A stretch of 64,000 nucleotides of DNA from Candidatus Spongiisociaceae bacterium (GCA_965262915.1 OZ253564.1:1376001-1440000); one strand, 5' to 3'; positions 1 through 64,000 are shown, counted from the stretch's first letter. Numbers and translations: made by a program. The notes: a model not told the origin generated them from the sequence alone.

Positions 1-728
1 GCCCGGCTGCGGTGGTCGAGGTGACCGAGAAGAACCAGTCCCCGCTCGAACCAGGTCACCGCCTGTCCCGCCACGTATTGGACCAGCGGGCCGACGCACT
101 CAGGTGGTGCCCACTCGCCGGGGAGTATCCCGAAACGGTCTCGTTCCTGCTTGGGCAGGTAGATGCGCCCCATCCGGTGGTCCTCCAAGATGTCACGCAG
201 CATGTTGGTGAGCTGTAACGCTACGCCCAGGTCGTCAGCCAGCCGAGGGGCGTCGCTCTCACGCTCGGGGTGGCGGTGGCCCGCCTTGGTACCGAAGACA
301 CCCAGGGACAGGCGGCCGACCGAACCAGCCACCAGGCGGCAGTATCGGACCGTGTCGCTCATGGTCATGTACGTCTCGCCCCGCACGTCCTGCTCGCAGC
401 CCTCGACGATCTGATGGAGAGCGGCGACAGGAATCGGGTACCGGGTGGCAGCGTGGGCGACGCCCACCAGCACCGGGTCGGCGGGGTCGGCAATCTCGCC
501 CGCCTCCAACATATCGATCTCCGAGTGGAGGACTGCCAGAGCCGCCAGCTTGCGGTCGCGACACCAGTCACCATCACCGACGTCGTCGATACGCCGGGCC
601 ATCGCGTACAGTGCCGCCATCGCCCGGCGCTTGGGAGGTGGGAGCAGGCGGATACCGTAGGCGAAGTTGCGGGCCGCCGCCCAAGTAATCTCCTCACAAC
701 GCAGGTATGCCGACTCCGGGGTTATCAC
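1..728 (-). CDS. hpnD: Presqualene diphosphate synthase HpnD (squalene/phytoene synthase family); 3' end runs off the window
   Basis: Manual translation from GTG at 728, overlapping the hpnC stop (GTGA): MITPESAYLRCEEITWAAARNFAYGIRLLPPPKRRAMAALYAMARRIDDVGD. It has the NF..GI.LL and DDxxD motifs. Absent from the ORF track because it has no stop in the window. Confidence 0.88.
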   Translation of the reverse strand, partial: MITPESAYLRCEEITWAAARNFAYGIRLLPPPKRRAMAALYAMARRIDDVGDGDWCRDRKLAALAVLHSEIDMLEAGEIADPADPVLVGVAHAATRYPIPVAALHQIVEGCEQDVRGETYMTMSDTVRYCRLVAGSVGRLSLGVFGTKAGHRHPERESDAPRLADDLGVALQLTNMLRDILEDHRMGRIYLPKQERDRFGILPGEWAPPECVGPLVQYVAGQAVTWFERGLVLLGHLDHRSR

Positions 729-1666
729 CGAACACCCCTCGTGCCCCGACGCGCCACTCCACCGAAGTAAAGAGGGACGAAGCGGCGCATCAACCGTAGG
801 GCGCCAGCCTGTCGGGTACCACCCAGCACGTCGAAGCGCGCCGCCTCGATGGAGTCGAGCCCGGCGAGTCCTCCAGCTACGAATCCGGCGATGGCCAGGC
901 GGGAGTATCCCCGCAGCGATGCAACCAGCGGTCGCCCGGCCTCGATCATCTCTCGGGTACGGTCCGCCTCATACGCCACCAGGTCCCGGAGACCCGTGCC
1001 GGCTACCAGCGCCAGCAGATCCTCGGTCGTGCATCCGAAGCGCTCCATATCATCGACCGGCATGTAGACGCGGCCCGCTATGGCGTCCTCGGCCAAGTCT
1101 TGGAGGTGCTCCAGGACCTGCAGCCCGCTGCACACGGAGTCCGAGGCCTCCAAGCGGTCGGCGGTGGCCGACTCGAAGACCGCCAGGACGAGGTGACCCA
1201 CGGGATTCGCCGACAGCGCGCAGTACTCCATCAGTTCCTGCCAGTTGGAGTAGCGGTTCTGTTGCTGATCCAGACGGTTGGCGGCCAGCAGCTGATCGAA
1301 CGGCGTGCGGGACAACCCGAAGCGGGTGACCGTCGGGGCCAGCCGACGGAAGACCGGATGGCGTGGAGTCCCGGCGAAGAGATAGTCGAGCTCAGCCTCG
1401 ACCCAGTCCAGCGCCGCCAAGCGGTCCCCGGGGTATTCGTCGCCCAGGTTGTCGGTGAGTCTGGCGTAGCCGTAGATCGCTTGCAGGTGCAGTCGCAGGT
1501 GCGCCGGCAGCGCCCGCAGCGCCACCGGAAAGTTCTCGTGAGCCGCCCGGGCCATCACGGCCTCGAGACCGACGTGCTCCTCGATCGCCTCGGCGGCCGC
1601 GGTCGGGGCATCCGGCCACGAAGCGCCCGCCGGAATCCGGTTCACTGCTCGCTGGATGAACACCAC
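725..1666 (-). CDS. hpnC: Squalene synthase HpnC
   Basis: Motifs HENFPVA, IYGYARLTDNLGDE, YCALSANPVGHLVL and LQVLEHLQDLAED; directly upstream of hpnD. Confidence 0.9.
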   Translation of the reverse strand: MVFIQRAVNRIPAGASWPDAPTAAAEAIEEHVGLEAVMARAAHENFPVALRALPAHLRLHLQAIYGYARLTDNLGDEYPGDRLAALDWVEAELDYLFAGTPRHPVFRRLAPTVTRFGLSRTPFDQLLAANRLDQQQNRYSNWQELMEYCALSANPVGHLVLAVFESATADRLEASDSVCSGLQVLEHLQDLAEDAIAGRVYMPVDDMERFGCTTEDLLALVAGTGLRDLVAYEADRTREMIEAGRPLVASLRGYSRLAIAGFVAGGLAGLDSIEAARFDVLGGTRQAGALRLMRRFVPLYFGGVARRGTRGVR

Positions 1667-2109
1667 ACCCCCCGCCTACCCTGGCGCCGTAGGCTGGCGC
1701 AACTGGGGTACTCTCACGAGGACGCCACGGCAGACAATAGTTGACCGATCGTTCGCTTTCTTATGTTACGGTCCACTTTCTTGTGTCGCGGTCGACTGGC
1801 GGGCGGTGAGCGCCCGATAACAGACCGGACCTGCTGCCAGGGTGGCAAACCGCCGGTGGGGTTCGTCTCAGGTCCCCCGCGACCTCGTACATCTCCTTCA
1901 TGACAGGAATCACTTCACGAAACGTGTCCGAGCGTCTTCGATGGTGTGGAGGACCGCCTCCACGCCGTGGACGGATCGCTATGAGACGCTGGCGGTGGAG
2001 GGGGTACGTTCCGATGAGGTCAAACCAAGATCGGGTTGGCGTCTGGACCGGTTCGGAGGGTTCTTCGTTGGTGGGCTCGAGAGTGTTCGACTGTTCGGCC
2101 TTCCGGTGC

Positions 2110-2213
2110 GTGCCGGCGTTTTCCCGGCCCGTAAATCCGCTTCTCGGCTTTTGGGCTGTGTTGGTTACCGGTCGGTGGTCTGGGTGTGGGGTGTTTCCGC
2201 CTGAAACTGGCGG
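2110..2213 (-). repeat. Non-coding module D, copy 1
   Basis: ...gtgtttccgcctgaaactggcgg core; similar copies at 11440-11550(+), 44822-44935(-), 52731-52832(+) and partial 45500-45545(-). Confidence 0.75.
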
Positions 2214-2904
2214 GTAAGAAACCGCTGAAGGTCTTGGATCGAGGCTGGCTCGATCCCGATCCTGCTGCTCTGTGTTGCCGGTCCTGGCCGAGACGTTGCC
2301 ACTCGGTGCAGGGTGATCAACCCTGGTGGTCACAATCCCCTTTCCTTACTGGCCAGCTGTGTGGGGGCGGGGTGGCGCGACGATGGGGATTCGCTCGTCG
2401 TCGAACACGCGATTTCGTGGGGTAGGGCGTTGCTGTTGCCGGTGTGGTGGTCATATTACGAGGACGCCGGGCGGCGAAGTTCTGGGTGTTGGTGACGCCG
2501 TGAGCGACGGCGGCGTAGGACTCGGGGAGGTTGTTGCTCCGTTGGTGGTGTGGTAGGCGAGAACCCTTTCCGTTACGAGGAATCCGGCTCTTCGGTTAGC
2601 CGATCTTCTATCACTTCCCGGAGTTCATCGACAGCGCTCTTGATGTTCCCCAGGGACGGGGTGTTGAACGGATGGACCCTCCGGGGCGGCCTTCCCGTCG
2701 CTTATCAGGTTTCTTGCCTCGGGTCATGGATTCGCCCTTCCTAACCGGACTGACCGTTCGCTCGTAGCCGCGGTGGCCACGGGTCTACGAGTGAGCTACA
2801 AGCCTGACCTTTGACTCTGCTCTTAAACTGTCCTACTTATAGCTACCGCTCTGGCCCGAACTGGTATCCACGTTAGGCACTTGTAATGGTGGAGCCGCTG
2901 GGTA

Positions 2905-3360
2905 ATGCTTCGGGGTACGAAGAGCCATGAAGCTTCACCGAAGGACACAGTGGAAGCGCTACTCGAGTCGGCCAACCGGCTCACCGGTGGCGGCGTACCG
3001 CTACCCGACGCTCGCTACAGCGAACACCATGTGCGGGCCAAAGTAATCGCCGAAGCCTTGACCCACTTGGGCTCCGAAGGAGTTGTGGAGGCGGTACTCG
3101 AGACACGAGCAGGTACCAACAAAGACTTCCAACCACTCGACAACAAGGATCATCAGGTGCTGCGCAAGCTTCAGCGACAAGGCGCCGTCCCGGACAGTTT
3201 CCGGATCCGTCACGACGACAAGACCGAGGCCATCCTGCAGATAGCCGATCTACTCGCCGGGGCACGCTCCGACGGGCTCTGCGGTGTCAACCGAGAAACC
3301 TATTACAGGATCAGCCACCGAGTCCGCGCTACCCGCACCGTCTTCAGCAAGAGGCCCTGA
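2905..3360 (+). CDS. DUF3800-like protein (N-terminus possibly truncated)
   Basis: C-terminal EAILQIADLLAGA matches the QxAD motif of DUF3800-type RNase H-fold proteins. Confidence 0.55.
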   Translation: MLRGTKSHEASPKDTVEALLESANRLTGGGVPLPDARYSEHHVRAKVIAEALTHLGSEGVVEAVLETRAGTNKDFQPLDNKDHQVLRKLQRQGAVPDSFRIRHDDKTEAILQIADLLAGARSDGLCGVNRETYYRISHRVRATRTVFSKRP

Positions 3361-3430
3361 ACGCGCAGAGGCCCCGGGACTACGATCCGCAGCCAATCCG
3401 GGGCGTACTTCCAGTGAGGTCCTCAAACGA
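3361..3430 (+). ncRNA. Candidate DUF3800-associated structured RNA
   Basis: Begins right after the stop codon: acgcgcaga-GCCCCGG(3371-3377)...CCGGGGC(3398-3404)-gtacttccag. No U-tract, so not a normal terminator. Confidence 0.45.
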
Positions 3431-3930
3431 CACCCATCAGCCAAAACAGCGCTCGCCGTTAACTTCCGTGTGGCCTCGGAGGATAGGTCACCAGCCACTG
3501 CGATTATCGCGGTTCGGATCCAAAACCGCAACCGATTGCTGTGTGCCTTGTAACAATCCACCCGGTCAGAAGTCGAGTCCGAGGCCACCCCGCCTGCGCT
3601 GCTGGATCTCCTGCTCCTGGGCCTGCCGTTCTTGCAGGGAGGCTAGGGCGTCGTCGATGTACCGGGTACCGACCCATTCGTTGACGACTTGCAGCGCCTC
3701 GACGTGGGTGGTTCCCTCGGGGATGATCCCGAACCCTGCGACGGCTTCCGCCAGACCTCCCTGAGTCCGTCGGCGACGACGCTCAGGGAGGAGTAGGCAG
3801 GCCCGGGCGTCTCAGGACAGCCAGCGCCACATGCCAGGGTACGCCGGCCTGCCCTGGTAACGGTTGCTGCCCCTCGTCTCGGCATCCAACTAGGCCACCC
3901 CCGTATCGAGCAACGGATCCCCCTTCCGCT

Positions 3931-4160
3931 GGGGGCTCGACCGGCCGCCGACAGCGGTTACCCGCCCGATGGTCTCACCAGCGTTGGCGGCTCCGTTTGG
4001 GTGGGTGTCGGAGGGGGGAGTGGAGGCGGCAGTGGTCGGCCGGGTTGTAGATGGATAGACGCGCCGTGCAGCTGTCGGTGGTGCAGTAGCGGCCGGGGGG
4101 ATATGTGCGTGGTGGGAGCCCTTGGTGGCGGACTCTGGTCATAGGGGGTTCACGGTACCC
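3931..4160 (+). repeat. Non-coding module A, copy 1
   Basis: gggggctcgaccggccgccgacagcggttacccgcccgatgg...ttcacggtaccc, repeated near 9976, 44225 and (reverse) 52121-52345. Confidence 0.9.
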
Positions 4161-4641
4161 GGGAGCGGTCTCCGCTGACGGGTGGCGGCAGCGGAGGACC
4201 CCTCCGCTGGGGGCAGCGACTCCTGGGTTTTGGGCGGCGTAGGGCGATTCGACTAACAGCAGCAGCGAGAGCTGGTGCGGCGGGCGGTCGCTGTCTTTCG
4301 CGCCGCCCCGACCTGACGGCCCCCATGTGGGTACCGCCACTGCAGTTTGAGGTCCGCGGCTCCGAGGCATGTACGCGTCGCGGGGCCGCTGCCGTCTCTG
4401 TGCTCGGCCGCTGTCCGTTCCCGTCGCCCAGTTGAGATAGAAGGATTCAGGCGTCGCTGGGCATGTCGGAGAAACACCTGATGACCACCTCGGGATTCCG
4501 CCCGACGAACAGCGTTGCGGCTTGGTTCCGGGCTTCGACTGGTTGTGTAACCACCGGGCTGCCAGCCCATTCCGGGGAGTCTCGAAAGGTTCTATGCTTG
4601 GCCGGTGACAGCGAGAAGGTGGGGACAAGGGATGTCCGGCG

Positions 4642-5030
4642 GTGACCAAGCGGTTCCATCGCGACACCGTCGACGGCGGCGACGACTCGGTGGGCTACTA
4701 CCGGTTCACGCTCTCCGAGGCGAGGGAGGTGGGTATCGGGCTGCGTCGCTTGGACCACAACGCCGACGTGTCCATCGAGGACGACGCCGGGACGGTGCTG
4801 CACCGTGGCACCAACGCGGGCACCGCCAAGGAATGGATCCGGGCGACGTTGCTGGCCGGGACCTAACTACGTGCGCGTCGAGGCCCGCGAGGCCGGCGAC
4901 AACTCCTATGTGCTGCGCTACGGCACCAGGGACGCCGACGCCGACGAGGTGGCACGTCTCCAAGCCGAGGCCGAGGCCGAGGCCGACACCATCGTCTTCG
5001 TGAACAACGACCCCGGTGAAGTCGTGTTGT
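4642..5030 (+). pseudogene. Fragment of a pre-peptidase C-terminal (PPC)-like domain of a large secreted protein
   Basis: DDSVGYYRFTLSEAREVGIGLRRLDHNADV...LLAGT, then a frameshift at ~4864 (acctaactac) into YVRVEAREAGDNSYVLRY. Confidence 0.55.
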
Positions 5031-5031
5031 C

Positions 5032-6408
5032 ATGACCTCGGACTGTTTTGACGTTGTTGTGATCGGCGCTGGGCCTGCTGGGAGCGCCACCGCGATCCGT
5101 TTGCGTCAGGTCAACCCGGCGTTGAGGGTCGCTCTAGTCGACAAAGCGGTCTTCCCTCGCGACAAGGCATGCGGCGACGGGCTCGGCCCAGGCGTCGCGT
5201 CGCTGTTGAAACGTCTGGGGGCCGACATCGCTGAGATCCCTCATGCGAACGTGTTCAGGCACGCGGAGGTGCACGGCCCTGACGGCACTTCCTTCGTTGT
5301 CGAGATGCCCGAAATGTTCGGCTCAGCGGTGGGCATGGCCGCGAGACGCACCGATTTCGATCATCTGCTATTCCGGCGCGCCCGCGACGTGGGGGCTGTT
5401 GTCATCGAAGGCGTCCGGTTTGTTGGGTTCGAAGTGTCTGAGAAGGCCGCAGAGGTCAAACTCCGCGGCGTCAACGACCGACACGAGCAGACCCTGCGAT
5501 GCCATCTGGTGGTCGGCGCGGACGGCGCCAACTCGCGGGTCAGGCGCGCCGCTGGGATCGACTCACCGCCACCGCACAAAACCGGCATCGCTCTGCGGGC
5601 CTACATCAAAGTCTCGCAGGAGTGCCGCGACAGGATCGTGGTGAGCTTCGAGGACCAACTCATCCCCGGTTACGGATGGTACTTCCCGTTCGCGGACGGA
5701 ACCGCGAACGTCGGTGTCGGGATGGAGCTCAGAGACTACCGGCGGCGCCGCCCCGACCTCGCCGCGCTGCTCGACGACTATCTGACGGTGCTCAACAGTC
5801 GAGGCATCCAAGCCGACAACCCAACAGACCTCTCCACATACATCCTGCCCACCAACTCCAAACCAGCGGCTCTGGTAGGACCGCGTCTGGCTCTGGTAGG
5901 CGACGCTGCTTCGCTGGTCAACCCCTTCACCGGGGAGGGAGTGGTCTACGGGATGGCCGCCGGGATTGCGCTCGCCGAGTCCGTGGCCTGGTCGCTGGGC
6001 GACACCGCGGGGCTGCACGCCGCGCTGGGCCAGTTCAACAAGCAGTTCCGGCGTCAGTACTCTGCTCACTTCTTCTCCAACTATGTGGCGCATCGCGCCA
6101 TGAGACGGCCGCTGCTGGTACGAACGATCATTGCGGCTATCTCAGCTAGTCCCCGCCTTCAGGTCTCCTCGATCGCTCTCATGTTCGGCGACAATCGCCT
6201 CTCCGCTGGTGACATCATGCGGGTCGTCGGCTACGGCGCCGCGCATATGGCACAGACCCTGGCACGCTCCGCGAACGGCAAGCGGCAACGGTATCTGCCC
6301 GGTCATGTTGCTAAGACGGCACAGAGCACACCACCCACCCAACAACACACTGCAGCGAGAGAGACGACCCGGCCGGCTGCTTCGCGAAGAAACACCCTGG
6401 TCTCCTAA
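5032..6408 (+). CDS. Geranylgeranyl reductase family FAD-dependent oxidoreductase
   Basis: Motifs VIGAGPAG, FPRDKACGDG, GADGANS, GYGWYFP and VGDAASLVNPFTGEG. Confidence 0.9.
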   Translation: MTSDCFDVVVIGAGPAGSATAIRLRQVNPALRVALVDKAVFPRDKACGDGLGPGVASLLKRLGADIAEIPHANVFRHAEVHGPDGTSFVVEMPEMFGSAVGMAARRTDFDHLLFRRARDVGAVVIEGVRFVGFEVSEKAAEVKLRGVNDRHEQTLRCHLVVGADGANSRVRRAAGIDSPPPHKTGIALRAYIKVSQECRDRIVVSFEDQLIPGYGWYFPFADGTANVGVGMELRDYRRRRPDLAALLDDYLTVLNSRGIQADNPTDLSTYILPTNSKPAALVGPRLALVGDAASLVNPFTGEGVVYGMAAGIALAESVAWSLGDTAGLHAALGQFNKQFRRQYSAHFFSNYVAHRAMRRPLLVRTIIAAISASPRLQVSSIALMFGDNRLSAGDIMRVVGYGAAHMAQTLARSANGKRQRYLPGHVAKTAQSTPPTQQHTAARETTRPAASRRNTLVS

Positions 6409-6412
6409 CTAG

Positions 6413-8181
6413 CCCCAATTCTTCACGTGTTGGGGGGTTAGGGGGGTGAGCTGGTTGGGGGTGGGTTAGCCGGCTTGGTTTTTGGGGGGTTGGCGGGTTC
6501 TGGGGGTGTTGGGGTGGGTATACGGGGGCGGTTTGAGGGTTTGAGGGGTGGGGTTAGGTGTTAGGGGCGTGGTGGGTTCAGGGTGGGGGTGGTGTGGGGG
6601 TGGGGGTTGTTCAGATGGTGTGGATGTGTTGGTGGGTGGTCGCGATGAGGGTGGCGGTGGGCCAGGTGGGCGGTATTCGGAGGGTGGTTTGTCGGCTGTG
6701 GCGTGCGATGACGCCTGGTATGTGCCATAGGTTCGGGCGCAGTGTTTTGGGTTTGGCTCGGGTGAGGGGGTGGTGTTTGGGTAGGGAGAGTTTCTGGAAC
6801 CAGCGGACCAGGGTGTCGGCGAGGGCGACTATGTGGAGCCAGAGCCGGTTAGGGGCGTATCTGGCGAATGGGAAGCGGTTGCCGCCGTGGTCTTTGACGC
6901 GGGCGATGTGGGTTTCGACTCGGGCGTGGGCGCGCATGTCGCGGTCGGATTCGGGAGCGGCTGCTTTGCTGTCGGTCCAGTGTCCCCAGTATCGGTAGTC
7001 CTCGGAGCCGAACAGGGATCGTTTCGCGCCGGGGTGGCGGGGTTCGCGTCTGATGACGAGTCGGAGGTCGTCGGGCCAGTTGTAGGCTTTGACGTGGTCG
7101 GTGAGTTCGATCACATGGGCACGAACCGGATCAGGTTCTGCGTCTTCGGTCCCGTTGTCGGAGCGGACAGCGTCGGGTCCCTCCTCCGGGTTGTCGACCC
7201 CTGCGGTGTTCGGGTTGTTGTGTTGGGCTGGTCTGGGTTGGGGAAGGGCAGGCTCCCAGCGTGGGTCGTCTACGGGGATGTGGCTGAGGGCTTCGGCGAT
7301 CCCGTCGGAGCGTTTAGCGACGAAACTGAACCCGATGTTACGTTTGTGGCATTCGGTAGCGAACGCGGGTCCCGCCGCGGAATCGGCCCGGACCCGGATC
7401 CGATAGGCCACCCGCTCGGGGTCGTCACCCGGCGAATGCCCCACCCGCATCCGGGCGGGCAGCGCCCTGATAGCCGCGTCCAGCACCTCGACCAGGTCAG
7501 AAACCTGATTAGGCGCGGCGTTGCCTCGCCGCAGCCGAACAGCGAGCGGCTCCCCCGTCCAGTCCGCGAAGCAATACATCGGATGGAACCCGTACTTGTA
7601 GTTATAGGTCGGCGCGGCGCCCGCCTTGTTCTCCGAATGCAGCTCATGAACCGACGAATCAATATCCAGCACCACCGTCTCCCCTGCCGGGTAATCAGCC
7701 CACACCCGCTCCCGGACCCTGGCCATCCCGTCGGCCAGCCTCTCCACCAACCCCCCATCCGCTCCGGTGAGGGTCCGGTACAGAGTCGAGTCCGACGCCA
7801 CCTCACCGAACAATCGGCGCTGGGAACGCAACGTCTCGATGTCAGTGCAAGCCTCCCCACCCCCGGCCAACACGAGCATCAAATGAACCAGCACCCGGCC
7901 CCGATCATGAACCACCCCCGAAGCACCGAACGCTTCCGACAAAACCTCGCCCACCCGCAGACGATCCGCGAACCGGCCCAACAACCACAACCCCACATGA
8001 CCGACCTGGCTGCCACCACCCACCTCGACCCTCAACGCCAAACTGCTGTTAGCCTTCACCATACGGGTGCCCTCCTGACTGCGACCATGGACGTTTACTT
8101 CACCGCCCATAATCGCAGGTCAGAAGGGCATTCCCGTGTCAAACCACCCACCCCCACCACCAACCCCATGAAGAATTGGGG
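6413..8181 (-). mobile_element. IS1380-family insertion sequence, apparently intact
   Basis: 13-bp terminal inverted repeats ccccaattcttca (6413-6425) / tgaagaattgggg (8169-8181), flanked by CTAG on both sides (6409-6412, 8182-8185). Confidence 0.9.
6611..8110 (-). CDS. IS1380-family DDE transposase
   Basis: Motifs VASDSTLYR, VVLDIDSS, GFHPMYCF, LRRGNA, VRADSA and HARVETHI. Confidence 0.9.
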   Translation of the reverse strand: MGGEVNVHGRSQEGTRMVKANSSLALRVEVGGGSQVGHVGLWLLGRFADRLRVGEVLSEAFGASGVVHDRGRVLVHLMLVLAGGGEACTDIETLRSQRRLFGEVASDSTLYRTLTGADGGLVERLADGMARVRERVWADYPAGETVVLDIDSSVHELHSENKAGAAPTYNYKYGFHPMYCFADWTGEPLAVRLRRGNAAPNQVSDLVEVLDAAIRALPARMRVGHSPGDDPERVAYRIRVRADSAAGPAFATECHKRNIGFSFVAKRSDGIAEALSHIPVDDPRWEPALPQPRPAQHNNPNTAGVDNPEEGPDAVRSDNGTEDAEPDPVRAHVIELTDHVKAYNWPDDLRLVIRREPRHPGAKRSLFGSEDYRYWGHWTDSKAAAPESDRDMRAHARVETHIARVKDHGGNRFPFARYAPNRLWLHIVALADTLVRWFQKLSLPKHHPLTRAKPKTLRPNLWHIPGVIARHSRQTTLRIPPTWPTATLIATTHQHIHTI

Positions 8182-8282
8182 CTAGGACCTGTTCACACTT
8201 TGTAGGGTGCAGGCCTTGGTCGACGTTTTTGGGGTGTTCAGCACGCTGTTGAGTTCGCGAACATCCTTCACGTCGATCTGGG

Positions 8283-9094
8283 ATGATGTCGTCCATGTTG
8301 TTTGAAGAACCCACGGATTCGGGGCCCTCGCCCCGCTCGGTGTCGGTGGCCGCGCTGACCGATATCGGGCCTCGCGAGGCGAATGAGGACCGCATGTTCA
8401 CGGTGCTGTCGGATGATGGTGCTTGGGTGATCGCGGTGGCCGACGGGCTGGGGGGCCAACCCCGTGGTGACGAAGCGGCGTAGGCCGCCGTGGAGGGTCT
8501 GCCATAACGGATCGATGGTGAGGCCGAGATGGTCATGGCGTTTGTGGAGGCCAACGAGCGGGTGGTCGCGCTGTTCGGGCGGCGAGAGCGGAGCCGTCGG
8601 GTACCGCTCCGCAAGATTCCGATGAGCACGCTGTGTGTGGCGGCGTGGACACCCGAGGGTGGTCTGGTTATCGGGTGGATGGGCGACACGATGCCGTTGG
8701 TGGTGAAGTCCGGGCCGGGTGGCTTGGGGGATACTGCTGCGGCGTTCCCCATCGAAGCCCCTCCGGGGGTATCAACGCGTGTCTAGGACTACCGCCCAAG
8801 GACGGGGGGTACGATGCCGGGCTGGTTGAGGTCGAGGTGGTCGCCGACTTCGAGGAGCCCGACGGTGTGATCATCGCCAGTGACGGTGCCTGGGAACCAC
8901 TCGCGGACGCCTACGGTGACAACACGGGGTGGCTTTGGGACGAATCACCCGCCGGTATCGGGTCGGTGTGCCCTCCCGACGCCGACAACGCAGCGGAGGT
9001 CGCCCGCAGTGTCCTGACGAAAGCTCGTAGCGTCGGGCTCAAGGACAACGCCACCGTGGCGGTCGCCTACTGGAGACGGCCACCGGACCGCTGA
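8283..9094 (+). pseudogene. PP2C-family Ser/Thr phosphatase pseudogene
   Basis: Motifs TDIGPREANED, VADGLGG, WMGD, IIASDGAW and KDNATV, broken by in-frame TAG (8481), TAA (~8505) and a frameshift near 8720. Confidence 0.8.
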
Positions 9095-9234
9095 GGACCC
9101 ACATATGACCATCCGGGTTACGAACAGGGATAGGCGCCGCAGACCCCGGTGTCGAAGCTGCTACCAGGTCCCAGGGCGACTTCGCCGGCCTCGACGACGG
9201 CCAACTCCCTGGCATCGCCTCTAAGAACCGCCCT

Positions 9235-9648
9235 GGGACCTGGTACTTCCGCAAGGACGTGAACGCCCTCACCGATCCGGTGTCCTACTGGGTGAACACC
9301 GACGGGACCCGGGACGTGGGAACCGAGGGCGGGATCCCTGGACCGTACGTCGGGGTGAACTGTGGGGAGGACAGGTTCGTGAACCTCCGCTAGGACTACG
9401 ACGAGGAGACGGTCGAGGTCGAGTACCGCCTCTATCCGGACACCGAGGTGATCTCCGAGACGTTGTGGACAGTCGACGAGCAGGGGAGGAACACGTACCT
9501 CAGCCCGCCCGACGAGTCCACTACGTTCCTGGAGAGGCTACACGCCGAGGGAGCGGAGGAACTCAGGATGCACGTCGAATCTGAGACCTATCGGTTCCCG
9601 ATCGACGGCTTCGAGGTGGTCTTCAGCCGGCTCAACACCGTCTGCTAG
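9235..9648 (+). pseudogene. Disrupted hypothetical (probably exported) protein
   Basis: Continuous frame GTWYFRKDVNALTDPVSYW...NLR*DYDEETVEVEYRL...LNTVC with one internal TAG at ~9391. Confidence 0.4.
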
Positions 9649-9794
9649 GAGCCGGCAGCCTTCCCACCCACCTCAGAGGGCCGCTACTGGAGGCAACGGA
9701 GGACCCCTCCGCTGGGGGCTCGTGTCGGTGGTGTGGTCTCGACGACGGGCGACCTAATGGTGGTCATCCAATATCGGCTCTTGCTCGTGTCGCT

Positions 9795-10203
9795 GTGGGT
9801 GCTGGTGGACAAAGACACGCCGGCGGCGGGTCGGGAGTGGTGGTCGATGGTGTCCCGCATCCGGGGAGCCCGCGGGTAGAGCGGCGTTGTGGGCCCGGGA
9901 ACCTCGGGCCGTTTCCCCCCACATAACGGCCCCTCCCACCTACTGGCGTACTCCCGACCTCTGAAAGGGACTCGGGGGGGCTCGACCGGCCGCCGACAGC
10001 GGTTACCCGCCCGATGGGCCTCACCAGCGTTGGCGGCTCCATTTGGGTGGGAGTCGGAGGGAGTGGAGGTGGCAGTGGTCGGTCGGGTTGTAGATGGATA
10101 GGCGCGCCGTGCAGCTGTCGGTGGCGCAGTGGCGGCCGGGGGGATATGTGGGTGGTGGGCGCCCTGGGGGGCGGACTCTGCTCATAGGGGGTTCACGGTA
10201 CCC
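9795..10203 (+). repeat. Non-coding modules A'+A, copy 2
   Basis: Colinear with the reverse complement of 52121-52524 and with 44125-44445. Confidence 0.9.
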
Positions 10204-10287
10204 GTTTTGTTTAGCTGTGACCGAGGGCTATCGGTTCGACGTTGCATAGCTGGTTGAAGCTGTCCTGATCGGCGATAACACGGGCCG

Positions 10288-10527
10288 TCTCCGGCAGGTC
10301 ACCAGATGCGGCCGATACCCGCAAACGCGGGAGCTCGTCACTAGCCCGGTCTCCGCTGACCATCGTTGACCATGTTAACCGTCGCATATTCGACCGTGTT
10401 ATGCACGACTCGGACGGCCCTACCCCAAAACCGCCATCTACCTGGGGAAACGCCGCAGGCGCGGCTTTACATGATGTCTGTTATCGGACACCGGCGTCCC
10501 CGGCATCAGCCTCCGGAGAAGGCGTCG
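10288..10527 (+). repeat. Non-coding module B, copy 1
   Basis: ggtctccgctgaccatcgttgac...ctacctgggga...gatgtc..ttatcggac; copies at 50555-50778(+) and 51914-52100(-). Confidence 0.85.
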
Positions 10528-11324
10528 CGGATTGCATCACAAAGCCACGGCTCCTGCCCGCAGAACCAACTCTTCAAAAGTAGGGAAAGAACGACTGCCA
10601 AAGCGATGAGCCCCAATGTGCCGATTACCCGCCACGACACGAACCCAGGCCACCACAGGAGAGGTGGCCGTCTCGATTCCCACTCCGGGATGACCAGGTC
10701 GACGTCGTTGTCGTGGTCACTCAACGGCGGCGTGATCCTCTCAGAGGTCTGAGAACCGGACCCGCCGGTAGGTGTGATGTAGTCGAGGAGCCGGTCTTTC
10801 ACATCCCAAGCCTTGGCAAAGAGATCCTCGACCCGCTCTACCGCCTCATCCACCTCCCCAGCAGCGATCTCAGCGACCATCTCCGCGTTGCGATACAAAC
10901 CCTGATGGGCGAGGTTCGCCGATCCGCTCAGCACGGCAGAGCGGGGAACGTCATAAGCAACCCACACTTTCAGGTGTGCTTCAGAGGCCCCACCACGCTT
11001 CTTGTACCAATTTCGGACTACCACATCCGACCGCTCCAAGAAAGCGACTGCTTCGGCACGGTCCTCCGCTTTCGCATGCTTGAAGTACTTAGGCCGGCAG
11101 TCGCCTATAAGAAGCCGCACCCTGCGGTCCCCCGTTCTACGAGCAAGCCAGGCGATCCCCGGCACGCTGCTGTACCCAACCGCGACCGTTAACGGCACCC
11201 CAGGACGATCATCCAAAACTTCTCGATACGGGTAGCTGCCGTCCGATCCATAACCCCCCACTCCTCCTACATTCGACTCGGCAGAGAGTAGACACCCCGA
11301 CAGGCCGACTCCTTCCACCCCCAA
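10506..11324 (-). CDS. Phospholipase D-like (single HxK) nuclease-family protein with C-terminal transmembrane helix; start uncertain
   Basis: Motifs VAVGY, LLIGD, HLKVWV and SGSANL...GLYRNAE, then hydrophobic VIGTLGLIALAVVLSLLL. Confidence 0.7.
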   Translation of the reverse strand: MGVEGVGLSGCLLSAESNVGGVGGYGSDGSYPYREVLDDRPGVPLTVAVGYSSVPGIAWLARRTGDRRVRLLIGDCRPKYFKHAKAEDRAEAVAFLERSDVVVRNWYKKRGGASEAHLKVWVAYDVPRSAVLSGSANLAHQGLYRNAEMVAEIAAGEVDEAVERVEDLFAKAWDVKDRLLDYITPTGGSGSQTSERITPPLSDHDNDVDLVIPEWESRRPPLLWWPGFVSWRVIGTLGLIALAVVLSLLLKSWFCGQEPWLCDAIRDAFSGG

Positions 11325-12443
11325 TAACGGAAGGGATGTCCGTTGCTCGATGCGGTTGACCTGGTCAGAATGCCGGGAGTTGGGGGTAGTCGGAACAGCG
11401 GCGGGAAGGGACGGGACGGCCTAGGCCTCGACTTTTGGTCCGAGCCGCCAGTTTCGGGCGGTAACACCCCAGAAACAGTGTTCGGAACGTTAACCAACAC
11501 AACCCAAAGGTCTAGAAGCCGTTTTGGGGGCCGGGAGATCCCGCCCACGATCTGAACACCCTACGGACGCCAGTTTGCACAACAACACCCAGACGGGGGA
11601 GGCACACCAGGGCGGGCCCCCGCCCCGGCAGGACGCGTCGAAGTTGGTGGACCTCTCCACGCTCGAAACCGAATCGTTAGCCCTGCGTAACGCCGCTGCT
11701 ATCTGAAAACCCTCAAGGAAGGCTGCCTCAGCCGTCCCCTTCGAGTACCTGCCTGCACCCTGCCGTCAGCTGACCCATCGGGCAGCCTCGTGCGTAGGCA
11801 ACGGCCCCCGCCGTTTGGAAGTCCCCGATACTGAGCATCCCCTGCGCCGGCGGTTCATCCTCGGCCGGGTCGGTTCCACCACGCCGGCGAGGACCTCGAC
11901 GGAGATGACCAGTAGCGCTGGCTGTCCTAAGACGCCCGAACCGGCCTGACTGCCCCATGAGCCCCTCCAGCGGAGGGGTCGTCATAGCCAACAGCCAGCT
12001 AACTTGGCTGTAGCAGCGGCAGCCGAGTGGTGAAGTCCCACGGCTAATACCACGTTGCGGCGGGGGAGCACCCCGATATCGGCCTCCGAACACCCGCCAA
12101 CCCGGCGCCGAAACGAAAGGCATTACCCCGAGTCAAGTCCGGTCACGGAGGGTCGGATGACCGAGCGACACATCGAGGACTCGCAGCAGCCACCGACGCC
12201 CTGAACGCAGCCCCCCGGCGGCGCTATGAGGCCCTCTCCGCCGCGCTCGACGCCGGGCGGCCCCAGCAGGACGTGGCGGCTGTGGCCGGTATGTCCCCGC
12301 CTGCGCCGTCCCCGATGATCCGCCAGGAGATCGACGGGCAGTCGTAGGGTGGTCTTGATGGAGGCTCTGGCCGTGGTGGAGGTGACACGACCGGCACGCT
12401 CCGGCGAACTGCGCCGTAGCCAAGCGCCAGGCCAATGCTGGCG

Positions 12444-12752
12444 TCAGTGCGCCGGAGCCAGGTTGACCGTGATCGTCATGTCGAGGGCTGCTGCGGCCTT
12501 GTGGAGGGTCGTGAGCGTGGCGCTCGTGCCGCCGGCCTCGAGGCGGGCAACCGCCGCCTGGCTTGTCGACATGCGAGCGGCAAGGTCGCGCTGTGTCAGC
12601 CCCGCGGCTTCTCGCGCGTCGCGGACCTTCTCCCCCACCGCCAGAGCCAAGCGAGCCGCGGCGAGGGCCTCGTCGAACTCGGCGCGCTCGTTGGCGCTCA
12701 TCGTGTTGAGCCGTCTGTCTCGCAACTCTTCAATCGTTGGGCGCGCCATCAC
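12444..12752 (-). CDS. XRE-family HTH antitoxin (HigA-like)
   Basis: VRDAREAAGLTQRDLAARMSTSQAAVARLEAG; overlaps the toxin stop. Confidence 0.85.
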   Translation of the reverse strand: MMARPTIEELRDRRLNTMSANERAEFDEALAAARLALAVGEKVRDAREAAGLTQRDLAARMSTSQAAVARLEAGGTSATLTTLHKAAAALDMTITVNLAPAH

Positions 12753-13087
12753 TCCTCCTCGGGTGTGTGTCCTTCAGCAAGGCACCGTCTCATCGCCCGG
12801 CGAGCGCGCCGGACTTCGGCCCGCTCGTTCTGCCTCTGCTTGCGGAACGTCGTCAACAGAACGATCCGCCGGTCGTCCGCGAAGTAGAACGTGACCCGCC
12901 GCGCGACACGGCCGAGGTCGACCCGAAGCTCGAAGAACCCGCCGCCGAGCGCACGCGAGGCCGGGAACCGCAGACGGCTGCCGTCCTCGGCGAGTCGTTC
13001 GACGGCCGCCACCACCTTCGCGAATTCTCTCACGGAGAGCGATTCGATCCATTGCTCGACTTCCGGTTCGACCTCCACCAACCACAT
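12749..13087 (-). CDS. RelE/HigB (Gp49-like) type II toxin
   Basis: LRFPASRALGGGFFELRV...RVTFYF...IVLLTTFRKQ; toxin-first order; operator-like tgacatca-acaa-tgatatca at 13087-13106 and TTGACA upstream. Confidence 0.85.
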   Translation of the reverse strand: MWLVEVEPEVEQWIESLSVREFAKVVAAVERLAEDGSRLRFPASRALGGGFFELRVDLGRVARRVTFYFADDRRIVLLTTFRKQRQNERAEVRRARRAMRRCLAEGHTPEEE

Positions 13088-13199
13088 GACATCAACAATG
13101 ATATCAAACGCCTCGCCAGATCTGTCAAGATGATCTACGCGACAGACCGCGACGACACGAGTACGGGCGGAACCCCGGAACAGTGCCCCACTACCCCAC

Positions 13200-13403
13200 C
13201 AAACGCGCAGGGCCTCTCATTTCCGAAGAGCCGAGAAACGTCAAGCGGTGCGGTTCAACTCACCCACCGACCTGGACGCTGTCGCCGCAGCCCTCAACAG
13301 TCGACCCCGCAAAGCCCTCAACTGGAAGACCCCCGCCGAGACCCTTAACGAACACCTACACTCCCTCAAACAAGGCAGTGTTGCAACGACCCCTTGAACC
13401 TGG
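13200..13403 (+). mobile_element. IS30-family 3' end remnant
   Basis: Similar to the reverse complement of 42335-42540; ends tgttgcaacgaccccttgaacctgg. Confidence 0.8.
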
Positions 13404-13720
13404 TCAATTCACCTCGAGGGCCACCGCCCAGTTGCGCCGGGCATATGGCATCGCACAGTCGGTGGGACGGACCGGGGTGTGCTGGGACAACGCCGCCGCC
13501 GAATCGTTTCTCGGCACCCTCAAGAAAGAACTCGTCAACCGAAACAACTACCGCACCCGCCACCAGGCCCGCCTATCAATCCGGTACTGGATCGAAGCCT
13601 GGTACAACCCCCGCCGGCTTCACTCCACCATCGGACAACAGCCACCAAACGAATGGGAGGACAACTACTACCATCACACGGCCGTATAAACCAAGTGTCC
13701 AGCACATGGGGGGAACTCCA
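13404..13720 (+). mobile_element. IS3-family remnant (integrase core C-terminus plus right end)
   Basis: QFTSR...QSVGRTGVCWDNAAAESFLGTLKKE...WYNPRRLHSTIG; ends gggggaactcca. Confidence 0.85.
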
Positions 13721-13860
13721 CTCCGTCAGCCGCCAACGACTCAATCGCCGACCGATGAACCCCCGCCGCATCCAAATCAGAAAACCCCTCAGACACAGCG
13801 CCGGCAGCACCCACCCGCAACACCGAACCCATCACAACAACCACCGTAGCCACTAGTCTC
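13721..13860 (-). pseudogene. N-terminal fragment of an S-layer homology (SLH) domain protein, truncated by IS3
   Basis: Hydrophobic leader, then GFSDLDAAGVHRSAIESLAADGV, an SLH start. Confidence 0.55.
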
Positions 13861-14439
13861 ACACGGCAGCGAGAAACCGAAGTAGGCGCTGCCTTCAACA
13901 CGGTGCTGGCTTTCTGAGTATTCTCAATTGAGCATGACCCCCCAATGGCGAGAATCCCAAGATGCACGGTGAACAATCGAAGCAGGGCGCCGCTGACCCT
14001 GTGATTGTTTAGCACCCAAGACCTCCTACTAATAAGGTCGATACCTGCGAAAGGCTACACCGTCTTTAGTTTCCATGAAAGGACTGCGCTGACCTCTTCT
14101 TACGATCCATCTATACAGGTACGGCGATACAAATGACCCAATATATAAGTATCTAATAGAGGGTGAATCCCTACCACGCCGACGGTTCAGATCTACTCTA
14201 TGATGTGGGGACCGGGACCCTGCCTTTTGGCTATCATCGCTAGCCTACGTTGATCTTCCGGTTGGAGCGATAGATCTGTTCGTACTCGATGTGGTTGTTT
14301 CGGTTCCTCCCGGATGGAGACATCAAGGATACACGCAAATCAACCCTGTTGGGTATGTTCCGGTCTGTATCGGTCGGGAGAGGTGATACATTGTGGTGCA
14401 ACGCCACTACGACACATAGCTCATTCCCGTAACAGTGGG

Positions 14440-14745
14440 GTCGCCCGCAGCCTCAGCGACGGCGACGGGCGGGTATTCCCGTCCCCGGCCACCGGTCGGG
14501 CGCTGACCAACGAGGCGTTCCCGAAACTGATGCGAGAACTCGACATCAACGGCACCGCCCACGGCATGCGAACCGCGTTCCGGTCCTGGGCCGCTGAACA
14601 CGGCGTAAGCCGCGAGGTCGCCGAGGCATGCTTGGCCCACGTCGTCAAGGGCGTCGAGGGCGCCTACCAGCGCTCGGACCTGCTCGCGGCCCGTGCCGAG
14701 GTCATGCAGCGATGGGCCCGCTATGTCAGCGGGAAGGGTGCATGA
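14440..14745 (+). pseudogene. C-terminal fragment of a P4-type tyrosine integrase
   Basis: TAHGMRTAFRSWAAE...VAEACLAHVVKGVEGAYQRSDLL; paralogous to 35443-36594. Confidence 0.8.
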
Positions 14746-14779
14746 CAACGCATCGGCTCGGCCACGCCGCGGTCAAACT

Positions 14780-15798
14780 TCACCGTCCCGCCGTGGTGAC
14801 GGCGGGACTGAGCCCGCGGTCGACCAAGTCCTGATCGCGCCAGTCGTAGATCGTCTGGCTCGACACACCGAGCTTCTCGACGATTTCAGCCATCGGTCTC
14901 CCAGCCTCGACCAGATCCAAGACCTTGCGCCAGAACTCAGCCGGATGCCTCATCGGCACCAGCTCGTTGTGCTCCGGAGGCTGGGCCGCACACTCGGACG
15001 CGAACTCAGACGCCACGGACTACAACGTCGGCACAGCCGCACTGGCAAAGAATGGGTCGGTATCAGACTACGCCGCGACCCACCTCACCTAACCGGCAGA
15101 GCCCGTGACCGTTTGGTGACCGATTCCCACCAGTGCGAAATAGCCTCTGACTAGGGGATTGTGACTGTGAATCGCCCTGAGTTTCCCGGAGACTGATGGT
15201 TGCTCGGCATGGACCCGCAGCGCCCCATAGGTACCGCGTGACTGTTGGTGGATCTGGTGGATGAGATCAGTTAGCCAGGCGTGGGGGATGGAGCGGGCCG
15301 AAGGCGGCCGTGTCCTCCAGGCGTAGAACCCGGACTCTGACACCTCGAGCACCCGGCACGCCACCCGGGTGGGTAGTCCCTCGGTTTTCATGGTCTGGAT
15401 CGCTTCGAACCGTCTTTCGGGGGCACCACCTGGGCTTTCAGCAGTTCGTTGGCCCGCTTGGTGACGGCCAGTTCTGTCTCCAACTCGATGATCCGACGCC
15501 GGGCCGCCCGCAGTTCCTCCTGCTCCACAGAAGTGAGACCGGGTTCGAGGCCACGGTCAACAGCGTCCTGGCGTCGCCAGTCCTAGATCGTCTGATCCGA
15601 CACACCAAGATCGGCAGACAAGGACACCACCGACCTGCCAGCCGCTAACAGATCCAGGACTTTGCGGCGGAACTCGGGTGGATATCGATACGGCGCCAAG
15701 ACCCCTCCTTTTGCGGGTCAGGACACCACCAATCCAAATATCCCGACTCCACGAAAGTGGGTAACCATCAGAGCGTCCACCGAAGTGGGTCAACCTCA
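14780..15798 (-). mobile_element. Two degraded IS3-family remnants (orfA and partial orfB)
   Basis: HPAEFWRKVLDLVEAGRP...QTIYDWR and YPPEFRRKVLDLL; orfB fragment VACRVLEVSESGFYAW...SRGTYGALRVHAE; left end tgaggttgaccc at 15798. Confidence 0.75.
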
Positions 15799-15896
15799 CT
15801 ATTGTCCCAGATCAGAGGCACTTTCCGCATCTATCCACCCCCAACACCCCAACATCTATCGGTAGATTCAGGTTCACCATTAGCATCCGCGCCATC

Positions 15897-17114
15897 ATGA
15901 AGACGGTGGATATGGCCATCATCGGCGCCGGTCCCGCAGGCGCGGCCACTGCGATACGCGCCGCCCGCCAGGGTGTCGACACAGTTGTGTTCGACCGGGC
16001 GCCCTATGGCAGGGACAAGGCTTGTGGCGACGGCCTCACGCCGAGGGCGGTGGGCGCCCTGGCCGAGCTGGGGATCGATCTCGGCGAGGCCCACATGATC
16101 GAAGGGCTCCGGATGATCGCCGGCTCCACCGAGCGCGTGCTGCCTTGGCCCGAGACGAGCCGGTTCCCGGCTCACGGGGCCGTCTGGCCTCGTCGCGACC
16201 TTGACGCGGCTCTGATCGATGCGGCGGCGGAGGCGGGCGCCGAGATCATCTGGAGCACCGAGGCGCTCCCGGTATTCGACGGCGAGCAGGTGGTGGGTGT
16301 TGAGGCCGGAGGCGAAAGCTGGTCCGCGGGCATGGTGGTGGCGGCCGGCGGGGCGCCGGGAAAGGTGGCCAGGATGCTGGGCGCAACCCGGGTCGCCGAG
16401 GAGCCCTACGGAGTCGCCATCCGCAGCTACGTTGCTTCGCCTCGTCATGCCGAGAGGTACCTGGAGGCCTGCCTCACCATGCGGGACGCAAGCGGCAATC
16501 CGGTTCCCGGATACGGGTGGATATTCCCCGCAGGTGACGGCACGGTCAATATCGGAGTGGGCGCCCTCTCGACCATGAAGCGGTTCAAGCGCCTCAACCT
16601 CAACTCCCTGCTCGACCTCTACCACGCCCGGGTGAGGAAATCGTGGGGGGTCGGTTCCTATTTGGAGCGGCCCAGAGCCTGGCGCCTACCAATGAGTACC
16701 GCCCGGCGTCACGGTCCCGGATGGGTGGCGGTGGGGGACGCGGCCGGGCTGATCAACCCCATGAACGGTGAGGGCATCGATTACGGCCTCGAGTCGGGAA
16801 TGATCGCCGCCGACCTGTTCGTACGGGATCCGGCCTCCACTCCCGGACTCTACGACCAGATGATCGGCGAACGTTTCGATGCCTTCCTTCGTACCGGCCG
16901 GCGCTTCTCGTTCCTGATCGGCCACCCGGCGATTCTCAGAGCCGGGTTGTACCTGGCTGTGCGGACCCAGGCAACCGCCGGCATCATCTTGCGGGTCATG
17001 GGAAACCTCGTGGACTCGGAATCGCCAGGAGCGGCGGGGAAGGTACTCGCCGCCGCCGACCGGACTCTCGCGGTGGCCGATCCCGTGCTGAGAAGAACCC
17101 GAGCCCGGGGATAG
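15897..17114 (+). CDS. Geranylgeranyl reductase family protein (MenJ-like menaquinone reductase candidate)
   Basis: Motifs IIGAGPAG, RDKACGDGLTPRA, GYGWIFP and VGDAAGLINPMNGEGIDYGLESG. Confidence 0.88.
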   Translation: MKTVDMAIIGAGPAGAATAIRAARQGVDTVVFDRAPYGRDKACGDGLTPRAVGALAELGIDLGEAHMIEGLRMIAGSTERVLPWPETSRFPAHGAVWPRRDLDAALIDAAAEAGAEIIWSTEALPVFDGEQVVGVEAGGESWSAGMVVAAGGAPGKVARMLGATRVAEEPYGVAIRSYVASPRHAERYLEACLTMRDASGNPVPGYGWIFPAGDGTVNIGVGALSTMKRFKRLNLNSLLDLYHARVRKSWGVGSYLERPRAWRLPMSTARRHGPGWVAVGDAAGLINPMNGEGIDYGLESGMIAADLFVRDPASTPGLYDQMIGERFDAFLRTGRRFSFLIGHPAILRAGLYLAVRTQATAGIILRVMGNLVDSESPGAAGKVLAAADRTLAVADPVLRRTRARG

Positions 17115-17199
17115 CCGACCCCGCCCTGATCACCGGCCCCTCGCGACGGGCCACTGGTAGAGTCCGGTAGGGTTCCGGCGAACAGCGAGAGGGCGAGAG

Positions 17200-18387
17200 A
17201 TGGCAGGAATCACCTTCGATGCGGTAGGCAAGATATACGGCGGCGAGACACGGGCGATAGCCGATGTGTCGATAGACGTGGCCGATGGCGAGTTCGTGGT
17301 GCTGGTCGGCCCGTCCGGATGTGGCAAATCGACTCTCCTGCGCATGGTGGCTGGGCTCGAGGAGATAACCGAGGGCACCATCTTCATCGGTGACCGGGTG
17401 GTCAACGATGTGGCCCCCAAAGACCGCGACATCGCCATGGTCTTCCAGAACTACGCCCTCTACCCCCACATGACGGTGCGCGACAACATGGCGTTCGGGC
17501 TGAAGCTGCGCAACACGCCCAAGAAGGAGGTCACAGCCCGCGTAGCCGAAGCAGCCCGGATCCTGGAGATCACCGATTTCCTCAACCGCAAGCCGAGAGC
17601 CCTCTCCGGCGGTCAGCGGCAGCGGGTCGCCATGGGAAGGGCGATCGTCCGGGAGCCGGCCGCCTTCCTGATGGATGAGCCTCTTTCCAACCTCGACGCC
17701 AAGTTGCGAGTCCAGATGCGTTCGGAGTTGGGCTTGTTGCACGCCCGGCTCGGTACCACCACCCTGTACGTCACCCATGATCAGGTGGAGGCCATGACTA
17801 TGGGGGACCGGGTAGCGGTTCTCAAGGCCATCAGCGATGTCGAGTCCAACCTGCAGCAGATCGCGGCGCCCCGCGATCTGTACGACAACCCGGTCAACCT
17901 GTTCGTAGCCGGGTTCATCGGTTCCCCGGCGATGAACTTCGTCTACACCACGGTGAACGCCCGTGGCACCGCCACCTCGCTCGATTTCGGGGGCCACAGC
18001 CTGCCCGTGGATGGCGCTTCCCTTCCGAGGGGAGTCGCTGACAGCGCCGGGAGGGAGATCGTGCTCGGTATCCGGCCGGAGGCGTTCGAGATACGGTCCG
18101 CGGCCGGCGCCGACGGAAGCTCGATGGTGGTGGATATCACCCTGGTGGAGCAGCTCGGCTCGGAGGCCTACGTCCACTTCACGGTGCCGGTGCCGCCGGT
18201 GGTCACCGCTGACATCGAGGCCCTGCTGGCGGACGAGGGCGCCGACAGCAAGTCGCTGGGTGACGAGACCAAGTTCACCGCGAGGATCAATCCCGATCAC
18301 GCTCCGAGGGTCGGCGCCCGTTCCGAGTTGGTGGTCGACACCTCGAAGCTCCACTTCTTCGACCGGGAGACGGGCGACGCTCTATAG
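17200..18387 (+). CDS. Sugar ABC transporter ATP-binding protein (MalK/MsiK family)
   Basis: Walker [42 protein letters not shown] and C-terminal TOBE region. Confidence 0.95.
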
Positions 18388-18648
18388 GGGGTGGTCAAGA
18401 CCTCCCGTTTGGGACCAACCACTGTCCACCGTTTTGGACCACCACCAGTGTCCTGAGGCGGGATACCAGGGCCGGCAACTTGGGGAGCATGGATCTCCTT
18501 GATGAACGCGCGATCTCTGGGGCCGTGGGACTTGTTCACCTCTCGCTACCTAATAAGTGCGCGAAACTTCTGCGTGCCGCTAGACGGCCTCGCTAGTCTT
18601 GGTATGTCCCGCTGCCAGACGGGCGGCGGCGGAAGGGAGGGAAAGAAA

Positions 18649-19974
18649 ATGGCGCAAATGACTCTTGACGGGTATTTCAAAATCTCAGAGCGTGGATCCT
18701 CGGTAGGAACCGAGGTCCGAGCCGGTGTCACCACATTCCTTGTGATGATGTACATCCTGTTCGTCAATGCCGGAATCCTCGGTGATGCGGGGCTTGACCG
18801 TGCTGCAGTGGCAGCTGGTACGGCGTTGGTAGCGGGGATCCTGACGATTGCCATGGGGGTCTTCTCCAACTATCCGATAGCAATGGCTGCCGGCCTCGGC
18901 CTCAACGCCGCGGTGGCGTATGGCCTGACGGCCCAGGGTCTCTCGATAGAAGGCGCCATGGGGGTCATCCTGTGGGAAGGCATCATCATCACCGTCCTCG
19001 TGGTCTTGGGCTTGCGCGAAGCGGTCATGGAGGCGATACCGGCCAGCCTCAAGTACTCGATAGGTGTCGGCATCGGGCTTTTCATCCTGTTCATCGGGTT
19101 GGTGAACGGTGGCTTGGTAAGAAGCGGCGCGGGCACGATCGTCGAGTTCGTGTTCCCCGACACGTTGGCTCATGGGGCGACCCTGATCGGGTTGCTGATC
19201 GCTGTGGCGCTGCTGGCGAGGAAGGTCAAGGGAGCGATGATCATTACGATCGTCCTCACCACTATCGTGGCCTTGCTGCTCGGAGTCGCCGAATGGCCTA
19301 GCGACGTTGCGGCGTCCGTCAGCCTCGAAACGTTCGGCAGGGTTCACATGGGCAACGTGTGGGTCGAGCTTGGCGCGCTTGGAGCCATCCTGACGATCTT
19401 CACCTTCATGCTGACCGACTTCTTCGACACGATGGGCACGGCCACCGCCATCGTCGAGCAGGCTGAGTTGACCGACGACGAGGGCCGCATCCCGAATCTC
19501 CGTAACCTGTTGCTGGTCGACTCGATCGGTGCGGCGGTCGGTGGTCTGTTCGGGGTCAGCTCGAACACCAGCTATATCGAGAGTTCGGCAGGAGTCTCCG
19601 AAGGAGGCAAGACGGGGCTCACGTCGGTCGTGACCGGTGTGCTGTTCCTGATCGCCATAGTCCTTTCGCCCCTGGCCGCGCTGGTACCCAATCAGGCGAC
19701 AGCGCCGGTATTGATCCTTATCGGTTTCCTGATGGTCGGTCTGCTGAGGCACATCGACTTCACGGATCTCGAAGAGGGTTTCCCGGCCTTGCTGGCCGTC
19801 GTCCTCATGCCCTTGACCTTCTCTATCACCGTCGGTATCGCGGCCGGGTTCGTGGTACACACGCTGATCAAGATCGTGAAGGGTAAGGCAAGCCAGATCC
19901 ACGTCTTGATGTGGATCGTCTCGATCGCCAGCCTGATCTACTTCGGTCAGCAGTGGCTGAGCATGTTCCTGTAA
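18649..19974 (+). CDS. NCS2/AzgA-family purine permease
   Basis: Motifs TEVRAGVTTF, TDFFDTMGT and YIESSAGVSEGGKTGL; many TM helices; RBS agggagg before ATG 18649. Confidence 0.92.
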   Translation: MAQMTLDGYFKISERGSSVGTEVRAGVTTFLVMMYILFVNAGILGDAGLDRAAVAAGTALVAGILTIAMGVFSNYPIAMAAGLGLNAAVAYGLTAQGLSIEGAMGVILWEGIIITVLVVLGLREAVMEAIPASLKYSIGVGIGLFILFIGLVNGGLVRSGAGTIVEFVFPDTLAHGATLIGLLIAVALLARKVKGAMIITIVLTTIVALLLGVAEWPSDVAASVSLETFGRVHMGNVWVELGALGAILTIFTFMLTDFFDTMGTATAIVEQAELTDDEGRIPNLRNLLLVDSIGAAVGGLFGVSSNTSYIESSAGVSEGGKTGLTSVVTGVLFLIAIVLSPLAALVPNQATAPVLILIGFLMVGLLRHIDFTDLEEGFPALLAVVLMPLTFSITVGIAAGFVVHTLIKIVKGKASQIHVLMWIVSIASLIYFGQQWLSMFL

Positions 19975-19993
19975 GCAACGCGTATCCAGTTAC

Positions 19994-20020
19994 GAGAGGG
20001 CGCCTACAGGCGCCCTCTCG
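19994..20020 (+). terminator. Stem-loop between permease and deaminase
   Basis: Perfect 11-bp stem gagagggcgcc-taca-ggcgccctctc. Confidence 0.5.
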
Positions 20021-20108
20021 CTTATTCTGGGGGGTCTTCTTATCGCGACGGCATTGCCCCTGGGTCCGGTGGTCGAGCGGACATCACAACCGAGGAGGAT
20101 CTGAGGGT

Positions 20109-21110
20109 ATGGAGGATTTCGTCCGGGGTCTGCCGAAAGCGGAACTGCATCTCCATATCGAGGGAACTCTCGAACCGGAGTTGATGTTCGAGTTGGCGCA
20201 CCGCAACGATGTGCCCCTGCCGTACGGTTCGGTGGATGAGGTCAGGGCCGCCTACGAGTTCGAAGACCTCCAATCCTTCCTCGACATCTATTACCGGGCC
20301 GCCGCGGTGCTCCGGACCGAAGATGACTTCGCGGACCTGATGTCGGCCTATCTGACCCGGGCGGCTGCCGACGGGGTGCGCCACGCCGAGATCTTCTTCG
20401 ATCCCCAGACACATACCGAGCGGGGGATCGATGTCGGTACGGTGGTCCGCGGATTGGTTCGAGCCCAGGAAGACGCCGCTCCGGGTATCACCTCCACCCT
20501 GATCCTGTGCTTCCTGCGCCATCTGCCGTCCGAAACGGCCGTCGAGGTCTTCGAGGAGGCCCGGCCGTTTCTTGACCATATCCAGGGCGTGGGGCTCGAT
20601 TCCGGCGAGGCGGGCAATCCGCCCGAACTCTTCGCCGAGCCCTACCGGTTGGCTGTTGCGGCGGGTTTGCGGCCGGTGGCCCATGCCGGCGAGGAGGGTC
20701 CGGCGGAGTACGTCAGGGCGGCCCTCGATATCCTGAGCGCCGAGCGGATCGACCACGGGGTGAGAGCCGGCGACGACCCGGAATTGGTCGAGCGACTGGC
20801 CCGGGAGCGGATTCCCGTGACCATGTGTCCCCTCTCGAACCAGAGACTCAAGGTGTTTCCCGACCTCCGCGACCACAACTTGGCGGAGATGATGGACGCC
20901 GGCGTCCTGGTGACCGTCAACTCCGACGACCCCGCCTACTTCGGTGGCTACGTGGGCGATAACTACCTGGCCATCGCCGAGGCCCTGAACCTCGACCGCG
21001 ACCAACTCGTCCAGCTTGCTCGCAACTCGATAGAGGCCTCCTTCCTGCCCGAAGACCGCAAAGCCGTCCTCCAAGACGAGATCACCGGCTACATAGCCTC
21101 CCGCTCCTGA
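20109..21110 (+). CDS. add: Adenine/adenosine deaminase
   Basis: Motifs LPKAELHLHIEGTLEPE, VAHAGEEG, RIDHG and VTVNSDDPAYFGGY; RBS gaggag before ATG 20109. Confidence 0.92.
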   Translation: MEDFVRGLPKAELHLHIEGTLEPELMFELAHRNDVPLPYGSVDEVRAAYEFEDLQSFLDIYYRAAAVLRTEDDFADLMSAYLTRAAADGVRHAEIFFDPQTHTERGIDVGTVVRGLVRAQEDAAPGITSTLILCFLRHLPSETAVEVFEEARPFLDHIQGVGLDSGEAGNPPELFAEPYRLAVAAGLRPVAHAGEEGPAEYVRAALDILSAERIDHGVRAGDDPELVERLARERIPVTMCPLSNQRLKVFPDLRDHNLAEMMDAGVLVTVNSDDPAYFGGYVGDNYLAIAEALNLDRDQLVQLARNSIEASFLPEDRKAVLQDEITGYIASRS

Positions 21111-21188
21111 GGGCCTGCTGCCCGGTCCATCCGTCGCTGTCGCACCCCACCATTATCGTGATGGCGACCAACGGAAGGAGGCGGATCG

Positions 21189-21248
21189 ATGGCCGCTCGC
21201 AGCGGGATAGAGTGGACCGAGGCGACTTGGAACCCGACCACCGGATGA
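21189..21248 (+). pseudogene. N-terminal remnant of a DUF5131 (phage Gp37/Gp68) radical-SAM-like gene
   Basis: aaggagg RBS, then MAARSGIEWTEATWNPTTG*; the stop falls where the conserved Cys is expected. Confidence 0.65.
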
Positions 21249-21517
21249 GGATTCCATGGCCATGCAACACGGGGCGGGTGAACCGGTACTGACCGCCGGG
21301 GAGACCGGATACCGAATCTCCCGGACGCCGTTCGCCTACCGGATGTCATCCCGCGTGCCCGCGCGGGGTCGGCGTCCCCTCCCCGGATAACCGGGCGGAA
21401 CGAGCGGACTCGGTGCTGTCGCACCGGGCAGGTATGGTCTGTCTTGGCACAATGCCTGAGGGAGGGCCATAATCTGGCGGTCTCTTCCATCCTTTTGCTC
21501 ATCCCCGAGGAGTCGTC

Positions 21518-22177
21518 ATGTCGGAGGTAATACTGCGAGCCGAGACTGGCCGCGCAACCGGTACGAGGCCGTCGCGCCGGCTGAGGCGTCAGGGCATGGT
21601 GCCCGCCACCCTTTACGGGCATGGCGCCGAAGTCGTTTCGATCGCCGTCGATGCTCGAGAACTTCGTAACGTCCTGGCTACCGACGCCGGGATAAATGCG
21701 GTGATCCGTCTGGGGTTGGGCGAGGAGGTCCACACTTCGCTGGCGCGCCAACTCCAGCGACACCCGACCAGAGGGGACATCATCCACCTCGACTTCGTGA
21801 GGATCGCGCTCACCGACAGCGTGGACGCCGTGGTCTTGATCGAGTTGACGGGCGACCCCATCGGGGTGCTGGCGGATGGTGGGATCATCGAGACGGTCTC
21901 CAATACGGTGAACGTGCACACGTTGGTGACCTCCATACCGGAGTCGATCCAAGTGGACATCTCCGGGCTGCGGGTCGGCGACTCGGTCAGGGTGTCGGAT
22001 CTCCCGGCCTTCGGCGGCCTCGAGTACCTCGACGATCCTGACCAGCCGATAGTCATAATCAGCCTTCCCGCCGCGGCGCTGGTGGAGGCCGAAGAACTTT
22101 CGGAGGAGGACTCCGAGTACGACGGGGCGGCTAGCGATGCCGAGCGGGCGTTGGGAGCGGTAGGCGCGGAGACCTAG
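21518..22177 (+). CDS. rplY: 50S ribosomal protein L25/Ctc
   Basis: Motifs SRRLRRQGMVPATLYG and QRHPTRGDIIHLDF; upstream of pth. Confidence 0.93.
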   Translation: MSEVILRAETGRATGTRPSRRLRRQGMVPATLYGHGAEVVSIAVDARELRNVLATDAGINAVIRLGLGEEVHTSLARQLQRHPTRGDIIHLDFVRIALTDSVDAVVLIELTGDPIGVLADGGIIETVSNTVNVHTLVTSIPESIQVDISGLRVGDSVRVSDLPAFGGLEYLDDPDQPIVIISLPAAALVEAEELSEEDSEYDGAASDAERALGAVGAET

Positions 22178-22226
22178 GCGTCCGCAGACGGAGTTCCGGC
22201 AAGAGTACCGGGCAACGGGGATCGTC

Positions 22227-22808
22227 ATGAAGGTGATCGTGGGGCTTCACAACCCTGAACCCGCCTACGCGGGCACACGCCACAACGTGGGCGCCGAAGT
22301 GGTGGAGGCGTTGTTGCGGGGTCGGGGAGTGCGTCTGCGGCGCGGCCCCCGCCGGGTTCGCTGCCGCTTGGCGAAGGTCGTCATCGACTCGACGGCGGCC
22401 ACTCTGGCCCTTCCGCGGACATCCATGAACGTCTGCGGGCCTGCGGTGCGGGCCGTCATGGACTACCACAAGGCCAACCCGTCCGACCTGCTGGTCATAC
22501 ATGACGACATCGACCTGCCGTTCGGCAGGCTGCGCCTCCACGAGGGTCGGGGCCATGGAGGTCACAACGGAGTGAGGTCGGTGATCGCGGCTGTGGGCAC
22601 GCGCGGCTTCTGGCGTCTCAAACTGGGCGTCGGACGCCCGCCGGGAAGAATGGACCCTGCCACCTTCGTACTGCGTCGCTTCGCGAAGCCGGAGCGACCG
22701 GAGATCGACCTGATGGTGGGTGACGCCGCCGAGGTGGTGGAGGTCTTCGTGACCGATCCCGACCGCGCCGCCGCCCTGGCCGGTGGACGCCGCCCACCAG
22801 ATTCCTAG
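22227..22808 (+). CDS. pth: Peptidyl-tRNA hydrolase
   Basis: Motifs YAGTRHNVG, VIHDDIDLPFG, GHGGHNG and RLKLGVGRP. Confidence 0.95.
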   Translation: MKVIVGLHNPEPAYAGTRHNVGAEVVEALLRGRGVRLRRGPRRVRCRLAKVVIDSTAATLALPRTSMNVCGPAVRAVMDYHKANPSDLLVIHDDIDLPFGRLRLHEGRGHGGHNGVRSVIAAVGTRGFWRLKLGVGRPPGRMDPATFVLRRFAKPERPEIDLMVGDAAEVVEVFVTDPDRAAALAGGRRPPDS

Positions 22809-23024
22809 GAGGATGCTCAAGAACCCCCCGTCGGCCCGACGGCCGATGGCAAATTACCAGGTCGGCGGACGACGGGCTAACCGCTGTCACCGTTCTTGAG
22901 ATCCTCCTGGCGGTCCGTCCGTGAGCCGGTGCCGCGCCATGCGTCGGTGCCGCGCCCTTCCGCTTCGCAGGCGGACGCTAACTTCGGGTGTCCGACCGGA
23001 TGTAGAGGATGACGGGATAGGGGC

Positions 23025-24521
23025 ATGCGACGAGCAGTTGGAGCCATCGACCAGGGGACGACCAGCACACGGTTCATGATCTTCGACCACGGGGGCGCCG
23101 TGGTGGCCTCCGCGCAACGGGAGTTCAGACAGATCCTGCCCCGGCCGGGATGGGTCGAGCACGATCCGAACGAGATCCGGGAGACCGTGGAGGCCGTGAT
23201 AGCAGAGGCCCTGTCGGCGGCGGGCATGACCGCTCGGAACCTGGCGGCCGTGGGGATCACCAACCAGCGGGAGACCACGGTCGTGTGGGACCGTACCACC
23301 GGTGCGCCCCTGGCCAACGCCATCGTCTGGCAGGACACCAGGACCGGCGGCATCTGCGAGACGCTGGCGGAGGGATACGGCATCGACCGCTTCCGGGACC
23401 TCACCGGCCTTCCTCTCGCCACCTACTTCAGCGGTCCGAAGGCAACATGGCTGCTTGCCAATGTCGAGGGCCTGGAGGACCTGGCAGCCGCCGGGCGGGC
23501 GGTGGTCGGTACCGTCGACTCGTGGATCGTATGGAATCTCACCGGCGGGACCGGCGGCGGGCAGCACGTCACCGATGTCACCAACGCTTCCCGTACGCTG
23601 CTCATGGACCTCGACACGCTCGCATGGAGCGACGACCTGCTGGAGGCGATGGGGGTTCCCCGCTCCATGATGGCCCGGATCCTTCCCTCGATCGGCCGCA
23701 TCGGGATCGGGACCGGTGTGCTGGCCGGGGTTCCCATCTCGGCGATCCTGGGGGATCAGCAGGCCGCCCTTTTCGGTCAGGCGTGTTACGAGCCCGGCGA
23801 CGCCAAGAACACCTACGGGACGGGCTGTTTCATGCTCATGAACACCGGGGCCCGCAAGGTACCGTCGCGCAACGGCCTGCTGACCACGGTCGCCTACCGG
23901 ATCGCGGGCGGGGATCCGGTCTACGCCCTGGAAGGATCGGTGGCCGTCACCGGCGCTGTGGTCCAGTGGCTGCGCGACAACCTGGGGTTGATCTCGACTC
24001 CGGACGAGGTCGAGTCCCTGGCGGCTTCGGTGGAGGACAACGGGGATGTCTACTTCGTGCCTGCTTTCTCGGGTCTCTTCGCGCCCCACTGGAGGTCGGA
24101 CGCCCGGGGGGTCATCACGGGGCTCACCCGATTCGCCCGCAGCGGTCACATCGCCCGGGCGGCGCTCGAGGCCACGGCCTACCAGACCCGGGAGGTGCTC
24201 GAGGCGATGCGGGCCGATTCGGGGGTCTCCCTCACAGAGTTGAAGGTCGACGGGGGGATGGTGGTCAACGAGTTGCTGATGCAGTTCCAGTCCGACATCC
24301 TCGACGTTCCGGTGATCCGTCCTCGTGTGAGCGAGACGACCGCTCTGGGCGCCGCGTACGGCGCCGGTCTGGCCGAGGGGTACTGGGACGGTCTCGATGC
24401 CCTCCGGGACAACTGGCAGGAGGCACGCCGGTGGGCGCCTGCCATGCCGGCCGGGGCTCGGGAGGCGCTCTATGCCAGGTGGCAGGAAGCGGTCGAACGT
24501 TCCCTGGGTTGGATCGGGTAG
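23025..24521 (+). CDS. glpK: Glycerol kinase
   Basis: Motifs [31 protein letters not shown] and YFVPAFSGL. Confidence 0.96.
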
Positions 24522-24555
24522 GCCAATCGGCCCTATTCGGGCGCGGACGGGTGTA

Positions 24556-25146
24556 GTGTGCCGGACTGGAGGAGTTCCCATTTCGATACCTGACCGGCTT
24601 GCTCTATTCCGGGTTCTCTGCGTCCCGGTGATCATCGGCTTGGTGCTGGCCACCGAGCGGACCGACGCCGAGCACCTGTTCGGTTTCGCGGTGGTGCTCG
24701 TGATCTGTGCCGGTCTGAGTGACTTCTTCGACGGGTACATCGCCCGCAAGCAGGGGATCAGCTCCATAGTGGGGGCGTTCTGGGACACGACCGCCGACAA
24801 AATCCTGGTCAGCGGGGTGCTCATCGCCCTGGTCTCCGTGGACCGGGCTTCGGTCTGGGTCACGTTCATCATCATGACCCGCGAGTTCGTCGTGATGGCG
24901 GTCCGCAGCGTCGTCGCCATCGACGGGAAGGTAGTCCCGGCGTCGCTGGCCGGTAAGGCCAAGGCCACGTTCCAGTTCGTCGCCTTGGGTCTGGCCATGC
25001 TGCGGCTGCCCGACCAATGGGGCCCCTTCTACCTGGACGAGTACTGGATGTGGTTGACCGCCGCGGTGACGATCTCCTCGGGCTGGGACTACATCGCCCG
25101 TTTCCGCGATACGGTCCGCCAGGTGGGGCGACCGGCAGACGCATGA
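24556..25146 (+). CDS. CDP-alcohol phosphatidyltransferase (PgsA-like); start GTG 24556 or ATT 24580
   Basis: DFFDGYIARK...GAFWDTTADK signature. Confidence 0.88.
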   Translation: MCRTGGVPISIPDRLALFRVLCVPVIIGLVLATERTDAEHLFGFAVVLVICAGLSDFFDGYIARKQGISSIVGAFWDTTADKILVSGVLIALVSVDRASVWVTFIIMTREFVVMAVRSVVAIDGKVVPASLAGKAKATFQFVALGLAMLRLPDQWGPFYLDEYWMWLTAAVTISSGWDYIARFRDTVRQVGRPADA

Positions 25147-26114
25147 CCGTCCTCGTAACCGGCGGCACGGGTGTGGTCGGAACGCCGGTGGTGCGGTATC
25201 TAGTCGAGGCGGGGCGGGAGGTGCGGGGCCTGGCCCGGTCCGACGCCTCGGCGTTGTTGCTGGCCGGGATGGGGGCGACTCCGGTCGCCGGGGACATCTG
25301 CGATCCTGAATCCCTGGCGAGGGCGCTGGCCGGGTGCGAGGTCGTCTACCACATCGCCGGGCGGGTGTCGTTCTGTCCGCGGGACCCGGACCGTCTCTAC
25401 GAGGTCAACGTCGAAGGCACCCGCAACGTGGTGCGTGCCGCCCGCCGGGCCGGCGTGCGCAGGCTGGTCCACACCTCCTCCGTGGTTGCCCTCGGGGAGG
25501 AGCCGGGAACGGTTGGCCGCGAGACCACCAGCCACCGGGGCTACTACCTCAGCCACTACGGCCGATCCAAACACCAGGGCGAGACGGCCGCCCTCGCGGG
25601 CGGGGGAGACATGGAGGTGGTGGTGGTCAATCCCTCCTCTGTCCAGGGCGCCGGCCGGGTCACCGGTACCGGTGGTCTGCTGCTGCAGGCGGTCAACGGC
25701 CGGTTCAAGTTCATGGTCGACACGCCGATCTCGATCGTGGACACCGACGATTGCGCCCGGGGTCACCTGGCGGCCGAGCAACGGGGAGTCCCCGGCGAGC
25801 GCTACGTTCTCAGCGGGTTCACCATCGCCATCCGCCGGTTGGCAGCACTCATGGGCGACCTGACGGGGCACCAATACCGGATGCGGTTCATCCCTCGCGG
25901 TGTGCTGGCGCCGGTGAGCCCGTTCGCCGACCTGCTCGGACGGACGGTGCGCTCCGTTCCGCTCTGTCGGGAGACCGTCCTGCTGATGCGCTTCGGCGCC
26001 AGTTACGACGGCTCGCGGGCCACCCGGGAACTCGGTCTGGAATACCGCTCGGCCCGGGAGACCTTCGCTCGGGCGCTCGAGTCTTTCCGGGCCGCCGGCT
26101 TCACCGACGTCTGA
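25143..26114 (+). CDS. NAD-dependent epimerase/dehydratase (HpnA/dihydroflavonol reductase-like)
   Basis: Motifs VLVTGGTGVVG, VNVEGT, VHTSS and YGRSK; ATGA overlap with the upstream gene. Confidence 0.88.
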   Translation: MTVLVTGGTGVVGTPVVRYLVEAGREVRGLARSDASALLLAGMGATPVAGDICDPESLARALAGCEVVYHIAGRVSFCPRDPDRLYEVNVEGTRNVVRAARRAGVRRLVHTSSVVALGEEPGTVGRETTSHRGYYLSHYGRSKHQGETAALAGGGDMEVVVVNPSSVQGAGRVTGTGGLLLQAVNGRFKFMVDTPISIVDTDDCARGHLAAEQRGVPGERYVLSGFTIAIRRLAALMGDLTGHQYRMRFIPRGVLAPVSPFADLLGRTVRSVPLCRETVLLMRFGASYDGSRATRELGLEYRSARETFARALESFRAAGFTDV

Positions 26115-26276
26115 GGCCGCCTGCCCCGCGTATCCCCGACCACCAGCGAGACTCCACGGGGATCAGTGGCCGGCAGCGACCCGGACGGCTCCAGGTTCTT
26201 CGTGCCTATGTCCGGTGGGTTGTCAAGAGCGTGGAGCGTGGACAGCCGCCGATGCTTCCCTTCCATATACAGTTAT

Positions 26277-26311
26277 CAGTTAGGGATATCGAGTAACGAT
26301 ATCCCTAACTG
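26277..26311. repeat. Perfect 15-bp inverted repeat
   Basis: cagttagggatatcg-agtaa-cgatatccctaactg. Confidence 0.9.
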
Positions 26312-26529
26312 GCACCTGGCACCTGGCACCTGGCACCTGGCACCTGGACCTGGCACCTGGCACCTGGCACCTGGCACCTGATCCCTGATCCCTGGCACCT
26401 GATCCCTGGCACCTGACCCCTGGCACCTGGCACCTGGCACCTGGCACCTGGCACCTGGCACCTGGCACCTGGCACCTGGCACCTGACCCCTGGCACCTGG
26501 CACCTGGCACCTGGCACCTGGCACCTGAC
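26309..26529 (+). repeat. Heptamer tandem repeat (CTGGCAC)n, about 30 units with CTGATCC/CTGACCC variants
   Basis: Read directly from the sequence; ends a few bases before the mfd ATG. Confidence 0.95.
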
Positions 26530-26533
26530 TACG

Positions 26534-29500
26534 ATGACCACCCTCGTGCGTGCACCGCTCTCAACCCTCCTCGATCGCTGGCGTCCCGACCACCTTCCCC
26601 GGTCTCCCGCAAGACTGGTGGTGCCCGCCGCTGCCCGGGCCATCACCATCGGGGGTATCGCCAGGCGAACCACCGGGCCGTTGCTCGTCGTGGTCCCCTC
26701 CGAGAGGGATGCCGAGGCACTGGCCGCCGACCTGCGCCTGTTCGTCGACGATGTGCTGCTGTTCCCGTCCTGGGAGACGCTCCCGTTCGAACATGTGTCG
26801 CCCAACATGGCGACGATGGCCCGCCGGGCCGAGGTCCGCCACCGGATGGCCGAGGCGCCCGACGGCCTGCTGGTGGTGACCTCCGTGAGGGCGGCCATCC
26901 AGCGCGCCAGCGCGTCCTCCACCCGACCCGTGGTCGTGCGGACCGGCACCGAGTACCCGTTCGAGGATCTGGTGCGCCGCCTCGACGAGGCCGGCTACTC
27001 GCGCACGGATCGGGTCGAGTCACGCGGCGAGTTCGCCGTGCGCGGCGGCATCGTCGATGCCTTCCCGGCCCAGGCCGACGATGCGTTCCGGGTCGAGTAC
27101 TGGGGCGACCACGTCGACGACATCCGGGTGTTCTCGATCGGGTCCCAGCGTTCGGTCAGGCCGGTGGACCGCCTGGTCGCCTACCCGGCTCGCGAGTTCC
27201 GTCCCGATCCTCAGGTCCGGGCTGCCGCCCGGGCTCTCGTATCGGCCGAGCCGTGGGCGTCCTCCATCTGGGATCGGATCGCCCAGGGAGTCAGGTTCGC
27301 GGGGATGGAGTCGTGGCTTCCGTGGTTGACCGAGCCCCGCAACTTCCTCGACGATCTGCCGGATGCGGGCACGCTGGTCCTACTCGATCCGGTACGGGCC
27401 CGATCCAGGGCCAACGATCTCACGGGCGAGGAGCAGGATCTGGCCGAGGCGCTGGCCGAGACCTGGGGTGATCGGTATCCCGACCACGGGCGTAGCCCCG
27501 CCCTGTTCCTCGACCTGGTCTCCTCCCTCCCGAGCCGCCTCATGGAGTGTCCGCCTCTTCCCACCCGACCGGAGGACAGGAGGATCGAGGTGGGCGCGCT
27601 GGATGCCACTCCGGGCGATCCGGAGGCGGTGGCCGCCGGCCTGTCGCGCTTGATGGCCCGCGGTATGGATGTGGTGCTCGCCATGGACGGCGCTCCGGCC
27701 GCTGCCCGGGTGGCGAGGATCCTGAGCGACCATGGGCTCGATCTACCCGTCGTGGAGCGGTTCGGCAAGGGTGCCCGGACCGGGGTCCTCGCCGATGGTT
27801 TGCACACCGGCGTGGTCCTCCCGGCGCTGAGGATCGCGGTCCTGGGGGAGCGGGAGATCGTCGGGCGCCGGAGGACCCATCGCCGTCCGGGCCCGAGACG
27901 GACCGCTTCCGGACCTGCCTACCGGGACCTGACAGCGGGTGACTACGTCGTGCACAGCCATCACGGTATCGGGCGTTTCGACGGCCTCGTCAGCCGCACC
28001 ATCGCCGGCGTCGAGCGGGACTACCTGGTCATCGCCTACGCCAAGGGTGACAAGCTATACGTTCCCACCGACCAGCTGACCGCGGTGCGCAAGTACACAG
28101 GTGGGGAGTCGCCCAGGGTGAGCCGGATGGGCGGCGGCGACTGGGCGGCGACCCGCAACCGGGTACGCCGGGAAGCCTCCGTCCTCGCCGACCACGTGGT
28201 AGCGGTCCACCGGGCCAGAGCCACCGCAGAGGGACACGCCTTCGCGCCGGACACCCCCTGGCAGCGGGAGCTCGAGGACGCCTTTCCCTACGAGGAGACC
28301 CGCGACCAGATACGGGCTATCCATGATGTCAAGGAGGACATGGAGTCCGCCGCCCCGATGGACCGGCTCGTGTTCGGCGATGTCGGGTTCGGAAAGACGG
28401 AGGTGGCGCTGCGGGCTGCCTTCAAGGCCATGACCGACGGGTTCCAGGTGGCGATGCTGTGCCCGACCACCCTGCTGGTTCAGCAACACTTCCAGACCTT
28501 CTTGGAGCGGTTCGATCCCTTCCCGGTGAGGGTGGAGATGCTCAGCCGGTTCCTCACTCCGTCCCAGGCCCGCAGGGTGATTACCGGCCTCGGGACCGGC
28601 GAGGTGGATGTGGTCATCGGCACGCACGGGCTGCTCGCAGACAGGGTCGTATTCCACAAGCTGGGTCTGCTCGTGGTGGACGAGGAGCATCGTTTCGGGG
28701 TCAAGGCCAAGGACCGCATCAAGGCCATGAAGGTGGGGGTGGATGTCCTGACCCTCACCGCCACGCCGATCCCCCGGACGCTGGAGATGGCCCTCACCGG
28801 TATCCGGGAGGTCAGCCACATCCTGACCCCGCCCGAGGACCGCCACCCGATCCTCACCTATGTGGGGCCGGACGATCCACGGGTCACGTCGGCGGCGATC
28901 CGCAGGGAACTGCTGCGGGAGGGACAGGTCTTCTACGTCCACAACCGGGTCCGGTCGATCGAGCACGCGGTGGCGAGGCTGCGCGAGTTGGTACCCGACG
29001 CGCGGTACGGAGTGGCCCATGGCCGCATGAACGAGGGACGGCTGGAACAGACCATGCTGGACTTCTGGGACCACCGCTATGACGTGCTCGTCGCCACAAC
29101 CATCATCGAATCCGGTCTCGACCTGCCCCAGGTCAACACGTTGATCGTCGAGCGGGCCGACCAACTCGGGCTTGCCCAGCTCTACCAGCTGCGGGGCCGG
29201 GTGGGCCGTTCCGGGCGCCGGGCCTACGCCTACCTGTTCCACCCCGAGGCGCCGTCCCTGTCCGAGACCGCCTCCCGGCGCCTGGAGGCGGTTGGGGAGT
29301 TCACCGAGCTGGGATCGGGCCTGCAACTCGCCATGCGCGACCTGGAGATCCGGGGCGCCGGGTCGGTGCTGGGCGAGGTGCAGTCGGGGCACATCGCCGC
29401 GGTGGGTTTCGACCTGTACGTGGAGTTGGTCTCGGAGGCCGTGGCCGAACGGATGGGTACCGAGTTGCCGGTCGACAGACCCAAGCAGGTGCGGATCGAC

Positions 29501-29959
29501 CTCCCCGTCGACGCCCACCTGCCTGAGGACTATGTGAGGGACCAGCACGCCCGTCTCGAGGCCTATCGCCGGCTCGCCGAGGCGGGTACCCAGGCGGAAG
29601 TGGAGGACGTGGCGGCCGAATGGCGGGACCGGTACGGGCCGATGCCCCCGGAGGCGGAGCGTCTGATCGAGACGGCCCGCCTCCGGGCCGAGGCCATACG
29701 TGTCGGGATCGAGGAGATCGTGAAGTTGCGCGGCGAGATCAGGCTGGGGCTGGTCAACCTGACCCAATCGCAGGAGATCCGGTTGCAGCGCCTGATCCCG
29801 AGGGCCATCGTGCGGGCTGCCGAAGCCAGGATGTTCATTCCCGCGCCTCCCGGCCGCAATCTCGTCGGTCACCTGCTTGACTTCCTGACCGCCATGTGGC
29901 CCCCCTCCGATCCTCGCGTTGCTTCCTCACACGGTGCGCAGGAGGGCCGTACCCCGTGA
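26534..29959 (+). CDS. mfd: Transcription-repair coupling factor
   Basis: Motifs FPSWETLPFE, RGEFAVRGGIVD, GDVGFGKTEVA, VVDEEHRFG and QLYQLRGRVGRS; TRCF C-terminus. Confidence 0.97.
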   Translation: MTTLVRAPLSTLLDRWRPDHLPRSPARLVVPAAARAITIGGIARRTTGPLLVVVPSERDAEALAADLRLFVDDVLLFPSWETLPFEHVSPNMATMARRAEVRHRMAEAPDGLLVVTSVRAAIQRASASSTRPVVVRTGTEYPFEDLVRRLDEAGYSRTDRVESRGEFAVRGGIVDAFPAQADDAFRVEYWGDHVDDIRVFSIGSQRSVRPVDRLVAYPAREFRPDPQVRAAARALVSAEPWASSIWDRIAQGVRFAGMESWLPWLTEPRNFLDDLPDAGTLVLLDPVRARSRANDLTGEEQDLAEALAETWGDRYPDHGRSPALFLDLVSSLPSRLMECPPLPTRPEDRRIEVGALDATPGDPEAVAAGLSRLMARGMDVVLAMDGAPAAARVARILSDHGLDLPVVERFGKGARTGVLADGLHTGVVLPALRIAVLGEREIVGRRRTHRRPGPRRTASGPAYRDLTAGDYVVHSHHGIGRFDGLVSRTIAGVERDYLVIAYAKGDKLYVPTDQLTAVRKYTGGESPRVSRMGGGDWAATRNRVRREASVLADHVVAVHRARATAEGHAFAPDTPWQRELEDAFPYEETRDQIRAIHDVKEDMESAAPMDRLVFGDVGFGKTEVALRAAFKAMTDGFQVAMLCPTTLLVQQHFQTFLERFDPFPVRVEMLSRFLTPSQARRVITGLGTGEVDVVIGTHGLLADRVVFHKLGLLVVDEEHRFGVKAKDRIKAMKVGVDVLTLTATPIPRTLEMALTGIREVSHILTPPEDRHPILTYVGPDDPRVTSAAIRRELLREGQVFYVHNRVRSIEHAVARLRELVPDARYGVAHGRMNEGRLEQTMLDFWDHRYDVLVATTIIESGLDLPQVNTLIVERADQLGLAQLYQLRGRVGRSGRRAYAYLFHPEAPSLSETASRRLEAVGEFTELGSGLQLAMRDLEIRGAGSVLGEVQSGHIAAVGFDLYVELVSEAVAERMGTELPVDRPKQVRIDLPVDAHLPEDYVRDQHARLEAYRRLAEAGTQAEVEDVAAEWRDRYGPMPPEAERLIETARLRAEAIRVGIEEIVKLRGEIRLGLVNLTQSQEIRLQRLIPRAIVRAAEARMFIPAPPGRNLVGHLLDFLTAMWPPSDPRVASSHGAQEGRTP

Positions 29960-29976
29960 TCGGAAAGGAATAGGCC

Positions 29977-30999
29977 GTGGCTGTTCTCCCCGGTAGCATC
30001 GACGATCGGACGCCGGATACCCGAAACCGGTACAACCATTCGGAAGGAGGCCCGTTGCGCAGCTTCCACGCGCGCCAGAGCTCTTTTGTACGCCACCTGA
30101 TCTTCGTACCGGTACTGGTCCTGGCCCTGCTTGTGGCTGCGTGCGGGACGTCGGCCGGAGTGGCCACGGTCGATGGCGAGGCGATCACCTTCGATGAGGT
30201 GGCGGCGCTGCTTCCCCCCGAGGGGGATACCGTGGACCCGACGCTCTTTGCCCGTTCCCTGATGCTGGTGATCGCCGGCCGGGTGATGATGGCCGAGGCC
30301 GAGAGGCAGTTCGGCTTCACGGCCACCGATGACGAGATAGAGGCGAAGGTAGGGGAGTTGGTGCTCCTCAGCGGCCAGACCGAGGAGGAGATCCTCACCA
30401 CGCACAACCTGACCACCGCCTCGCTGCGGGCCATCGGCGCCCAGCAACTGATGGCGGACAAGATCATCGCCGAGCTGGTGACTTCGGAGCCCGAACCGAC
30501 CGAGGAGGAGCTCAGGGCGCGATACGAAACGCTACTGCCGAGCGCCACCGAGGTGTGCAGCTCCCACATCCTCCTCAAGAGTCCCGAGGAGGCGGAGGCG
30601 GCCCTCGAGCGGGCTTTGGCCGGTGAGGACTTCGGCGTATTGGCCATGGAACTGTCGGTGGGCCCGAGCGGACCCGACGGGGGCGATCTCGGGTGCTCGC
30701 CTCCCGACCGCTACGTCGGGGAGTTCGCCGCCGCCACGCTGGACGCCGAAGTGGGTATCCCCTACGGACCGGTCGCCACCCAATTCGGATGGCATGTGAT
30801 CCTCGTAGCTTCACGGACCGTCCCGAGCTTCGAGGACGTGCGGGCGTTGCTGGTGGAGGAGATCCGGTCGGCAGGCGGCGCCGGGCTCTGGAGCGACTGG
30901 ATGGTGGGGATCCTCAAATCCGCCGATGTGACGGTGGAACCGGAGTACGGCACATGGACGACCGACCCGGCGCCGGACGTAATCCCACCCAGCCCCTGA
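29977..30999 (+). CDS. PrsA/SurA-like parvulin peptidyl-prolyl isomerase lipoprotein (true start probably later)
   Basis: Lipobox LVAAC; motifs SHILL, GGDLG and PVATQFGWHVI; conserved mfd-PPIase-mazG-eno order. Confidence 0.88.
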   Translation: MAVLPGSIDDRTPDTRNRYNHSEGGPLRSFHARQSSFVRHLIFVPVLVLALLVAACGTSAGVATVDGEAITFDEVAALLPPEGDTVDPTLFARSLMLVIAGRVMMAEAERQFGFTATDDEIEAKVGELVLLSGQTEEEILTTHNLTTASLRAIGAQQLMADKIIAELVTSEPEPTEEELRARYETLLPSATEVCSSHILLKSPEEAEAALERALAGEDFGVLAMELSVGPSGPDGGDLGCSPPDRYVGEFAAATLDAEVGIPYGPVATQFGWHVILVASRTVPSFEDVRALLVEEIRSAGGAGLWSDWMVGILKSADVTVEPEYGTWTTDPAPDVIPPSP

Positions 31000-32435
31000 G
31001 CAGCCCTCTGATCGTGGTCGGGCTGGGGCCGGGAACCCTGGCCCGGACCCCGGCCCATGTCGTCGAGGTGCTGGTGGATCCCACCAACCTGGTGATCCTT
31101 CGTACCGAGCGGCATCCGGCCGCCGCGCAGCTGGCCGCTCGCCGGGAGGTCGTGACCTGCGACGACCTCTACGAAGCGGCCGAAACCTTCGAGGAGGTGT
31201 ACGAGGCCATTGTCGACCGGGTACTCGAGGCTGCGGAGAGAGGTCCGGTCGTCTACGCGGTTCCGGGAAGCCCGCTGTACGGGGAGCGTTCGGTGGCAGG
31301 ACTTCGGGCCCGCTGCCGGGCACGGGGTCGCCCGATCCGGGTTTGGCCGGCGCCTTCGTTCCTCGACGAGGTGTTCGCCAGCCTGGAGATTGATCCCACC
31401 GAGCGGGGCTTCACGGTGCTCGACGGGAGGGACCTTCCCGATCCGCTCATGCTCCACCTGCCGACCGTCATATTCCAGGTCGACACCCCACTGGTACTCG
31501 ACGACGTGGTGGGACGGCTGGGGCGCACCCTCCGTTCCGATACGCCGGTCACGGTGCTGTCCGACCTGGGAACTTCCCGGGCAACGGTGTCCACCTACCC
31601 GATAGGTGCCATACCTCCTGAAGTGGCCGGGCTGCGCACCACCCTCTTCCTCGACCCGCCTGACACCGGCGTGGTGGGGGCGATCAGAGCCATGCGGCGT
31701 CTGCGGAAGGAGTGTCCCTGGGACCGCCGCCAGACCCACGAGTCCCTGACGCCGTACGCGGTGGAGGAGACCTTCGAGTTGCTGGAGGCGATCAGCCACC
31801 TCCCTGCCGGCTCCCCGGCGGTGGAGGAACCGGACTACGTGGCCTATGCCGATGTGGAGGAGGAACTCGGAGATGTGCTGCTCCAGGTGATCTTCCACTC
31901 CAATCTGGCGTCGGAGGTGGGAGCCTTCGGCATCGAGGATGTGGCCGAGACGCTGCTCCGCAAGCTGATCCACCGTCACCCTCACGTGTTCGGCGACCTC
32001 GAAGTGGCCGCCGTCGATGAGGTGATGGCCAACTGGGTGGCGATCAAGGCGGCCGGAAAGCCGCTCGGTTCCCTCATGGACGGGGTTCCCGGGTCGCTGC
32101 CCGGACTCGAACGGGCGATCGAGCTGCAGCGGCGGGCTGCCCGGGTGGGCTTCGACTGGCCGGACGCCCGTTCGGTGGTGGCCGATGTGGAGGAGGAACT
32201 GGAGGAACTGGTCGAGGTCCTCGACAGGCCGGAAGCCGTCCACGAACTTGGAGACCTCCTGTTCGCGGTGGCCAACCTGGCCCGCCATCTGGACATCGAG
32301 CCCGAGATGGCGCTGCGCAGGGCGGTCGGGCGCTTCGAGAGCCGCTTCCGCCGCATGGAGGAACTCGACGATCTCGCATCTGTCGACCTCGACCGGCTGG
32401 ACACCCTATGGGAGCAGGCCAAGAGCGAGGAGTGA
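30996..32435 (+). CDS. mazG: MazG nucleoside triphosphate pyrophosphohydrolase with N-terminal YabN methylase-like domain; start uncertain
   Basis: Motifs IVVGLGPG, LRTERHP, YAVPGSP, CPWDRRQTHESL, EELGDVLLQ, KLIHRHPHVFG and ELGDLLF. Confidence 0.92.
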   Translation: MSSPLIVVGLGPGTLARTPAHVVEVLVDPTNLVILRTERHPAAAQLAARREVVTCDDLYEAAETFEEVYEAIVDRVLEAAERGPVVYAVPGSPLYGERSVAGLRARCRARGRPIRVWPAPSFLDEVFASLEIDPTERGFTVLDGRDLPDPLMLHLPTVIFQVDTPLVLDDVVGRLGRTLRSDTPVTVLSDLGTSRATVSTYPIGAIPPEVAGLRTTLFLDPPDTGVVGAIRAMRRLRKECPWDRRQTHESLTPYAVEETFELLEAISHLPAGSPAVEEPDYVAYADVEEELGDVLLQVIFHSNLASEVGAFGIEDVAETLLRKLIHRHPHVFGDLEVAAVDEVMANWVAIKAAGKPLGSLMDGVPGSLPGLERAIELQRRAARVGFDWPDARSVVADVEEELEELVEVLDRPEAVHELGDLLFAVANLARHLDIEPEMALRRAVGRFESRFRRMEELDDLASVDLDRLDTLWEQAKSEE

Positions 32436-32892
32436 CCCTTCCGGTGGGCCAGGTAGCGGCCCGACCAGGATGCATGCAGAGAAGGCCACCTCCTCCGTCC
32501 CCATCTCCTTCACGTCGCCCCGAGCGATCCACCGGTGCCCTATCGGGCTCCCTCCCCCGCCTCCACCGGTCCGGAGTCAGGTTGCGGATAGGCGCGCAGG
32601 CCGGTCCGTGCCCCAAGGATTCGGTCGTCAGCTCGTACTCATTCCGGTTGGCATCAGGCAGGAATGCGGATGGCGTGCCGGGATGAGATTGGTTGGTTAT
32701 GGCCGCGGTCCGGACCATTGGCTATGTTTGTGTCATGTGGCGTCTGGTTCAATATGCACTGATTCAGGCGTGGGTTCAACCCCCATCGTGCGGTAGGGCC
32801 GGGCGAACCGGTCCATCGAACTTGCTCAACGCCGGGTATGCATCCATCGGGTGAAAGGGAGGTTGCCCGGAATCGGAGGCTTCCCGTGATAG

Positions 32893-34193
<1,301 letters not shown>

Positions 34194-34194
<1 letters not shown>

Positions 34195-34589
34195 TGGCCA
34201 AGACCCGCAAGCGGCGGGGTCTCCTCATCCCGCTTCTCCTGGTGGTCGGGTTGGTGGTGGCGGCCGTGGATGTCTTCCCGGTTCGTCAGCTGATCGCCCT
34301 CAACGGCGAGGCGGAGGTGGTGAGAGCCCGGTTGACGGAGATCGAAGGGGAGAACGCCCGGCTGGAACGGGAGATCCAGGCTCTGTACTCCACGTCCGAG
34401 ATCGAGCGTATCGCCAGGGCCGATTTCGGCTACGTTCGCCCCGGCGAGACCAGCTACGTGGTCATCGTGGAGGAAGCGGAGTCCCTGGAGGAGGAGGCCG
34501 AGCCGGTACCGGAACCGCTTCCCGAGTCGGGCGGATTCTGGGAAGCTCTCTGGGACTACCTGACCGGCCGCGACATCATCGATGGATGA
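34194..34589 (+). CDS. ftsB: Septum formation initiator FtsB/DivIC
   Basis: TM helix, coiled coil and IERIARADFGYVRPGE; follows eno. Confidence 0.85.
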
Positions 34590-35103
34590 CCGCGAGATCG
34601 TCGGAGTACAGATCGGACGCCCTTCACGAGCGGCGATCGAGACGCGGTCCCGCTGCCATCTCTCGCTCCCGGTCGTGGTCCAGGTGCCCCCGGTACTCGA
34701 GGACGGTACTCCCTTCCCCACCCTCTACTGGCTCACCTGCCCCCTGGCGGTCCGGCGCGTCAGCCGGCTCGAGAGCGGGGGCGGCGTCAAGTCGATGGAC
34801 CGACGGGCGGCCCGAGTTCCCGAGTTCAGGGCTGGGTTGGAGGCTGCCCACGCCCGCTACGCCGCCCAGCGAGAGAAGCTGCTGCCGCCGGACGCCGAAC
34901 TCCGCCCCCATGGCGGTGTGGCCGGGGCCGCCGCCGGAGTCAAGTGCCTCCACGCCCACTACGCTGACACCCGGGCCGGCAACCCCAACCCGGTCGGAGA
35001 ACTGGTAGCTCCCTGGGTGGAACCCCTTGACTGCGCGGCTCCGTGCGTGATCGATCGGGACGGCGGAGCCGTCAAGAACCCACAATGGACCGAGCCTCGC
35101 TAG
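34582..35103 (+). CDS. DUF501 family protein
   Basis: Motifs DGTPFPTLYWLTCP and GVKCLHAHYA; conserved actinobacterial synteny. Confidence 0.9.
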   Translation: MDDREIVGVQIGRPSRAAIETRSRCHLSLPVVVQVPPVLEDGTPFPTLYWLTCPLAVRRVSRLESGGGVKSMDRRAARVPEFRAGLEAAHARYAAQREKLLPPDAELRPHGGVAGAAAGVKCLHAHYADTRAGNPNPVGELVAPWVEPLDCAAPCVIDRDGGAVKNPQWTEPR

Positions 35104-35159
35104 CGCCGACCCCCGATTCATTGGCCCCCGGGCCGACCCGATGCGAGAATACGACCACT

Positions 35160-35244
35160 GCCCGGGTGACGGAATTGGTAGTCGTGGCGGACTTAAACTC
35201 CGCTGCCCCTAAGGGGCGTGTGGGTTCGAATCCCACCCCGGGTA
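35160..35244 (+). tRNA. tRNA-Leu(UAA), CCA not encoded
   Basis: Acceptor stem GCCCGGG/CCCGGGT; anticodon arm gcgga-cTTAAac-tccgc; long variable arm gcccc-taa-ggggc; T-loop gttcgaatc. Confidence 0.93.
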
Positions 35245-35442
35245 CTGGGTTCCCAGCGTTTCTGTTGGTTCTTACCTGTTTCAGAACTACTTAAAGGGCC
35301 TGGTCACAGCTATGTTCTGCAAGCTTCCGATCCGCCCGGTGACGGCTGGTCGTGCTGTGTCAAGTGTTCCTTGACTTTCCGCTCCGTTCCGGGTAGTTTC
35401 ATCGTACTGTGGGATATATAGTGGGATACCAGGGAGAGGGAA

Positions 35443-36594
35443 TTGCCGAAGTTGACAGCCGCGTTCGTACGATCAGTCACCAAGGCGGGCAAGTACGGCG
35501 ACCAGCACGGCCTGATCCTCCGCGTCCAGCCGTCGGGTTCCAAGCAGTGGATATGGCGAGGAACGGTGGGAGGGAAGCGACGGGATTTGGGGTTGGGTGG
35601 CTACCCGTACGTGAGTTTGGCCGAAGCACGGGCTAAAGCGTTCGAGTACCGCAAGACGGCCCGGGGGGGCAACGACCCCGCCAGGCTACGCTCAGACGGA
35701 GTGCCGACTTTCTCGACCGCGGCCGAAGCTGTGATCGCCCTGTATGCGGGCAAGTGGAAGCCGGGCGGAAAATCCGAAGGGCAGTGGCGTTCCAGCTTGG
35801 CCACCTACGTTGTGCCGGTGATCGGCTCCAAGGGGGTGGATGAGATCACGACTGCGGATGTTATGGCCTGTTTGGCGCCGATCTGGACCACCAAAGCGGA
35901 GACAGCGAAACGGGTGCGTCAGCGGATCAGCGCGATCATGAAGTGGGCGATTGCTGAGGGTCACCGTTCCGACAACCCGGCAGGCGATGCGGTGGTAGCG
36001 GCGTTGCCGAAACAGAACGGCGGCGGGAAGAAGCATCATCGTGCGTTGCCGCACCGCCAGGTTGGCCACGCGTTGGTGAAGGTGCGGGAGTCTTCTGGGG
36101 TTTGTGCGACGGTTCGGTTGGCGTTCGAGTTTTTGGTGTTAACGGCGGCCCGGTCGGCGGAGGTGAGGGGTACGGTCTGGTCGGAGATAGATCTTGATAC
36201 CGGGACTTGGGTGATTCCTGGTGGGCGGATGAAGGCATCCCGCGAGCACAGGGTTCCTTTGTCGGGGAGGGCGGTTGGGGTGCTGGCCGATGCCCGCCGC
36301 TATTCGGATGGCAGCAGTTGGGTGTTCCCGGCGAAATCGGGTGGGGAGATCCCGTCGTGGGTTCTTACCAAACTGCCTATACGGCTTGGTCTGGGGGGCA
36401 CTTTGCATGGGATGAGAAGCTCGTTTCGGGATTGGTGTGGTGAGACAGGTGTTGCCCGTGAGGTGGCGGAGGCGTGTTTGGCGCATCGGGTGGGCTCAGC
36501 CGCGGAGCAGGCGTACGCTCGGAGTGATTTGTTGGAACGGCGCCGCCGACTCATGGAAGCCTGGGCCCAGTACGTCACCGGCGCCCGAACCTGA
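35443..36594 (+). CDS. P4-type tyrosine integrase of a tRNA-Leu island
   Basis: Arm-binding N-terminus (GKYGDQHGLILRV, LGLGGYPYVSLAEAR); LTAARSAE, HGMRSSFRDW and LAH...AYARSDLL. Confidence 0.95.
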   Translation: MPKLTAAFVRSVTKAGKYGDQHGLILRVQPSGSKQWIWRGTVGGKRRDLGLGGYPYVSLAEARAKAFEYRKTARGGNDPARLRSDGVPTFSTAAEAVIALYAGKWKPGGKSEGQWRSSLATYVVPVIGSKGVDEITTADVMACLAPIWTTKAETAKRVRQRISAIMKWAIAEGHRSDNPAGDAVVAALPKQNGGGKKHHRALPHRQVGHALVKVRESSGVCATVRLAFEFLVLTAARSAEVRGTVWSEIDLDTGTWVIPGGRMKASREHRVPLSGRAVGVLADARRYSDGSSWVFPAKSGGEIPSWVLTKLPIRLGLGGTLHGMRSSFRDWCGETGVAREVAEACLAHRVGSAAEQAYARSDLLERRRRLMEAWAQYVTGART

Positions 36595-36829
36595 CCGGAG
36601 TCTTCGACACCGCCGCTACTGGTGGGTGGCCGCGACTCTGTTGACCCACTTTCCCATGGGTGTGGGAGGTCTGGGAGGACGCTGGCCGGGCCGCATAACT
36701 CAACCCGCTCCAAGGGGATCATCAACGAACGGGGGAGACCATGTCGGGTTGGTGGTCGCAAAGGTATGTCCGCGAACCCTTCCAGCTTCGACCCCGGCCG
36801 GAACCTCCCCGGACACAAGACGTAGGCGG

Positions 36830-36953
36830 CCTCACTGCGTCGCTGGTATCGGACCTGGCCGGGCATAGCAGGGTCGAGACCACCCAGCTATGCAGCCTGC
36901 CAACCGCCGCTGACGAGGCCCGCGTGGTCATAGTCGTCCTCGATTGGCTGTGA
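36830..36953 (+). pseudogene. C-terminal remnant of a tyrosine recombinase related to 54688-55563
   Basis: LVSDLAGHSRVETTQLCSLPTAADEA versus LIAELAGHRRLDTTRRYSLPSDTDRA. Confidence 0.55.
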
Positions 36954-37277
36954 GAACACCGGCAGGAAGCATCGGCCCGTTAGCGCACCGCAACGGACTC
37001 ACCCGGTGAGCGTCGCGCACCCGGTCGGTGGTCTCGCTGCCGGCCGCCCCCGCCGCCGTGGTGGTGGAGGAAGATGGAGCGTTGTCGGTTGTGGTCCCTC
37101 CGGCGACGTTGTAGCCGCTGTGTTGGTGGAGGGGGTGGTCGCCGGGGTGATGCGCAGTTCGCCCTGGGGCGTGTCGACAACGATGGACTCCGGCCTTTCG
37201 GGTGCCGGGTCGCCCGCCCCGCAGGTTGTGAGGGTACACGGCTAGGGCGAGGACGCTCAGCGGCCTCGGCCGGGTGG

Positions 37278-37526
37278 TTAGCTCTCGCAGGCCTCCGTCG
37301 GCGTGGCTGTGTGTGCGGCCCGTCCGGCGTGGAGGTGTTGGCGGACAGTGCGGGGTGTCACTCCCATGACTCGTGCCATGTGCTTGATGGGTATGCCGGC
37401 CTCGTCGGCCCGCACGACGGAGCGGCGGAACTCGGAGGTGGCTGCTTCCACGGCGTGGAGGCAGTCAGCCCGCTTCGACCAGAGTTGCAGCAGTTCTGTC
37501 AGAGCAAGGTTTCTCACTGGATCCAC
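37278..37526 (-). CDS. Small HTH DNA-binding protein
   Basis: ADEAGIPIKHMARVMGVTPRTVRQHL. Confidence 0.5.
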   Translation of the reverse strand: MDPVRNLALTELLQLWSKRADCLHAVEAATSEFRRSVVRADEAGIPIKHMARVMGVTPRTVRQHLHAGRAAHTATPTEACES

Positions 37527-37633
37527 GGCAGTCTCCCCGATCCCCCGAGTACGTCCTGGTGGCGCACCACTATAGGACAGGGCCTCGCCGGGCCGTCAGC
37601 TACTACCTCGGGTGGGGGAACAGCGACGCCCTG

Positions 37634-38296
37634 TTATAGGGACAGCGCGAGGGCGGGGGCCTGGGGGTGGTGGTGGTCGGGGTCGAGCAGCGAAGCGGCT
37701 CCGAGCACCCGCTCTAGCGGCAGCCCGGTGAGGGACGCGGCTGCGGCGGCCAACTCCATCCGGGCGGCCGGGTCTGGTTCGGCGGAGATTATCTGGTGGG
37801 CGGCGGTGAGTTTGCGGCGGCGGGCCTCGAAGCTGCCCGACCCCCGGTAGCCTGCCAGCGTCGACACCAGGCGTGCCTCGGACAGCGGCATCGCTGATCG
37901 GGCGGCGGCCACAGCGGCCTCCCGAGTGAGGCTGGAGGTGTCGACCGCAGGGGTCTGAGCGACGTACAGATCGAGGTGGTGGTCACCGGGGTTGCTGTCG
38001 AGGAGTTGGCGGGTTGCCCCGTCGTCGGGGGTGAGAACCACAGCCCGGTCGCAGTACCTCGACAGGGTGGTCACCTGGTCGGCTGTCATGTGCGGGCCGC
38101 ACGGAGCTACCGTGTTAGCCAGCCCGACCCGGTGGTAGGCGACCACCGTCGGATACCCCGACACCACCACAGCGGTGGCTTGGCGGGCGATCAGCGAGCG
38201 GGCCTGGCCGAACCCGAACAACGCCCGGCCCCCGTGGCGGGGGTGCTCCACAAGATCGGTGGCGTCGCGGACCAGCGCCGCCGCCTCAGAACCCAT
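37634..38296 (-). CDS. Degenerate DnaG-like (TOPRIM) protein
   Basis: LVRDATDLVE, LFGFGQAR, AVVVSGYPTVVAYHRVGLANTVAPCG; RBS ggaagg. Confidence 0.6.
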   Translation of the reverse strand: MGSEAAALVRDATDLVEHPRHGGRALFGFGQARSLIARQATAVVVSGYPTVVAYHRVGLANTVAPCGPHMTADQVTTLSRYCDRAVVLTPDDGATRQLLDSNPGDHHLDLYVAQTPAVDTSSLTREAAVAAARSAMPLSEARLVSTLAGYRGSGSFEARRRKLTAAHQIISAEPDPAARMELAAAAASLTGLPLERVLGAASLLDPDHHHPQAPALALSL

Positions 38297-38364
38297 GCTG
38301 TCTTCCCTTCCGGTGCATGTGATGGCGATCATTGAAATTCCCCACCCTCTGGGGGTTGCTGAGT

Positions 38365-39147
38365 CTAGTGGTGGTCTCCTTTCGGTCGGTGTTTTCGGGC
38401 TTGTGCCTGGTAGGAGCGGAGCCGGTAGCTGTCTCCGGTGATGGTGAACACGACGCTTCTGTGTAGTAGCCGGTCGAGCATGGCTGCGGCGATGGTGCTG
38501 TCTGTGAAGATGTCTCCCCAGGCGGCGACGTTGCGGTTGGTGGTGAGGATGACCGATCCTTTCTGGTATCGCCGTGAGATGACTTGGAACAGGGCGGCGG
38601 CGTCTTGGGATGGCATGGGCAGGTAGCCGAGTTCGTCGATGATGAGCACGGCTGGGCCGGAGAAGAACCTCATGGTGGGGGCCCAGCGGCCTTCGAGGGC
38701 TGCTTTGCGGCATCGGGCTGCGAGGTCAGCTGCGGTGGTGTAGTAGACCCTGTGGCCGCTGTCGACCGCCGCGCGGCCCAGGATGACCGCCAGCATGGTT
38801 TTGCCGACCCCGGGAGGCCCGATGAACAGCACGTTGGTCGCGTCGGCGAGGTAGGCGCCTGCGACGAGTTCCCGCACGAGTTTGGGGTCGATGCTGGGCT
38901 GAGCGGTGAAGTCGAAGTCTTCGAGTTGCCAGGGGGTGGGGAAGTTAGCGAACCGCATCCGGCTGTTCCAGCGGCGGGCCTCGGTGGCTTCGACCTCGAC
39001 CCGCAGCAGTCCCTCGAGGAACTCGGTGTGACCGAGCTGTCTCTGGCGGGCTGCTTCGAGGTGAGCGGGTAGCGCCTCGGCTGTGGCTGCCAGTTTCAGG
39101 TAAGCGAGATGACCGCGGACCTGTTGGTAGATCGAGTCTTTGCTCAT
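38365..39147 (-). CDS. istB: IS21 helper ATPase IstB
   Basis: Motifs FDFTAQP, GPPGVGKT, LIIDELGYLP and AMLDRLLH. Confidence 0.95.
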   Translation of the reverse strand: MSKDSIYQQVRGHLAYLKLAATAEALPAHLEAARQRQLGHTEFLEGLLRVEVEATEARRWNSRMRFANFPTPWQLEDFDFTAQPSIDPKLVRELVAGAYLADATNVLFIGPPGVGKTMLAVILGRAAVDSGHRVYYTTAADLAARCRKAALEGRWAPTMRFFSGPAVLIIDELGYLPMPSQDAAALFQVISRRYQKGSVILTTNRNVAAWGDIFTDSTIAAAMLDRLLHRSVVFTITGDSYRLRSYQAQARKHRPKGDHH

Positions 39148-40455
39148 CGGCGCCTCCGGCCCTGGTTCTGGCGGTCGATATGACGCTGGTAGACCCCGAG
39201 ATCGATCACCGGCTCGCTGTGCACTGGAGTTCCTGCAATGTCGGCAGCGATCGCCCGAGCTGCTGGGGTGGGAGGCCGGTTCGGTTTGGGTTTGGGGGGA
39301 CGATCGGTCGTGAAGGAGGCCAACACGACCTTTTCGAGGGCTTCGGTGTGCTGTGGGAGTCGAACCACCCTGCCTTGGCCTCGGGGAACCTTCCGATGCG
39401 CAGCGACCAGCCGCCCCGAGGCGGAGACCACATCGAAGGTGGGGTCACCAAGACGCCAACGAACGCTAACTTGGGTTCCTATCACCCCCGGTGGCACCGA
39501 ATAACGGTTGCCCCACACCGACACCAGCCCGTTCGCCGCCACTTTTCGGATCAGGGTTCCCTCCGCTGGATACGGCACTGCGGGAAGTGGAAGCAACAGT
39601 TCAGTGTCTGCCAACTCCCCAACGGTGGCCTCAGCCCGCCGGCGGGCGTCGCCCACCGTTGCGCAGAAAACGTCGAGGCTGTCCTGCGCCTGGGCCACGC
39701 TATTGACGTCGGCGGTGCGCCACCAACGCTGGGACAAGTAATGGATAGCTTTCTCGACTACGCCTTTGCGGTTCGGACGCCTCGGTGGGCAGGCGTCGAT
39801 ACCCACCCCGTAGTGTTTCGCTACCCCCACAAACGAAGGCTGTATCCGATCTGTGCCCACAACCAGCACAGTGGCCATCCGATCGACCCGCCACCGCCGC
39901 GCAGTGCCCCCCAAGCGTCGAAGCACCGCGTCGATTCCCTCCACCAGGTGCGGCTGGTCCTGGCTAGCGCTGAGCCACGCCCGGAACCGACCCGAATGGG
40001 ACAGCACACCCACCAGCACAAACACTGTTGATCCCCACGGGGTGTCCCGCAGTTCCAACCAGCACCGACTGGCACTCCTCACCCGCCGGGTGGTCGATGA
40101 TCGCGACCGCCCGGCCCCGAGTTCCCGCACACGCCCCACACGATGGCCGCAACCGGCGGTCACGGATCTTGCGGACGAACGTCACATAGCTCTGCTCATA
40201 GCCCAGGGCAGTCGCTTCGTCGAAAAGCACGGTCGCCCAAAGGTGGGGGTCGTCGGCCAGACGCTGACGAACATAGACCTCGATTACCCCGAACGGGTCC
40301 GGCTCCGCTGCCGCCCGCTGCCCGGGAATCCGTTCTCCCGACAGGTGAGCCCGCACTGTTTTTCGGTCTCTTCCCAGGTGGCGGGCAATAGCCGAGATCG
40401 ACCATCCCCGTCGCCTCAACGCGTGTACTTCCACGAATTCCTCCTGTGCCAACAT
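39144..40455 (-). pseudogene. istA: IS21 transposase IstA, frameshifted near 40070
   Basis: MLAQEEFVEVHALRRRGWSISAIARHLGRDRKTVR in one frame; WLELRDTPW...VDRMATV...RKGVVEK in another. Confidence 0.85.
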
Positions 40456-40633
40456 CAGGGGCGGGACTCCTCTCCTCGCTGCCGGATCTCTCAATCAGCA
40501 GCTTGGAGAGGACCCCACTCAACGTCTGGTATTTGCCATCACAGGGTGGGGAATTTCATTGATCGAAACTGGGGAGTTTCAACGATCGTCAACACATGTG
40601 GGGGGGGGGTTTGTACTCCACCGGGGTGGACGT

Positions 40634-41048
40634 GACAGCGCGACCACACAGCGCGGGTAGCCCCTAACAGCGCGACTAACAGCGCGACTGACAGCGCGTC
40701 TGTCTGTGACCTGGGGTTTCGGCGGGGGCTGCTTCCAGGGGGGTAAGCAGCCCCAAGCCCCGCCGGCGGTGGCCCTCGGGGTCCTGGTGCGGCCCGGTCC
40801 GGCTTCCTTACCCCAGAACCGCACGACCGCCCTGCTGGCGTGCCCCTCGACGGGCGTCTGTCACGCTTCGAGCGCGGAGCGGCCTGGTTGGGTTCTAGCG
40901 GGGTGCGGTCGGCTAAACAGCGCCGTGTCGGGGCGGCAGCGGGCGGTACCCCGCGGGTTGTCGGGGGGAGTCGTGTACCGCAGACAGCGCGTTTACCCGC
41001 CCAAAGGGCGCGACTGACAGCGCGTCTGTCTGTGACCTGGGGTTTCGG
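40634..41048 (+). repeat. Iteron-like ACAGCGCG repeats and a ~40-bp direct repeat
   Basis: ctaacagcgcga-ctaacagcgcga-ctgacagcgcgt (12-bp period); gcgcgactgacagcgcgtctgtctgtgacctggggtttcgg at ~40682 and ~41008. Confidence 0.8.
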
Positions 41049-41653
41049 TGGCGCAGCGGTGGGAACCGGCGGGGGTCGGCCTTGGGGTCCCGGCAGCCGC
41101 CCACCTTGGTGGGGTACTCGTGTACCTCCAGGGTCGTGCGTCTTCGGACACCACCCGCCGACCCCCGGCGTCCCCTCGGGTGGAGGGGCCGCGGGTGGGT
41201 CGGTGCGGCGTGGTCGGAGGGTGAGGTGCCCGTGTTCGGGAGCGGCGAGGCCGGGCGGTGCGGGGTTTCTCTGCTTGGGGGGCGGGGTGCTTTCGGTGTG
41301 GCTGCGTGACGGGTCTGGTATTGGTGGGCTGACCTGGGGGTTTGAACCGCACCGGGTTTTCCGGAGACTCGATTAGTTGGGAGATAATGGAGTCATGGGA
41401 AGACTGATGATGTATTCGCCGGAGGTGCGGGAGCGTGCTGTCCGGTTGGTGTTGGAGCATCGGGGGGAGCACCGCTCGGAGTGGGCGGCTATCTGTTCGA
41501 TAGCGGAGAAGTTCGGCTGTTCGTCTGAGACGCTACGCAAGTGGGTGCGGCGTGCTGAGACGGATCAGGGTCTGCGGCCTGGGTTGACGAGTCCAGAGCG
41601 GAGCGGCTCAGAGCCTTGGAGCGGGAGGTGCGGGAGCTGCGGCGGGCGAATGA

Positions 41654-43788
<2,135 letters not shown>

Positions 43789-44124
43789 CAATATTTGTCC
43801 ATTCGTTACACGAACCGGCTGGCGGAAGCCGGCATCGAGCCATCGGTCGGCTCGGTTGGGGATTCGTACGATAACGCCCTCGCGGAGTCCGTCATTGGTC
43901 TGTACAAGACAGAACTCATCCACAAACGCGCTCCGTGGAAGGACCTCGACCAGGTCGAGTACGCCACCCTCGAATACGTGGACTGGTTCAACCACCGGCG
44001 GCTTCTCGAACCCATCGGAGACATCCCACCAGCAGAGAAGGAGGCCAACTACCATCAACAACAGGAACGAGTCCAGCTAGCTGGACTCAAGTAAAACACT
44101 CTCCGGCAAACCCGGTACGGTTCA

Positions 44125-44445
44125 GGTAGAGCAGCGTTCCGGGCCTGGGAACCTCGGGCTGTTTCTCCCCACGTAACGGCCCCGCCCATCTGCTGGCGTA
44201 CTCTCGACCTCTGAAAGGGACTCGGGGGGCTCGACCGGCCGCCGACAGCGGTTACCCGCCCGATGGTCTCACCAGCGTTGGCGGTCCCGTTTGAGGGGGG
44301 AGTGGAGGCCGCAGTGGTCGGTCGGGTTGTAGATGGATAGGCGCGCCGTGCAGCTGTCGGTGGCGCAGTGGCGGCCGGGGGGATATGTGGGTGGTGGGCG
44401 GCCTTGTTGGGGGCGGGCACTGGTCATAGGGGGTTTCACGGTACG
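44125..44445 (+). repeat. Non-coding modules A'+A, copy 3 (truncated by the IS3 end)
   Basis: Matches 9876-10200. Confidence 0.9.
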
Positions 44446-44451
44446 CGTTTG

Positions 44452-44697
44452 CTATCGCACCGGTTTTGGTGTTCGGTGGCGTCGTGATCTCTCGGCTACT
44501 GCCGTCACCGAGATGGCTACCAGCAGAGTCCCAAGGGTGAGCGGCGCAGTCATGGTGGCGGTCAGTGCCCAGGCCTCGGGTTGCACACCGGCGACTTCTA
44601 CGTTCAGGATCCGGGTAACGGCGACAAACAGGACTAGCAGTGCTAGGAAACCGCCGCCAATAACAGTTACCCGTCTAGTCCAACGGTAACTCGCCAT
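44452..44697 (-). CDS. Small two-TM membrane protein
   Basis: gaggagg RBS; two hydrophobic segments; lies between modules A and D. Confidence 0.6.
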   Translation of the reverse strand: MASYRWTRRVTVIGGGFLALLVLFVAVTRILNVEVAGVQPEAWALTATMTAPLTLGTLLVAISVTAVAERSRRHRTPKPVR

Positions 44698-45174
44698 GAT
44701 ACCTCCTCAACAATCCCACAGTGGGATAGATAACCTAAGCGTACCGGGTATGGGCGCTTACCCGAGGGGAACCCAGACAATCGGACCGAGGGCTGCAAAC
44801 TTAGAACGGCCAAGCTGTATGGGTCGTGGCCGGGTTCTCCCAACCCCCAAATCGGCTTCCGGGCTTTTGGGTCGCGTTGGTTAACGGTTCGGGGGTCGGG
44901 TTCGGGGGTGTTTCCGCCCGAAACTGGCGGCTCGAAAATCATCAGAGGCTGAGGCCGGGTCTGGCCTGGCCCTTCCCCGCTGTCAGCAACGGAGGACCCT
45001 TCCGTGGGAGGGGCTTAGGGGGCAGTTAGGCAGGCTGGGCGTTTCAGGACAGCCAGCGCGCGGGTAGGGAGGCTGTGGGGTGTGTGCCCGGGTGGGGAAA
45101 TCCACCAGTTGAGGAGGTTCCTCGGGTTTGATACCGAGTGCAAAAAACTCACCCCAACTGGTGGAGACATCATT

Positions 45175-45330
45175 ATGCGCGCGCTCGAACCCGAAGTAGT
45201 AAACGTGGTCTGGACAGCGGTCGAGGCTTTGATACCGTCCCGTGAGGACAACCATCCACTCCGATGCCATAACCCACGCATCCCGGACCGTCTCTGTTTG
45301 TGGGGATCCTGGTGCGGCTGGTGACCCGTC
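45175..45330 (+). pseudogene. IS5-family transposase N-terminal fragment
   Basis: MRALEPEVVNVVWTAVEALIP...HPLRCHNPRIPDRLC. Confidence 0.65.
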
Positions 45331-45603
45331 GGGCCTCCGTACCCCACCAACAAGAGAACCCGACCGACCCCACACACCCTCACCAGCCCCAACACGGCTC
45401 CCCCTCCTAAACCCCCACCACCTACACCCCCTCCGCCGCAAGCTCAGGAGGACGCCCAAGAAAAGAAGGGCGCAAACCAGGACGGCCAAGCCTCCCCGGC
45501 TCATGGCAGGGTTCTCCCAGCCCGCAAAACGGCTCCCAGCCCTTTGCCCTTTCCCCGCACCGGACGGTCCATCCGCCGCTTCGACCAGACGTTCCGGGCT
45601 CGG

Positions 45604-46011
45604 TTACGGCTTCTGCTGGCCCCTTAGTTTCGGGGTGGTGAAGGGATGCAGCAACAGATGCTCGTTGAGAGTCCCCATCTCGGCTGCTGTCGCCATGGCC
45701 TGGGCAAGGAGATCGAAGTCCTCGGCTTTGAACCCTCGGGCAACCAACTTGTCGAACTGGGTCAGCGCCTCCATGACCTCAGCGTCATCGGAGAACGCCA
45801 CGACCACCTCGTTCAGGGCAACCCAGAACTCTTCTGTATCAGGCGCTCCTTTAACAAGCGTGTGGCGAGCGCCGACTAGCTTGCGGAGCACATCCCGGCG
45901 CATACGCCGCCGCTCGGACTCGTCAGCCAACTTCTGCGTGCGCTGTATAGCCCAGCGGGTCACAGCGAACCCGGATACAGCCAACAAGAGCGCCGCCCCT
46001 AACTCCCACAT
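45604..46011 (-). CDS. Membrane-anchored hypothetical protein (DUF6680-like)
   Basis: N-terminal TM helix, then [12 protein letters not shown]...[12 protein letters not shown]...LLAQAMA. Confidence 0.55.
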
Positions 46012-46208
46012 CGCTCCACACCTTAGAACCGCGTGCGCCAACCTGTGTTGTGGTCCCCTCTCGGGCAAGCCCTCCCGCTCTTCGAATGAAAGACCAGCAA
46101 CGGACCACCCTTCCGCTGCGGGGCTCAGGCACGGTGGCTGTGGCACCGGTGGCAACTGGCGGGTTCCCTTTCGGTTCGGCCCGGTGTCGTCGGGTTGTTG
46201 GTGGCACG

Positions 46209-46571
46209 ATGAGAGAAGCCCCGATTTCGAAAGGGAGAAATATCTTGTCGAGGCAGACCGAACTGCATAAGATCTTACAAGCCAAGAAGGACCTTGACCC
46301 TGTTGAGCAGGCCCAGTTCGAGTCGGCGTATTCTCGTCAACGCAAAGACCCGACGGTAGCTCTGCTCCTGAGCCTCTTCTTAGGAGGGCTGGGAGTGGAC
46401 CGCTTCTACATTGGCCATATCGGACGCGGCATCGCGAAGTTGCTCACGCTCGGCGGTCTCCTTATCTGGCAGATCGTCGACTGGTTCCTGATCCGCCGCC
46501 GAACCGCCGCCAAGAACGCTAAAACGATCCGTGAGGTCAGGGCGGCAATCCTCGCAGCTAGAGCGTCCTAA
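46209..46571 (+). CDS. TM2 domain protein
   Basis: [24 protein letters not shown]...WQIVDWFLI. Confidence 0.85.
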
Positions 46572-46944
46572 CCCCCGTCCTAGCGGGCTGTTCGCCGCTG
46601 GGCGGCAGCGGACACCCCTTCCGTTGGGGGGCTCAGGGGGTGGTGGGGTGCGTTTCGTCCGTGTCGAGACCCTCGGCTGGACGGTACCCGGACGAAAGTC
46701 CTCCCCTCTTACCACCGTGCGGCACGGTCCTTGGTCATCGGACGGGTTCGGCGAGTCGCCCCTCGGGGTCGTGTCGCCGATGTGCTGGAAGCGGGATGAT
46801 CCTGTGGGTTGCATGCCGAACATTGTCTTACCGCAGGTTGGCGCCAACAACCGGTGACATACCCGTACCTGCCCTTAGACACTGAGGGATAGACCAGGGT
46901 GATGCCCTATAGACAATCCGTTCGAGGTGTCGGATAGTTAGGTC

Positions 46945-48468
46945 ATGAGTAACCGAACTGCATCACTTCACCGTCCTGACGAGGGCCGCTGGCTGGCGGG
47001 GGTAGCGGCCGGTGTGGGTCGGCGTTTCGGAGTTCCGGTATGGATCCTCCGGGTCGCTTTCGCTCTGCTCTGCTTCGCAGGCGGGCTGGGGGCCCTGCTG
47101 TACGTGGCGGGCTGGCTGCTGATTCCCGGTGAGGGCGAGACCGACGCGATCGTGGCGGGCTGGTTGGGTACCGGCCAGATCCGGCGGTGGGTAGGCGTGA
47201 TCCTTGTCGGTCTCGCCGTCATAATCCTGGTCAACCAGACAGGTCTCATCAGGGGTGACCTGGCGTTCGCGGTGGTACTGATCGGTATCGGCGTGATGCT
47301 TTACCGCGGGGACCTGAGCCGTGGAGACCACCAGCAGGACTCCACCCCGTCGCGTGCCCAACCTGGTGCGTCGTCGTCCCCTCAGGCTATGCCTTCTGGT
47401 ACGGCCGCCGACCCGCCGGTCGGAGCCCCGTCCCCGCCGCCGGTGCGGACGCCACCTCCACCGCCGCGGGAGACTTCGTTTCTTGGCAGGGTGTCGGTGG
47501 GGTTCGCTGTGTTGGCGTTGGGAGTGCTCGGCCTATTCGACAGTACCGTTCCCGGTTTCGATCCCCAGCTCCGCCACTACGTGGCGTTGTTGGTAGCGGT
47601 CACAGGCGTCGGTCTGGTGGTCGGCGCCTGGTTCGGTCGTACGAGAGGTCTGACCGTGCTCGGCGTTGTGCTACTCCCGATCCTGGTCCTGTCACCGTTA
47701 CCGGAGCAGGTCGACCAGAGATCGTCTATCGATTTCGACTTCGCATCGGTTGGACAAGCACAACATCGACCGGGGACGGTAGAGGAGATACTCGCTGAGT
47801 ACGAGATGGGTCTTGGTTCGCTGCTCATCGACCTCCGGGATGTCGACTTCGCCGGTCATACCGTGGCTACGCGAGCCGACGTGGGAATCGGCGAAATCCT
47901 CGTGCGGGTACCGGAGGGCGTGTCCGCCCACGTGAGCGGTCGGGTGGGTATGGGAACGTTGCAGGTCGGCGACCAGGGACAGGGGGGAATCGGCGTCGAG
48001 GGTGATCTCCGCTTGGAGGGAACGGGGGGCAAGCTGGTACTAGATGCAGACATCGGAATCGGCCAGATAGTGGTGTACTCGTGGCCGGAGGACGATCACT
48101 CCCCCTACCCGGGTTCGCAGGAGCCAGCAGGTCGAGACATGTACCGGATCAGAAACGAGGCAGATCTCCGAGAGGCGTACACGCTGGAGAACGGGTCGCT
48201 GCGGTTAGATCTCGGGGAACTGGTCCTCGAGGATGACAAGAGCGTACGCGTCGACGTGGGTCGGGGCGAAGTGTGGGTGACCGTACCGCGGGAACTGGCC
48301 CTGCGGATCACCAGCCGGGTGGACCGTGGGAGCCTCACCCTGTTCGACGAAAGACAGAACGGATCCAATCTGTATGCGGAACGTTCCCTCCATCGAATAG
48401 GAGCCCCCCTGCTCACACTGGACATCAGCCTCGGCGAAGGGACCATGATCGTGGCGCAACAGCAATGA
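46945..48468 (+). CDS. PspC-domain membrane protein with two LiaF/DUF2154-like beta domains
   Basis: LHRPDEGRWLAGVAAGVGRRFG...LYVAGWLLIP; repeated GSLxxDL...GEIxVxVP. Confidence 0.85.
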   Translation: MSNRTASLHRPDEGRWLAGVAAGVGRRFGVPVWILRVAFALLCFAGGLGALLYVAGWLLIPGEGETDAIVAGWLGTGQIRRWVGVILVGLAVIILVNQTGLIRGDLAFAVVLIGIGVMLYRGDLSRGDHQQDSTPSRAQPGASSSPQAMPSGTAADPPVGAPSPPPVRTPPPPPRETSFLGRVSVGFAVLALGVLGLFDSTVPGFDPQLRHYVALLVAVTGVGLVVGAWFGRTRGLTVLGVVLLPILVLSPLPEQVDQRSSIDFDFASVGQAQHRPGTVEEILAEYEMGLGSLLIDLRDVDFAGHTVATRADVGIGEILVRVPEGVSAHVSGRVGMGTLQVGDQGQGGIGVEGDLRLEGTGGKLVLDADIGIGQIVVYSWPEDDHSPYPGSQEPAGRDMYRIRNEADLREAYTLENGSLRLDLGELVLEDDKSVRVDVGRGEVWVTVPRELALRITSRVDRGSLTLFDERQNGSNLYAERSLHRIGAPLLTLDISLGEGTMIVAQQQ

Positions 48469-48719
48469 AACGCCATACGTTCAATGCTTTCTCGCTGGTG
48501 TTCGGAGCAATACTGATCCTGGCGGCCGCGTGGAGCGCATTTTCGGGCCAAGGATGGTTGTTCGACATCCCCCACTGGTTGGTGCCCACGGCGGCGATCC
48601 TCGTCGGTGCCGCTCTGATAAGCCCCTTGTTCGCCTCCAAACAGAGCAACAGGGAACACCCCGAAGAGAACGGTGCGGTCGCCCAGTCCCAGGAGACGAA
48701 CAACCCTGCTCCCGGCTAG
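48465..48719 (+). CDS. Small membrane protein coupled to the PspC gene
   Basis: ATGA overlap; MKRHTFNAFSLVFGAILI... Confidence 0.7.
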   Translation: MKRHTFNAFSLVFGAILILAAAWSAFSGQGWLFDIPHWLVPTAAILVGAALISPLFASKQSNREHPEENGAVAQSQETNNPAPG

Positions 48720-49344
48720 GGGTTGCCTGATCATGTGTGCCAAATCGGCGGGTTGTACTTCGTCTAATGGGTTGGGGCGGGTTTGGGTTGCCGGAATATC
48801 TGAACGAGATGTGGTGCGGTTCCAAGATGTGTACCGGCCTTGTTGACGATCATTGAAGCTACCCGGCCTTCCCTGTTAGACGAGGTACCTTCATCCCTAT
48901 TGGCTGGAGACAGTTGGCTGCAACTTCAGTTGATACTGCAAGGCCTTTAGTACCCTGTTGCGGTACTTCTCTTCGGTTGCGGCGAACGGCTCCAAGCTGC
49001 CACCGAACAGTCCAGCTTGGAGCCGCCCCAGTCGGCGCCCGCTTGTTCTGCTTCTGTCTTTATCCGCTCCCAGAGAGGCGGCCCGATGTCGAATACCAGT
49101 TCGTGGTGACATCGCCGATGGGCGGGCACGCCATCGCCGCCTACCAAAACGAAGGCCACACCGTCGAAGACCAGCACCTGGCCCACATACGCCCCGCCCG
49201 ATTCGAGCACATCAACCCCTACAGCACCTACAACCTCAACGTCGAAGCCGTACTCCAACGAATCCAACACCGACCCCTCAAACCTGCCCAACCCATTAGA
49301 CGAAGTACAACCCGCCGATTTGGCACAAATGATCAGCCACCCCC
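48719..49344 (+). mobile_element. Miniature non-autonomous Tn3-family derivative
   Basis: 49-bp IRs starting GGGG (48719-48767, 49296-49344); tnpA C-terminus LAHIRPARFEHINPYSTY; one res-type half-site at ~48875. Confidence 0.8.
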
Positions 49345-49536
49345 CACACCCAACACTCGGTCGGACCTCAAAGCCCACAACCGCACACCCCGGCAGTCAC
49401 CTGAGCTGTCATTGTGTCTAGGCTGTCGAGTCTCGGCGCGGCATCGAAATCGGAACGGCAGACGGTGCGGATGCTTGAGCGATCGGCGGTTTGCTCAAGT
49501 TGATACTCGCAAGCGGTGCTTCCTAGCCTCCCCCAC

Positions 49537-50493
49537 ATGACCGATGATCAGCCCGATCGAAGCCAAATCTGGAATCTGCTGAACTACAAGACCCTGCATG
49601 CGACTGCATCGCTCATGTATCTGCTCCAGGGCATGGAACTGGTCCGAGGGCGGATTCTGCCCACATACAACAGAGTTCCGCCGAACAGCCGCCACGGGGC
49701 AGTCTTTCCGCCGGAACTCTCCTATGTGGATATCCCGCTGGTGGACAACGGTCCGGGCTTCGACCTCAACGAGGTCTTGGGGCGCGAGGGCGAAGCCGAG
49801 CAACTCGCATTCAAAGCCTGGATCGAGGAAACGTACAACATCGTCTGGGAAAGCGATCTACGCAACGTCATGAAAGCGAGCATTGCTGCCAATGACGCGA
49901 TTCGCCCACGAGCCAACCCCTGGGGCGATCTGAGGCACATCAGAAACGATCTCGTGCACCACGCTGGCATCGCGAGCGCCCAAGAGACCGGCAAGTGCAC
50001 TGTCCTCAGATGGTTCGAGCCAGGCGATCCGATGATTCTCACGATGGGTCACGTGCTTGACTTCCTCAACCACATGAACCTCATGAACCTGATGGGCGGG
50101 TTCATATCCGGAGCTGCAGCCAGGTGGTTCGTGTACCCCCAGATGCGCAGCGCACTGGAGGAACGGGAAACCCCCGAAATCGTCTCGCTGCGCATCGTGT
50201 TCATCGGAGCGGACGACGACGGCACCAGCGCCCACGGCATCTGTGTTGCCTTCGACAACGGAGTCTGGGCGAAGACTCCATTCAGGCATCCTGCCAACGG
50301 TACGCCGATACCGGACCGCATGGCATTCATGGAACAAACCCTCGTTGACGACGACGGCAATGTGAGGCTCGCCAACGGAACCACCCTCGACCGACGCGAC
50401 CTGTACCTGTCCGGCATCGCCGTCATGTTCGGCGACGTACCACAAGACGACAAGCCGCCCCTGCCCGGTCCGTGGTTCCAATTCAGAGAATGA
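49537..50493 (+). CDS. Hypothetical protein with RxxxxH (HEPN-like) motif
   Basis: WGDLRHIRNDLVHHAG; intact 318-codon ORF with normal codon pattern. Confidence 0.65.
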   Translation: MTDDQPDRSQIWNLLNYKTLHATASLMYLLQGMELVRGRILPTYNRVPPNSRHGAVFPPELSYVDIPLVDNGPGFDLNEVLGREGEAEQLAFKAWIEETYNIVWESDLRNVMKASIAANDAIRPRANPWGDLRHIRNDLVHHAGIASAQETGKCTVLRWFEPGDPMILTMGHVLDFLNHMNLMNLMGGFISGAAARWFVYPQMRSALEERETPEIVSLRIVFIGADDDGTSAHGICVAFDNGVWAKTPFRHPANGTPIPDRMAFMEQTLVDDDGNVRLANGTTLDRRDLYLSGIAVMFGDVPQDDKPPLPGPWFQFRE

Positions 50494-50554
50494 ACCCGAT
50501 CACAAGGCTCAAATGTGCCGTCCGTGACATCATGCGGCGACGTGACGCCGGACC

Positions 50555-50778
50555 GACTCCGGCAGGTCGCCAGGTGCGGCCGAATGCCCGGAAACGCCGG
50601 GAGTTCGTCTACTGGCCCGGTCTCCGCTGACCATCGTTGACTAGCGCTGTGTGGTGTATATCCAAACGTGGCCGGGCGGGTTTATGCACGGCCCGGCTGC
50701 TGGTTTCCGGAAACCGGCTTCTACCTGGGGAGACGCTGCGGGCCCAGCTTGTCATGATGTCTTTTATCGGACATCACG
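50555..50778 (+). repeat. Non-coding module B, copy 2
   Basis: Similar to 10288-10495. Confidence 0.75.
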
Positions 50779-51018
50779 TTCCCCCGCCGGTGTCCGCCCC
50801 GTTGGTCTTGGTAGCCGGCTACCGGGCTGCACGCTGCGCTGCATCAACGGACTACCCCTCCGCTGGAGGGGCTCAAGAGAGTGTTAGGCAGGCCGGGCGA
50901 CCTATGACAGCCGGCCACAGTTCCCCGTCCAGATCCTCGCCCAGTGTGGGTGATGTCCCGGATTCGGCGTGTGGCTGCCCGGCGGCGGTGAGGAAGCGTT
51001 TGCCCCAATCAGGCGTGT

Positions 51019-51687
51019 TTAGAGCCAGACCTCCACACCGCCCGAGAACGCTGAATCATGTAGTGTCAGTACCGCTCCAGTTCCATCTCGCGGGAAGCTT
51101 TCGGGAACATCGAAGGGCACTATCGCCTCAAAGCTCAGTCCCGGATTTAGGTCCTCTAAGGCGGTGCCGCTCCAGGTAAAAGAGGCAGCATCATATGTAG
51201 CTGCGCCTAATGTGAGTTTTTGATTACCTGCGAAGAAGGACTGCGCTTCGTCGCTGACATTCGTTACCTTTATCCGAGCAATAAGCCACGTACCGAGTGC
51301 CTCATCCTCTAGCCCTCCAGACCCGAGGATCTTGCCTGGCTGTTCTACATCGATAACAACAAACTCAAACTTGCCGTCCCGTACCGGGTCGCCGATGCTC
51401 GCTCGCTTAGGGGGAGGCTTAGTAGTCGTTGTAGTTGTTGTGGCGATGCGCGTCGTCGTAGTAGTCGTTGCCTCGGAACGAGGTTGAGCACTAGTTGGGG
51501 ACTGATTGCTCCCGGTGTCGCTACCGACGATGCTACCAACGATGAGAACACCAAAGGAAGCGGCCACAATCAACAGAGCACGCGACCGCGGGATCCGCAG
51601 CGCCTTGATCGGGTAGATGACGTTGACAAGGCCGAGAAGGAACGATAACAACCCCAGTAGGACGAGAAGAGTGCCTAAAGTGTCCAA
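51019..51687 (-). CDS. DUF4352-domain membrane-anchored protein
   Basis: Two TM helices, Thr-rich linker, IGDPVRDGKFEFVV, LNPG...FDVP and LHDSAFSGGV. Confidence 0.85.
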   Translation of the reverse strand: MDTLGTLLVLLGLLSFLLGLVNVIYPIKALRIPRSRALLIVAASFGVLIVGSIVGSDTGSNQSPTSAQPRSEATTTTTTRIATTTTTTTKPPPKRASIGDPVRDGKFEFVVIDVEQPGKILGSGGLEDEALGTWLIARIKVTNVSDEAQSFFAGNQKLTLGAATYDAASFTWSGTALEDLNPGLSFEAIVPFDVPESFPRDGTGAVLTLHDSAFSGGVEVWL

Positions 51688-51913
51688 CTTAATCTCCCAT
51701 CCTTCAAGAACCTAACTCCTTTAGGGGTGCCAGCCTGCTCGGAGTCGCTTCAGGTCCCTTTAAGGGTTGAACCCTAGCTCCGGAGCCGTCCCGACCTCGC
51801 TGGGGTCTGTGTCAGGAAGCTGTCCTCAACGCGGGGCGCTACCCAAGTTAACAAAGTCGGGTCTTCCCCGGACAGGAGGGGTGCCATAGGTCCCCGTCCC
51901 AGGTCCCTCCCCC

Positions 51914-52524
51914 CGACGCCTTCTCCGGAGGCTGATGCCGGGTAGGCCGTTGTCCGATAATAGATATTATGTAAACCTGCGCCCGTGGTGTTTCCCCAGG
52001 TAGATGGCGGTTTCCGGCAGTAGGCGGCCGGTGACGTGCATAACACGGTCGAATATGCGGCGGTTAATACCGGTCGACGATGGTCAGCAGAGACCGGGCT
52101 GGTAGAGGAGCTCCCGGCGGGTACGGTTAACCCCCTATGAGCAGAGTCCGGCCCCCAGGGCGCCCACCACCCACATATCCTCCCGGCCGCCACTGCGCCA
52201 GCGACAGCTGCGCGGCGCGTCTGTCCATTTACAACCCGACCGACCACTGCGGCCTCCACTCCCTCCGACACCCACTCAAACGGAGCCGCCGAGGCTGGTG
52301 AGAGCATCGGGCGGGTAGCCGCTGTCGGCGGCGGGTCGAGCCTCCCGAGCCCTTTCAGAGGTTGGGAGTACCCCAGTAGGTAGGAGGGGCCGTTACGTGA
52401 GAGGAGACGGGCCCGAGGTTCCCGGGCCCAGAACGCTGCTCTACCCGCGGGCTCGCCGGATGCGGGACATCATCGACCACCACTCCCGATCCGCCGCCAG
52501 CGTGTCTTTATCTACCAGCACCCC
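51914..52524 (-). repeat. Non-coding modules A'+A+B, copy 4 (inverted)
   Basis: Reverse complement of 9795-10203 joined almost directly to 10345-10527. Confidence 0.9.
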
Positions 52525-52594
52525 AGCCGAGGCCCTCACCGAACACCTAGACTCCCTCCAACAAGGCACTGTTGCAACGACCCCTTGAACCTGG
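52525..52594 (+). mobile_element. IS30 3' end remnant
   Basis: gccgaggccctcaccgaacacctagactccctccaacaaggcactgttgcaacgaccccttgaacctgg. Confidence 0.75.
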
Positions 52595-53312
52595 TGAGAC
52601 CACACCAACCGACCCCAGCCCCCAGCGGAAGGGTGCTCCGCTGCCGCCACCCGGCGACAGCCATGGAACCGGGTTCCCCAGCCCGTCGTGGCGGCTGTGG
52701 CCCAGCATGTCGCCGTCTGCGTTCTCGAGGGGGTTTCGGGCGGAAACACCCCAAAACCCGCCGTCAGAACGCTAACCACCATAACCCAAAGGCCTAGAAG
52801 CCGTTTTGGGGGCCGGGAGAACCCCGCCACGACCTAGGAGGCCTGACCGCTCCGGTTTCCACGTGTCAGCTGGTGCAGCCTGCGAGCGAGCTACGAGCCT
52901 AGGGGGTCCGTCCCCAACCGCCGACGGACAGCTGCGCCGCCGAATCCGGGGGCAACCCACCCGCCGCCGGCGACGACCCCGACGGGGGGCTATGACGCTG
53001 GCTGTCCTGAGAACGCCCGGCCTGCCTGACTCCCCTCCAGCGGAAGGGAAGTCCCCTGCCGCCGCCCAGCGAATTGCCAGGTAACCGGTTCCCCTACGTC
53101 GTGGCAGTTGGGGGGACGGGGGGTTTCAGGTTGCTACTACGGAATTCCTGGTTACGAAATGCCGGCGCCTTACCGAAGGTTGTGGGTCGCCTCGGTGCGG
53201 AACAGATGCACGAGGGTTACGGCAATCTGGACCGCTGCTTCGGCCCAGGCTGCTTTACAAGGGCCAGTTGGGGCAGCGCTGCGAGTCGGCAGCGATTCTC
53301 TTGCAGGATCAA

Positions 53313-53594
53313 TCAAAGGCGTTGTCTCTTGCGCGCTTCAAGGATTGCGTTGTTGTAATTATCGACCCAACCCTTGACGAGAAACAGATTAACCACAAAC
53401 CATATTCCCGTCACAATTAGAGGAATAATCAGCCACCCCAATAAAACGACGATAGCCCAATAGATCACTCCCAAAGTCACTTTTCTCAGGAAAAAGAAAT
53501 GGATAGGAAATATGATGGCCAGCGCCATCATAGCTCCGAAGCCCCTAAGAGGCTTCGCGGCTAGTTGCTCGTCAGGTAGCCACTGATCAGTCAT
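53313..53594 (-). CDS. TM2/NINE-like small membrane protein, lower GC
   Basis: aggagga RBS; IHFFFLRKVTLGVIYW...GIWFVVNLFLVKGWVDNYN. Confidence 0.7.
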   Translation of the reverse strand: MTDQWLPDEQLAAKPLRGFGAMMALAIIFPIHFFFLRKVTLGVIYWAIVVLLGWLIIPLIVTGIWFVVNLFLVKGWVDNYNNAILEARKRQRL

Positions 53595-53931
53595 ATTAGT
53601 GGTTCCTCCTTTGTTGGGTTGGATGAACCGGTATATCGAGAGGAGACTTACCTCGCTACTTGCCCACAAGTAGTCGCCATTGTTCCCAGCCCGGCTATAC
53701 CCTGCGAGGTTAGCCGGGTCCTTCACCACCATGAGGGGTCAACGCCTCGGAACCCCGAACCCCCAGCCCTCACAGCGGAAGGGTAGTCCGCTGCCCATAG
53801 CGGTGAACAGCCAGCTAACCGATTGGCCCTGCGCGGAAATGTGGGTTGGGTGGGTTGAAATCCTTGGATTGGGGGTGAGGCCTCGCTGGAATCGGTGAAT
53901 AGCGAAGTCGCCGAATCCAGGAGAGGCCTCG

Positions 53932-54268
53932 ATGTCTGATCTTATGTCTGTTCGTCTGCACCTGTCGGGTGTTCGCGTGAGGGGAGTGCCGGTGGACACG
54001 GTTGACCGCCTCGAGGTCGAAGTCGCATCGGCTCGGGAGTGGTCGCGGTGCCGCCATTGTGGGTTCCGCTGCTTTCGGGTGTGGGACCGGAGGACGAAGC
54101 GGGTTCGTGACCTGGGGGTGAGCGGCCGTCGCGCCACCCTGGTTTGGCGTCGTCGCCGGTTCTGCTGTGGGAACTGCGGGGAACGCCACCTCGAGGACCA
54201 CGACCAGTTCGGGCGGTGGCCCGCCATCCATGGGGTTGGCTGGCATCGGATCATGCGCCTGGTGAGAG
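53932..54268 (+). pseudogene. ISL3-family transposase N-terminal fragment
   Basis: Zinc-finger CRHCG...WDRRTKRVRDL...LVWRRRRFCCGNCG. Confidence 0.8.
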
Positions 54269-54687
54269 GGGGGTGGCTGATCATTTGTGCCAAATCGGCG
54301 GGTTGTACTTCGGCTAATGGGTTGGGGCAGGTTTGAGGGGTCGGTGTTGGATTCGTTGGAGTACGGCTTCGACGTTGAGGTTGTAGGTGCTGTAGGGGTT
54401 GATGTGGTCGAATCGGGCGGGGCTTATGTGGGCCAGGGACCGTATGGGGGGCCTCCACCGGGTGGGGAACGAACCCGGGGTAGGGCAGGCCGGTCAACCT
54501 CAACCGCCTTGGGCTAGGCGGGTTACCGGATTGCGATGCGACCGCAGCCAACGGATGTCCTCGAGATCGAGATAGAAATAGGCAGCCAGGTCGCTGTGTG
54601 CAACATCATCGGGCCCGCAAGTCGAGGGCTCGCTGTTCCGGTTCGGGGATGACCGAGGTCGGCATAGGCGATTCTGATCCCAGCGCC

Positions 54688-55563
54688 TTACTGGTCGATC
54701 AGTATCGATTCGACAGCATCGGCTCGGTCGGTGTCCGACGGGAGGCTGTAGCGTCGGGTCGTGTCCAGGCGGCGATGCCCGGCGAGTTCTGCAATAAGCA
54801 CGACATCGGCTCCCGAGCGAACCAGGTTCGTGACGAACGTGTGACGAAGCACATGCCCGGACAACCCCTCAAGAGCCGTGTCAGCCGCGATCCGTTCGAT
54901 GATGTGGCCGACAGCCCGAACCGACAGACGGGTACCTAGACGCGAGAGCCACAACGCATCCGCAACGAGCCCCTTGAGATCGCAGAGACCCGCCCGCGCA
55001 TCCAACCAGTTCTCAAGCATTGGCCGACATGCCGAGTTGAGCGGCACCTTCCGGTACCGGTCTCCTTTACCCGACCGCACCGTGACCATCCCTTTGCGGG
55101 CGGTGATCGCCACATCCGTTACCACCAGAGCCGCCAACTCCGACAGGCGAAGACCCGTATACAGCATGAGGGTGACGATGGCCCGGTCCCTCACCGAAGG
55201 GAGACGCTCCACTGCACGTATCAGCTTCCGCTGGTCCGTGTGGTCCAACGCCCGGGGCGCTACCTGAGGGATCTGTTCGCGGGCCACGTCGGGGCGGCCC
55301 ATCTGTCGGGAACGGTAGAAGTTGTCGATAGCAGCCAAGGCTTGGTTGACCGTCGCCGCAGACCAGCGCTTCTGCACCTTCATCTGTCGCTTGTAGTCCC
55401 GCACCGCCCAGTCACGCCGATCGTGCTGCGTCAAAGCAGCCTCAGGATCCCCAGTATCGGCGAGCCATCTCAGATACGAGCCCACCTGCGCCCTGTACGC
55501 TTGGCGGGAACGGGAGGCCAACGGCTGGCGGTCAAGCCACACCGTGTAGGTCTCAAAGGCCAT
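54688..55563 (-). CDS. Tyrosine recombinase, probable TnpI-like cointegrate resolvase
   Basis: RDRAIVTLMLYTGLRLSEL, GKGDRYR, HVLRHTF and LAGHRRLDTTRRY; R-K-H-R-H-Y set intact. Confidence 0.9.
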   Translation of the reverse strand: MAFETYTVWLDRQPLASRSRQAYRAQVGSYLRWLADTGDPEAALTQHDRRDWAVRDYKRQMKVQKRWSAATVNQALAAIDNFYRSRQMGRPDVAREQIPQVAPRALDHTDQRKLIRAVERLPSVRDRAIVTLMLYTGLRLSELAALVVTDVAITARKGMVTVRSGKGDRYRKVPLNSACRPMLENWLDARAGLCDLKGLVADALWLSRLGTRLSVRAVGHIIERIAADTALEGLSGHVLRHTFVTNLVRSGADVVLIAELAGHRRLDTTRRYSLPSDTDRADAVESILIDQ

Positions 55564-55602
55564 CCCGGCCAGCGTTCCGGCCTCCACACCCGCCCCTTCC
55601 CT

Positions 55603-55699
55603 GTTAGACGAAGTACGTTCGGGGTGTTTCCAGCACTTCCCGAACGGGTTAGACGAAGTAGCGGCGTATTGTACTGCGTCTAACAAGTATTAGACGAAG
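55603..55699. promoter_or_regulatory. Putative internal resolution site
   Basis: Direct repeats gttagacgaagta at 55603 and 55648; inverted core gtactgcgtctaa-caagta-ttagacgaag at 55671-55699. Confidence 0.75.
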
Positions 55700-55732
55700 A
55701 AGAACGCCGCCGGAAGGTGGCAGCACCGAGGG

Positions 55733-56224
55733 TCACCGCGCCCGGGGTTTGGCTCTAGCCTGTCCGGTGTACCTGGCCGGTTCTGCGTGGAGGAGATCGC
55801 CAACAGCGACCTCCATTTCCTCGTCGTCGAAGATCGCAGTGATCCGCAGCTTCCCGCCGGTAGCTTCGATGAAACGGACCAAAGTAGCGAGATGAAGGTT
55901 GCCTCGCCTTTCGATGCGTGACACCTCACCCTGACTGATACGGAGCTGATCCGACATCTGCTGTTGGGTGAGACCGCGTGCCTTGCGGATCGCCTGGAGG
56001 GTTCGGACCCGGTTCGCAATCTCCGCGAACGTCTGGGCTTCGACAGCGGCTGCTCGTGGATTAGCGCGGATCTGCTCCCCGATAGCCTCCATCCGCTCGG
56101 CTGTTGTCGCCCACTCTTGGTCAGTGAACTCACTAGGTCCGAGTTCTGGGTTGTCAACAATGGCCCGCACCCTCTCCCGGTTTCGATCCCCGACTAAGTT
56201 GTCTGTCCCCTGATTCTCAGCCAT
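55733..56224 (-). CDS. XRE-family HTH antitoxin
   Basis: LQAIRKARGLTQQQMSDQLRISQGEVSRIERRGNLHLATLVRFIEATGGKL. Confidence 0.85.
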   Translation of the reverse strand: MAENQGTDNLVGDRNRERVRAIVDNPELGPSEFTDQEWATTAERMEAIGEQIRANPRAAAVEAQTFAEIANRVRTLQAIRKARGLTQQQMSDQLRISQGEVSRIERRGNLHLATLVRFIEATGGKLRITAIFDDEEMEVAVGDLLHAEPARYTGQARAKPRAR

Positions 56225-56273
56225 AGCCGACCTCCTTGACCCACCAAGAACCCGCCGTCTTGTTGTGCTGCAG

Positions 56274-56745
56274 TTATCGGATCCTTCTTACCTGCGCGCG
56301 GTGGCTCGGCTGGTGTCGGTGCCACTCTCCGATCATGAGGCTCTCGATCTGGCTGACGACACTCCGATACCACCCGTTGCCCAACTGCGTCTTGTCCCCG
56401 ACCAACATCACCACCGCCACCTCACCGCCGTCCCCAACATCGAACCAGACATAAGGGATCCTCAGCACTGGCGGACTGTCGGCGTACGGTGTGTAGACGG
56501 TCGGCGGGGTTCGACGCAGCGCGAACAACTCGAACCGCCGAGGTCACAATCGGATGGCTGGCATCCCCAGGCTGATAGCCCTCAATAAGGTGGCCATGCT
56601 CTTCGAGCGCACGAACCAGGGCCACAACATCGCCCAGCAACTCCATGTACCGGTCTTCAGCAACGGCTACAACATTGAGTTCCCGAAGCTGCCGAACGAA
56701 TGTCGGGTGGTACATAACAGCCGCCACAAACACCCAGTATGCCAT
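56274..56745 (-). pseudogene. RelE/HigB-like toxin, frameshifted near 56535
   Basis: HPTFVRQL...SHPIVTS in one frame; LFALRR...VMLVGDKTQLGNGWY in another; upstream of the HTH gene. Confidence 0.65.
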
Positions 56746-56764
56746 ACAACCTATATGCTGTCAA
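56736..56764 (-). promoter_or_regulatory. Sigma70-type promoter for the TA operon
   Basis: TTGACA-17 bp-CATACT on the minus strand; implies a later, possibly leaderless GTG start for the toxin. Confidence 0.6.
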
Positions 56765-56907
56765 CCCCATAACCCCTAAGTCGCGGTGACACCCCCAGCC
56801 GCATTAGACGAAAACGCAAAATCGGACTTAGCGCCGATGCTCACCCAACCCAACCCATTAGACGAAGTACAACCCGCCGATTTGGCACACATGATCAGGC
56901 AACCCCG

Positions 56908-57035
56908 TGTTGACGATCATCGAAATTCACTCATAGTGGATGGTGCCCCGTTTCTTAGGGGGTCACTGCGATGATGCGGGTGGCCCGTTGGACCGGGGGG
57001 CAGGTCTGACCCAACTGAAATAGTGATCGCCATCA
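56908..57035. mobile_element. 128-bp IS21-derived miniature element
   Basis: Left end tgttgacgatcatcgaaattc and right end (reverse complement) tgatggcgatcactatttc resemble the two ends of the IS21 at 38320-40594. Confidence 0.6.
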
Positions 57036-57211
57036 CCGAGGATCCCGATACCCTCACAGCAACTGACCACTCCGACGAACGCCGGCGCTGAACTACTCCG
57101 TTCCACTGGTTCCTCAAAGCGCCCTGCCGCTAACAAGGCCCGCTGGACACAACCCCAAAACCGGAACACCTACCGGACAGCCGCCGAGCGGGCCATCCCC
57201 TGAGTCACCCG

Positions 57212-57517
57212 CTACAGAGCCAGAAGTCCCTGGGGCTGTGCAGCTGGGGTCGGCTCTAGTCCGAAGATGGCTACCAGGTTGGCTAAGGCGTTGGCTGTGT
57301 CCTCGAAGTAGTTGGAATGGGTGACTTTGATGGCATCTATCGATTCGGCGCCCAGCAGGACCACCTCCACTCGGGTGTAATCCCGGTACTGCTCTTCGCG
57401 CTCGCTGTACGCCTTGAGCGCTTGAGCAGTGTCGCGGAACTCTTCGAGGCTGATCTGCTTCCTTGCGTCATGGTCGAACGTGATGAGGAAGTCAATGGTC
57501 TTGCGCTTTGCCATCAT
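57212..57517 (-). CDS. Putative antitoxin resembling the CapRel C-terminal sensor/anchor domain
   Basis: ALKAYSEREEQY...VEVVLLGAESIDAIKVTHSNYF. Confidence 0.7.
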   Translation of the reverse strand: MMAKRKTIDFLITFDHDARKQISLEEFRDTAQALKAYSEREEQYRDYTRVEVVLLGAESIDAIKVTHSNYFEDTANALANLVAIFGLEPTPAAQPQGLLAL

Positions 57518-57529
57518 GCCCTTCCCGGA

Positions 57530-58270
57530 TCAATGGTGATCAGACCTTATAGCAAGGCCGCCTACTGCAATCGTAGCCAGCCTGGTGAGAATATTCATGA
57601 GGTCCTCTGCGTACGGCTGGTCGGGCTCTCGCTTCGAGAGGCTCGTCGCCAGTTCCCTGAGCAGTTCGTGGACCTCGACTGGCCCTTCGTCGTTTTTGAA
57701 GTCGATGCCGGTCGTGTTGGTCAAATGCTCCACGAGTTTGGCCCAACTGTCTTGGTCTCGGGTGCGGAGCTGCATCTCGATTCGCCGGTTGTGGTACCTC
57801 GTGTAGATATGGACGGCCCGATAACCCGAGTCTTTAGGCGAGACCACATAGTCTTTGATGGTGTCGGACTTCTGGTTGCGCCTGAGGCTGTTCGCACAGA
57901 ATCGCTCTACAACCCGCTGGACCTGTTCTTGGGTGTCGAGAACAGCCCGACAGCCTCCGATATCCTGCATGCTCGACAGATCCAACCTGGGGAGCCGCCG
58001 AAGTTTGTCCTCAATGGTCGGCAGCCTCTTGAGCCGCCGTGAGACGTCAAGGCCGAAGCCCTCAGTGCGAAGGCATGACCGCAACCCCATGTATGCGGCG
58101 TTCAACGGCACAGCGTGAGCAGACCGGTAGGCCTCGACAACTCCCCGAGCCTTGCGGACTTCCTCAAGAGAAGATGCTTGCCCCGGCGTGGCCCGTGCTC
58201 GGCGCAGTGTCTTACCAGCACGTTTTACGTTGCCCAACGATCCGAACGAGGCTAGGGGTGGACCGGCCAT
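57530..58270 (-). CDS. RelA/SpoT-domain small alarmone synthetase (CapRel-like toxSAS)
   Basis: Motifs VKRAGKTL, YRSAHAVPL, RRLKRLPTIEDKL, MQDIGGCRAV, DY..PKDSGYRAVH and IEMQLRT. Confidence 0.88.
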   Translation of the reverse strand: MAGPPLASFGSLGNVKRAGKTLRRARATPGQASSLEEVRKARGVVEAYRSAHAVPLNAAYMGLRSCLRTEGFGLDVSRRLKRLPTIEDKLRRLPRLDLSSMQDIGGCRAVLDTQEQVQRVVERFCANSLRRNQKSDTIKDYVVSPKDSGYRAVHIYTRYHNRRIEMQLRTRDQDSWAKLVEHLTNTTGIDFKNDEGPVEVHELLRELATSLSKREPDQPYAEDLMNILTRLATIAVGGLAIRSDHH

Positions 58271-58359
58271 CTAGTAATCAGCAGTTGCCCGGGAAGGTAA
58301 GTCCATCGGGACGCGGTCCTTCGGATGGGTTTGAAGCAGGCATCTGGTCGAGGTCGGGA

Positions 58360-58880
58360 TCAAGTAAGACCTACCAGGCCGAGCAACTTCCACGCAAGCA
58401 CTACCAGGACCACCGGCATCGCAGCGGAGACCCCAACAGCGACGGTAGCGGTAGCTGACCGGCATAGGCGCCAGGAGCAGGGCATGAGCGCCACCAGGAA
58501 CGACGCCAAAAGGGCGGAAGCCCCCCAACTCACCGCGACAAAACCCAACCGGGCAACCTCGAGGACGCTACGGACCGACACGTGATCGACAACGGTCACT
58601 AACAAGGACAGGGCAACAAGCCCCGCCGAGACAAGCAGCCCCGCCACGGCTGCGATCGAAACAGAGGGTCCATCCATGACTCCAACGGCCCGGTCGACGA
58701 CACCGAAGCGGAACCAGGCCGCCAGCAACGCGACCGGCCACAGCCACAACACGGGAGCAAGGTCTAACGCGAGAGCAAAAAGGCCCGAGCGGGTAACGAA
58801 GAAGGCAGCCCACAGCCCGCCGGTCACCACCAGAGCGGCGATGTAAACAACGATGGCAGCCAGATTCCGGTCGCTATTAC
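58360..58880 (-). CDS. Multi-pass membrane hypothetical protein (start uncertain)
   Basis: About five hydrophobic segments in ORF 58360..59103; the upstream part overlaps the recombinase. Confidence 0.4.
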
Positions 58881-58913
58881 GCACCCGGTACGCCCACTCC
58901 CTAAACCTGATGC

Positions 58914-59858
58914 TCACCCCTGGCCGCCTGGACTGTCGAACTGGTTGGCTGTCATCCGGGCTACCGCTTCGACACCCGGTCGGGTATAGACAGACAGGGT
59001 TCGCAGGTCCCGGTGCCGGCTCTTGGCCTGCAGCATGACAGCCGACGCTCCTGCCTCTGCCAGATGCGTGAGGGAGGAGTGGCGGAGCTGGTGCAGCGTC
59101 CACCCACCGGAATGTTTGTGGAACTCCGCCGCGGCGGTTCGGTAGGAGAGCCGGGCTTGGCCGGTCGCCGCGTGCAGGTCACGCTGCGGTGGGGCGGTGC
59201 GGGACCTCCATCGGGTCAGGAACAGCGGCCCGCCGCTGCGGTCTGCGAGGTAGCGGCCGAGGAGACGGGCGGTCGGCGCCGCCCACAGGATCATGTCGAC
59301 GCTGCCGCCTTTGCTGCGGATCCGGGCCCGACGCCGGGCTCGGTCCAGGTCCTCCACATCCAAAGCCAGGACCTCTGACGCTCTGGCGGCTGTTTCGTAC
59401 AGCATCCGCCACAGCGTCTTCTCCCGAAGCGGCACGGTCCGCCGGCGCCACAGGTCCTCGAGATCCTCATAGGGGACCGCCCGGGTGTTGTCCGCCGGCC
59501 GCCGGCGGGCCGGCACCCCGGCCAGCAGCTCCTCCGCTAGGGGCCAGCGTTCACCGCACCAGGAAGCGAACGCCTGCACCGCGACCCGCCGGGCGTTCCA
59601 CGTTGCCGGCGCGCAACCATCCCACCGCTCCGCAAACACGGCCACCACAAGCTGCGGGTCGAGGTCAGTCACCGTACGGTCGTCGTCCACCGCTTCGACG
59701 AGGGGGTCGAGGGCTTTGCGGTAGGTGCGGCGGGTCTCCGCCGCGAGGTCACGGTGCGCGAAGAAGGCCTCCACCACCCCGGCCACCGACGGGACATGGC
59801 GCACCGGATGATCCGGCTCCGGACCTGCAGGTGGGGGGAAGTGGACAACAGAACCCAT
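58914..59858 (-). CDS. Tyrosine recombinase (XerC/D-like, no arm domain)
   Basis: LREKTLWRMLYETAARASE, SKGG, LHQLRHS and SRHRDLRTLSVY. Confidence 0.9.
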   Translation of the reverse strand: MGSVVHFPPPAGPEPDHPVRHVPSVAGVVEAFFAHRDLAAETRRTYRKALDPLVEAVDDDRTVTDLDPQLVVAVFAERWDGCAPATWNARRVAVQAFASWCGERWPLAEELLAGVPARRRPADNTRAVPYEDLEDLWRRRTVPLREKTLWRMLYETAARASEVLALDVEDLDRARRRARIRSKGGSVDMILWAAPTARLLGRYLADRSGGPLFLTRWRSRTAPPQRDLHAATGQARLSYRTAAAEFHKHSGGWTLHQLRHSSLTHLAEAGASAVMLQAKSRHRDLRTLSVYTRPGVEAVARMTANQFDSPGGQG

Positions 59859-59987
59859 ACCCCCGAGTATGCCCACCGGTGGTGACATTGCCGGGTAAAT
59901 AGGCCGGTTCGGGTGGTATTGCACATATTCCGCAGGGTTCACGCGTCGCGGCGGTTCGTGTTGTGCCTGGTCAGGAGGTTTCGGGCA

Positions 59988-60023
59988 GGTCGGGTATTGC
60001 AGGTATCCGCCTAATACCTGTAG
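59988..60023. promoter_or_regulatory. Putative recombinase core site 1
   Basis: tattgcaggtat-ccgccta-atacctgtaga inverted arms, upstream of the recombinase. Confidence 0.6.
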
Positions 60024-60369
60024 AAGCGGAGCGGGGGTGGTGTTGTTCACTCCGGGAATCCCGCTGCGGTCACCAAGCCTATACCTCACCCACCTGAATC
60101 AGCCAGGCGCCGGTTGCTGGCGGGACGCAGCGTGTGGAGGTTCTGTGTGTACAGGGAAGTGAGCTACGAGATCTTGGTCTCATTTCTTGTCCGGGGATGG
60201 TGGGTGTTCCCTCGGCTTGGTGGGTTCCTTCTGGCGGTTGGTCTTGGCGAGCAGCCACCAGATCAGGTAATCGGCCGCCACCTCTGGGGAGAGGGCGGAA
60301 TCCGCGGGACCGTTCTCGGGGTCGGAAGCCGTTGGTACTTTTCTTGTGGTGTACGGGGGGTGAAGATCC

Positions 60370-60670
60370 TTCGAGTTAGGTGACCGCCGGCGTCAGCCTC
60401 ACGGAGGTATTCGCACTGACCCTGAGGAGGAACGCTGTGGTCGGCAAGAGAACGGACGAGTTGGTGTGGTGACGCAACCATCTCGAGGCGGATGGCAATG
60501 ATCTGTTGCGGGAGATGGTTCGTAGCTTCGCCGCAGGGCCTGATGTCCGCGGAGGCAGATGTGGAAGATCTCGAGGGACTCGGAGATAGCGTTGGCCAAC
60601 TCGATACGGTTCCCGTGCCGTCGCAGGTCTGGTAGCTCGAACCGCAATACGAGCCCAGAAACAAGGTGAT
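60370..60670 (+). pseudogene. Degraded IS256-family transposase fragment
   Basis: LEADGNDLLREMVRSFA..LMSAEADV across a frameshift. Confidence 0.5.
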
Positions 60671-60708
60671 TCAGCCCTGCCAGTATGAGCGTTTTGTGTG
60701 AGGCTTGC

Positions 60709-62832
60709 TCAGCCGGTTTTGAATCCTGCGAGAGCCCAGCCCCAGCAGGTTATGCCGCCGTCGGTACGCAACCCACACGAATGAACCGAGCCGGCTTCGA
60801 TAGCCGTGAACTGCCCGCTTGGTGGGTTCAGTAGGCCGGGGATGTCGTACTCTTCGTTGCCTTCCCATTCGCCGTTGTCGCCCCAGCACGCGATGGTGCC
60901 ATCGGTACGCAACCCACACGAATGGTCGCCGCCGGCTGACACAGCGGCGAACTGCCCACCGGGGGGGTCTGCCTGGCCGATGTAGCTGCCGTCGATGTCG
61001 TCGTTGTTGCCCCAGCACGCGATGGTGCTATCGGTACGCAACCCACACGAATGGTCGCCGCCGGCTGACACGGCAGCGAACTGCCCACCGGGGGGGTCTG
61101 TTTGACCATGGTGGTTGAAACCCCAGCACACAATGGTGCTGTCGGTACGCAACCCACAGGAATAGAACGCGCCGGCTGACACGGCAGCGAATTGCCCACC
61201 GGGGGGGTCTGTTTGACCGATGTAGCTGCCGTCGTACTCGTGGTTGCTGCCCCAGCACACAATGGTGCTGTCGGTACGCAACCCACACGAATGGTCGAAA
61301 CCGGCTGACACGGCAGCGAACTGCCCGCCGGAAGCGTCTGTTTGACCATCGTGGTTGTCGCCCCAGCACGCAACGGTGCCATCGGTACGCAACCCACACG
61401 AATGATCCCTTCCGGTTGACACAGCGGCGAACTGCCCGCCGGGTGGGTCTAACTCGCCATGGAGGTTGGAATCACCCCAGCAGGTGATGGTGCTGTCGGT
61501 ACGTAACCCACAGACATAAAACAAGCCGGCTGACACGGCGGTGAACTGCCCGCCGGGGATCTCCAACTGACCGTCGAAATTGTTGCCCCAGCAATGTATG
61601 GTGCCGTCGGTGCGTAACCCACACGAATGAACCCTGCCGGCTGCGACGGCGGTGAACTCCCCATCCGGCGCCCCCGACGGTCCGTAGTAGGTGGAGCCCC
61701 AGCAAGACACGGTTCCGTCAGTACGCAACGCACACAAATGATCCTCACCGGCTGACACGGCGGTGAACTCCCCATCCGGCGCCCCCGACGGTCCGTAGTA
61801 GGTGGAGCCCCAGCAAGACACGGTGCCATCGGTACGCAACGCACACGAGAATCCGTAGCCGGCAGCAACAGCGGTGAACTCCCCATCCGGCGCGTCCAAC
61901 TGGCCGTCTTCGTCGGAGCCCCAGCAAGACACGGTTCCGTCAGTACGCAACGCACACGAGAATCCGTAGCCGGCAGCAACAGCGGTGAACTCCCCATCCG
62001 GCGCGTCCAACTGACCAAGATCATTCAAACCCCAGCACGCAACGGTGCCATCGGCACGCACCGCACACGAATGATCCTCACCGGCTGAGACACTGGTGAA
62101 CTGCCCACTGGGCACCCCAAAGCGCAAGTCTTCAGTGCCCGAAAAGAACCCCGAAAAGAACTCAGGGTTCCAGCATGCGATAGTACCGTCGCTGCGCAGC
62201 CCACAGGAATGCCACCTACCGGCCGAGACAGCGGTGAACTCCCCATCCGGCGCGTCCGATTGACCAACATTGTTCAAACCCCAGCACGCAACGGTGCCAT
62301 CGGCACGCACCGCACACGAATGATGCCCACCGGCTGCGACAGCAGTGAATCGGCTCTCGGTAACCAGAACTCCCCGGGTTGGTGAGCCATCCACTCCTCC
62401 CGTCCTGGCTGCTGCAGTCGTATCGGTAACCACCAGAGCTGGGATAGTTGTAGTGAGGGGCTGGGTAGCGGCAGCCGCCGCAACGAGGGGACCCTCCTCG
62501 GGTGTGCCCACCACAGTGGAGCCTTCCACCGGCGCATCGCTCACGGCGGCAGTCAGCACCGTCGTGGATGCCGTCATAGTCGAAGAGGACAAGACCGCCG
62601 TCCCGGTTGCAGCCGATCGCGAATCAGATGAACTGTCCCCACCGCTCAACAACAACACCACCACCCCAGTCGCTACAAGAACCCCCACAACACCGACCAG
62701 AGCAGCCCTAACCCTCACTACCCACCTCCTAACAAACCACAAGCACCCCATCATCACAATAACTAAAGTGCGTGCAACAACCGTAGAGCACATGCACCCC
62801 GGGCTGCATACTGATCGGCGCCGACACTGCAC
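60709..62832 (-). CDS. Secreted/membrane-anchored RCC1-repeat protein with 14 repeats (true start probably near 62715)
   Basis: 14 copies of F.AV.AG..HSC.LR.DGT..CWG after a hydrophobic leader and a Ser/Thr-rich linker. Confidence 0.92.
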   Translation of the reverse strand: MQCRRRSVCSPGCMCSTVVARTLVIVMMGCLWFVRRWVVRVRAALVGVVGVLVATGVVVLLLSGGDSSSDSRSAATGTAVLSSSTMTASTTVLTAAVSDAPVEGSTVVGTPEEGPLVAAAAATQPLTTTIPALVVTDTTAAARTGGVDGSPTRGVLVTESRFTAVAAGGHHSCAVRADGTVACWGLNNVGQSDAPDGEFTAVSAGRWHSCGLRSDGTIACWNPEFFSGFFSGTEDLRFGVPSGQFTSVSAGEDHSCAVRADGTVACWGLNDLGQLDAPDGEFTAVAAGYGFSCALRTDGTVSCWGSDEDGQLDAPDGEFTAVAAGYGFSCALRTDGTVSCWGSTYYGPSGAPDGEFTAVSAGEDHLCALRTDGTVSCWGSTYYGPSGAPDGEFTAVAAGRVHSCGLRTDGTIHCWGNNFDGQLEIPGGQFTAVSAGLFYVCGLRTDSTITCWGDSNLHGELDPPGGQFAAVSTGRDHSCGLRTDGTVACWGDNHDGQTDASGGQFAAVSAGFDHSCGLRTDSTIVCWGSNHEYDGSYIGQTDPPGGQFAAVSAGAFYSCGLRTDSTIVCWGFNHHGQTDPPGGQFAAVSAGGDHSCGLRTDSTIACWGNNDDIDGSYIGQADPPGGQFAAVSAGGDHSCGLRTDGTIACWGDNGEWEGNEEYDIPGLLNPPSGQFTAIEAGSVHSCGLRTDGGITCWGWALAGFKTG

Positions 62833-63082
62833 TGGTAATCACACCTGCGAGCGACCCCTCAACAGAATACCTGTGGGCAACCGGAAACGCGAGACACCCG
62901 AGTGACAGCACAGAAGATCGCCATCACAGGCACCGACACACCGGAACCCGGCCGTCATACACCGTAGAACTACGGCACCGAATACCAGACCCGACGCAGC
63001 AGTGACGATCACCGAAACCAGCCATGTCTGCTGATATGAGCGTACCGCAGCGCCGTCGTGCCCGGTCACAGTGTTTCGGTGG

Positions 63083-63120
63083 GGTCGGGTATCGCACATA
63101 TCCGCCCAATACCTGCAATA
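63083..63120. promoter_or_regulatory. Putative recombinase core site 2 (direct repeat of site 1)
   Basis: ggtcgggtatcgcacatat-ccgccca-atacctgcaata. Confidence 0.6.
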
Positions 63121-63659
63121 GTATCTCACCGAACAGAGGGACCAGGTCCGGCCAGGGTATGGCTGCGATTGAGCCGCAAGGAGTGGTCTTGGGTCAGCGG
63201 ATCGACCGGCTCGCGTCCCGAAGTCTAAAAGCGGTCATGCGGGCTGGGAGGGAAGTTTCTTTAACGCCGTGGAGGACCGTTGGTGTTGACCAAGGACCAT
63301 GTCGGCTGGGGTTGTACCAAACGGGTCCGTCTGCTTCGGGTTTACTCGATCACGTCGTGAGTTCTCAGTCCGGGGGGTGCCCATCGCTCTGTTGCCGGGG
63401 CTGTGCTGCGTGTGGTGGGGTATTGGAGAGGTTTTGGTGTTGATGTGAGGGACCATGTTCGGTACGACTGGCAGCGTTGGTGGTTGCCGGTGGGCACAAC
63501 TTTTGTGGAGGCTGCGCGATTTCGTGGGGTCCGGGTTCTGTTGTCGGTGTGAGAGTCACGTTATGAGGATTCCACGGGCTGCAAAACTGTTGGTGTTGGT
63601 GAACCCATTAGCGACTCGGCGTAGGATCTTGAGCAATGGATGGCGCGAGGTCTGGACTG

Positions 63660-63829
63660 CATGTCCATCGTCAGAGTGTCCGCGCGGTGGTGGACCGCCC
63701 AGGGCGACCCCCGAGGAACTCTATGCAGCTATGAGAGCGGCCTATGACTTCGGCGCGACCTGTCGCACGATTGGTGGCCGGATCGGTATCTCACAGTCAA
63801 CAGCCCGACGTTGGATCACTGGCACCTAG
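63660..63829 (+). CDS. Small HTH protein or fragment
   Basis: ELYAAMRAAYDFGATCRTIGGRIGISQSTARRWI. Confidence 0.4.
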
Positions 63830-64000
63830 CAACACTGAAGGCAGAGCCACCGGCGGTCTCAGGTGGAGGGTGGGTCCGCCAGCGTCCTCGTCGCTGGAAC
63901 CCAACCACGAGAACCCCCAAAGCCGAATCCGGAACCCCTGCGAAGCGAGAGGCATCTCATTGCCGGGCGCGGAGAGCCGCTGTGCTTTACTGCCCACTCA

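Follow-up and report, generated by a model that had tools for sequence, protein, structure and literature searches.

Dispersed sequence modules in a Candidatus Spongiisociaceae genome as probable recombined backbone pieces of small gene cassettes

Four repeated modules (A, B, D, and E) recur between unrelated genes in the 64-kb stretch of Candidatus Spongiisociaceae DNA analyzed here (the window). Our preferred interpretation, to which we assign a probability of roughly 0.55, is that these modules are recombined backbone pieces of lineage-specific small gene cassettes within IS- and defense-rich islands. A repeat search and self-BLASTN of the window (E 1e-6 to 1e-155) confirmed the positions at which a first-pass annotation had placed the modules, and the matches within the window are far beyond chance. 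The same annotation had confined the modules to two islands, but BLASTN of the whole genome (5,055,038 bases, E <= 1e-4) returned 12 matches for A, 13 for B, 20 for D, and 12 for E, spread over ~20 loci of the 5.06-Mb sequence at that threshold. Across the genome the recurring order is a 21-bp palindrome (P), the two parts of module A (A1 and A2), B, cargo genes, and then D and/or E.

Module A occurs in long and short forms. The long form at 9688..10207 (+ strand) contains P (9694-9714), A1, and A2, with a 54-codon Cys/His (CCCH) zinc-finger-like gene on the opposite strand of A2 (10024..10185, -); copies at genome positions 1224214 and 2292415 match it with 95% identity across 570-670 nt. In the short form (3911..4209, +) P (3911-3931) is joined directly to A2 (3931-4161), a second P follows at 4189-4209, and the gene copy (3978..4142, -) has 55 codons. 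The copy at 44125..44450 (+) encodes a 52-codon version with a 12-nt in-frame deletion (44272..44427, -). A further long form (52118..52527, -), in which A1 is broken by a 76-nt IS3-end fragment (52520-52595), carries a 54-codon copy at 52137..52298 (+). Window self-BLASTN aligned 3931-4161 with 9976-10204 (92.7%, E 2e-92), 9792-10204 with the inverted 52527-52118 (90.1% over 414 nt, E 7e-155), and 9875-10207 with 44125-44450 (88%).

The modules had been described as a single class of long non-coding DNA with no conserved ORF, a description that does not apply to A. The reverse strand of A encodes a Cys/His gene of 52-55 codons whose ORF is intact in 10 of the 12 copies, all its indels have lengths divisible by three, and every one of 26 between-genome copy pairs has pS above pN (35-codon core). 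These patterns indicate that A is a live small protein-coding gene under purifying selection, together with its 3' flank, and the Cys/His product probably binds zinc. A profile of the gene matched 672 representative clusters (E <= 1e-3), labeled only "hypothetical protein" in their sources, and model searches found no Pfam or NCBIfam model for the family. Family members share the signature GR-x-C-x4-C-x3-LS-x-YN-x4-C-x2-H, also present in the A gene, in which R, C, C, L, Y, and C are invariant and S, N, and H nearly so. Membership was defined by C-x4-C ... LS-x-YN-x4-C-x2-H in a protein of ~55-110 residues, and the A gene has both this signature and the usual length of the Actinomycetota proteins. 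AlphaFold models residues 11-40 with a pLDDT of ~90. Of 301 Actinomycetota genomes, 85 have homologs, mostly in housekeeping neighborhoods, and the A gene belongs to this large, unnamed family of small actinobacterial CCCH proteins.

Module E joins the end of a small gene (...LWRWLS*), its final 4-36 codons, to palindrome P. At 11882..11983 (+) the last codons (RWLS) precede a stop at 11930 and half of a P; the copy at 3781..3831 (-) retains 25 codons ending ...WRWLS*; and the copy at 50815..50989 (-) includes P at 50845-50865. Segment 11915-11983 matches 45059-44992 at 83%, 45020-45058 matches 53035-52996 at 90%, and the repeat search of the window paired 3781-3827 with 45013-45059 (77%). The tail pattern, a stop after (W/R)(R/W)LS, has 10 genome matches, nine of them in E-type contexts, where 4 to 87 codons are retained; the tenth (207823), outside such contexts, looks like a chance match. 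E is a relic gene end, truncated in most copies.

Palindrome P (CAGCGGA-N7-TCCGCTG) consists of 7-bp inverted arms around a 7-nt center, is near-perfect and extragenic, and was found by a loose pattern at 48 distinct genome sites, ~37 of which lie in module-type contexts (flanks judged by eye). The E core and the conserved flank of P are imperfect inverted copies around P, forming a ~130-nt palindrome at 2 distinct sites (3 strand hits), whereas 18 hits have one inverted arm only. P hairpins are not more stable than shuffled sequence (Z -1.0 to +0.8), and P may double as a putative terminator.

Module B was found at 10281..10530 (+), as a diverged copy (74% identity) at 50549..50791 (+), and at 51911..52116 (-), with alignments of 10281-10490 to 50549-50773 (74%, E 3e-32) and of 10328-10530 to 52116-51911 (85%). 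It combines a ~110-nt conserved core (10399-10505), holding an operator-like 16-bp palindrome, with a relic gene end. Alignment of 12 copies drawn from 4 genomes shows the palindrome and other stretches of the core to be invariant. Distally, B reaches into the 3' end of a membrane-anchored phospholipase D-like (PLD-TM) gene and encodes its tail (...AIRDAFSGG*), a relic of which persists in other B copies. Here, as in E, the absence of coding sequence was overstated: the distal end of B keeps the final codons of a membrane-anchored gene that converges on it. In two sister genomes without A, an unrelated gene that has a ribosome-binding site follows B at a distance of ~100 nt, and the core is a candidate regulatory or terminator element that also stands beside unrelated genes. 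Such reuse, with a nearly identical core beside non-homologous genes both here and in sister genomes lacking A, resembles the "mobile" promoters treated in PMC3575422. The likeness has a limit, because the neighboring gene converges on B in 4 of 10 cases examined: B may just as well act as a terminator or binding site, and is a putative promoter at most. Scans of B, D, and P scored neither a sigma-70-type promoter nor an intrinsic terminator.

Module D is an intergenic repeat with a highly conserved ~70-nt core. Copies lie at 11441..11620 (+) and 2097..2213 (-), next to E at 44822..45059 (-; D 44822-44934, E 44978-45059), as a partial copy at 45467..45547 (-), and within a composite at 52596..53094 (+) that holds P (52623-52643), the P flank, D (52733-52866), and E with a degenerate P (52917-53094). 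In window self-BLASTN, 11451-11553 matched 52733-52835 (84%), 11441-11550 matched 44934-44824 (81%), 2112-2213 matched 44829-44930 (81%), and 44789-44869 matched the partial copy at 45467-45546 (77%). The sequence is strongly conserved, including across sister genomes, and D lies between convergent genes at 3 of 4 sister-genome loci; its orientation to genes is inconsistent, with a same-strand gene downstream in 7 of 19 copies. Between D and E lies the 3' end and downstream sequence of a DUF2283-type small gene (11633..11720, +), a remnant 89% identical to genome 2333916-2334002.

Pfam confirmed the cargo named previously: the TM2 (46209-46571, +) and DUF4352 (51019..51687, -; duplicated at genome 1261146-1261814) protein genes, the gene for the PLD-like protein with its C-terminal membrane anchor (10506..11324, -; E 1.3e-5, just under the cut-off), and the DUF6680-like gene (45604-46011, -; E 1.2e-4, below the cut-off). 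Genes lacking a Pfam match were called with a simple codon-usage caller. Around module copies, Pfam identifies IS elements and toxin-antitoxin, Fic, KAP, STAND, HNH, and methylase genes. PADLOC models matched 13 of the 71 proteins neighboring module copies; of the 18 cargo proteins in the window, just 1 matched a defense model. The window also holds a fifth repeat (13258-13404, 42336-42481, and 52520-52595), the end of an IS3-family element, present in 25 copies. Pfam scans of ORFs and called genes in and beside A, B, D, and E, together with DNA searches of plasmid and phage records, did not identify any of these four modules as part of a transposase, a relaxase, or a catalogued IS.

The suggestion that the modules form a scaffold for recombination is partly borne out, in that pieces are joined variously at P, homology-block ends are enriched there, and 99%-identical duplications exist. 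The flanks of P combine freely, with the conserved flank or unique sequence on the left and A1, A2, E, or other sequence on the right. Ends of homology blocks fall within 12 nt of TCCGCTG in 8.3% of 528 cases, compared with 3.7% of random repeat-covered positions, a 2.2-fold enrichment reached in 0 of 300 randomizations. With a share of 8.3% of block ends, P is a preferred junction and not the sole one; further module junctions occur at places unrelated to P. A 2.8-kb segment (49343..52116), with a transposon-like element's inverted repeat at one end and a B-A junction at the other, is 99% identical to genome 1263492-1260717, and a 1.3-kb segment (44125-45451) is 99% identical to genome 2869168-2867841. 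These two duplications show recent spread.

Junctions as sharp as those at the 21-bp palindrome are more readily explained by site-specific than by general homologous recombination, and a dedicated site-specific cassette system is possible. In Xer-dif modules of Acinetobacter plasmids and in integron cassettes, small cargo units lie between short palindromic sites; dif sites span 28 bp, a 6-bp center separating the XerC arm from the XerD arm (11-6-11), and attC sites, of which each cassette has one, all in the same orientation, are imperfect palindromes of 57-141 bp whose end motifs are conserved. By analogy, P would be the crossover site of a tyrosine recombinase and the stretches between P sites would be mobile cassettes, with the small Cys/His protein as a possible accessory factor or regulator. 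The arms and center of P are laid out like a recombinase core site, most P sites lie in module-type contexts, flanks are swapped exactly at P, some copies have one arm only, block ends concentrate at its half-site, and cargo units occur in both orientations. As in dif modules and integrons, units hold one to a few genes in varied order, and toxin-antitoxin and defense-type genes are overrepresented among the cargo. The genome also holds 31 tyrosine-recombinase matches, including one Xer-like gene in the window (54688-55686). Nevertheless, we regard this account as unlikely. No recombinase accompanies the modules consistently, and the Xer-like protein falls far under every curated cut-off (TIGR02249, 75.8 bits against 265; NF011946, 39.7 against 435). 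The 7-7-7 layout of P differs from that of dif, P is near-perfect and, judged by eye, lacks attC end motifs, the two-way orientation of cargo is unlike that of integron cassettes, and the arrays are chromosomal and scattered, with no dedicated integrase and most block ends away from P. An integron was rejected: no IntI lies beside the modules, the Xer-like protein being the sole such recombinase nearby.

A second alternative, which we likewise consider improbable, is that P with its conserved flank, and D, are non-autonomous repeats of the REP or MITE type, spread in trans by a transposase encoded elsewhere, with A and B as neighbors or frequent targets. REP sequences are 20-40-bp extragenic palindromes, usually present in more than 100 copies and associated with a Y1 (RAYT) transposase, and MITEs have terminal inverted repeats, target-site duplications, and lengths below ~600 bp. 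Flank-plus-P is the most widespread piece, some of its copies lie in otherwise unique sequence, and the ~130-nt palindrome and the placement of D between convergent genes are consistent with such repeats. REP sequences and bacterial interspersed mosaic elements (BIMEs), treated for enterobacteria and pseudomonads in PMC2817692 and PMC3333891, are also short G+C-rich intergenic palindromes, mixed with short motifs in variable order and orientation, with possible roles in termination and as IS targets. IS110-type transposases, which have many copies in this genome, are described as targeting palindromic repeats in PMC1525189. Against this, the REP-associated Y1 transposase (PF01797) has 0 matches in the genome, in a search whose control was positive in 6 of 14 known genomes. 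Copies here number in the tens, even by the loose pattern for P, and not in the hundreds; the second inverted arm is absent from most of them; neither a target-site duplication nor an empty site was demonstrated; and the pieces joined at P are 100-400 nt long and include a live gene and gene relics.

The modules have also been viewed as relics of integrative elements. Read this way, they would be the surviving cis-acting or regulatory parts of decayed elements or prophages, and the CCCH gene a phage or element regulator, a scenario that we find quite unlikely. A tRNA-Leu gene with an integrase behind it opens the second island, the surroundings of the modules contain integrase fragments and numerous IS elements, the cluster nearest to the small protein in a protein atlas is labeled 50% viral, and distant family members weakly match phrog_10853, a phage family of unassigned function. 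The idea of relics is partly borne out, in that E, distal B, and the DUF2283 remnant are gene remains; A is a live gene under purifying selection. An intact parent element with all modules, an integrase, and att repeats was searched for and none was found, nor does any module copy lie inside a direct-repeat-bounded element with an integrase. No DNA match to the modules exists among 50,697 phage and 72,556 plasmid records, tblastn of the phage records with one family member returned nothing, and the small gene occupies housekeeping neighborhoods in other actinobacteria. That one or more modules are structured ncRNA genes or cis-regulatory leaders is very improbable: the B and D cores are conserved across sister genomes and 3 of 13 predicted B-core pairs show compensatory change, but the B consensus fold is weak (-7.8 kcal/mol; covariation term -0.59), RNAalifold detects no structure in D (one strand gives 0 pairs, the opposite strand 3, all invariant), and no module matches an Rfam family even at E <= 1; in the 64-kb window an ALIL pseudoknot and a tRNA are the sole passing Rfam matches.

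Returning to the backbone of small gene cassettes, the pieces form a mosaic of the CCCH gene, gene-end leftovers, a short palindrome, and intergenic repeats, and they separate cargo units, each holding one gene or a few, in islands dense in IS, toxin-antitoxin, and defense-type genes. Copying and reshuffling would proceed through recombination between dispersed repeats, with P and the related half-site as favored junctions, and we infer that general recombination, rather than a dedicated recombinase, does the shuffling. The small CCCH family elsewhere has 1-7 copies in most genomes searched, in housekeeping surroundings, whereas this genome has 13 matches, 12 of them near-identical and embedded in the repeat mosaic. 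The gene within module A, whose product is a putative DNA-binding protein, has expanded to 12-13 copies in this genome.

The four repeat families that the first-pass annotation had called modules A, B, D and E were recovered where it had placed them, both by a repeat search and by BLASTN of the window against itself. Module A lies at 3931-4161, 9792-10207, 44125-44450 and, inverted, 52118-52527 (88-93% identity, E down to 7e-155); module B at 10281-10530, 50549-50773 and, inverted, 51911-52116 (74-85%); module D at 2112-2213, 11441-11553, 44824-44934, 52733-52835 and, as a partial copy, 45467-45546 (77-84%); and module E at 3781-3827, 11915-11983, 44992-45059 and 52996-53035 (77-90%), with a fifth, weaker copy at 50850-50941 found by genome BLASTN. 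The modules had been described as shared by two islands, a confinement that did not survive a genome-wide search (BLASTN, E ≤ 1e-4), which returned 12 copies of A, 13 of B, 20 of D and 12 of E at about 20 loci of the single-contig host genome (5,055,038 bases, G+C 64.4%), of which the window covers positions 1376001-1440000. One order recurs across these loci: a 21-bp palindrome, here called P (CAGCGGA-N7-TCCGCTG), followed by A, B, one to a few cargo genes, and D and/or E. A fifth repeat family, unnamed in the annotation (13258-13404, 42336-42481 and 52520-52595), numbers 25 copies and consists of the ends of IS3-type transposase genes. Between the two reading frames of an IS3-type transposase, at 41672-41788, lies an ALIL pseudoknot (Rfam RF01497, 103 bits), which serves that element as its frameshift signal. 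In sister genomes from this genus the modules are sparser and more diverged (70-88%). Seven of 40 relatives match window 9688-10530 (query positions 1-843); module A is present in five of the 40 (G001, G002, G007, G021 and, as a weak match, G018), G005 and G006 match this query in B only, and P, D or E was found in four. Plasmid and phage DNA records searched with the modules gave no match.

The modules had also been read as non-coding, with no conserved ORF, and for module A this is contradicted by an intact reverse-strand ORF, in-frame indels and an excess of synonymous change. All indels in the best-conserved 230 nt are multiples of three (3, 12 and 3 nt in a 12-copy alignment), and an ATG-started ORF of 52-55 codons encoding a Cys/His protein (the small CCCH protein) is present in 10 of the 12 copies, the two defective ones having an internal stop and no start, respectively. 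Within the window this gene occupies 3978-4142(-), 10024-10185(-), 44272-44427(-) and 52137-52298(+). In four other genomes the frame of the gene is preserved and third codon positions account for most of the differences, and pS exceeds pN in all 26 between-genome pairs over a 35-codon ungapped core (for example 0.32 versus 0.026), the counts per pair being small. Within-genome pairs, with similarly small counts, are mixed: pN exceeds pS in three of 10, all involving the 3978-4142 copy, which suggests that some copies in the host genome are relaxed. A 44-codon forward-strand ORF in A1, the sub-stretch of A beside the gene-bearing A2, was discarded; it places arginines within a hydrophobic stretch, and its start region is missed by the match in G002, whose first aligned query position is 168.

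The small CCCH product matched nothing in Pfam, NCBIfam or PHROG, and a literature search found no study of it. An 11-copy profile run against 1.84 billion representative proteins identified 672 clusters (E ≤ 1e-3), the majority 55-120 residues long; their members carry only the label "hypothetical protein" in their source databases, some coming from Acidimicrobiia or Actinobacteria metagenome bins. A 60-sequence alignment gives the pattern GR-x-C-x4-C-x3-LS-x-YN-x4-C-x2-H, with R, C, C, L, Y and C invariant and S, N and H nearly so. The AlphaFold2 model built on it (mean pLDDT 80, about 90 over residues 11-40) has hardly any regular secondary structure, as would be expected of a metal knuckle; Foldseek against the PDB found nothing below E = 5, the weak rows being mostly zinc fingers. 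A tblastn of phage records with a family member gave no match. Six-frame profile searches detected the family in 85 of 301 genomes of the phylum, usually with 1-7 matches each and near saturation in three whole families (19/20, 21/21 and 16/16 genomes), and 13 times in the host genome. At the best loci elsewhere the gene sits within conserved housekeeping neighbourhoods: between an enoyl-CoA hydratase and GNAT acetyltransferase pair and a fused chorismate-binding/class IV aminotransferase gene, between MgtE and a zincin-like peptidase, or between an M3 peptidase and a MerR/HMA pair, a result unchanged when nine of the 85 genomes and loci L066, L076 and L086, all flagged unpublished, are omitted. 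The gene in A thus belongs to a widespread family of uncharacterised small proteins, expanded in this lineage, and is not non-coding DNA. The thirteenth, more diverged host match (72 bits; genome 4894060-4894227) lies away from the repeat mosaic and may be the native chromosomal copy. From the small size, basic tail, Cys/His pattern and constant position beside palindromes, we infer that the protein might bind DNA, at P or at the palindrome of module B. Separately, the metagenome protein P0005 joins the C-terminus of an IS110-type transposase to a small CCCH sequence, so elements of this type may insert next to module A.

Two further modules contain gene tails. The core of E reads in one frame as ...(W/R)(R/W)LS followed by a stop codon, several copies sharing ...HAGEDLDGxLWRWLS. 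Nine of 10 matches to the E pattern lie in E-type contexts and retain 4 to 87 codons upstream of the stop (in the window, 4 at 11930, 4 at 53010, 25 at 3812 and 34 at 45044), the tenth, at genome 207823, looking like chance. P follows within about 40 nt of the stop codon; module E is a gene tail plus P. The stretch separating D from E in the first island (11633-11720) shares 89% identity with the end and downstream region of a DUF2283 gene (genome 2333916-2334002) whose body is absent here. In module B, the distal 100 nt of the reference copy encode, on the opposite strand, the C-terminal membrane anchor and the tail (...AIRDAFSGG*) of the PLD-like protein whose gene is at 10506-11324(-); the copies at 51911-52116 and genome 1260669 retain only the last codons of this tail. 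A 44-codon membrane mini-protein at locus L007 of sister genome G006 has a Cys-rich tail similar to that of the PLD-like protein (window 10506-10640), adjoining the B core in both places, and the anchor may be a reusable C-terminal module.

The remainder of B is a core with invariant stretches common to 12 copies from four genomes, including a 16-bp palindrome, perfect in two sister genomes (TGTCCGTTATCGGACA) and with one mismatch in the window, which is preceded by the A+T-rich TACRTAATG. Two sister genomes without A have the core at three loci, each time about 100 nt upstream of an unrelated gene that has a clear ribosome-binding site. In the host genome it precedes a DUF4352 gene at two sites and a 166-codon gene at one, and at four further sites the adjacent gene points towards it. 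The core may be a promoter/operator, a terminator or both. A sigma-70 promoter scan found no site in 9400-12200 or 50400-53300, and a terminator scan found three sites, all within the PLD gene region.

Palindrome P borders A on its outer side and also falls within E. The genome holds 26 strict matches and 48 distinct loose sites, about 37 of the latter in module-type contexts by eye; eight are in the window (3911, 4189, 9694, 46098, 46606, 50845, 52623 and 53773), and a few sites keep one arm only. One side of P carries a conserved flank of about 45 nt, a second conserved flank type or unique sequence, the other A1, A2, E or something else, and the sides combine freely. In the short form of A, P is fused straight to A2 at a 9-nt repeat common to the A1/A2 border, and B switches to a P flank at a common 13-nt motif containing the P half-site TCCGCTG. 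Cargo beside P can be conserved though the form of A differs, as with an SDH-type protease gene after P here and in one sister genome. When 13 module-bearing regions were compared by all-against-all BLASTN, 8.3% of 528 clusters of homology-block ends fell within 12 nt of TCCGCTG or its complement, against a random expectation of 1.6% anywhere in the regions and 3.7% within repeat-covered sequence. Across 300 randomisations the observed value was never reached, and for five control heptamers the enrichment was weaker or absent. Given 8.3% against 3.7%, P is a preferred junction, not the sole one. The one P-D copy examined for an empty orthologous site lies in a locus that is itself repetitive.

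We favour, at roughly 55%, general recombination among the backbone pieces of small cassettes as the simplest account covering all observations. A family of small cassettes would have been duplicated, truncated and recombined inside islands rich in mobile elements, and what remains recognisable would be its backbone: the small gene with its flanks, the regulatory or terminator core, gene tails by the palindrome and the intergenic repeat. Free flank combination and block-end enrichment at P agree with hairpin-associated breakage and microhomology as well as with a dedicated site-specific recombinase; a site-specific cassette system we consider unlikely. Xer-dependent dif modules and integron cassettes are among the closest known systems. 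Integrons have an integron integrase and attC sites, neither of which is present here, and the core-site layout of P differs from that of dif. The host genome has 31 tyrosine-recombinase matches; the Xer-like recombinase in the window (54688-55686), which has a paralogue at genome position 4392881, scores far under integron-integrase cut-offs. It is quite unlikely that P is the crossover of a chromosomal integron-like or dif-module-like exchange of toxin-antitoxin, membrane and defence-type genes between islands, with the expanded CCCH protein as DNA-binding accessory factor or regulator. To our knowledge, integrons are unreported in Actinomycetota.

Two stretches of the window recur elsewhere in the genome at 99% identity, a sign of recent spread: 49343-52116 (2.8 kb) at 1263492-1260717, a duplication ending at a transposon-like element's inverted repeat and at the B/A junction, and 44125-45451 (1.3 kb) at 2869168-2867841. 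Pfam matches around the copies include IS3, IS1380, ISL3 and IS110 transposases, integrases, HigB/HigA-like, MazF and HepT toxin-antitoxin genes, Fic, KAP and STAND NTPases, an HNH nuclease, dCTP deaminase, cytosine methylase, and DUF4062, DUF2971 and DUF6338 proteins; gene calls lacking a Pfam match come from a simple purpose-made codon-usage caller. PADLOC defence or candidate-defence models match 13 of 71 neighbouring proteins, with only one of 18 from the window. Contigs of four DNA runs compared with 43500-57500 had higher summed word depth over A and the P-D region than over cargo, low depth (3-17) over 49571-50504 and 50972-51905, and several joints connecting module copies; with one depth figure per contig and repeat joints possibly from other copies or organisms, this carries no evidential weight.

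Several other features of the window were recorded. A 2.64-kb element with terminal inverted repeats of about 60 nt (54269-56906) carries the Xer-like tyrosine recombinase, an XRE-type HTH gene (55733-56224) and two small ORFs; 5 kb away, 48719-49344 is a 626-bp derivative with the same ends, the four termini aligning at 93-98% identity and having no other copy in the genome. A tRNA-Leu(TAA) gene with an integrase bearing an Arm DNA-binding domain immediately after it (35160-36594) is probably the edge of the second island. Just beyond module E lies a Gp49/HigB-like toxin and XRE-HTH antitoxin gene pair (12444-13087). At 8283-9094 and 6611-8110 a PP2C-like phosphatase frame, read by eye, is apparently split over several frames and adjoins an IS1380-family transposase gene (Pfam DDE_Tnp_1_4, E 2e-44). 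A 7-nt-based tandem repeat with units spaced 14 or 21 nt (26303-26541) immediately precedes a 1141-codon ORF and runs into its start; up to 209 BLASTN matches to this stretch occur in the rest of the genome. A 111-nt DNA periodicity at 60709-62832 reflects the 14 RCC1-type repeats of a 707-codon ORF.

Mobility of the modules in the manner of REP sequences or MITEs we consider improbable. REP/BIME mosaics (PMC2817692 and PMC3333891) are among the closest known systems; those mosaics have a REP-associated Y1 transposase and the host genome has none. The first-pass suggestion that the modules are relics of integrative elements we regard as very unlikely. Modules as the ends of IS110-type elements were dropped: the many IS110-type transposase genes, of several subfamilies, are spread genome-wide and mostly not at module loci. 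Module D has a core of about 70 nt, highly conserved over at least four subfamilies with differing flanks, and its columns lack a clear 3-nt periodicity. The closest gene downstream of D shares its strand in only seven of 19 copies, on which ground a promoter role was abandoned, and in sister genomes D lies between convergent genes at three of four loci. That the modules encode a structured RNA is extremely improbable, with no Rfam match to any module (gathering score and E ≤ 1), no RNAalifold structure for 18 D copies on either strand (0 pairs on one, three invariant pairs on the other) and a weak B consensus fold (-7.8 kcal/mol, compensatory change in three of 13 pairs over 12 cores). Folded as RNA, P gives hairpins of 7-9 pairs (-12 to -18 kcal/mol); shuffled versions of this G+C-rich sequence reach the same stability, and hairpins close to the distal part of B are also unremarkable beside shuffled sequence.

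Reused promoters (PMC3575422) are a further close parallel. The repeated pieces are unusual against known systems in including a live gene and gene relics. If the recombination reading holds, the genome illustrates how variable islands in an actinobacterium are assembled and remodelled, the short palindrome and regulatory core, together with gene tails and a single small gene, serving as joints between changing cargo. The small Cys/His family is conserved across Actinomycetota in 672 clusters with no curated model, and is expanded 12-fold here beside mobile DNA. Both this family and the 16-bp palindrome-bearing core of B, reused beside unrelated genes in several genomes, are concrete objects for experiment, and site-specific exchange at P, if true, would add a cassette system to Actinomycetota.

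Follow-up and report, generated by a model that had tools for sequence, protein, structure and literature searches.

The stretch of DNA analysed here, referred to as the window, comprises 64,000 nucleotides of a Candidatus Spongiisociaceae bacterium (GCA_965262915.1, OZ253564.1:1376001-1440000); positions are counted from its first letter unless they are given as genome positions. A tRNA-Leu(taa) gene on the plus strand (35160-35245), with the anticodon arm tgGCGGA-CTTAAAC-TCCGCTG, constitutes the attL of an 88-kb island. It is followed by a gene encoding a P4-like tyrosine integrase (35443-36594, plus strand), which possesses Arm-DNA-bind_3, Phage_int_M and Phage_integrase domains, has 19 matches in the genome, and is immediately preceded by a tandem arm-type motif (GTGGGAT-N5-GTGGGAT, 35409-35427, plus strand). 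A C-terminal fragment of a P4-like integrase lies in the first island at 14443-14736 (plus strand; genome 1390443-1390736). Smaller genes include a PLD-like gene (10506-11324, minus strand), a TM2-domain gene (46245-46571, plus strand; Pfam TM2, E = 4e-19), and a gene of low G+C content encoding a 93-residue membrane protein (53313-53594, minus strand).

These genes are punctuated by a short inverted repeat. A search of the window for CARCGGA-N7-TCCGYTG at up to one mismatch returned 11 matches, where 0.10 would be expected by chance, and none of 100 shuffles reached this number. The first-pass annotation had reported about 12 copies, and 11 of its 12 places and strands were recovered in this way; the twelfth, on the minus strand near 11959, corresponds to a profile match at 11954-11983 (E = 0.005) in which only the right arm and flank are retained. 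No site is present between 11983 and 44966, so the core of 15.9-35.2 kb is empty, as had been noted.

On the left of the window, the plus-strand site CAACGGA-TCCCCCT-TCCGCTG (3911-3931) is directly followed by the 230-nt module D4 (3931-4160, plus strand), which has 12 copies in the genome and recurs in the window at 9976-10204 (plus), 44225-44443 (plus) and 52118-52350 (minus). The site CAGCGGA-GGACCCC-TCCGCTG (4189-4209, plus strand) shares its spacer with the direct copy CAACGGA-GGACCCC-TCCGCTG (9694-9714, plus strand), which lies 46 nt past the stop codon of a small ORF (9394-9648) and precedes modules D1 and D4. A minus-strand site with one mismatch (right arm TCCGTTA, 11325-11345) precedes the PLD-like gene by approximately 75 nt, and upstream of the degenerate minus-strand core at 11954-11983 is the tandem arm-type motif GTGGTAT-N5-GTGGGAC of a Ua unit (12035-12053, minus strand; genome 1388035).

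Further to the right, a plus-strand site with one mismatch (right arm TCCGTGG, 44987-45007) separates module Uc, with the motif GTTTCCGCCCGAAAC at 44910-44924, from module D2. The plus-strand site at 46098-46118 occupies the divergent gap between a gene at 45604-46011 (minus strand) and the TM2 gene, and the plus-strand site at 46606-46626 lies 35 nt past the TM2 stop codon. These two direct copies bracket the TM2 gene only, as the first-pass annotation had claimed, and a TM2 paralogue at genome 1238444-1238893 is flanked by two sites as well. The plus-strand site at 50845-50865 lies between convergent genes (49537-50493, plus; 51019-51687, minus) and is followed by D2, and the minus-strand site at 52623-52643 has module Ub before it (GTTTCCGCCCGAAAC at 52733-52747) and D1/D4 modules after it. 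The remaining two sites, both on the minus strand, lie approximately 255 nt downstream (53038-53058, one mismatch, left arm CAGGGGA) and approximately 180 nt upstream (53773-53793) of the membrane-protein gene, the sole gene between them. That these direct copies bracket a single gene agrees with the earlier description, but its TM2-like identity is not supported: the product has no Pfam match at E <= 0.01, and in a BLASTP comparison with the TM2 protein it reaches E = 0.08. The sites are indeed module junctions beside single-gene segments in recombinase-rich islands.

The copies are clustered rather than scattered genome-wide: 61 sites fall into 15 clusters that span 4.1% of the genome. Their geometry is exactly 7+7+7 nt in 58 of the 61, with the consensus CARCGGA-NNACCCY-TCCGCTG, in which, as previously observed, neither GTTRRRY ends nor a GTAG foot is found. 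The arms had been described as conserved and the loops as variable. The first statement stands, but variation in the spacer is confined to positions 8-9 and 14, and positions 10-13 are conserved (A in 44, C in 52, C in 56 and C in 55 of the 58 sites). By consensus, the conserved unit extends over some 55-60 nt rather than the approximately 28 bp first proposed. There are 45 distinct 21-mers among the 58 sites and, since spacers differ among sites, strand exchange between most pairs would be hindered. Adjacent sites are direct in 29 pairs and inverted in 10, with both orientations present within one array. Identical spacers occur in 6 of the 29 adjacent direct pairs, including 4189/9694 in the window, the corresponding share of all pairs being 5.7% (p = 0.005).

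The arms of the repeat are shared with tRNA anticodon arms. Among the 50 tRNA genes of this genome, tRNA-Asn and one tRNA-Met contain cagcgga-N7-tccgttg, which agrees with the repeat at all 14 arm positions; tRNA-Lys(ctt) agrees at 13, and tRNA-Lys(ttt) and tRNA-Leu(taa) agree at 12. The spacer NNACCCY differs from an anticodon loop, and the sequence 3' of the site (GGGGCTC...) is not tRNA-like, with one exception: at genome 2838581, a Ua unit and site continue, in register, into a diverged tRNA-Leu(taa) 3' remnant followed by the flank downstream of that gene, the only site joined to a tRNA remnant. Three islands start inside an anticodon arm. In the tRNA-Leu(taa) island, a 59-nt exact repeat runs from position 33 of the tRNA gene and is found again at genome 1499380, 88 kb away; its integrase adjoins the tRNA, and 15 of the repeat sites lie within it. 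The tRNA-Ile and tRNA-Lys(ctt) islands are defined by a 47-nt repeat 46.8 kb distant and a 30-nt repeat approximately 11 kb distant, respectively. In each of these three cases the direct-repeat pair encloses an integrase-bearing element; no pair of repeat sites was found to enclose an intact element whose two ends carry an integrase and a Ua arm, respectively. Integrase subfamilies are reported to cross over in the anticodon loop, a 'sublocation' with flanking symmetry, and 19 bp around the anticodon loop are reported to have sufficed for the integration of ICEAfe1 (bioRxiv 10.1101/2020.11.02.365908). The integrase beside tRNA-Ile, 74% identical to that in the window, uses a tRNA whose arms (gcatcc/ggatg) are quite different; core specificity is therefore not fixed in the subfamily.

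A second element is found both near some of the repeats and near integrase genes. The tandem arm-type motif GTGGKAY-N5-RKGGGAY occurs 18 times in the genome, versus 4 times in a reversed-genome control. It is present just upstream of three integrase genes, beside tRNA-Leu, tRNA-Asn and tRNA-Ile; in one copy 36 nt ahead of the tRNA-Leu attR core; and, at a distance of 57 nt, before 11 of the 61 repeat sites (14 under a relaxed pattern, the other sites being without it), with one more copy preceding a left arm only. Motif variants are found 41 and 32 nt before the cores at the attR of tRNA-Ile and tRNA-Lys. The other upstream motif, GTTTCCGCCCGAAAC, accompanies 11 of 51 sites, and the remaining sites have neither. 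A tyrosine recombinase match lies within 20 kb of 33 of 49 sites, as compared with 16% of random positions. The first-pass annotation had singled out the recombinases at 35443, 54688 and 58914 as candidates. Of these, the P4-like integrase at 35443 alone can be connected with sites of this type, by arm-type motifs and the tRNA-Leu direct repeat; no link was found for the Xer-like recombinase at 54688 or for that at 58914. None of 45 IS110-type transposase matches is evidently tied to the sites, and the two TnpB-like genes are each far from every cluster.

The sequences that flank the sites have been reshuffled. Flank sharing among 49 loci was found in 136 pairs, 63 of which share the left flank only, 71 the right flank only, and 2 both. 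Modules D1-D4, Ub and Uc, in 7-27 copies each, abut the site and are freely recombined. One arrangement is present in an empty form, Ua-site-D2 (genome 550200 and 302570), and in a filled form, Ua-site-[692 bp, one ORF]-site-D2 (4435540/4436232); read by eye, the ORF may encode a putative HNH-like protein. The idea that D2 is the terminal part of an opposite-strand gene was rejected, the ORFs there appearing spurious. Contigs of four runs contain several joints with a beginning or an end at the sites (45005>46629, 45447>46616, 50843>53825 and 52646>52965), which were rejected as excision products: their sides are just 20-37 nt long, paralogous copies explain them and they are seen in contigs only, so they provide no evidence of excision. 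In three runs the summed depth over parts of the cargo is much lower, contig depth not being valid for this use.

The layout of arm motif, 57 nt and core is kept in four other species of the genus, in which the intervening sequence has diverged, and is present in one Acidobacteriota MAG as well. A search of species genomes with the exact pattern gave three loci, of which one (L033) is a true Ua unit and two are apparent chance matches in coding DNA. Among metagenome contigs the arm motif plus core gave eight loci, none of which adjoins a tRNA; three are laid out similarly but have different arms, and five appear to be chance matches (four representing one coding sequence, and one AT-rich). Viral contigs contained no match to the site or to the arm motif plus site, and neither the Ua unit nor the D1+D4 modules were matched in plasmids.

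We read the fixed geometry, the identity of the arms with those of tRNAs, the use of the anticodon loop by three islands, the spacing of the arm motif and the reshuffling of flanks as the marks of tyrosine-integrase att sites of the core type, which have multiplied as elements integrated into one another and decayed, a reading to which we assign a probability of roughly 0.55. Each site would be a double-stranded element in which two inverted 7-bp candidate integrase-binding arms (CARCGGA/TCCGCTG) surround a 7-bp overlap region, and would mimic the tRNA anticodon stem-loop that is the natural target of the P4-like integrases of this genome. The core would be duplicated at each integration to yield attL and attR. 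If further elements then integrated into existing cores, nested and in tandem, and decayed, the result would be arrays in which remnants, often a single gene, lie between one core and the next, and in which any left flank could come to stand beside any right flank. The approximately 60 copies most likely mark seams at which pieces of mobile islands were joined and reshuffled. That the copies are bound and cut, by which integrase, and that they remain active are points that we infer.

A bolder and more doubtful proposal is that the sites constitute a working, integron-independent gene-shuffling system. Here, P4-like integrases would use a proliferated anticodon-arm mimic as a portable double-stranded att core, and short modules bounded by two cores could be cut out, taken up and passed among islands as well as among species of the genus. 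The TM2 gene, the putative HNH ORF, the PLD-like gene and the small membrane-protein genes could be candidate two-core modules.

The first-pass annotation had viewed the repeats as single-stranded hairpins, processed like integron attC or, in the manner of REP/IS200-type ends, by an HUH enzyme. Its idea of a recognition site is retained, a tyrosine-recombinase site being the best reading, but not the attC-like or HUH/REP-like folded strand. G+C-rich inverted repeats do adjoin single genes, and the best of four copies tried folds well as DNA (-14.6 kcal/mol, z = -3.1), but the other three fold no better than shuffles (z = -0.7 to -1.1) and both orientations occur inside one array. The arms of 58 sites exhibit no compensatory covariation: counts at pair 3/19 (G-C 22, A-C 21, A-T 5, G-T 5) match independent assortment, and other departures are one-sided. 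The genome yielded no match to the Y1/HUH (RAYT) transposase family PF01797, which the same search detected in 6 of 14 control genomes. The best genome-wide score for the integron integrase TIGR02249 was 63 bits against a cut-off of 265, and the recombinase at 54688 reached 75.8 bits against the same cut-off. The attC/HUH mechanism is unsupported because there is no HUH enzyme, no integron integrase and no covariation, and three of four copies fold poorly; a folded single-strand mechanism is largely refuted and highly improbable, and the repeat shows no sign of folded-hairpin behaviour or of selection for pairing. It is also improbable that the repeat is a regulatory element passed on within the non-coding DNA of related islands, either an operator for an island-encoded dimeric repressor or a terminator or RNA stem-loop that has no U tract. 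The dyad is partial and its spacing fixed, as would suit a dimeric DNA-binding protein; copies 9694, 46606 and 53038 sit 35-255 nt downstream of co-directional genes; copy 50845 is situated between convergent genes; and the A-C mismatch at pair 3/19 becomes G-U on the opposite strand (21 of 58 sites). However, a T-run follows no copy, site 46098 lies between divergent gene starts, and the sites have no consistent distance from ORF ends, including stop codons, in either orientation; on the first two grounds, and the shuffle-like folding of three copies, an intrinsic terminator was rejected. At the gathering threshold, Rfam 15 matched only a tRNA and the ALIL element in the window, and 20 loci with sites gave two weak sub-gathering matches (E = 0.28 and 0.39); four copies of D4, examined as a structured RNA, yielded no useful covariation. 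Regulation would moreover leave unexplained both the arm-type motifs and the 134 of 136 flank-sharing pairs that share one flank only.

Two further accounts address the shuffling itself. In one, which we regard as rather unlikely, the sites belong to a mosaic intergenic repeat family without a dedicated recombinase, comparable to BIME- or NIME-like arrays or nested MITEs; modules would be shuffled by illegitimate or short-homology recombination or by replication slippage, for which the inverted repeat would act as a hot spot, and the repeat's likeness to tRNA arms would be incidental or merely ancestral. Such an origin is consistent with the number of modules that abut the site and recombine freely, the lack of arm-type motifs at most sites, the heterogeneous spacers, and a repeat-rich genome in which 7.7% of bases are at a self-match depth of at least 5. 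A site recognised by a protein is suggested instead by the strictness of the 7-nt spacing, the asymmetry of the conserved sequence and the constant 57-nt distance to the tandem motif; this motif is present also at validated attR sites and integrase promoters, and the layout is conserved in four other species. In the other, distinctly improbable account, the sites are dif-like targets of Xer-type recombinases that bound small mobile modules, as pdif sites do in Acinetobacter. The recombinase at 54688-55686 (best NCBIfam match XerC, 140 bits) is encoded approximately 900 bp from site 53773, and the sites do bound single-gene modules, but their 7+7+7-nt geometry is not the 11+6+11 layout of dif, the single Xer-like paralogue (4392881) is 30-40 kb from any site, and adjacent sites are mostly direct. 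A precedent for dif modules has been reported (PMC6449649).

If the repeats are integrase core sites, an integrase target can escape tRNA genes and multiply inside islands, which would become patchworks whose seams are reusable recombination sites. The order of arm motif, 57 nt and core would serve as a practical marker for island boundaries and module seams in the genus, and the copies would provide defined substrates for studying how core specificity evolves in P4-like integrases.

Several known systems resemble parts of this arrangement. REP/BIME elements are likewise G+C-rich palindromic units in non-coding DNA that form mosaics with other motifs; here, in contrast, there is neither a RAYT/Y1 transposase nor a GTAG head, and the copies are clustered rather than dispersed. 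Like an integron attC, the site is an imperfect inverted repeat that follows single genes and is suspected of serving a tyrosine recombinase; attC sites, however, are approximately 60-140 bp long, whereas this site is 21 bp, has no conserved end motif, occurs in mixed orientations and gives no evidence of folding, and an integron integrase is lacking. The pdif modules of Acinetobacter plasmids are described as genes bounded by Xer sites and mobile between replicons (PMC6449649; PMC13141974). They too are small, often of one gene, and bounded by short recombinase sites in many combinations, but recombinase family and site geometry are not the same, the bounding sites in this genome lie in chromosomal islands rather than on plasmids and are direct for the most part, and the mobility of the modules between them is putative. 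In the neisserial NIME, as described in PMC1797815, 20-bp dRS3 inverted repeats (ATTCCC-N8-GGGAAT) flank RS repeat families, and dRS3 is an integration site of filamentous prophage and a proposed recombinase-binding site. In both systems, arrays of many 50-500-bp module families are punctuated by a short inverted repeat whose centre varies, the arrays attract IS fragments, and a link to site-specific integration has been proposed. Their sequences are unrelated (ATTCCC-N8-GGGAAT versus CARCGGA-N7-TCCGCTG), so the likeness is architectural only, and the sites here number tens rather than hundreds, lie in integrase-bearing islands and mimic a tRNA arm. The anticodon-loop att cores described in bioRxiv 10.1101/2020.11.02.365908 are similarly composed of inverted 7-bp arms around a 7-nt centre. 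As in that case, the repeat arms are identical to anticodon arms of the same genome, tandem arm-type sites lie at a set distance from some copies, and P4-like integrases use the anticodon arms of tRNA-Leu, tRNA-Ile and tRNA-Lys; the differences are that some 60 copies lie outside tRNA genes, with a centre, NNACCCY, that is no anticodon loop, and that most are without arm-type sites and stand at junctions of many unrelated modules. If our reading is correct, these repeats fall between classical tRNA-targeted islands, the mosaic repeats of Neisseria and the dif modules of Acinetobacter.

Eleven matches with at most one mismatch to the 21-bp repeat CARCGGA-N7-TCCGYTG are present in the window, at 3911, 4189, 9694, 11325, 44987, 46098, 46606, 50845, 52623, 53038 and 53773; 0.10 would be expected by chance, and none of 100 shuffled sequences reaches 11. 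The first-pass annotation had listed twelve copies, one of which, near 11959, retains only the right arm with its flank (11954-11983; E = 0.005 against a profile built from the family). No site lies from 11983 to 44966, which agrees with the site-free core proposed for 15.9-35.2 kb. As had also been claimed, the direct sites 46098 and 46606 enclose the TM2 gene (46245-46571) and no other. The direct sites 53038 and 53773 likewise enclose a single gene (53313-53594), encoding a 93-aa membrane protein, whose supposed likeness to TM2 was not demonstrable.

The window corresponds to bases 1376001-1440000 of a single contig of 5.06 Mb with 64% G+C, and its sequence is also represented in runs from 8 studies, the read data taking the form of contigs. 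The contig has 31 exact occurrences of the pattern, against none in the reversed control. A profile search recovered 61 distinct sites, grouped into 15 clusters with a combined span of 4.1% of the genome; these, like all site counts here, are numbers of related copies and not of independent events. Sites with at most one mismatch lie outside called genes in 49 of 51 cases (p about 1e-22), the calls being those of a simple self-trained caller whose genes take up 69% of the genome and are too few in the islands, and the two sites inside called genes are without the family's flanks. A tyrosine-recombinase match is found within 20 kb of 33 of 49 sites, compared with 16% of random positions (31 recombinase matches), although clustering makes these sites non-independent; counted per cluster, 12 of 15 have such a match within 25 kb. 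Arms of exactly 7 nt on either side of a spacer of exactly 7 nt are present in 58 of the 61 sites. The arms are conserved by sequence and, among these 58, so are spacer positions 10-13 (A in 44, then C in 52, 56 and 55), which renders the site asymmetric: CARCGGA-NNACCCY-TCCGCTG-G.

The family site resembles the anticodon arm of certain tRNA genes. In the window, a P4-like tyrosine integrase gene (35443-36594, plus strand) lies downstream of tRNA-Leu(taa) (35160-35245). The 59 nt beginning at tRNA position 33, where the anticodon loop starts (35192-35250), are exactly repeated at genome 1499380-1499438, and this repeat delimits an 88-kb island that holds 15 family sites. A 47-nt repeat at tRNA-Ile begins within the 5' anticodon arm and has its second copy 46.8 kb away, and a 30-nt repeat at tRNA-Lys(ctt) begins at the 3' anticodon arm. 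Together, the three repeats indicate that P4-like integrases in this genome cross over at the anticodon arm; the anticodon loop is a crossover place known for its flanking symmetry, as described in a preprint (bioRxiv 10.1101/2020.11.02.365908). Of the 50 tRNA genes, two agree with the family site at 14 of 14 arm positions, namely tRNA-Asn and one tRNA-Met, whose arm reads cagcgga-N7-tccgttg; tRNA-Lys(ctt) matches at 13, and tRNA-Lys(ttt) and tRNA-Leu(taa) at 12 each. tRNA-Asn is adjoined by a P4-like integrase 76% identical to that of the window; besides the window's gene, P4-like integrases are encoded at genome 2904078, 504591 and 1239159. One family site (genome 2838581) is fused, with the register kept, to a diverged remnant of the 3' part of tRNA-Leu(taa) and to the flank downstream of that tRNA.

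The attR of the tRNA-Leu island is followed by a conserved sequence, TTTCAG...CATAGTCCC.GGTCA, as are tRNA-Asn and tRNA-Lys(ttt), and this common sequence suggests that a further island may lie in tandem beyond that attR. A second subfamily of P4-like integrases, 55-56% identical to the window's, is represented outside the window, at genome 238672, 348567 and 1238968. It has its own 7+7+7 site, CGGCGGA-GGGAGTG-ACCGCCG, 195 nt 5' of the gene, and 13 nt of this site match, in reverse complement, the 3' ends of tRNA-Ser(gga) and tRNA-Ser(tga). Heptamer runs occur 3' of tRNA-Leu(caa) and tRNA-Leu(gag). The window also has an array of about 35 heptamers (CTGGCAC / CCTGGCA type; 26295-26548) that lies immediately ahead of a 1141-aa ORF (26534-29959) and runs across its start, and a self-match depth of up to 311 indicates that such arrays occur elsewhere.

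A tandem arm-type motif, GTGGKAY-N5-RKGGGAY, is found at integrase genes as well as at family sites; it occurs 18 times in the genome and 4 times in the reversed genome. Three occurrences lie directly upstream of the integrase genes at tRNA-Leu, tRNA-Asn and tRNA-Ile, one lies in the tRNA-Leu attR, 36 nt ahead of its core, and 11 lie 57 nt before a family site, within an aligned unit of roughly 200 nt (Ua). Of the other three, one stands before a solitary left arm and two have no explanation. Variants of the motif stand 41 nt before the core at the tRNA-Ile attR and 32 nt before it at the tRNA-Lys(ctt) attR, and a relaxed motif gained three further sites. On the minus strand of the window, a Ua motif at 12035-12053 precedes the degenerate site at 11954-11983. 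Another conserved inverted repeat, GTTTCCGCCCGAAAC, is found upstream of 11 of 51 sites, mostly at 77-90 nt (units Ub and Uc).

The sites are seams between modules. When left (-100 to -21) and right (+21 to +100) flanks were compared at 49 loci, 136 pairs shared a flank, 63 on the left only, 71 on the right only and two on both sides, the last two being recent large duplications. The 230-nt module D4 (window 3931-4160, 9976-10204, 44225-44443 and, on the minus strand, 52118-52350), has 12 genome copies with 88-94% identity; a site stands before four of them and the 260-nt module D1 before eight, and what comes after D4 is one of four different sequences. D4 contains a long internal inverted repeat; it has no Rfam match, and a comparison of four copies gave no useful covariation. 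Some paralogous contexts differ by the segment between two direct sites: Ua-site-D2 at 550200 and 302570, D2 being another adjoining module, corresponds to Ua-site-[692 bp, one ORF]-site-D2 at 4435540/4436232, where the ORF is HNH-like by our own reading. Comparable differences are seen at 1222034/1225473 and between window 44987/50845 and 4436232. Neighbouring sites have identical spacers in 6 of 29 cases when direct and in 2 of 10 when inverted, versus 5.7% overall (p = 0.005, 0.001). Among the direct pairs with a common spacer are 4189/9694 in the window and 56201/56842, 517499/518367, 2848127/2850060 and 4925455/4927294 in the genome. Next to a second copy of the TM2 module stands a hybrid site, 1238964, which has the right arm and flank of the family but takes its left arm and spacer from the end of an element with another P4-like integrase.

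Cargo between sites comprises mainly small membrane or secreted proteins and nucleases, some far lower in G+C than the genome. Cargo genes in the window lie at 10506-11324, 45604-46011, 44452-44697 and 51019-51687, all on the minus strand; cargo includes a PLD-like protein, a DUF4352 protein and proteins of 81 and 135 aa, the latter two with what we read as a hydrophobic N-terminal stretch. An 84-nt module with about 25 genome copies (window 52512-52595 and 13329-13404) ends 27 nt from site 52623 and may be the solo end of an IS or MITE. Directly after the unit of site 53773 begins a repeat of ~390 nt with 14 copies (window 53824-54219), whose ORF with paired cysteine motifs may, in our reading, be where a transposase begins. 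An IS3-type element at 41336-44100, with an ALIL frameshift pseudoknot (41672-41788) and HTH_21/rve pieces (41730-42383, 43741-44094), appears to be split by an opposite-strand IS30-like transposase gene (42342-43742). The 391-aa tyrosine recombinase gene at 58914-60089(-) has 6-8 genome repeats by self-match depth and so is likely to be part of a separate mobile element present in several copies. A 707-aa ORF (60709-62832, minus strand) consists largely of about 11 tandem 111-nt (37-aa) repeats.

The exact site occurs in two of 40 searched relatives (three times in G001, once in G007) and at three loci among 185,579 species genomes, with no match in viral contigs. The Ua unit is present in four of seven other species of the genus and in none of 33 searched genomes of other genera. 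In the relatives G001, G002, G005 and G007, the 57 nt from arm motif to recognisable core are kept and the intervening sequence has diverged. A complete Ua unit with core is also found on an Acidobacteriota MAG contig (1900-3150), where its neighbours are a T5orf172 protein, a DNA methylase and GTPase-associated genes of conflict-system type. This fits transfer on a mobile element and suggests an element family crossing phyla; the alternative is a binning error.

We propose, with a probability of about 0.55, that the family repeat serves P4-like integrases as the core of their att sites. At the level of sequence this is supported by geometry, tRNA identity, use of the anticodon arm, arm motifs, reshuffled flanks and conservation in relatives; that an integrase binds and cuts the sites, which one does so, and that they are active today are inferred. 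The core would mimic the anticodon arm that these integrases normally use. Integration into an existing core would double it, and many rounds of integration, nested or in tandem, with later decay of what was inserted, would leave cores separated by remnants and any left arm joined to any right arm. Against an att core stand the absence of the arm motif from most sites, the heterogeneous spacers, the use of different arms by the integrase at tRNA-Ile, and the failure to find in the genome an intact element with an integrase between two family sites. A mosaic repeat that owes nothing to a recombinase is conceivable, if rather unlikely. A regulatory site is doubtful; site 46098 is placed between two divergent gene starts, and no T-run was found 3' of the family sites. 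A Xer or dif-like system appears improbable.

The folded-hairpin mechanisms of the first-pass annotation, which had suggested attC-like or HUH/REP-like cassette sites, are least credible. Folded as single-stranded DNA, the best copy beats its own shuffles (z = -3.1), but three others do not beat theirs (z -0.7 to -1.1), and in two the repeat is unused in the predicted fold. No arm pair has compensatory changes, and the combinations at pair 3/19 (G-C 22, A-C 21, A-T 5, G-T 5) are those predicted by independent assortment. The lack of compensation and the poor folding lead us to regard the family site as a partly dyad-symmetric stretch of double-stranded DNA recognised by a protein rather than a selected hairpin. 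The genome, moreover, contains neither a Y1/HUH transposase nor an integron integrase.

No Rfam family corresponds to the family sites. The closest known systems in architecture are the neisserial mosaic elements, in which many families of repeats are bordered by dRS3, a 20-bp inverted repeat where prophages integrate (PMC1797815); the dif modules of Acinetobacter plasmids are also close (PMC6449649), but the family site is a member of neither. In sequence logic it comes closest to the anticodon-loop att sites of tRNA-targeted islands, to which it can be assigned only in part.
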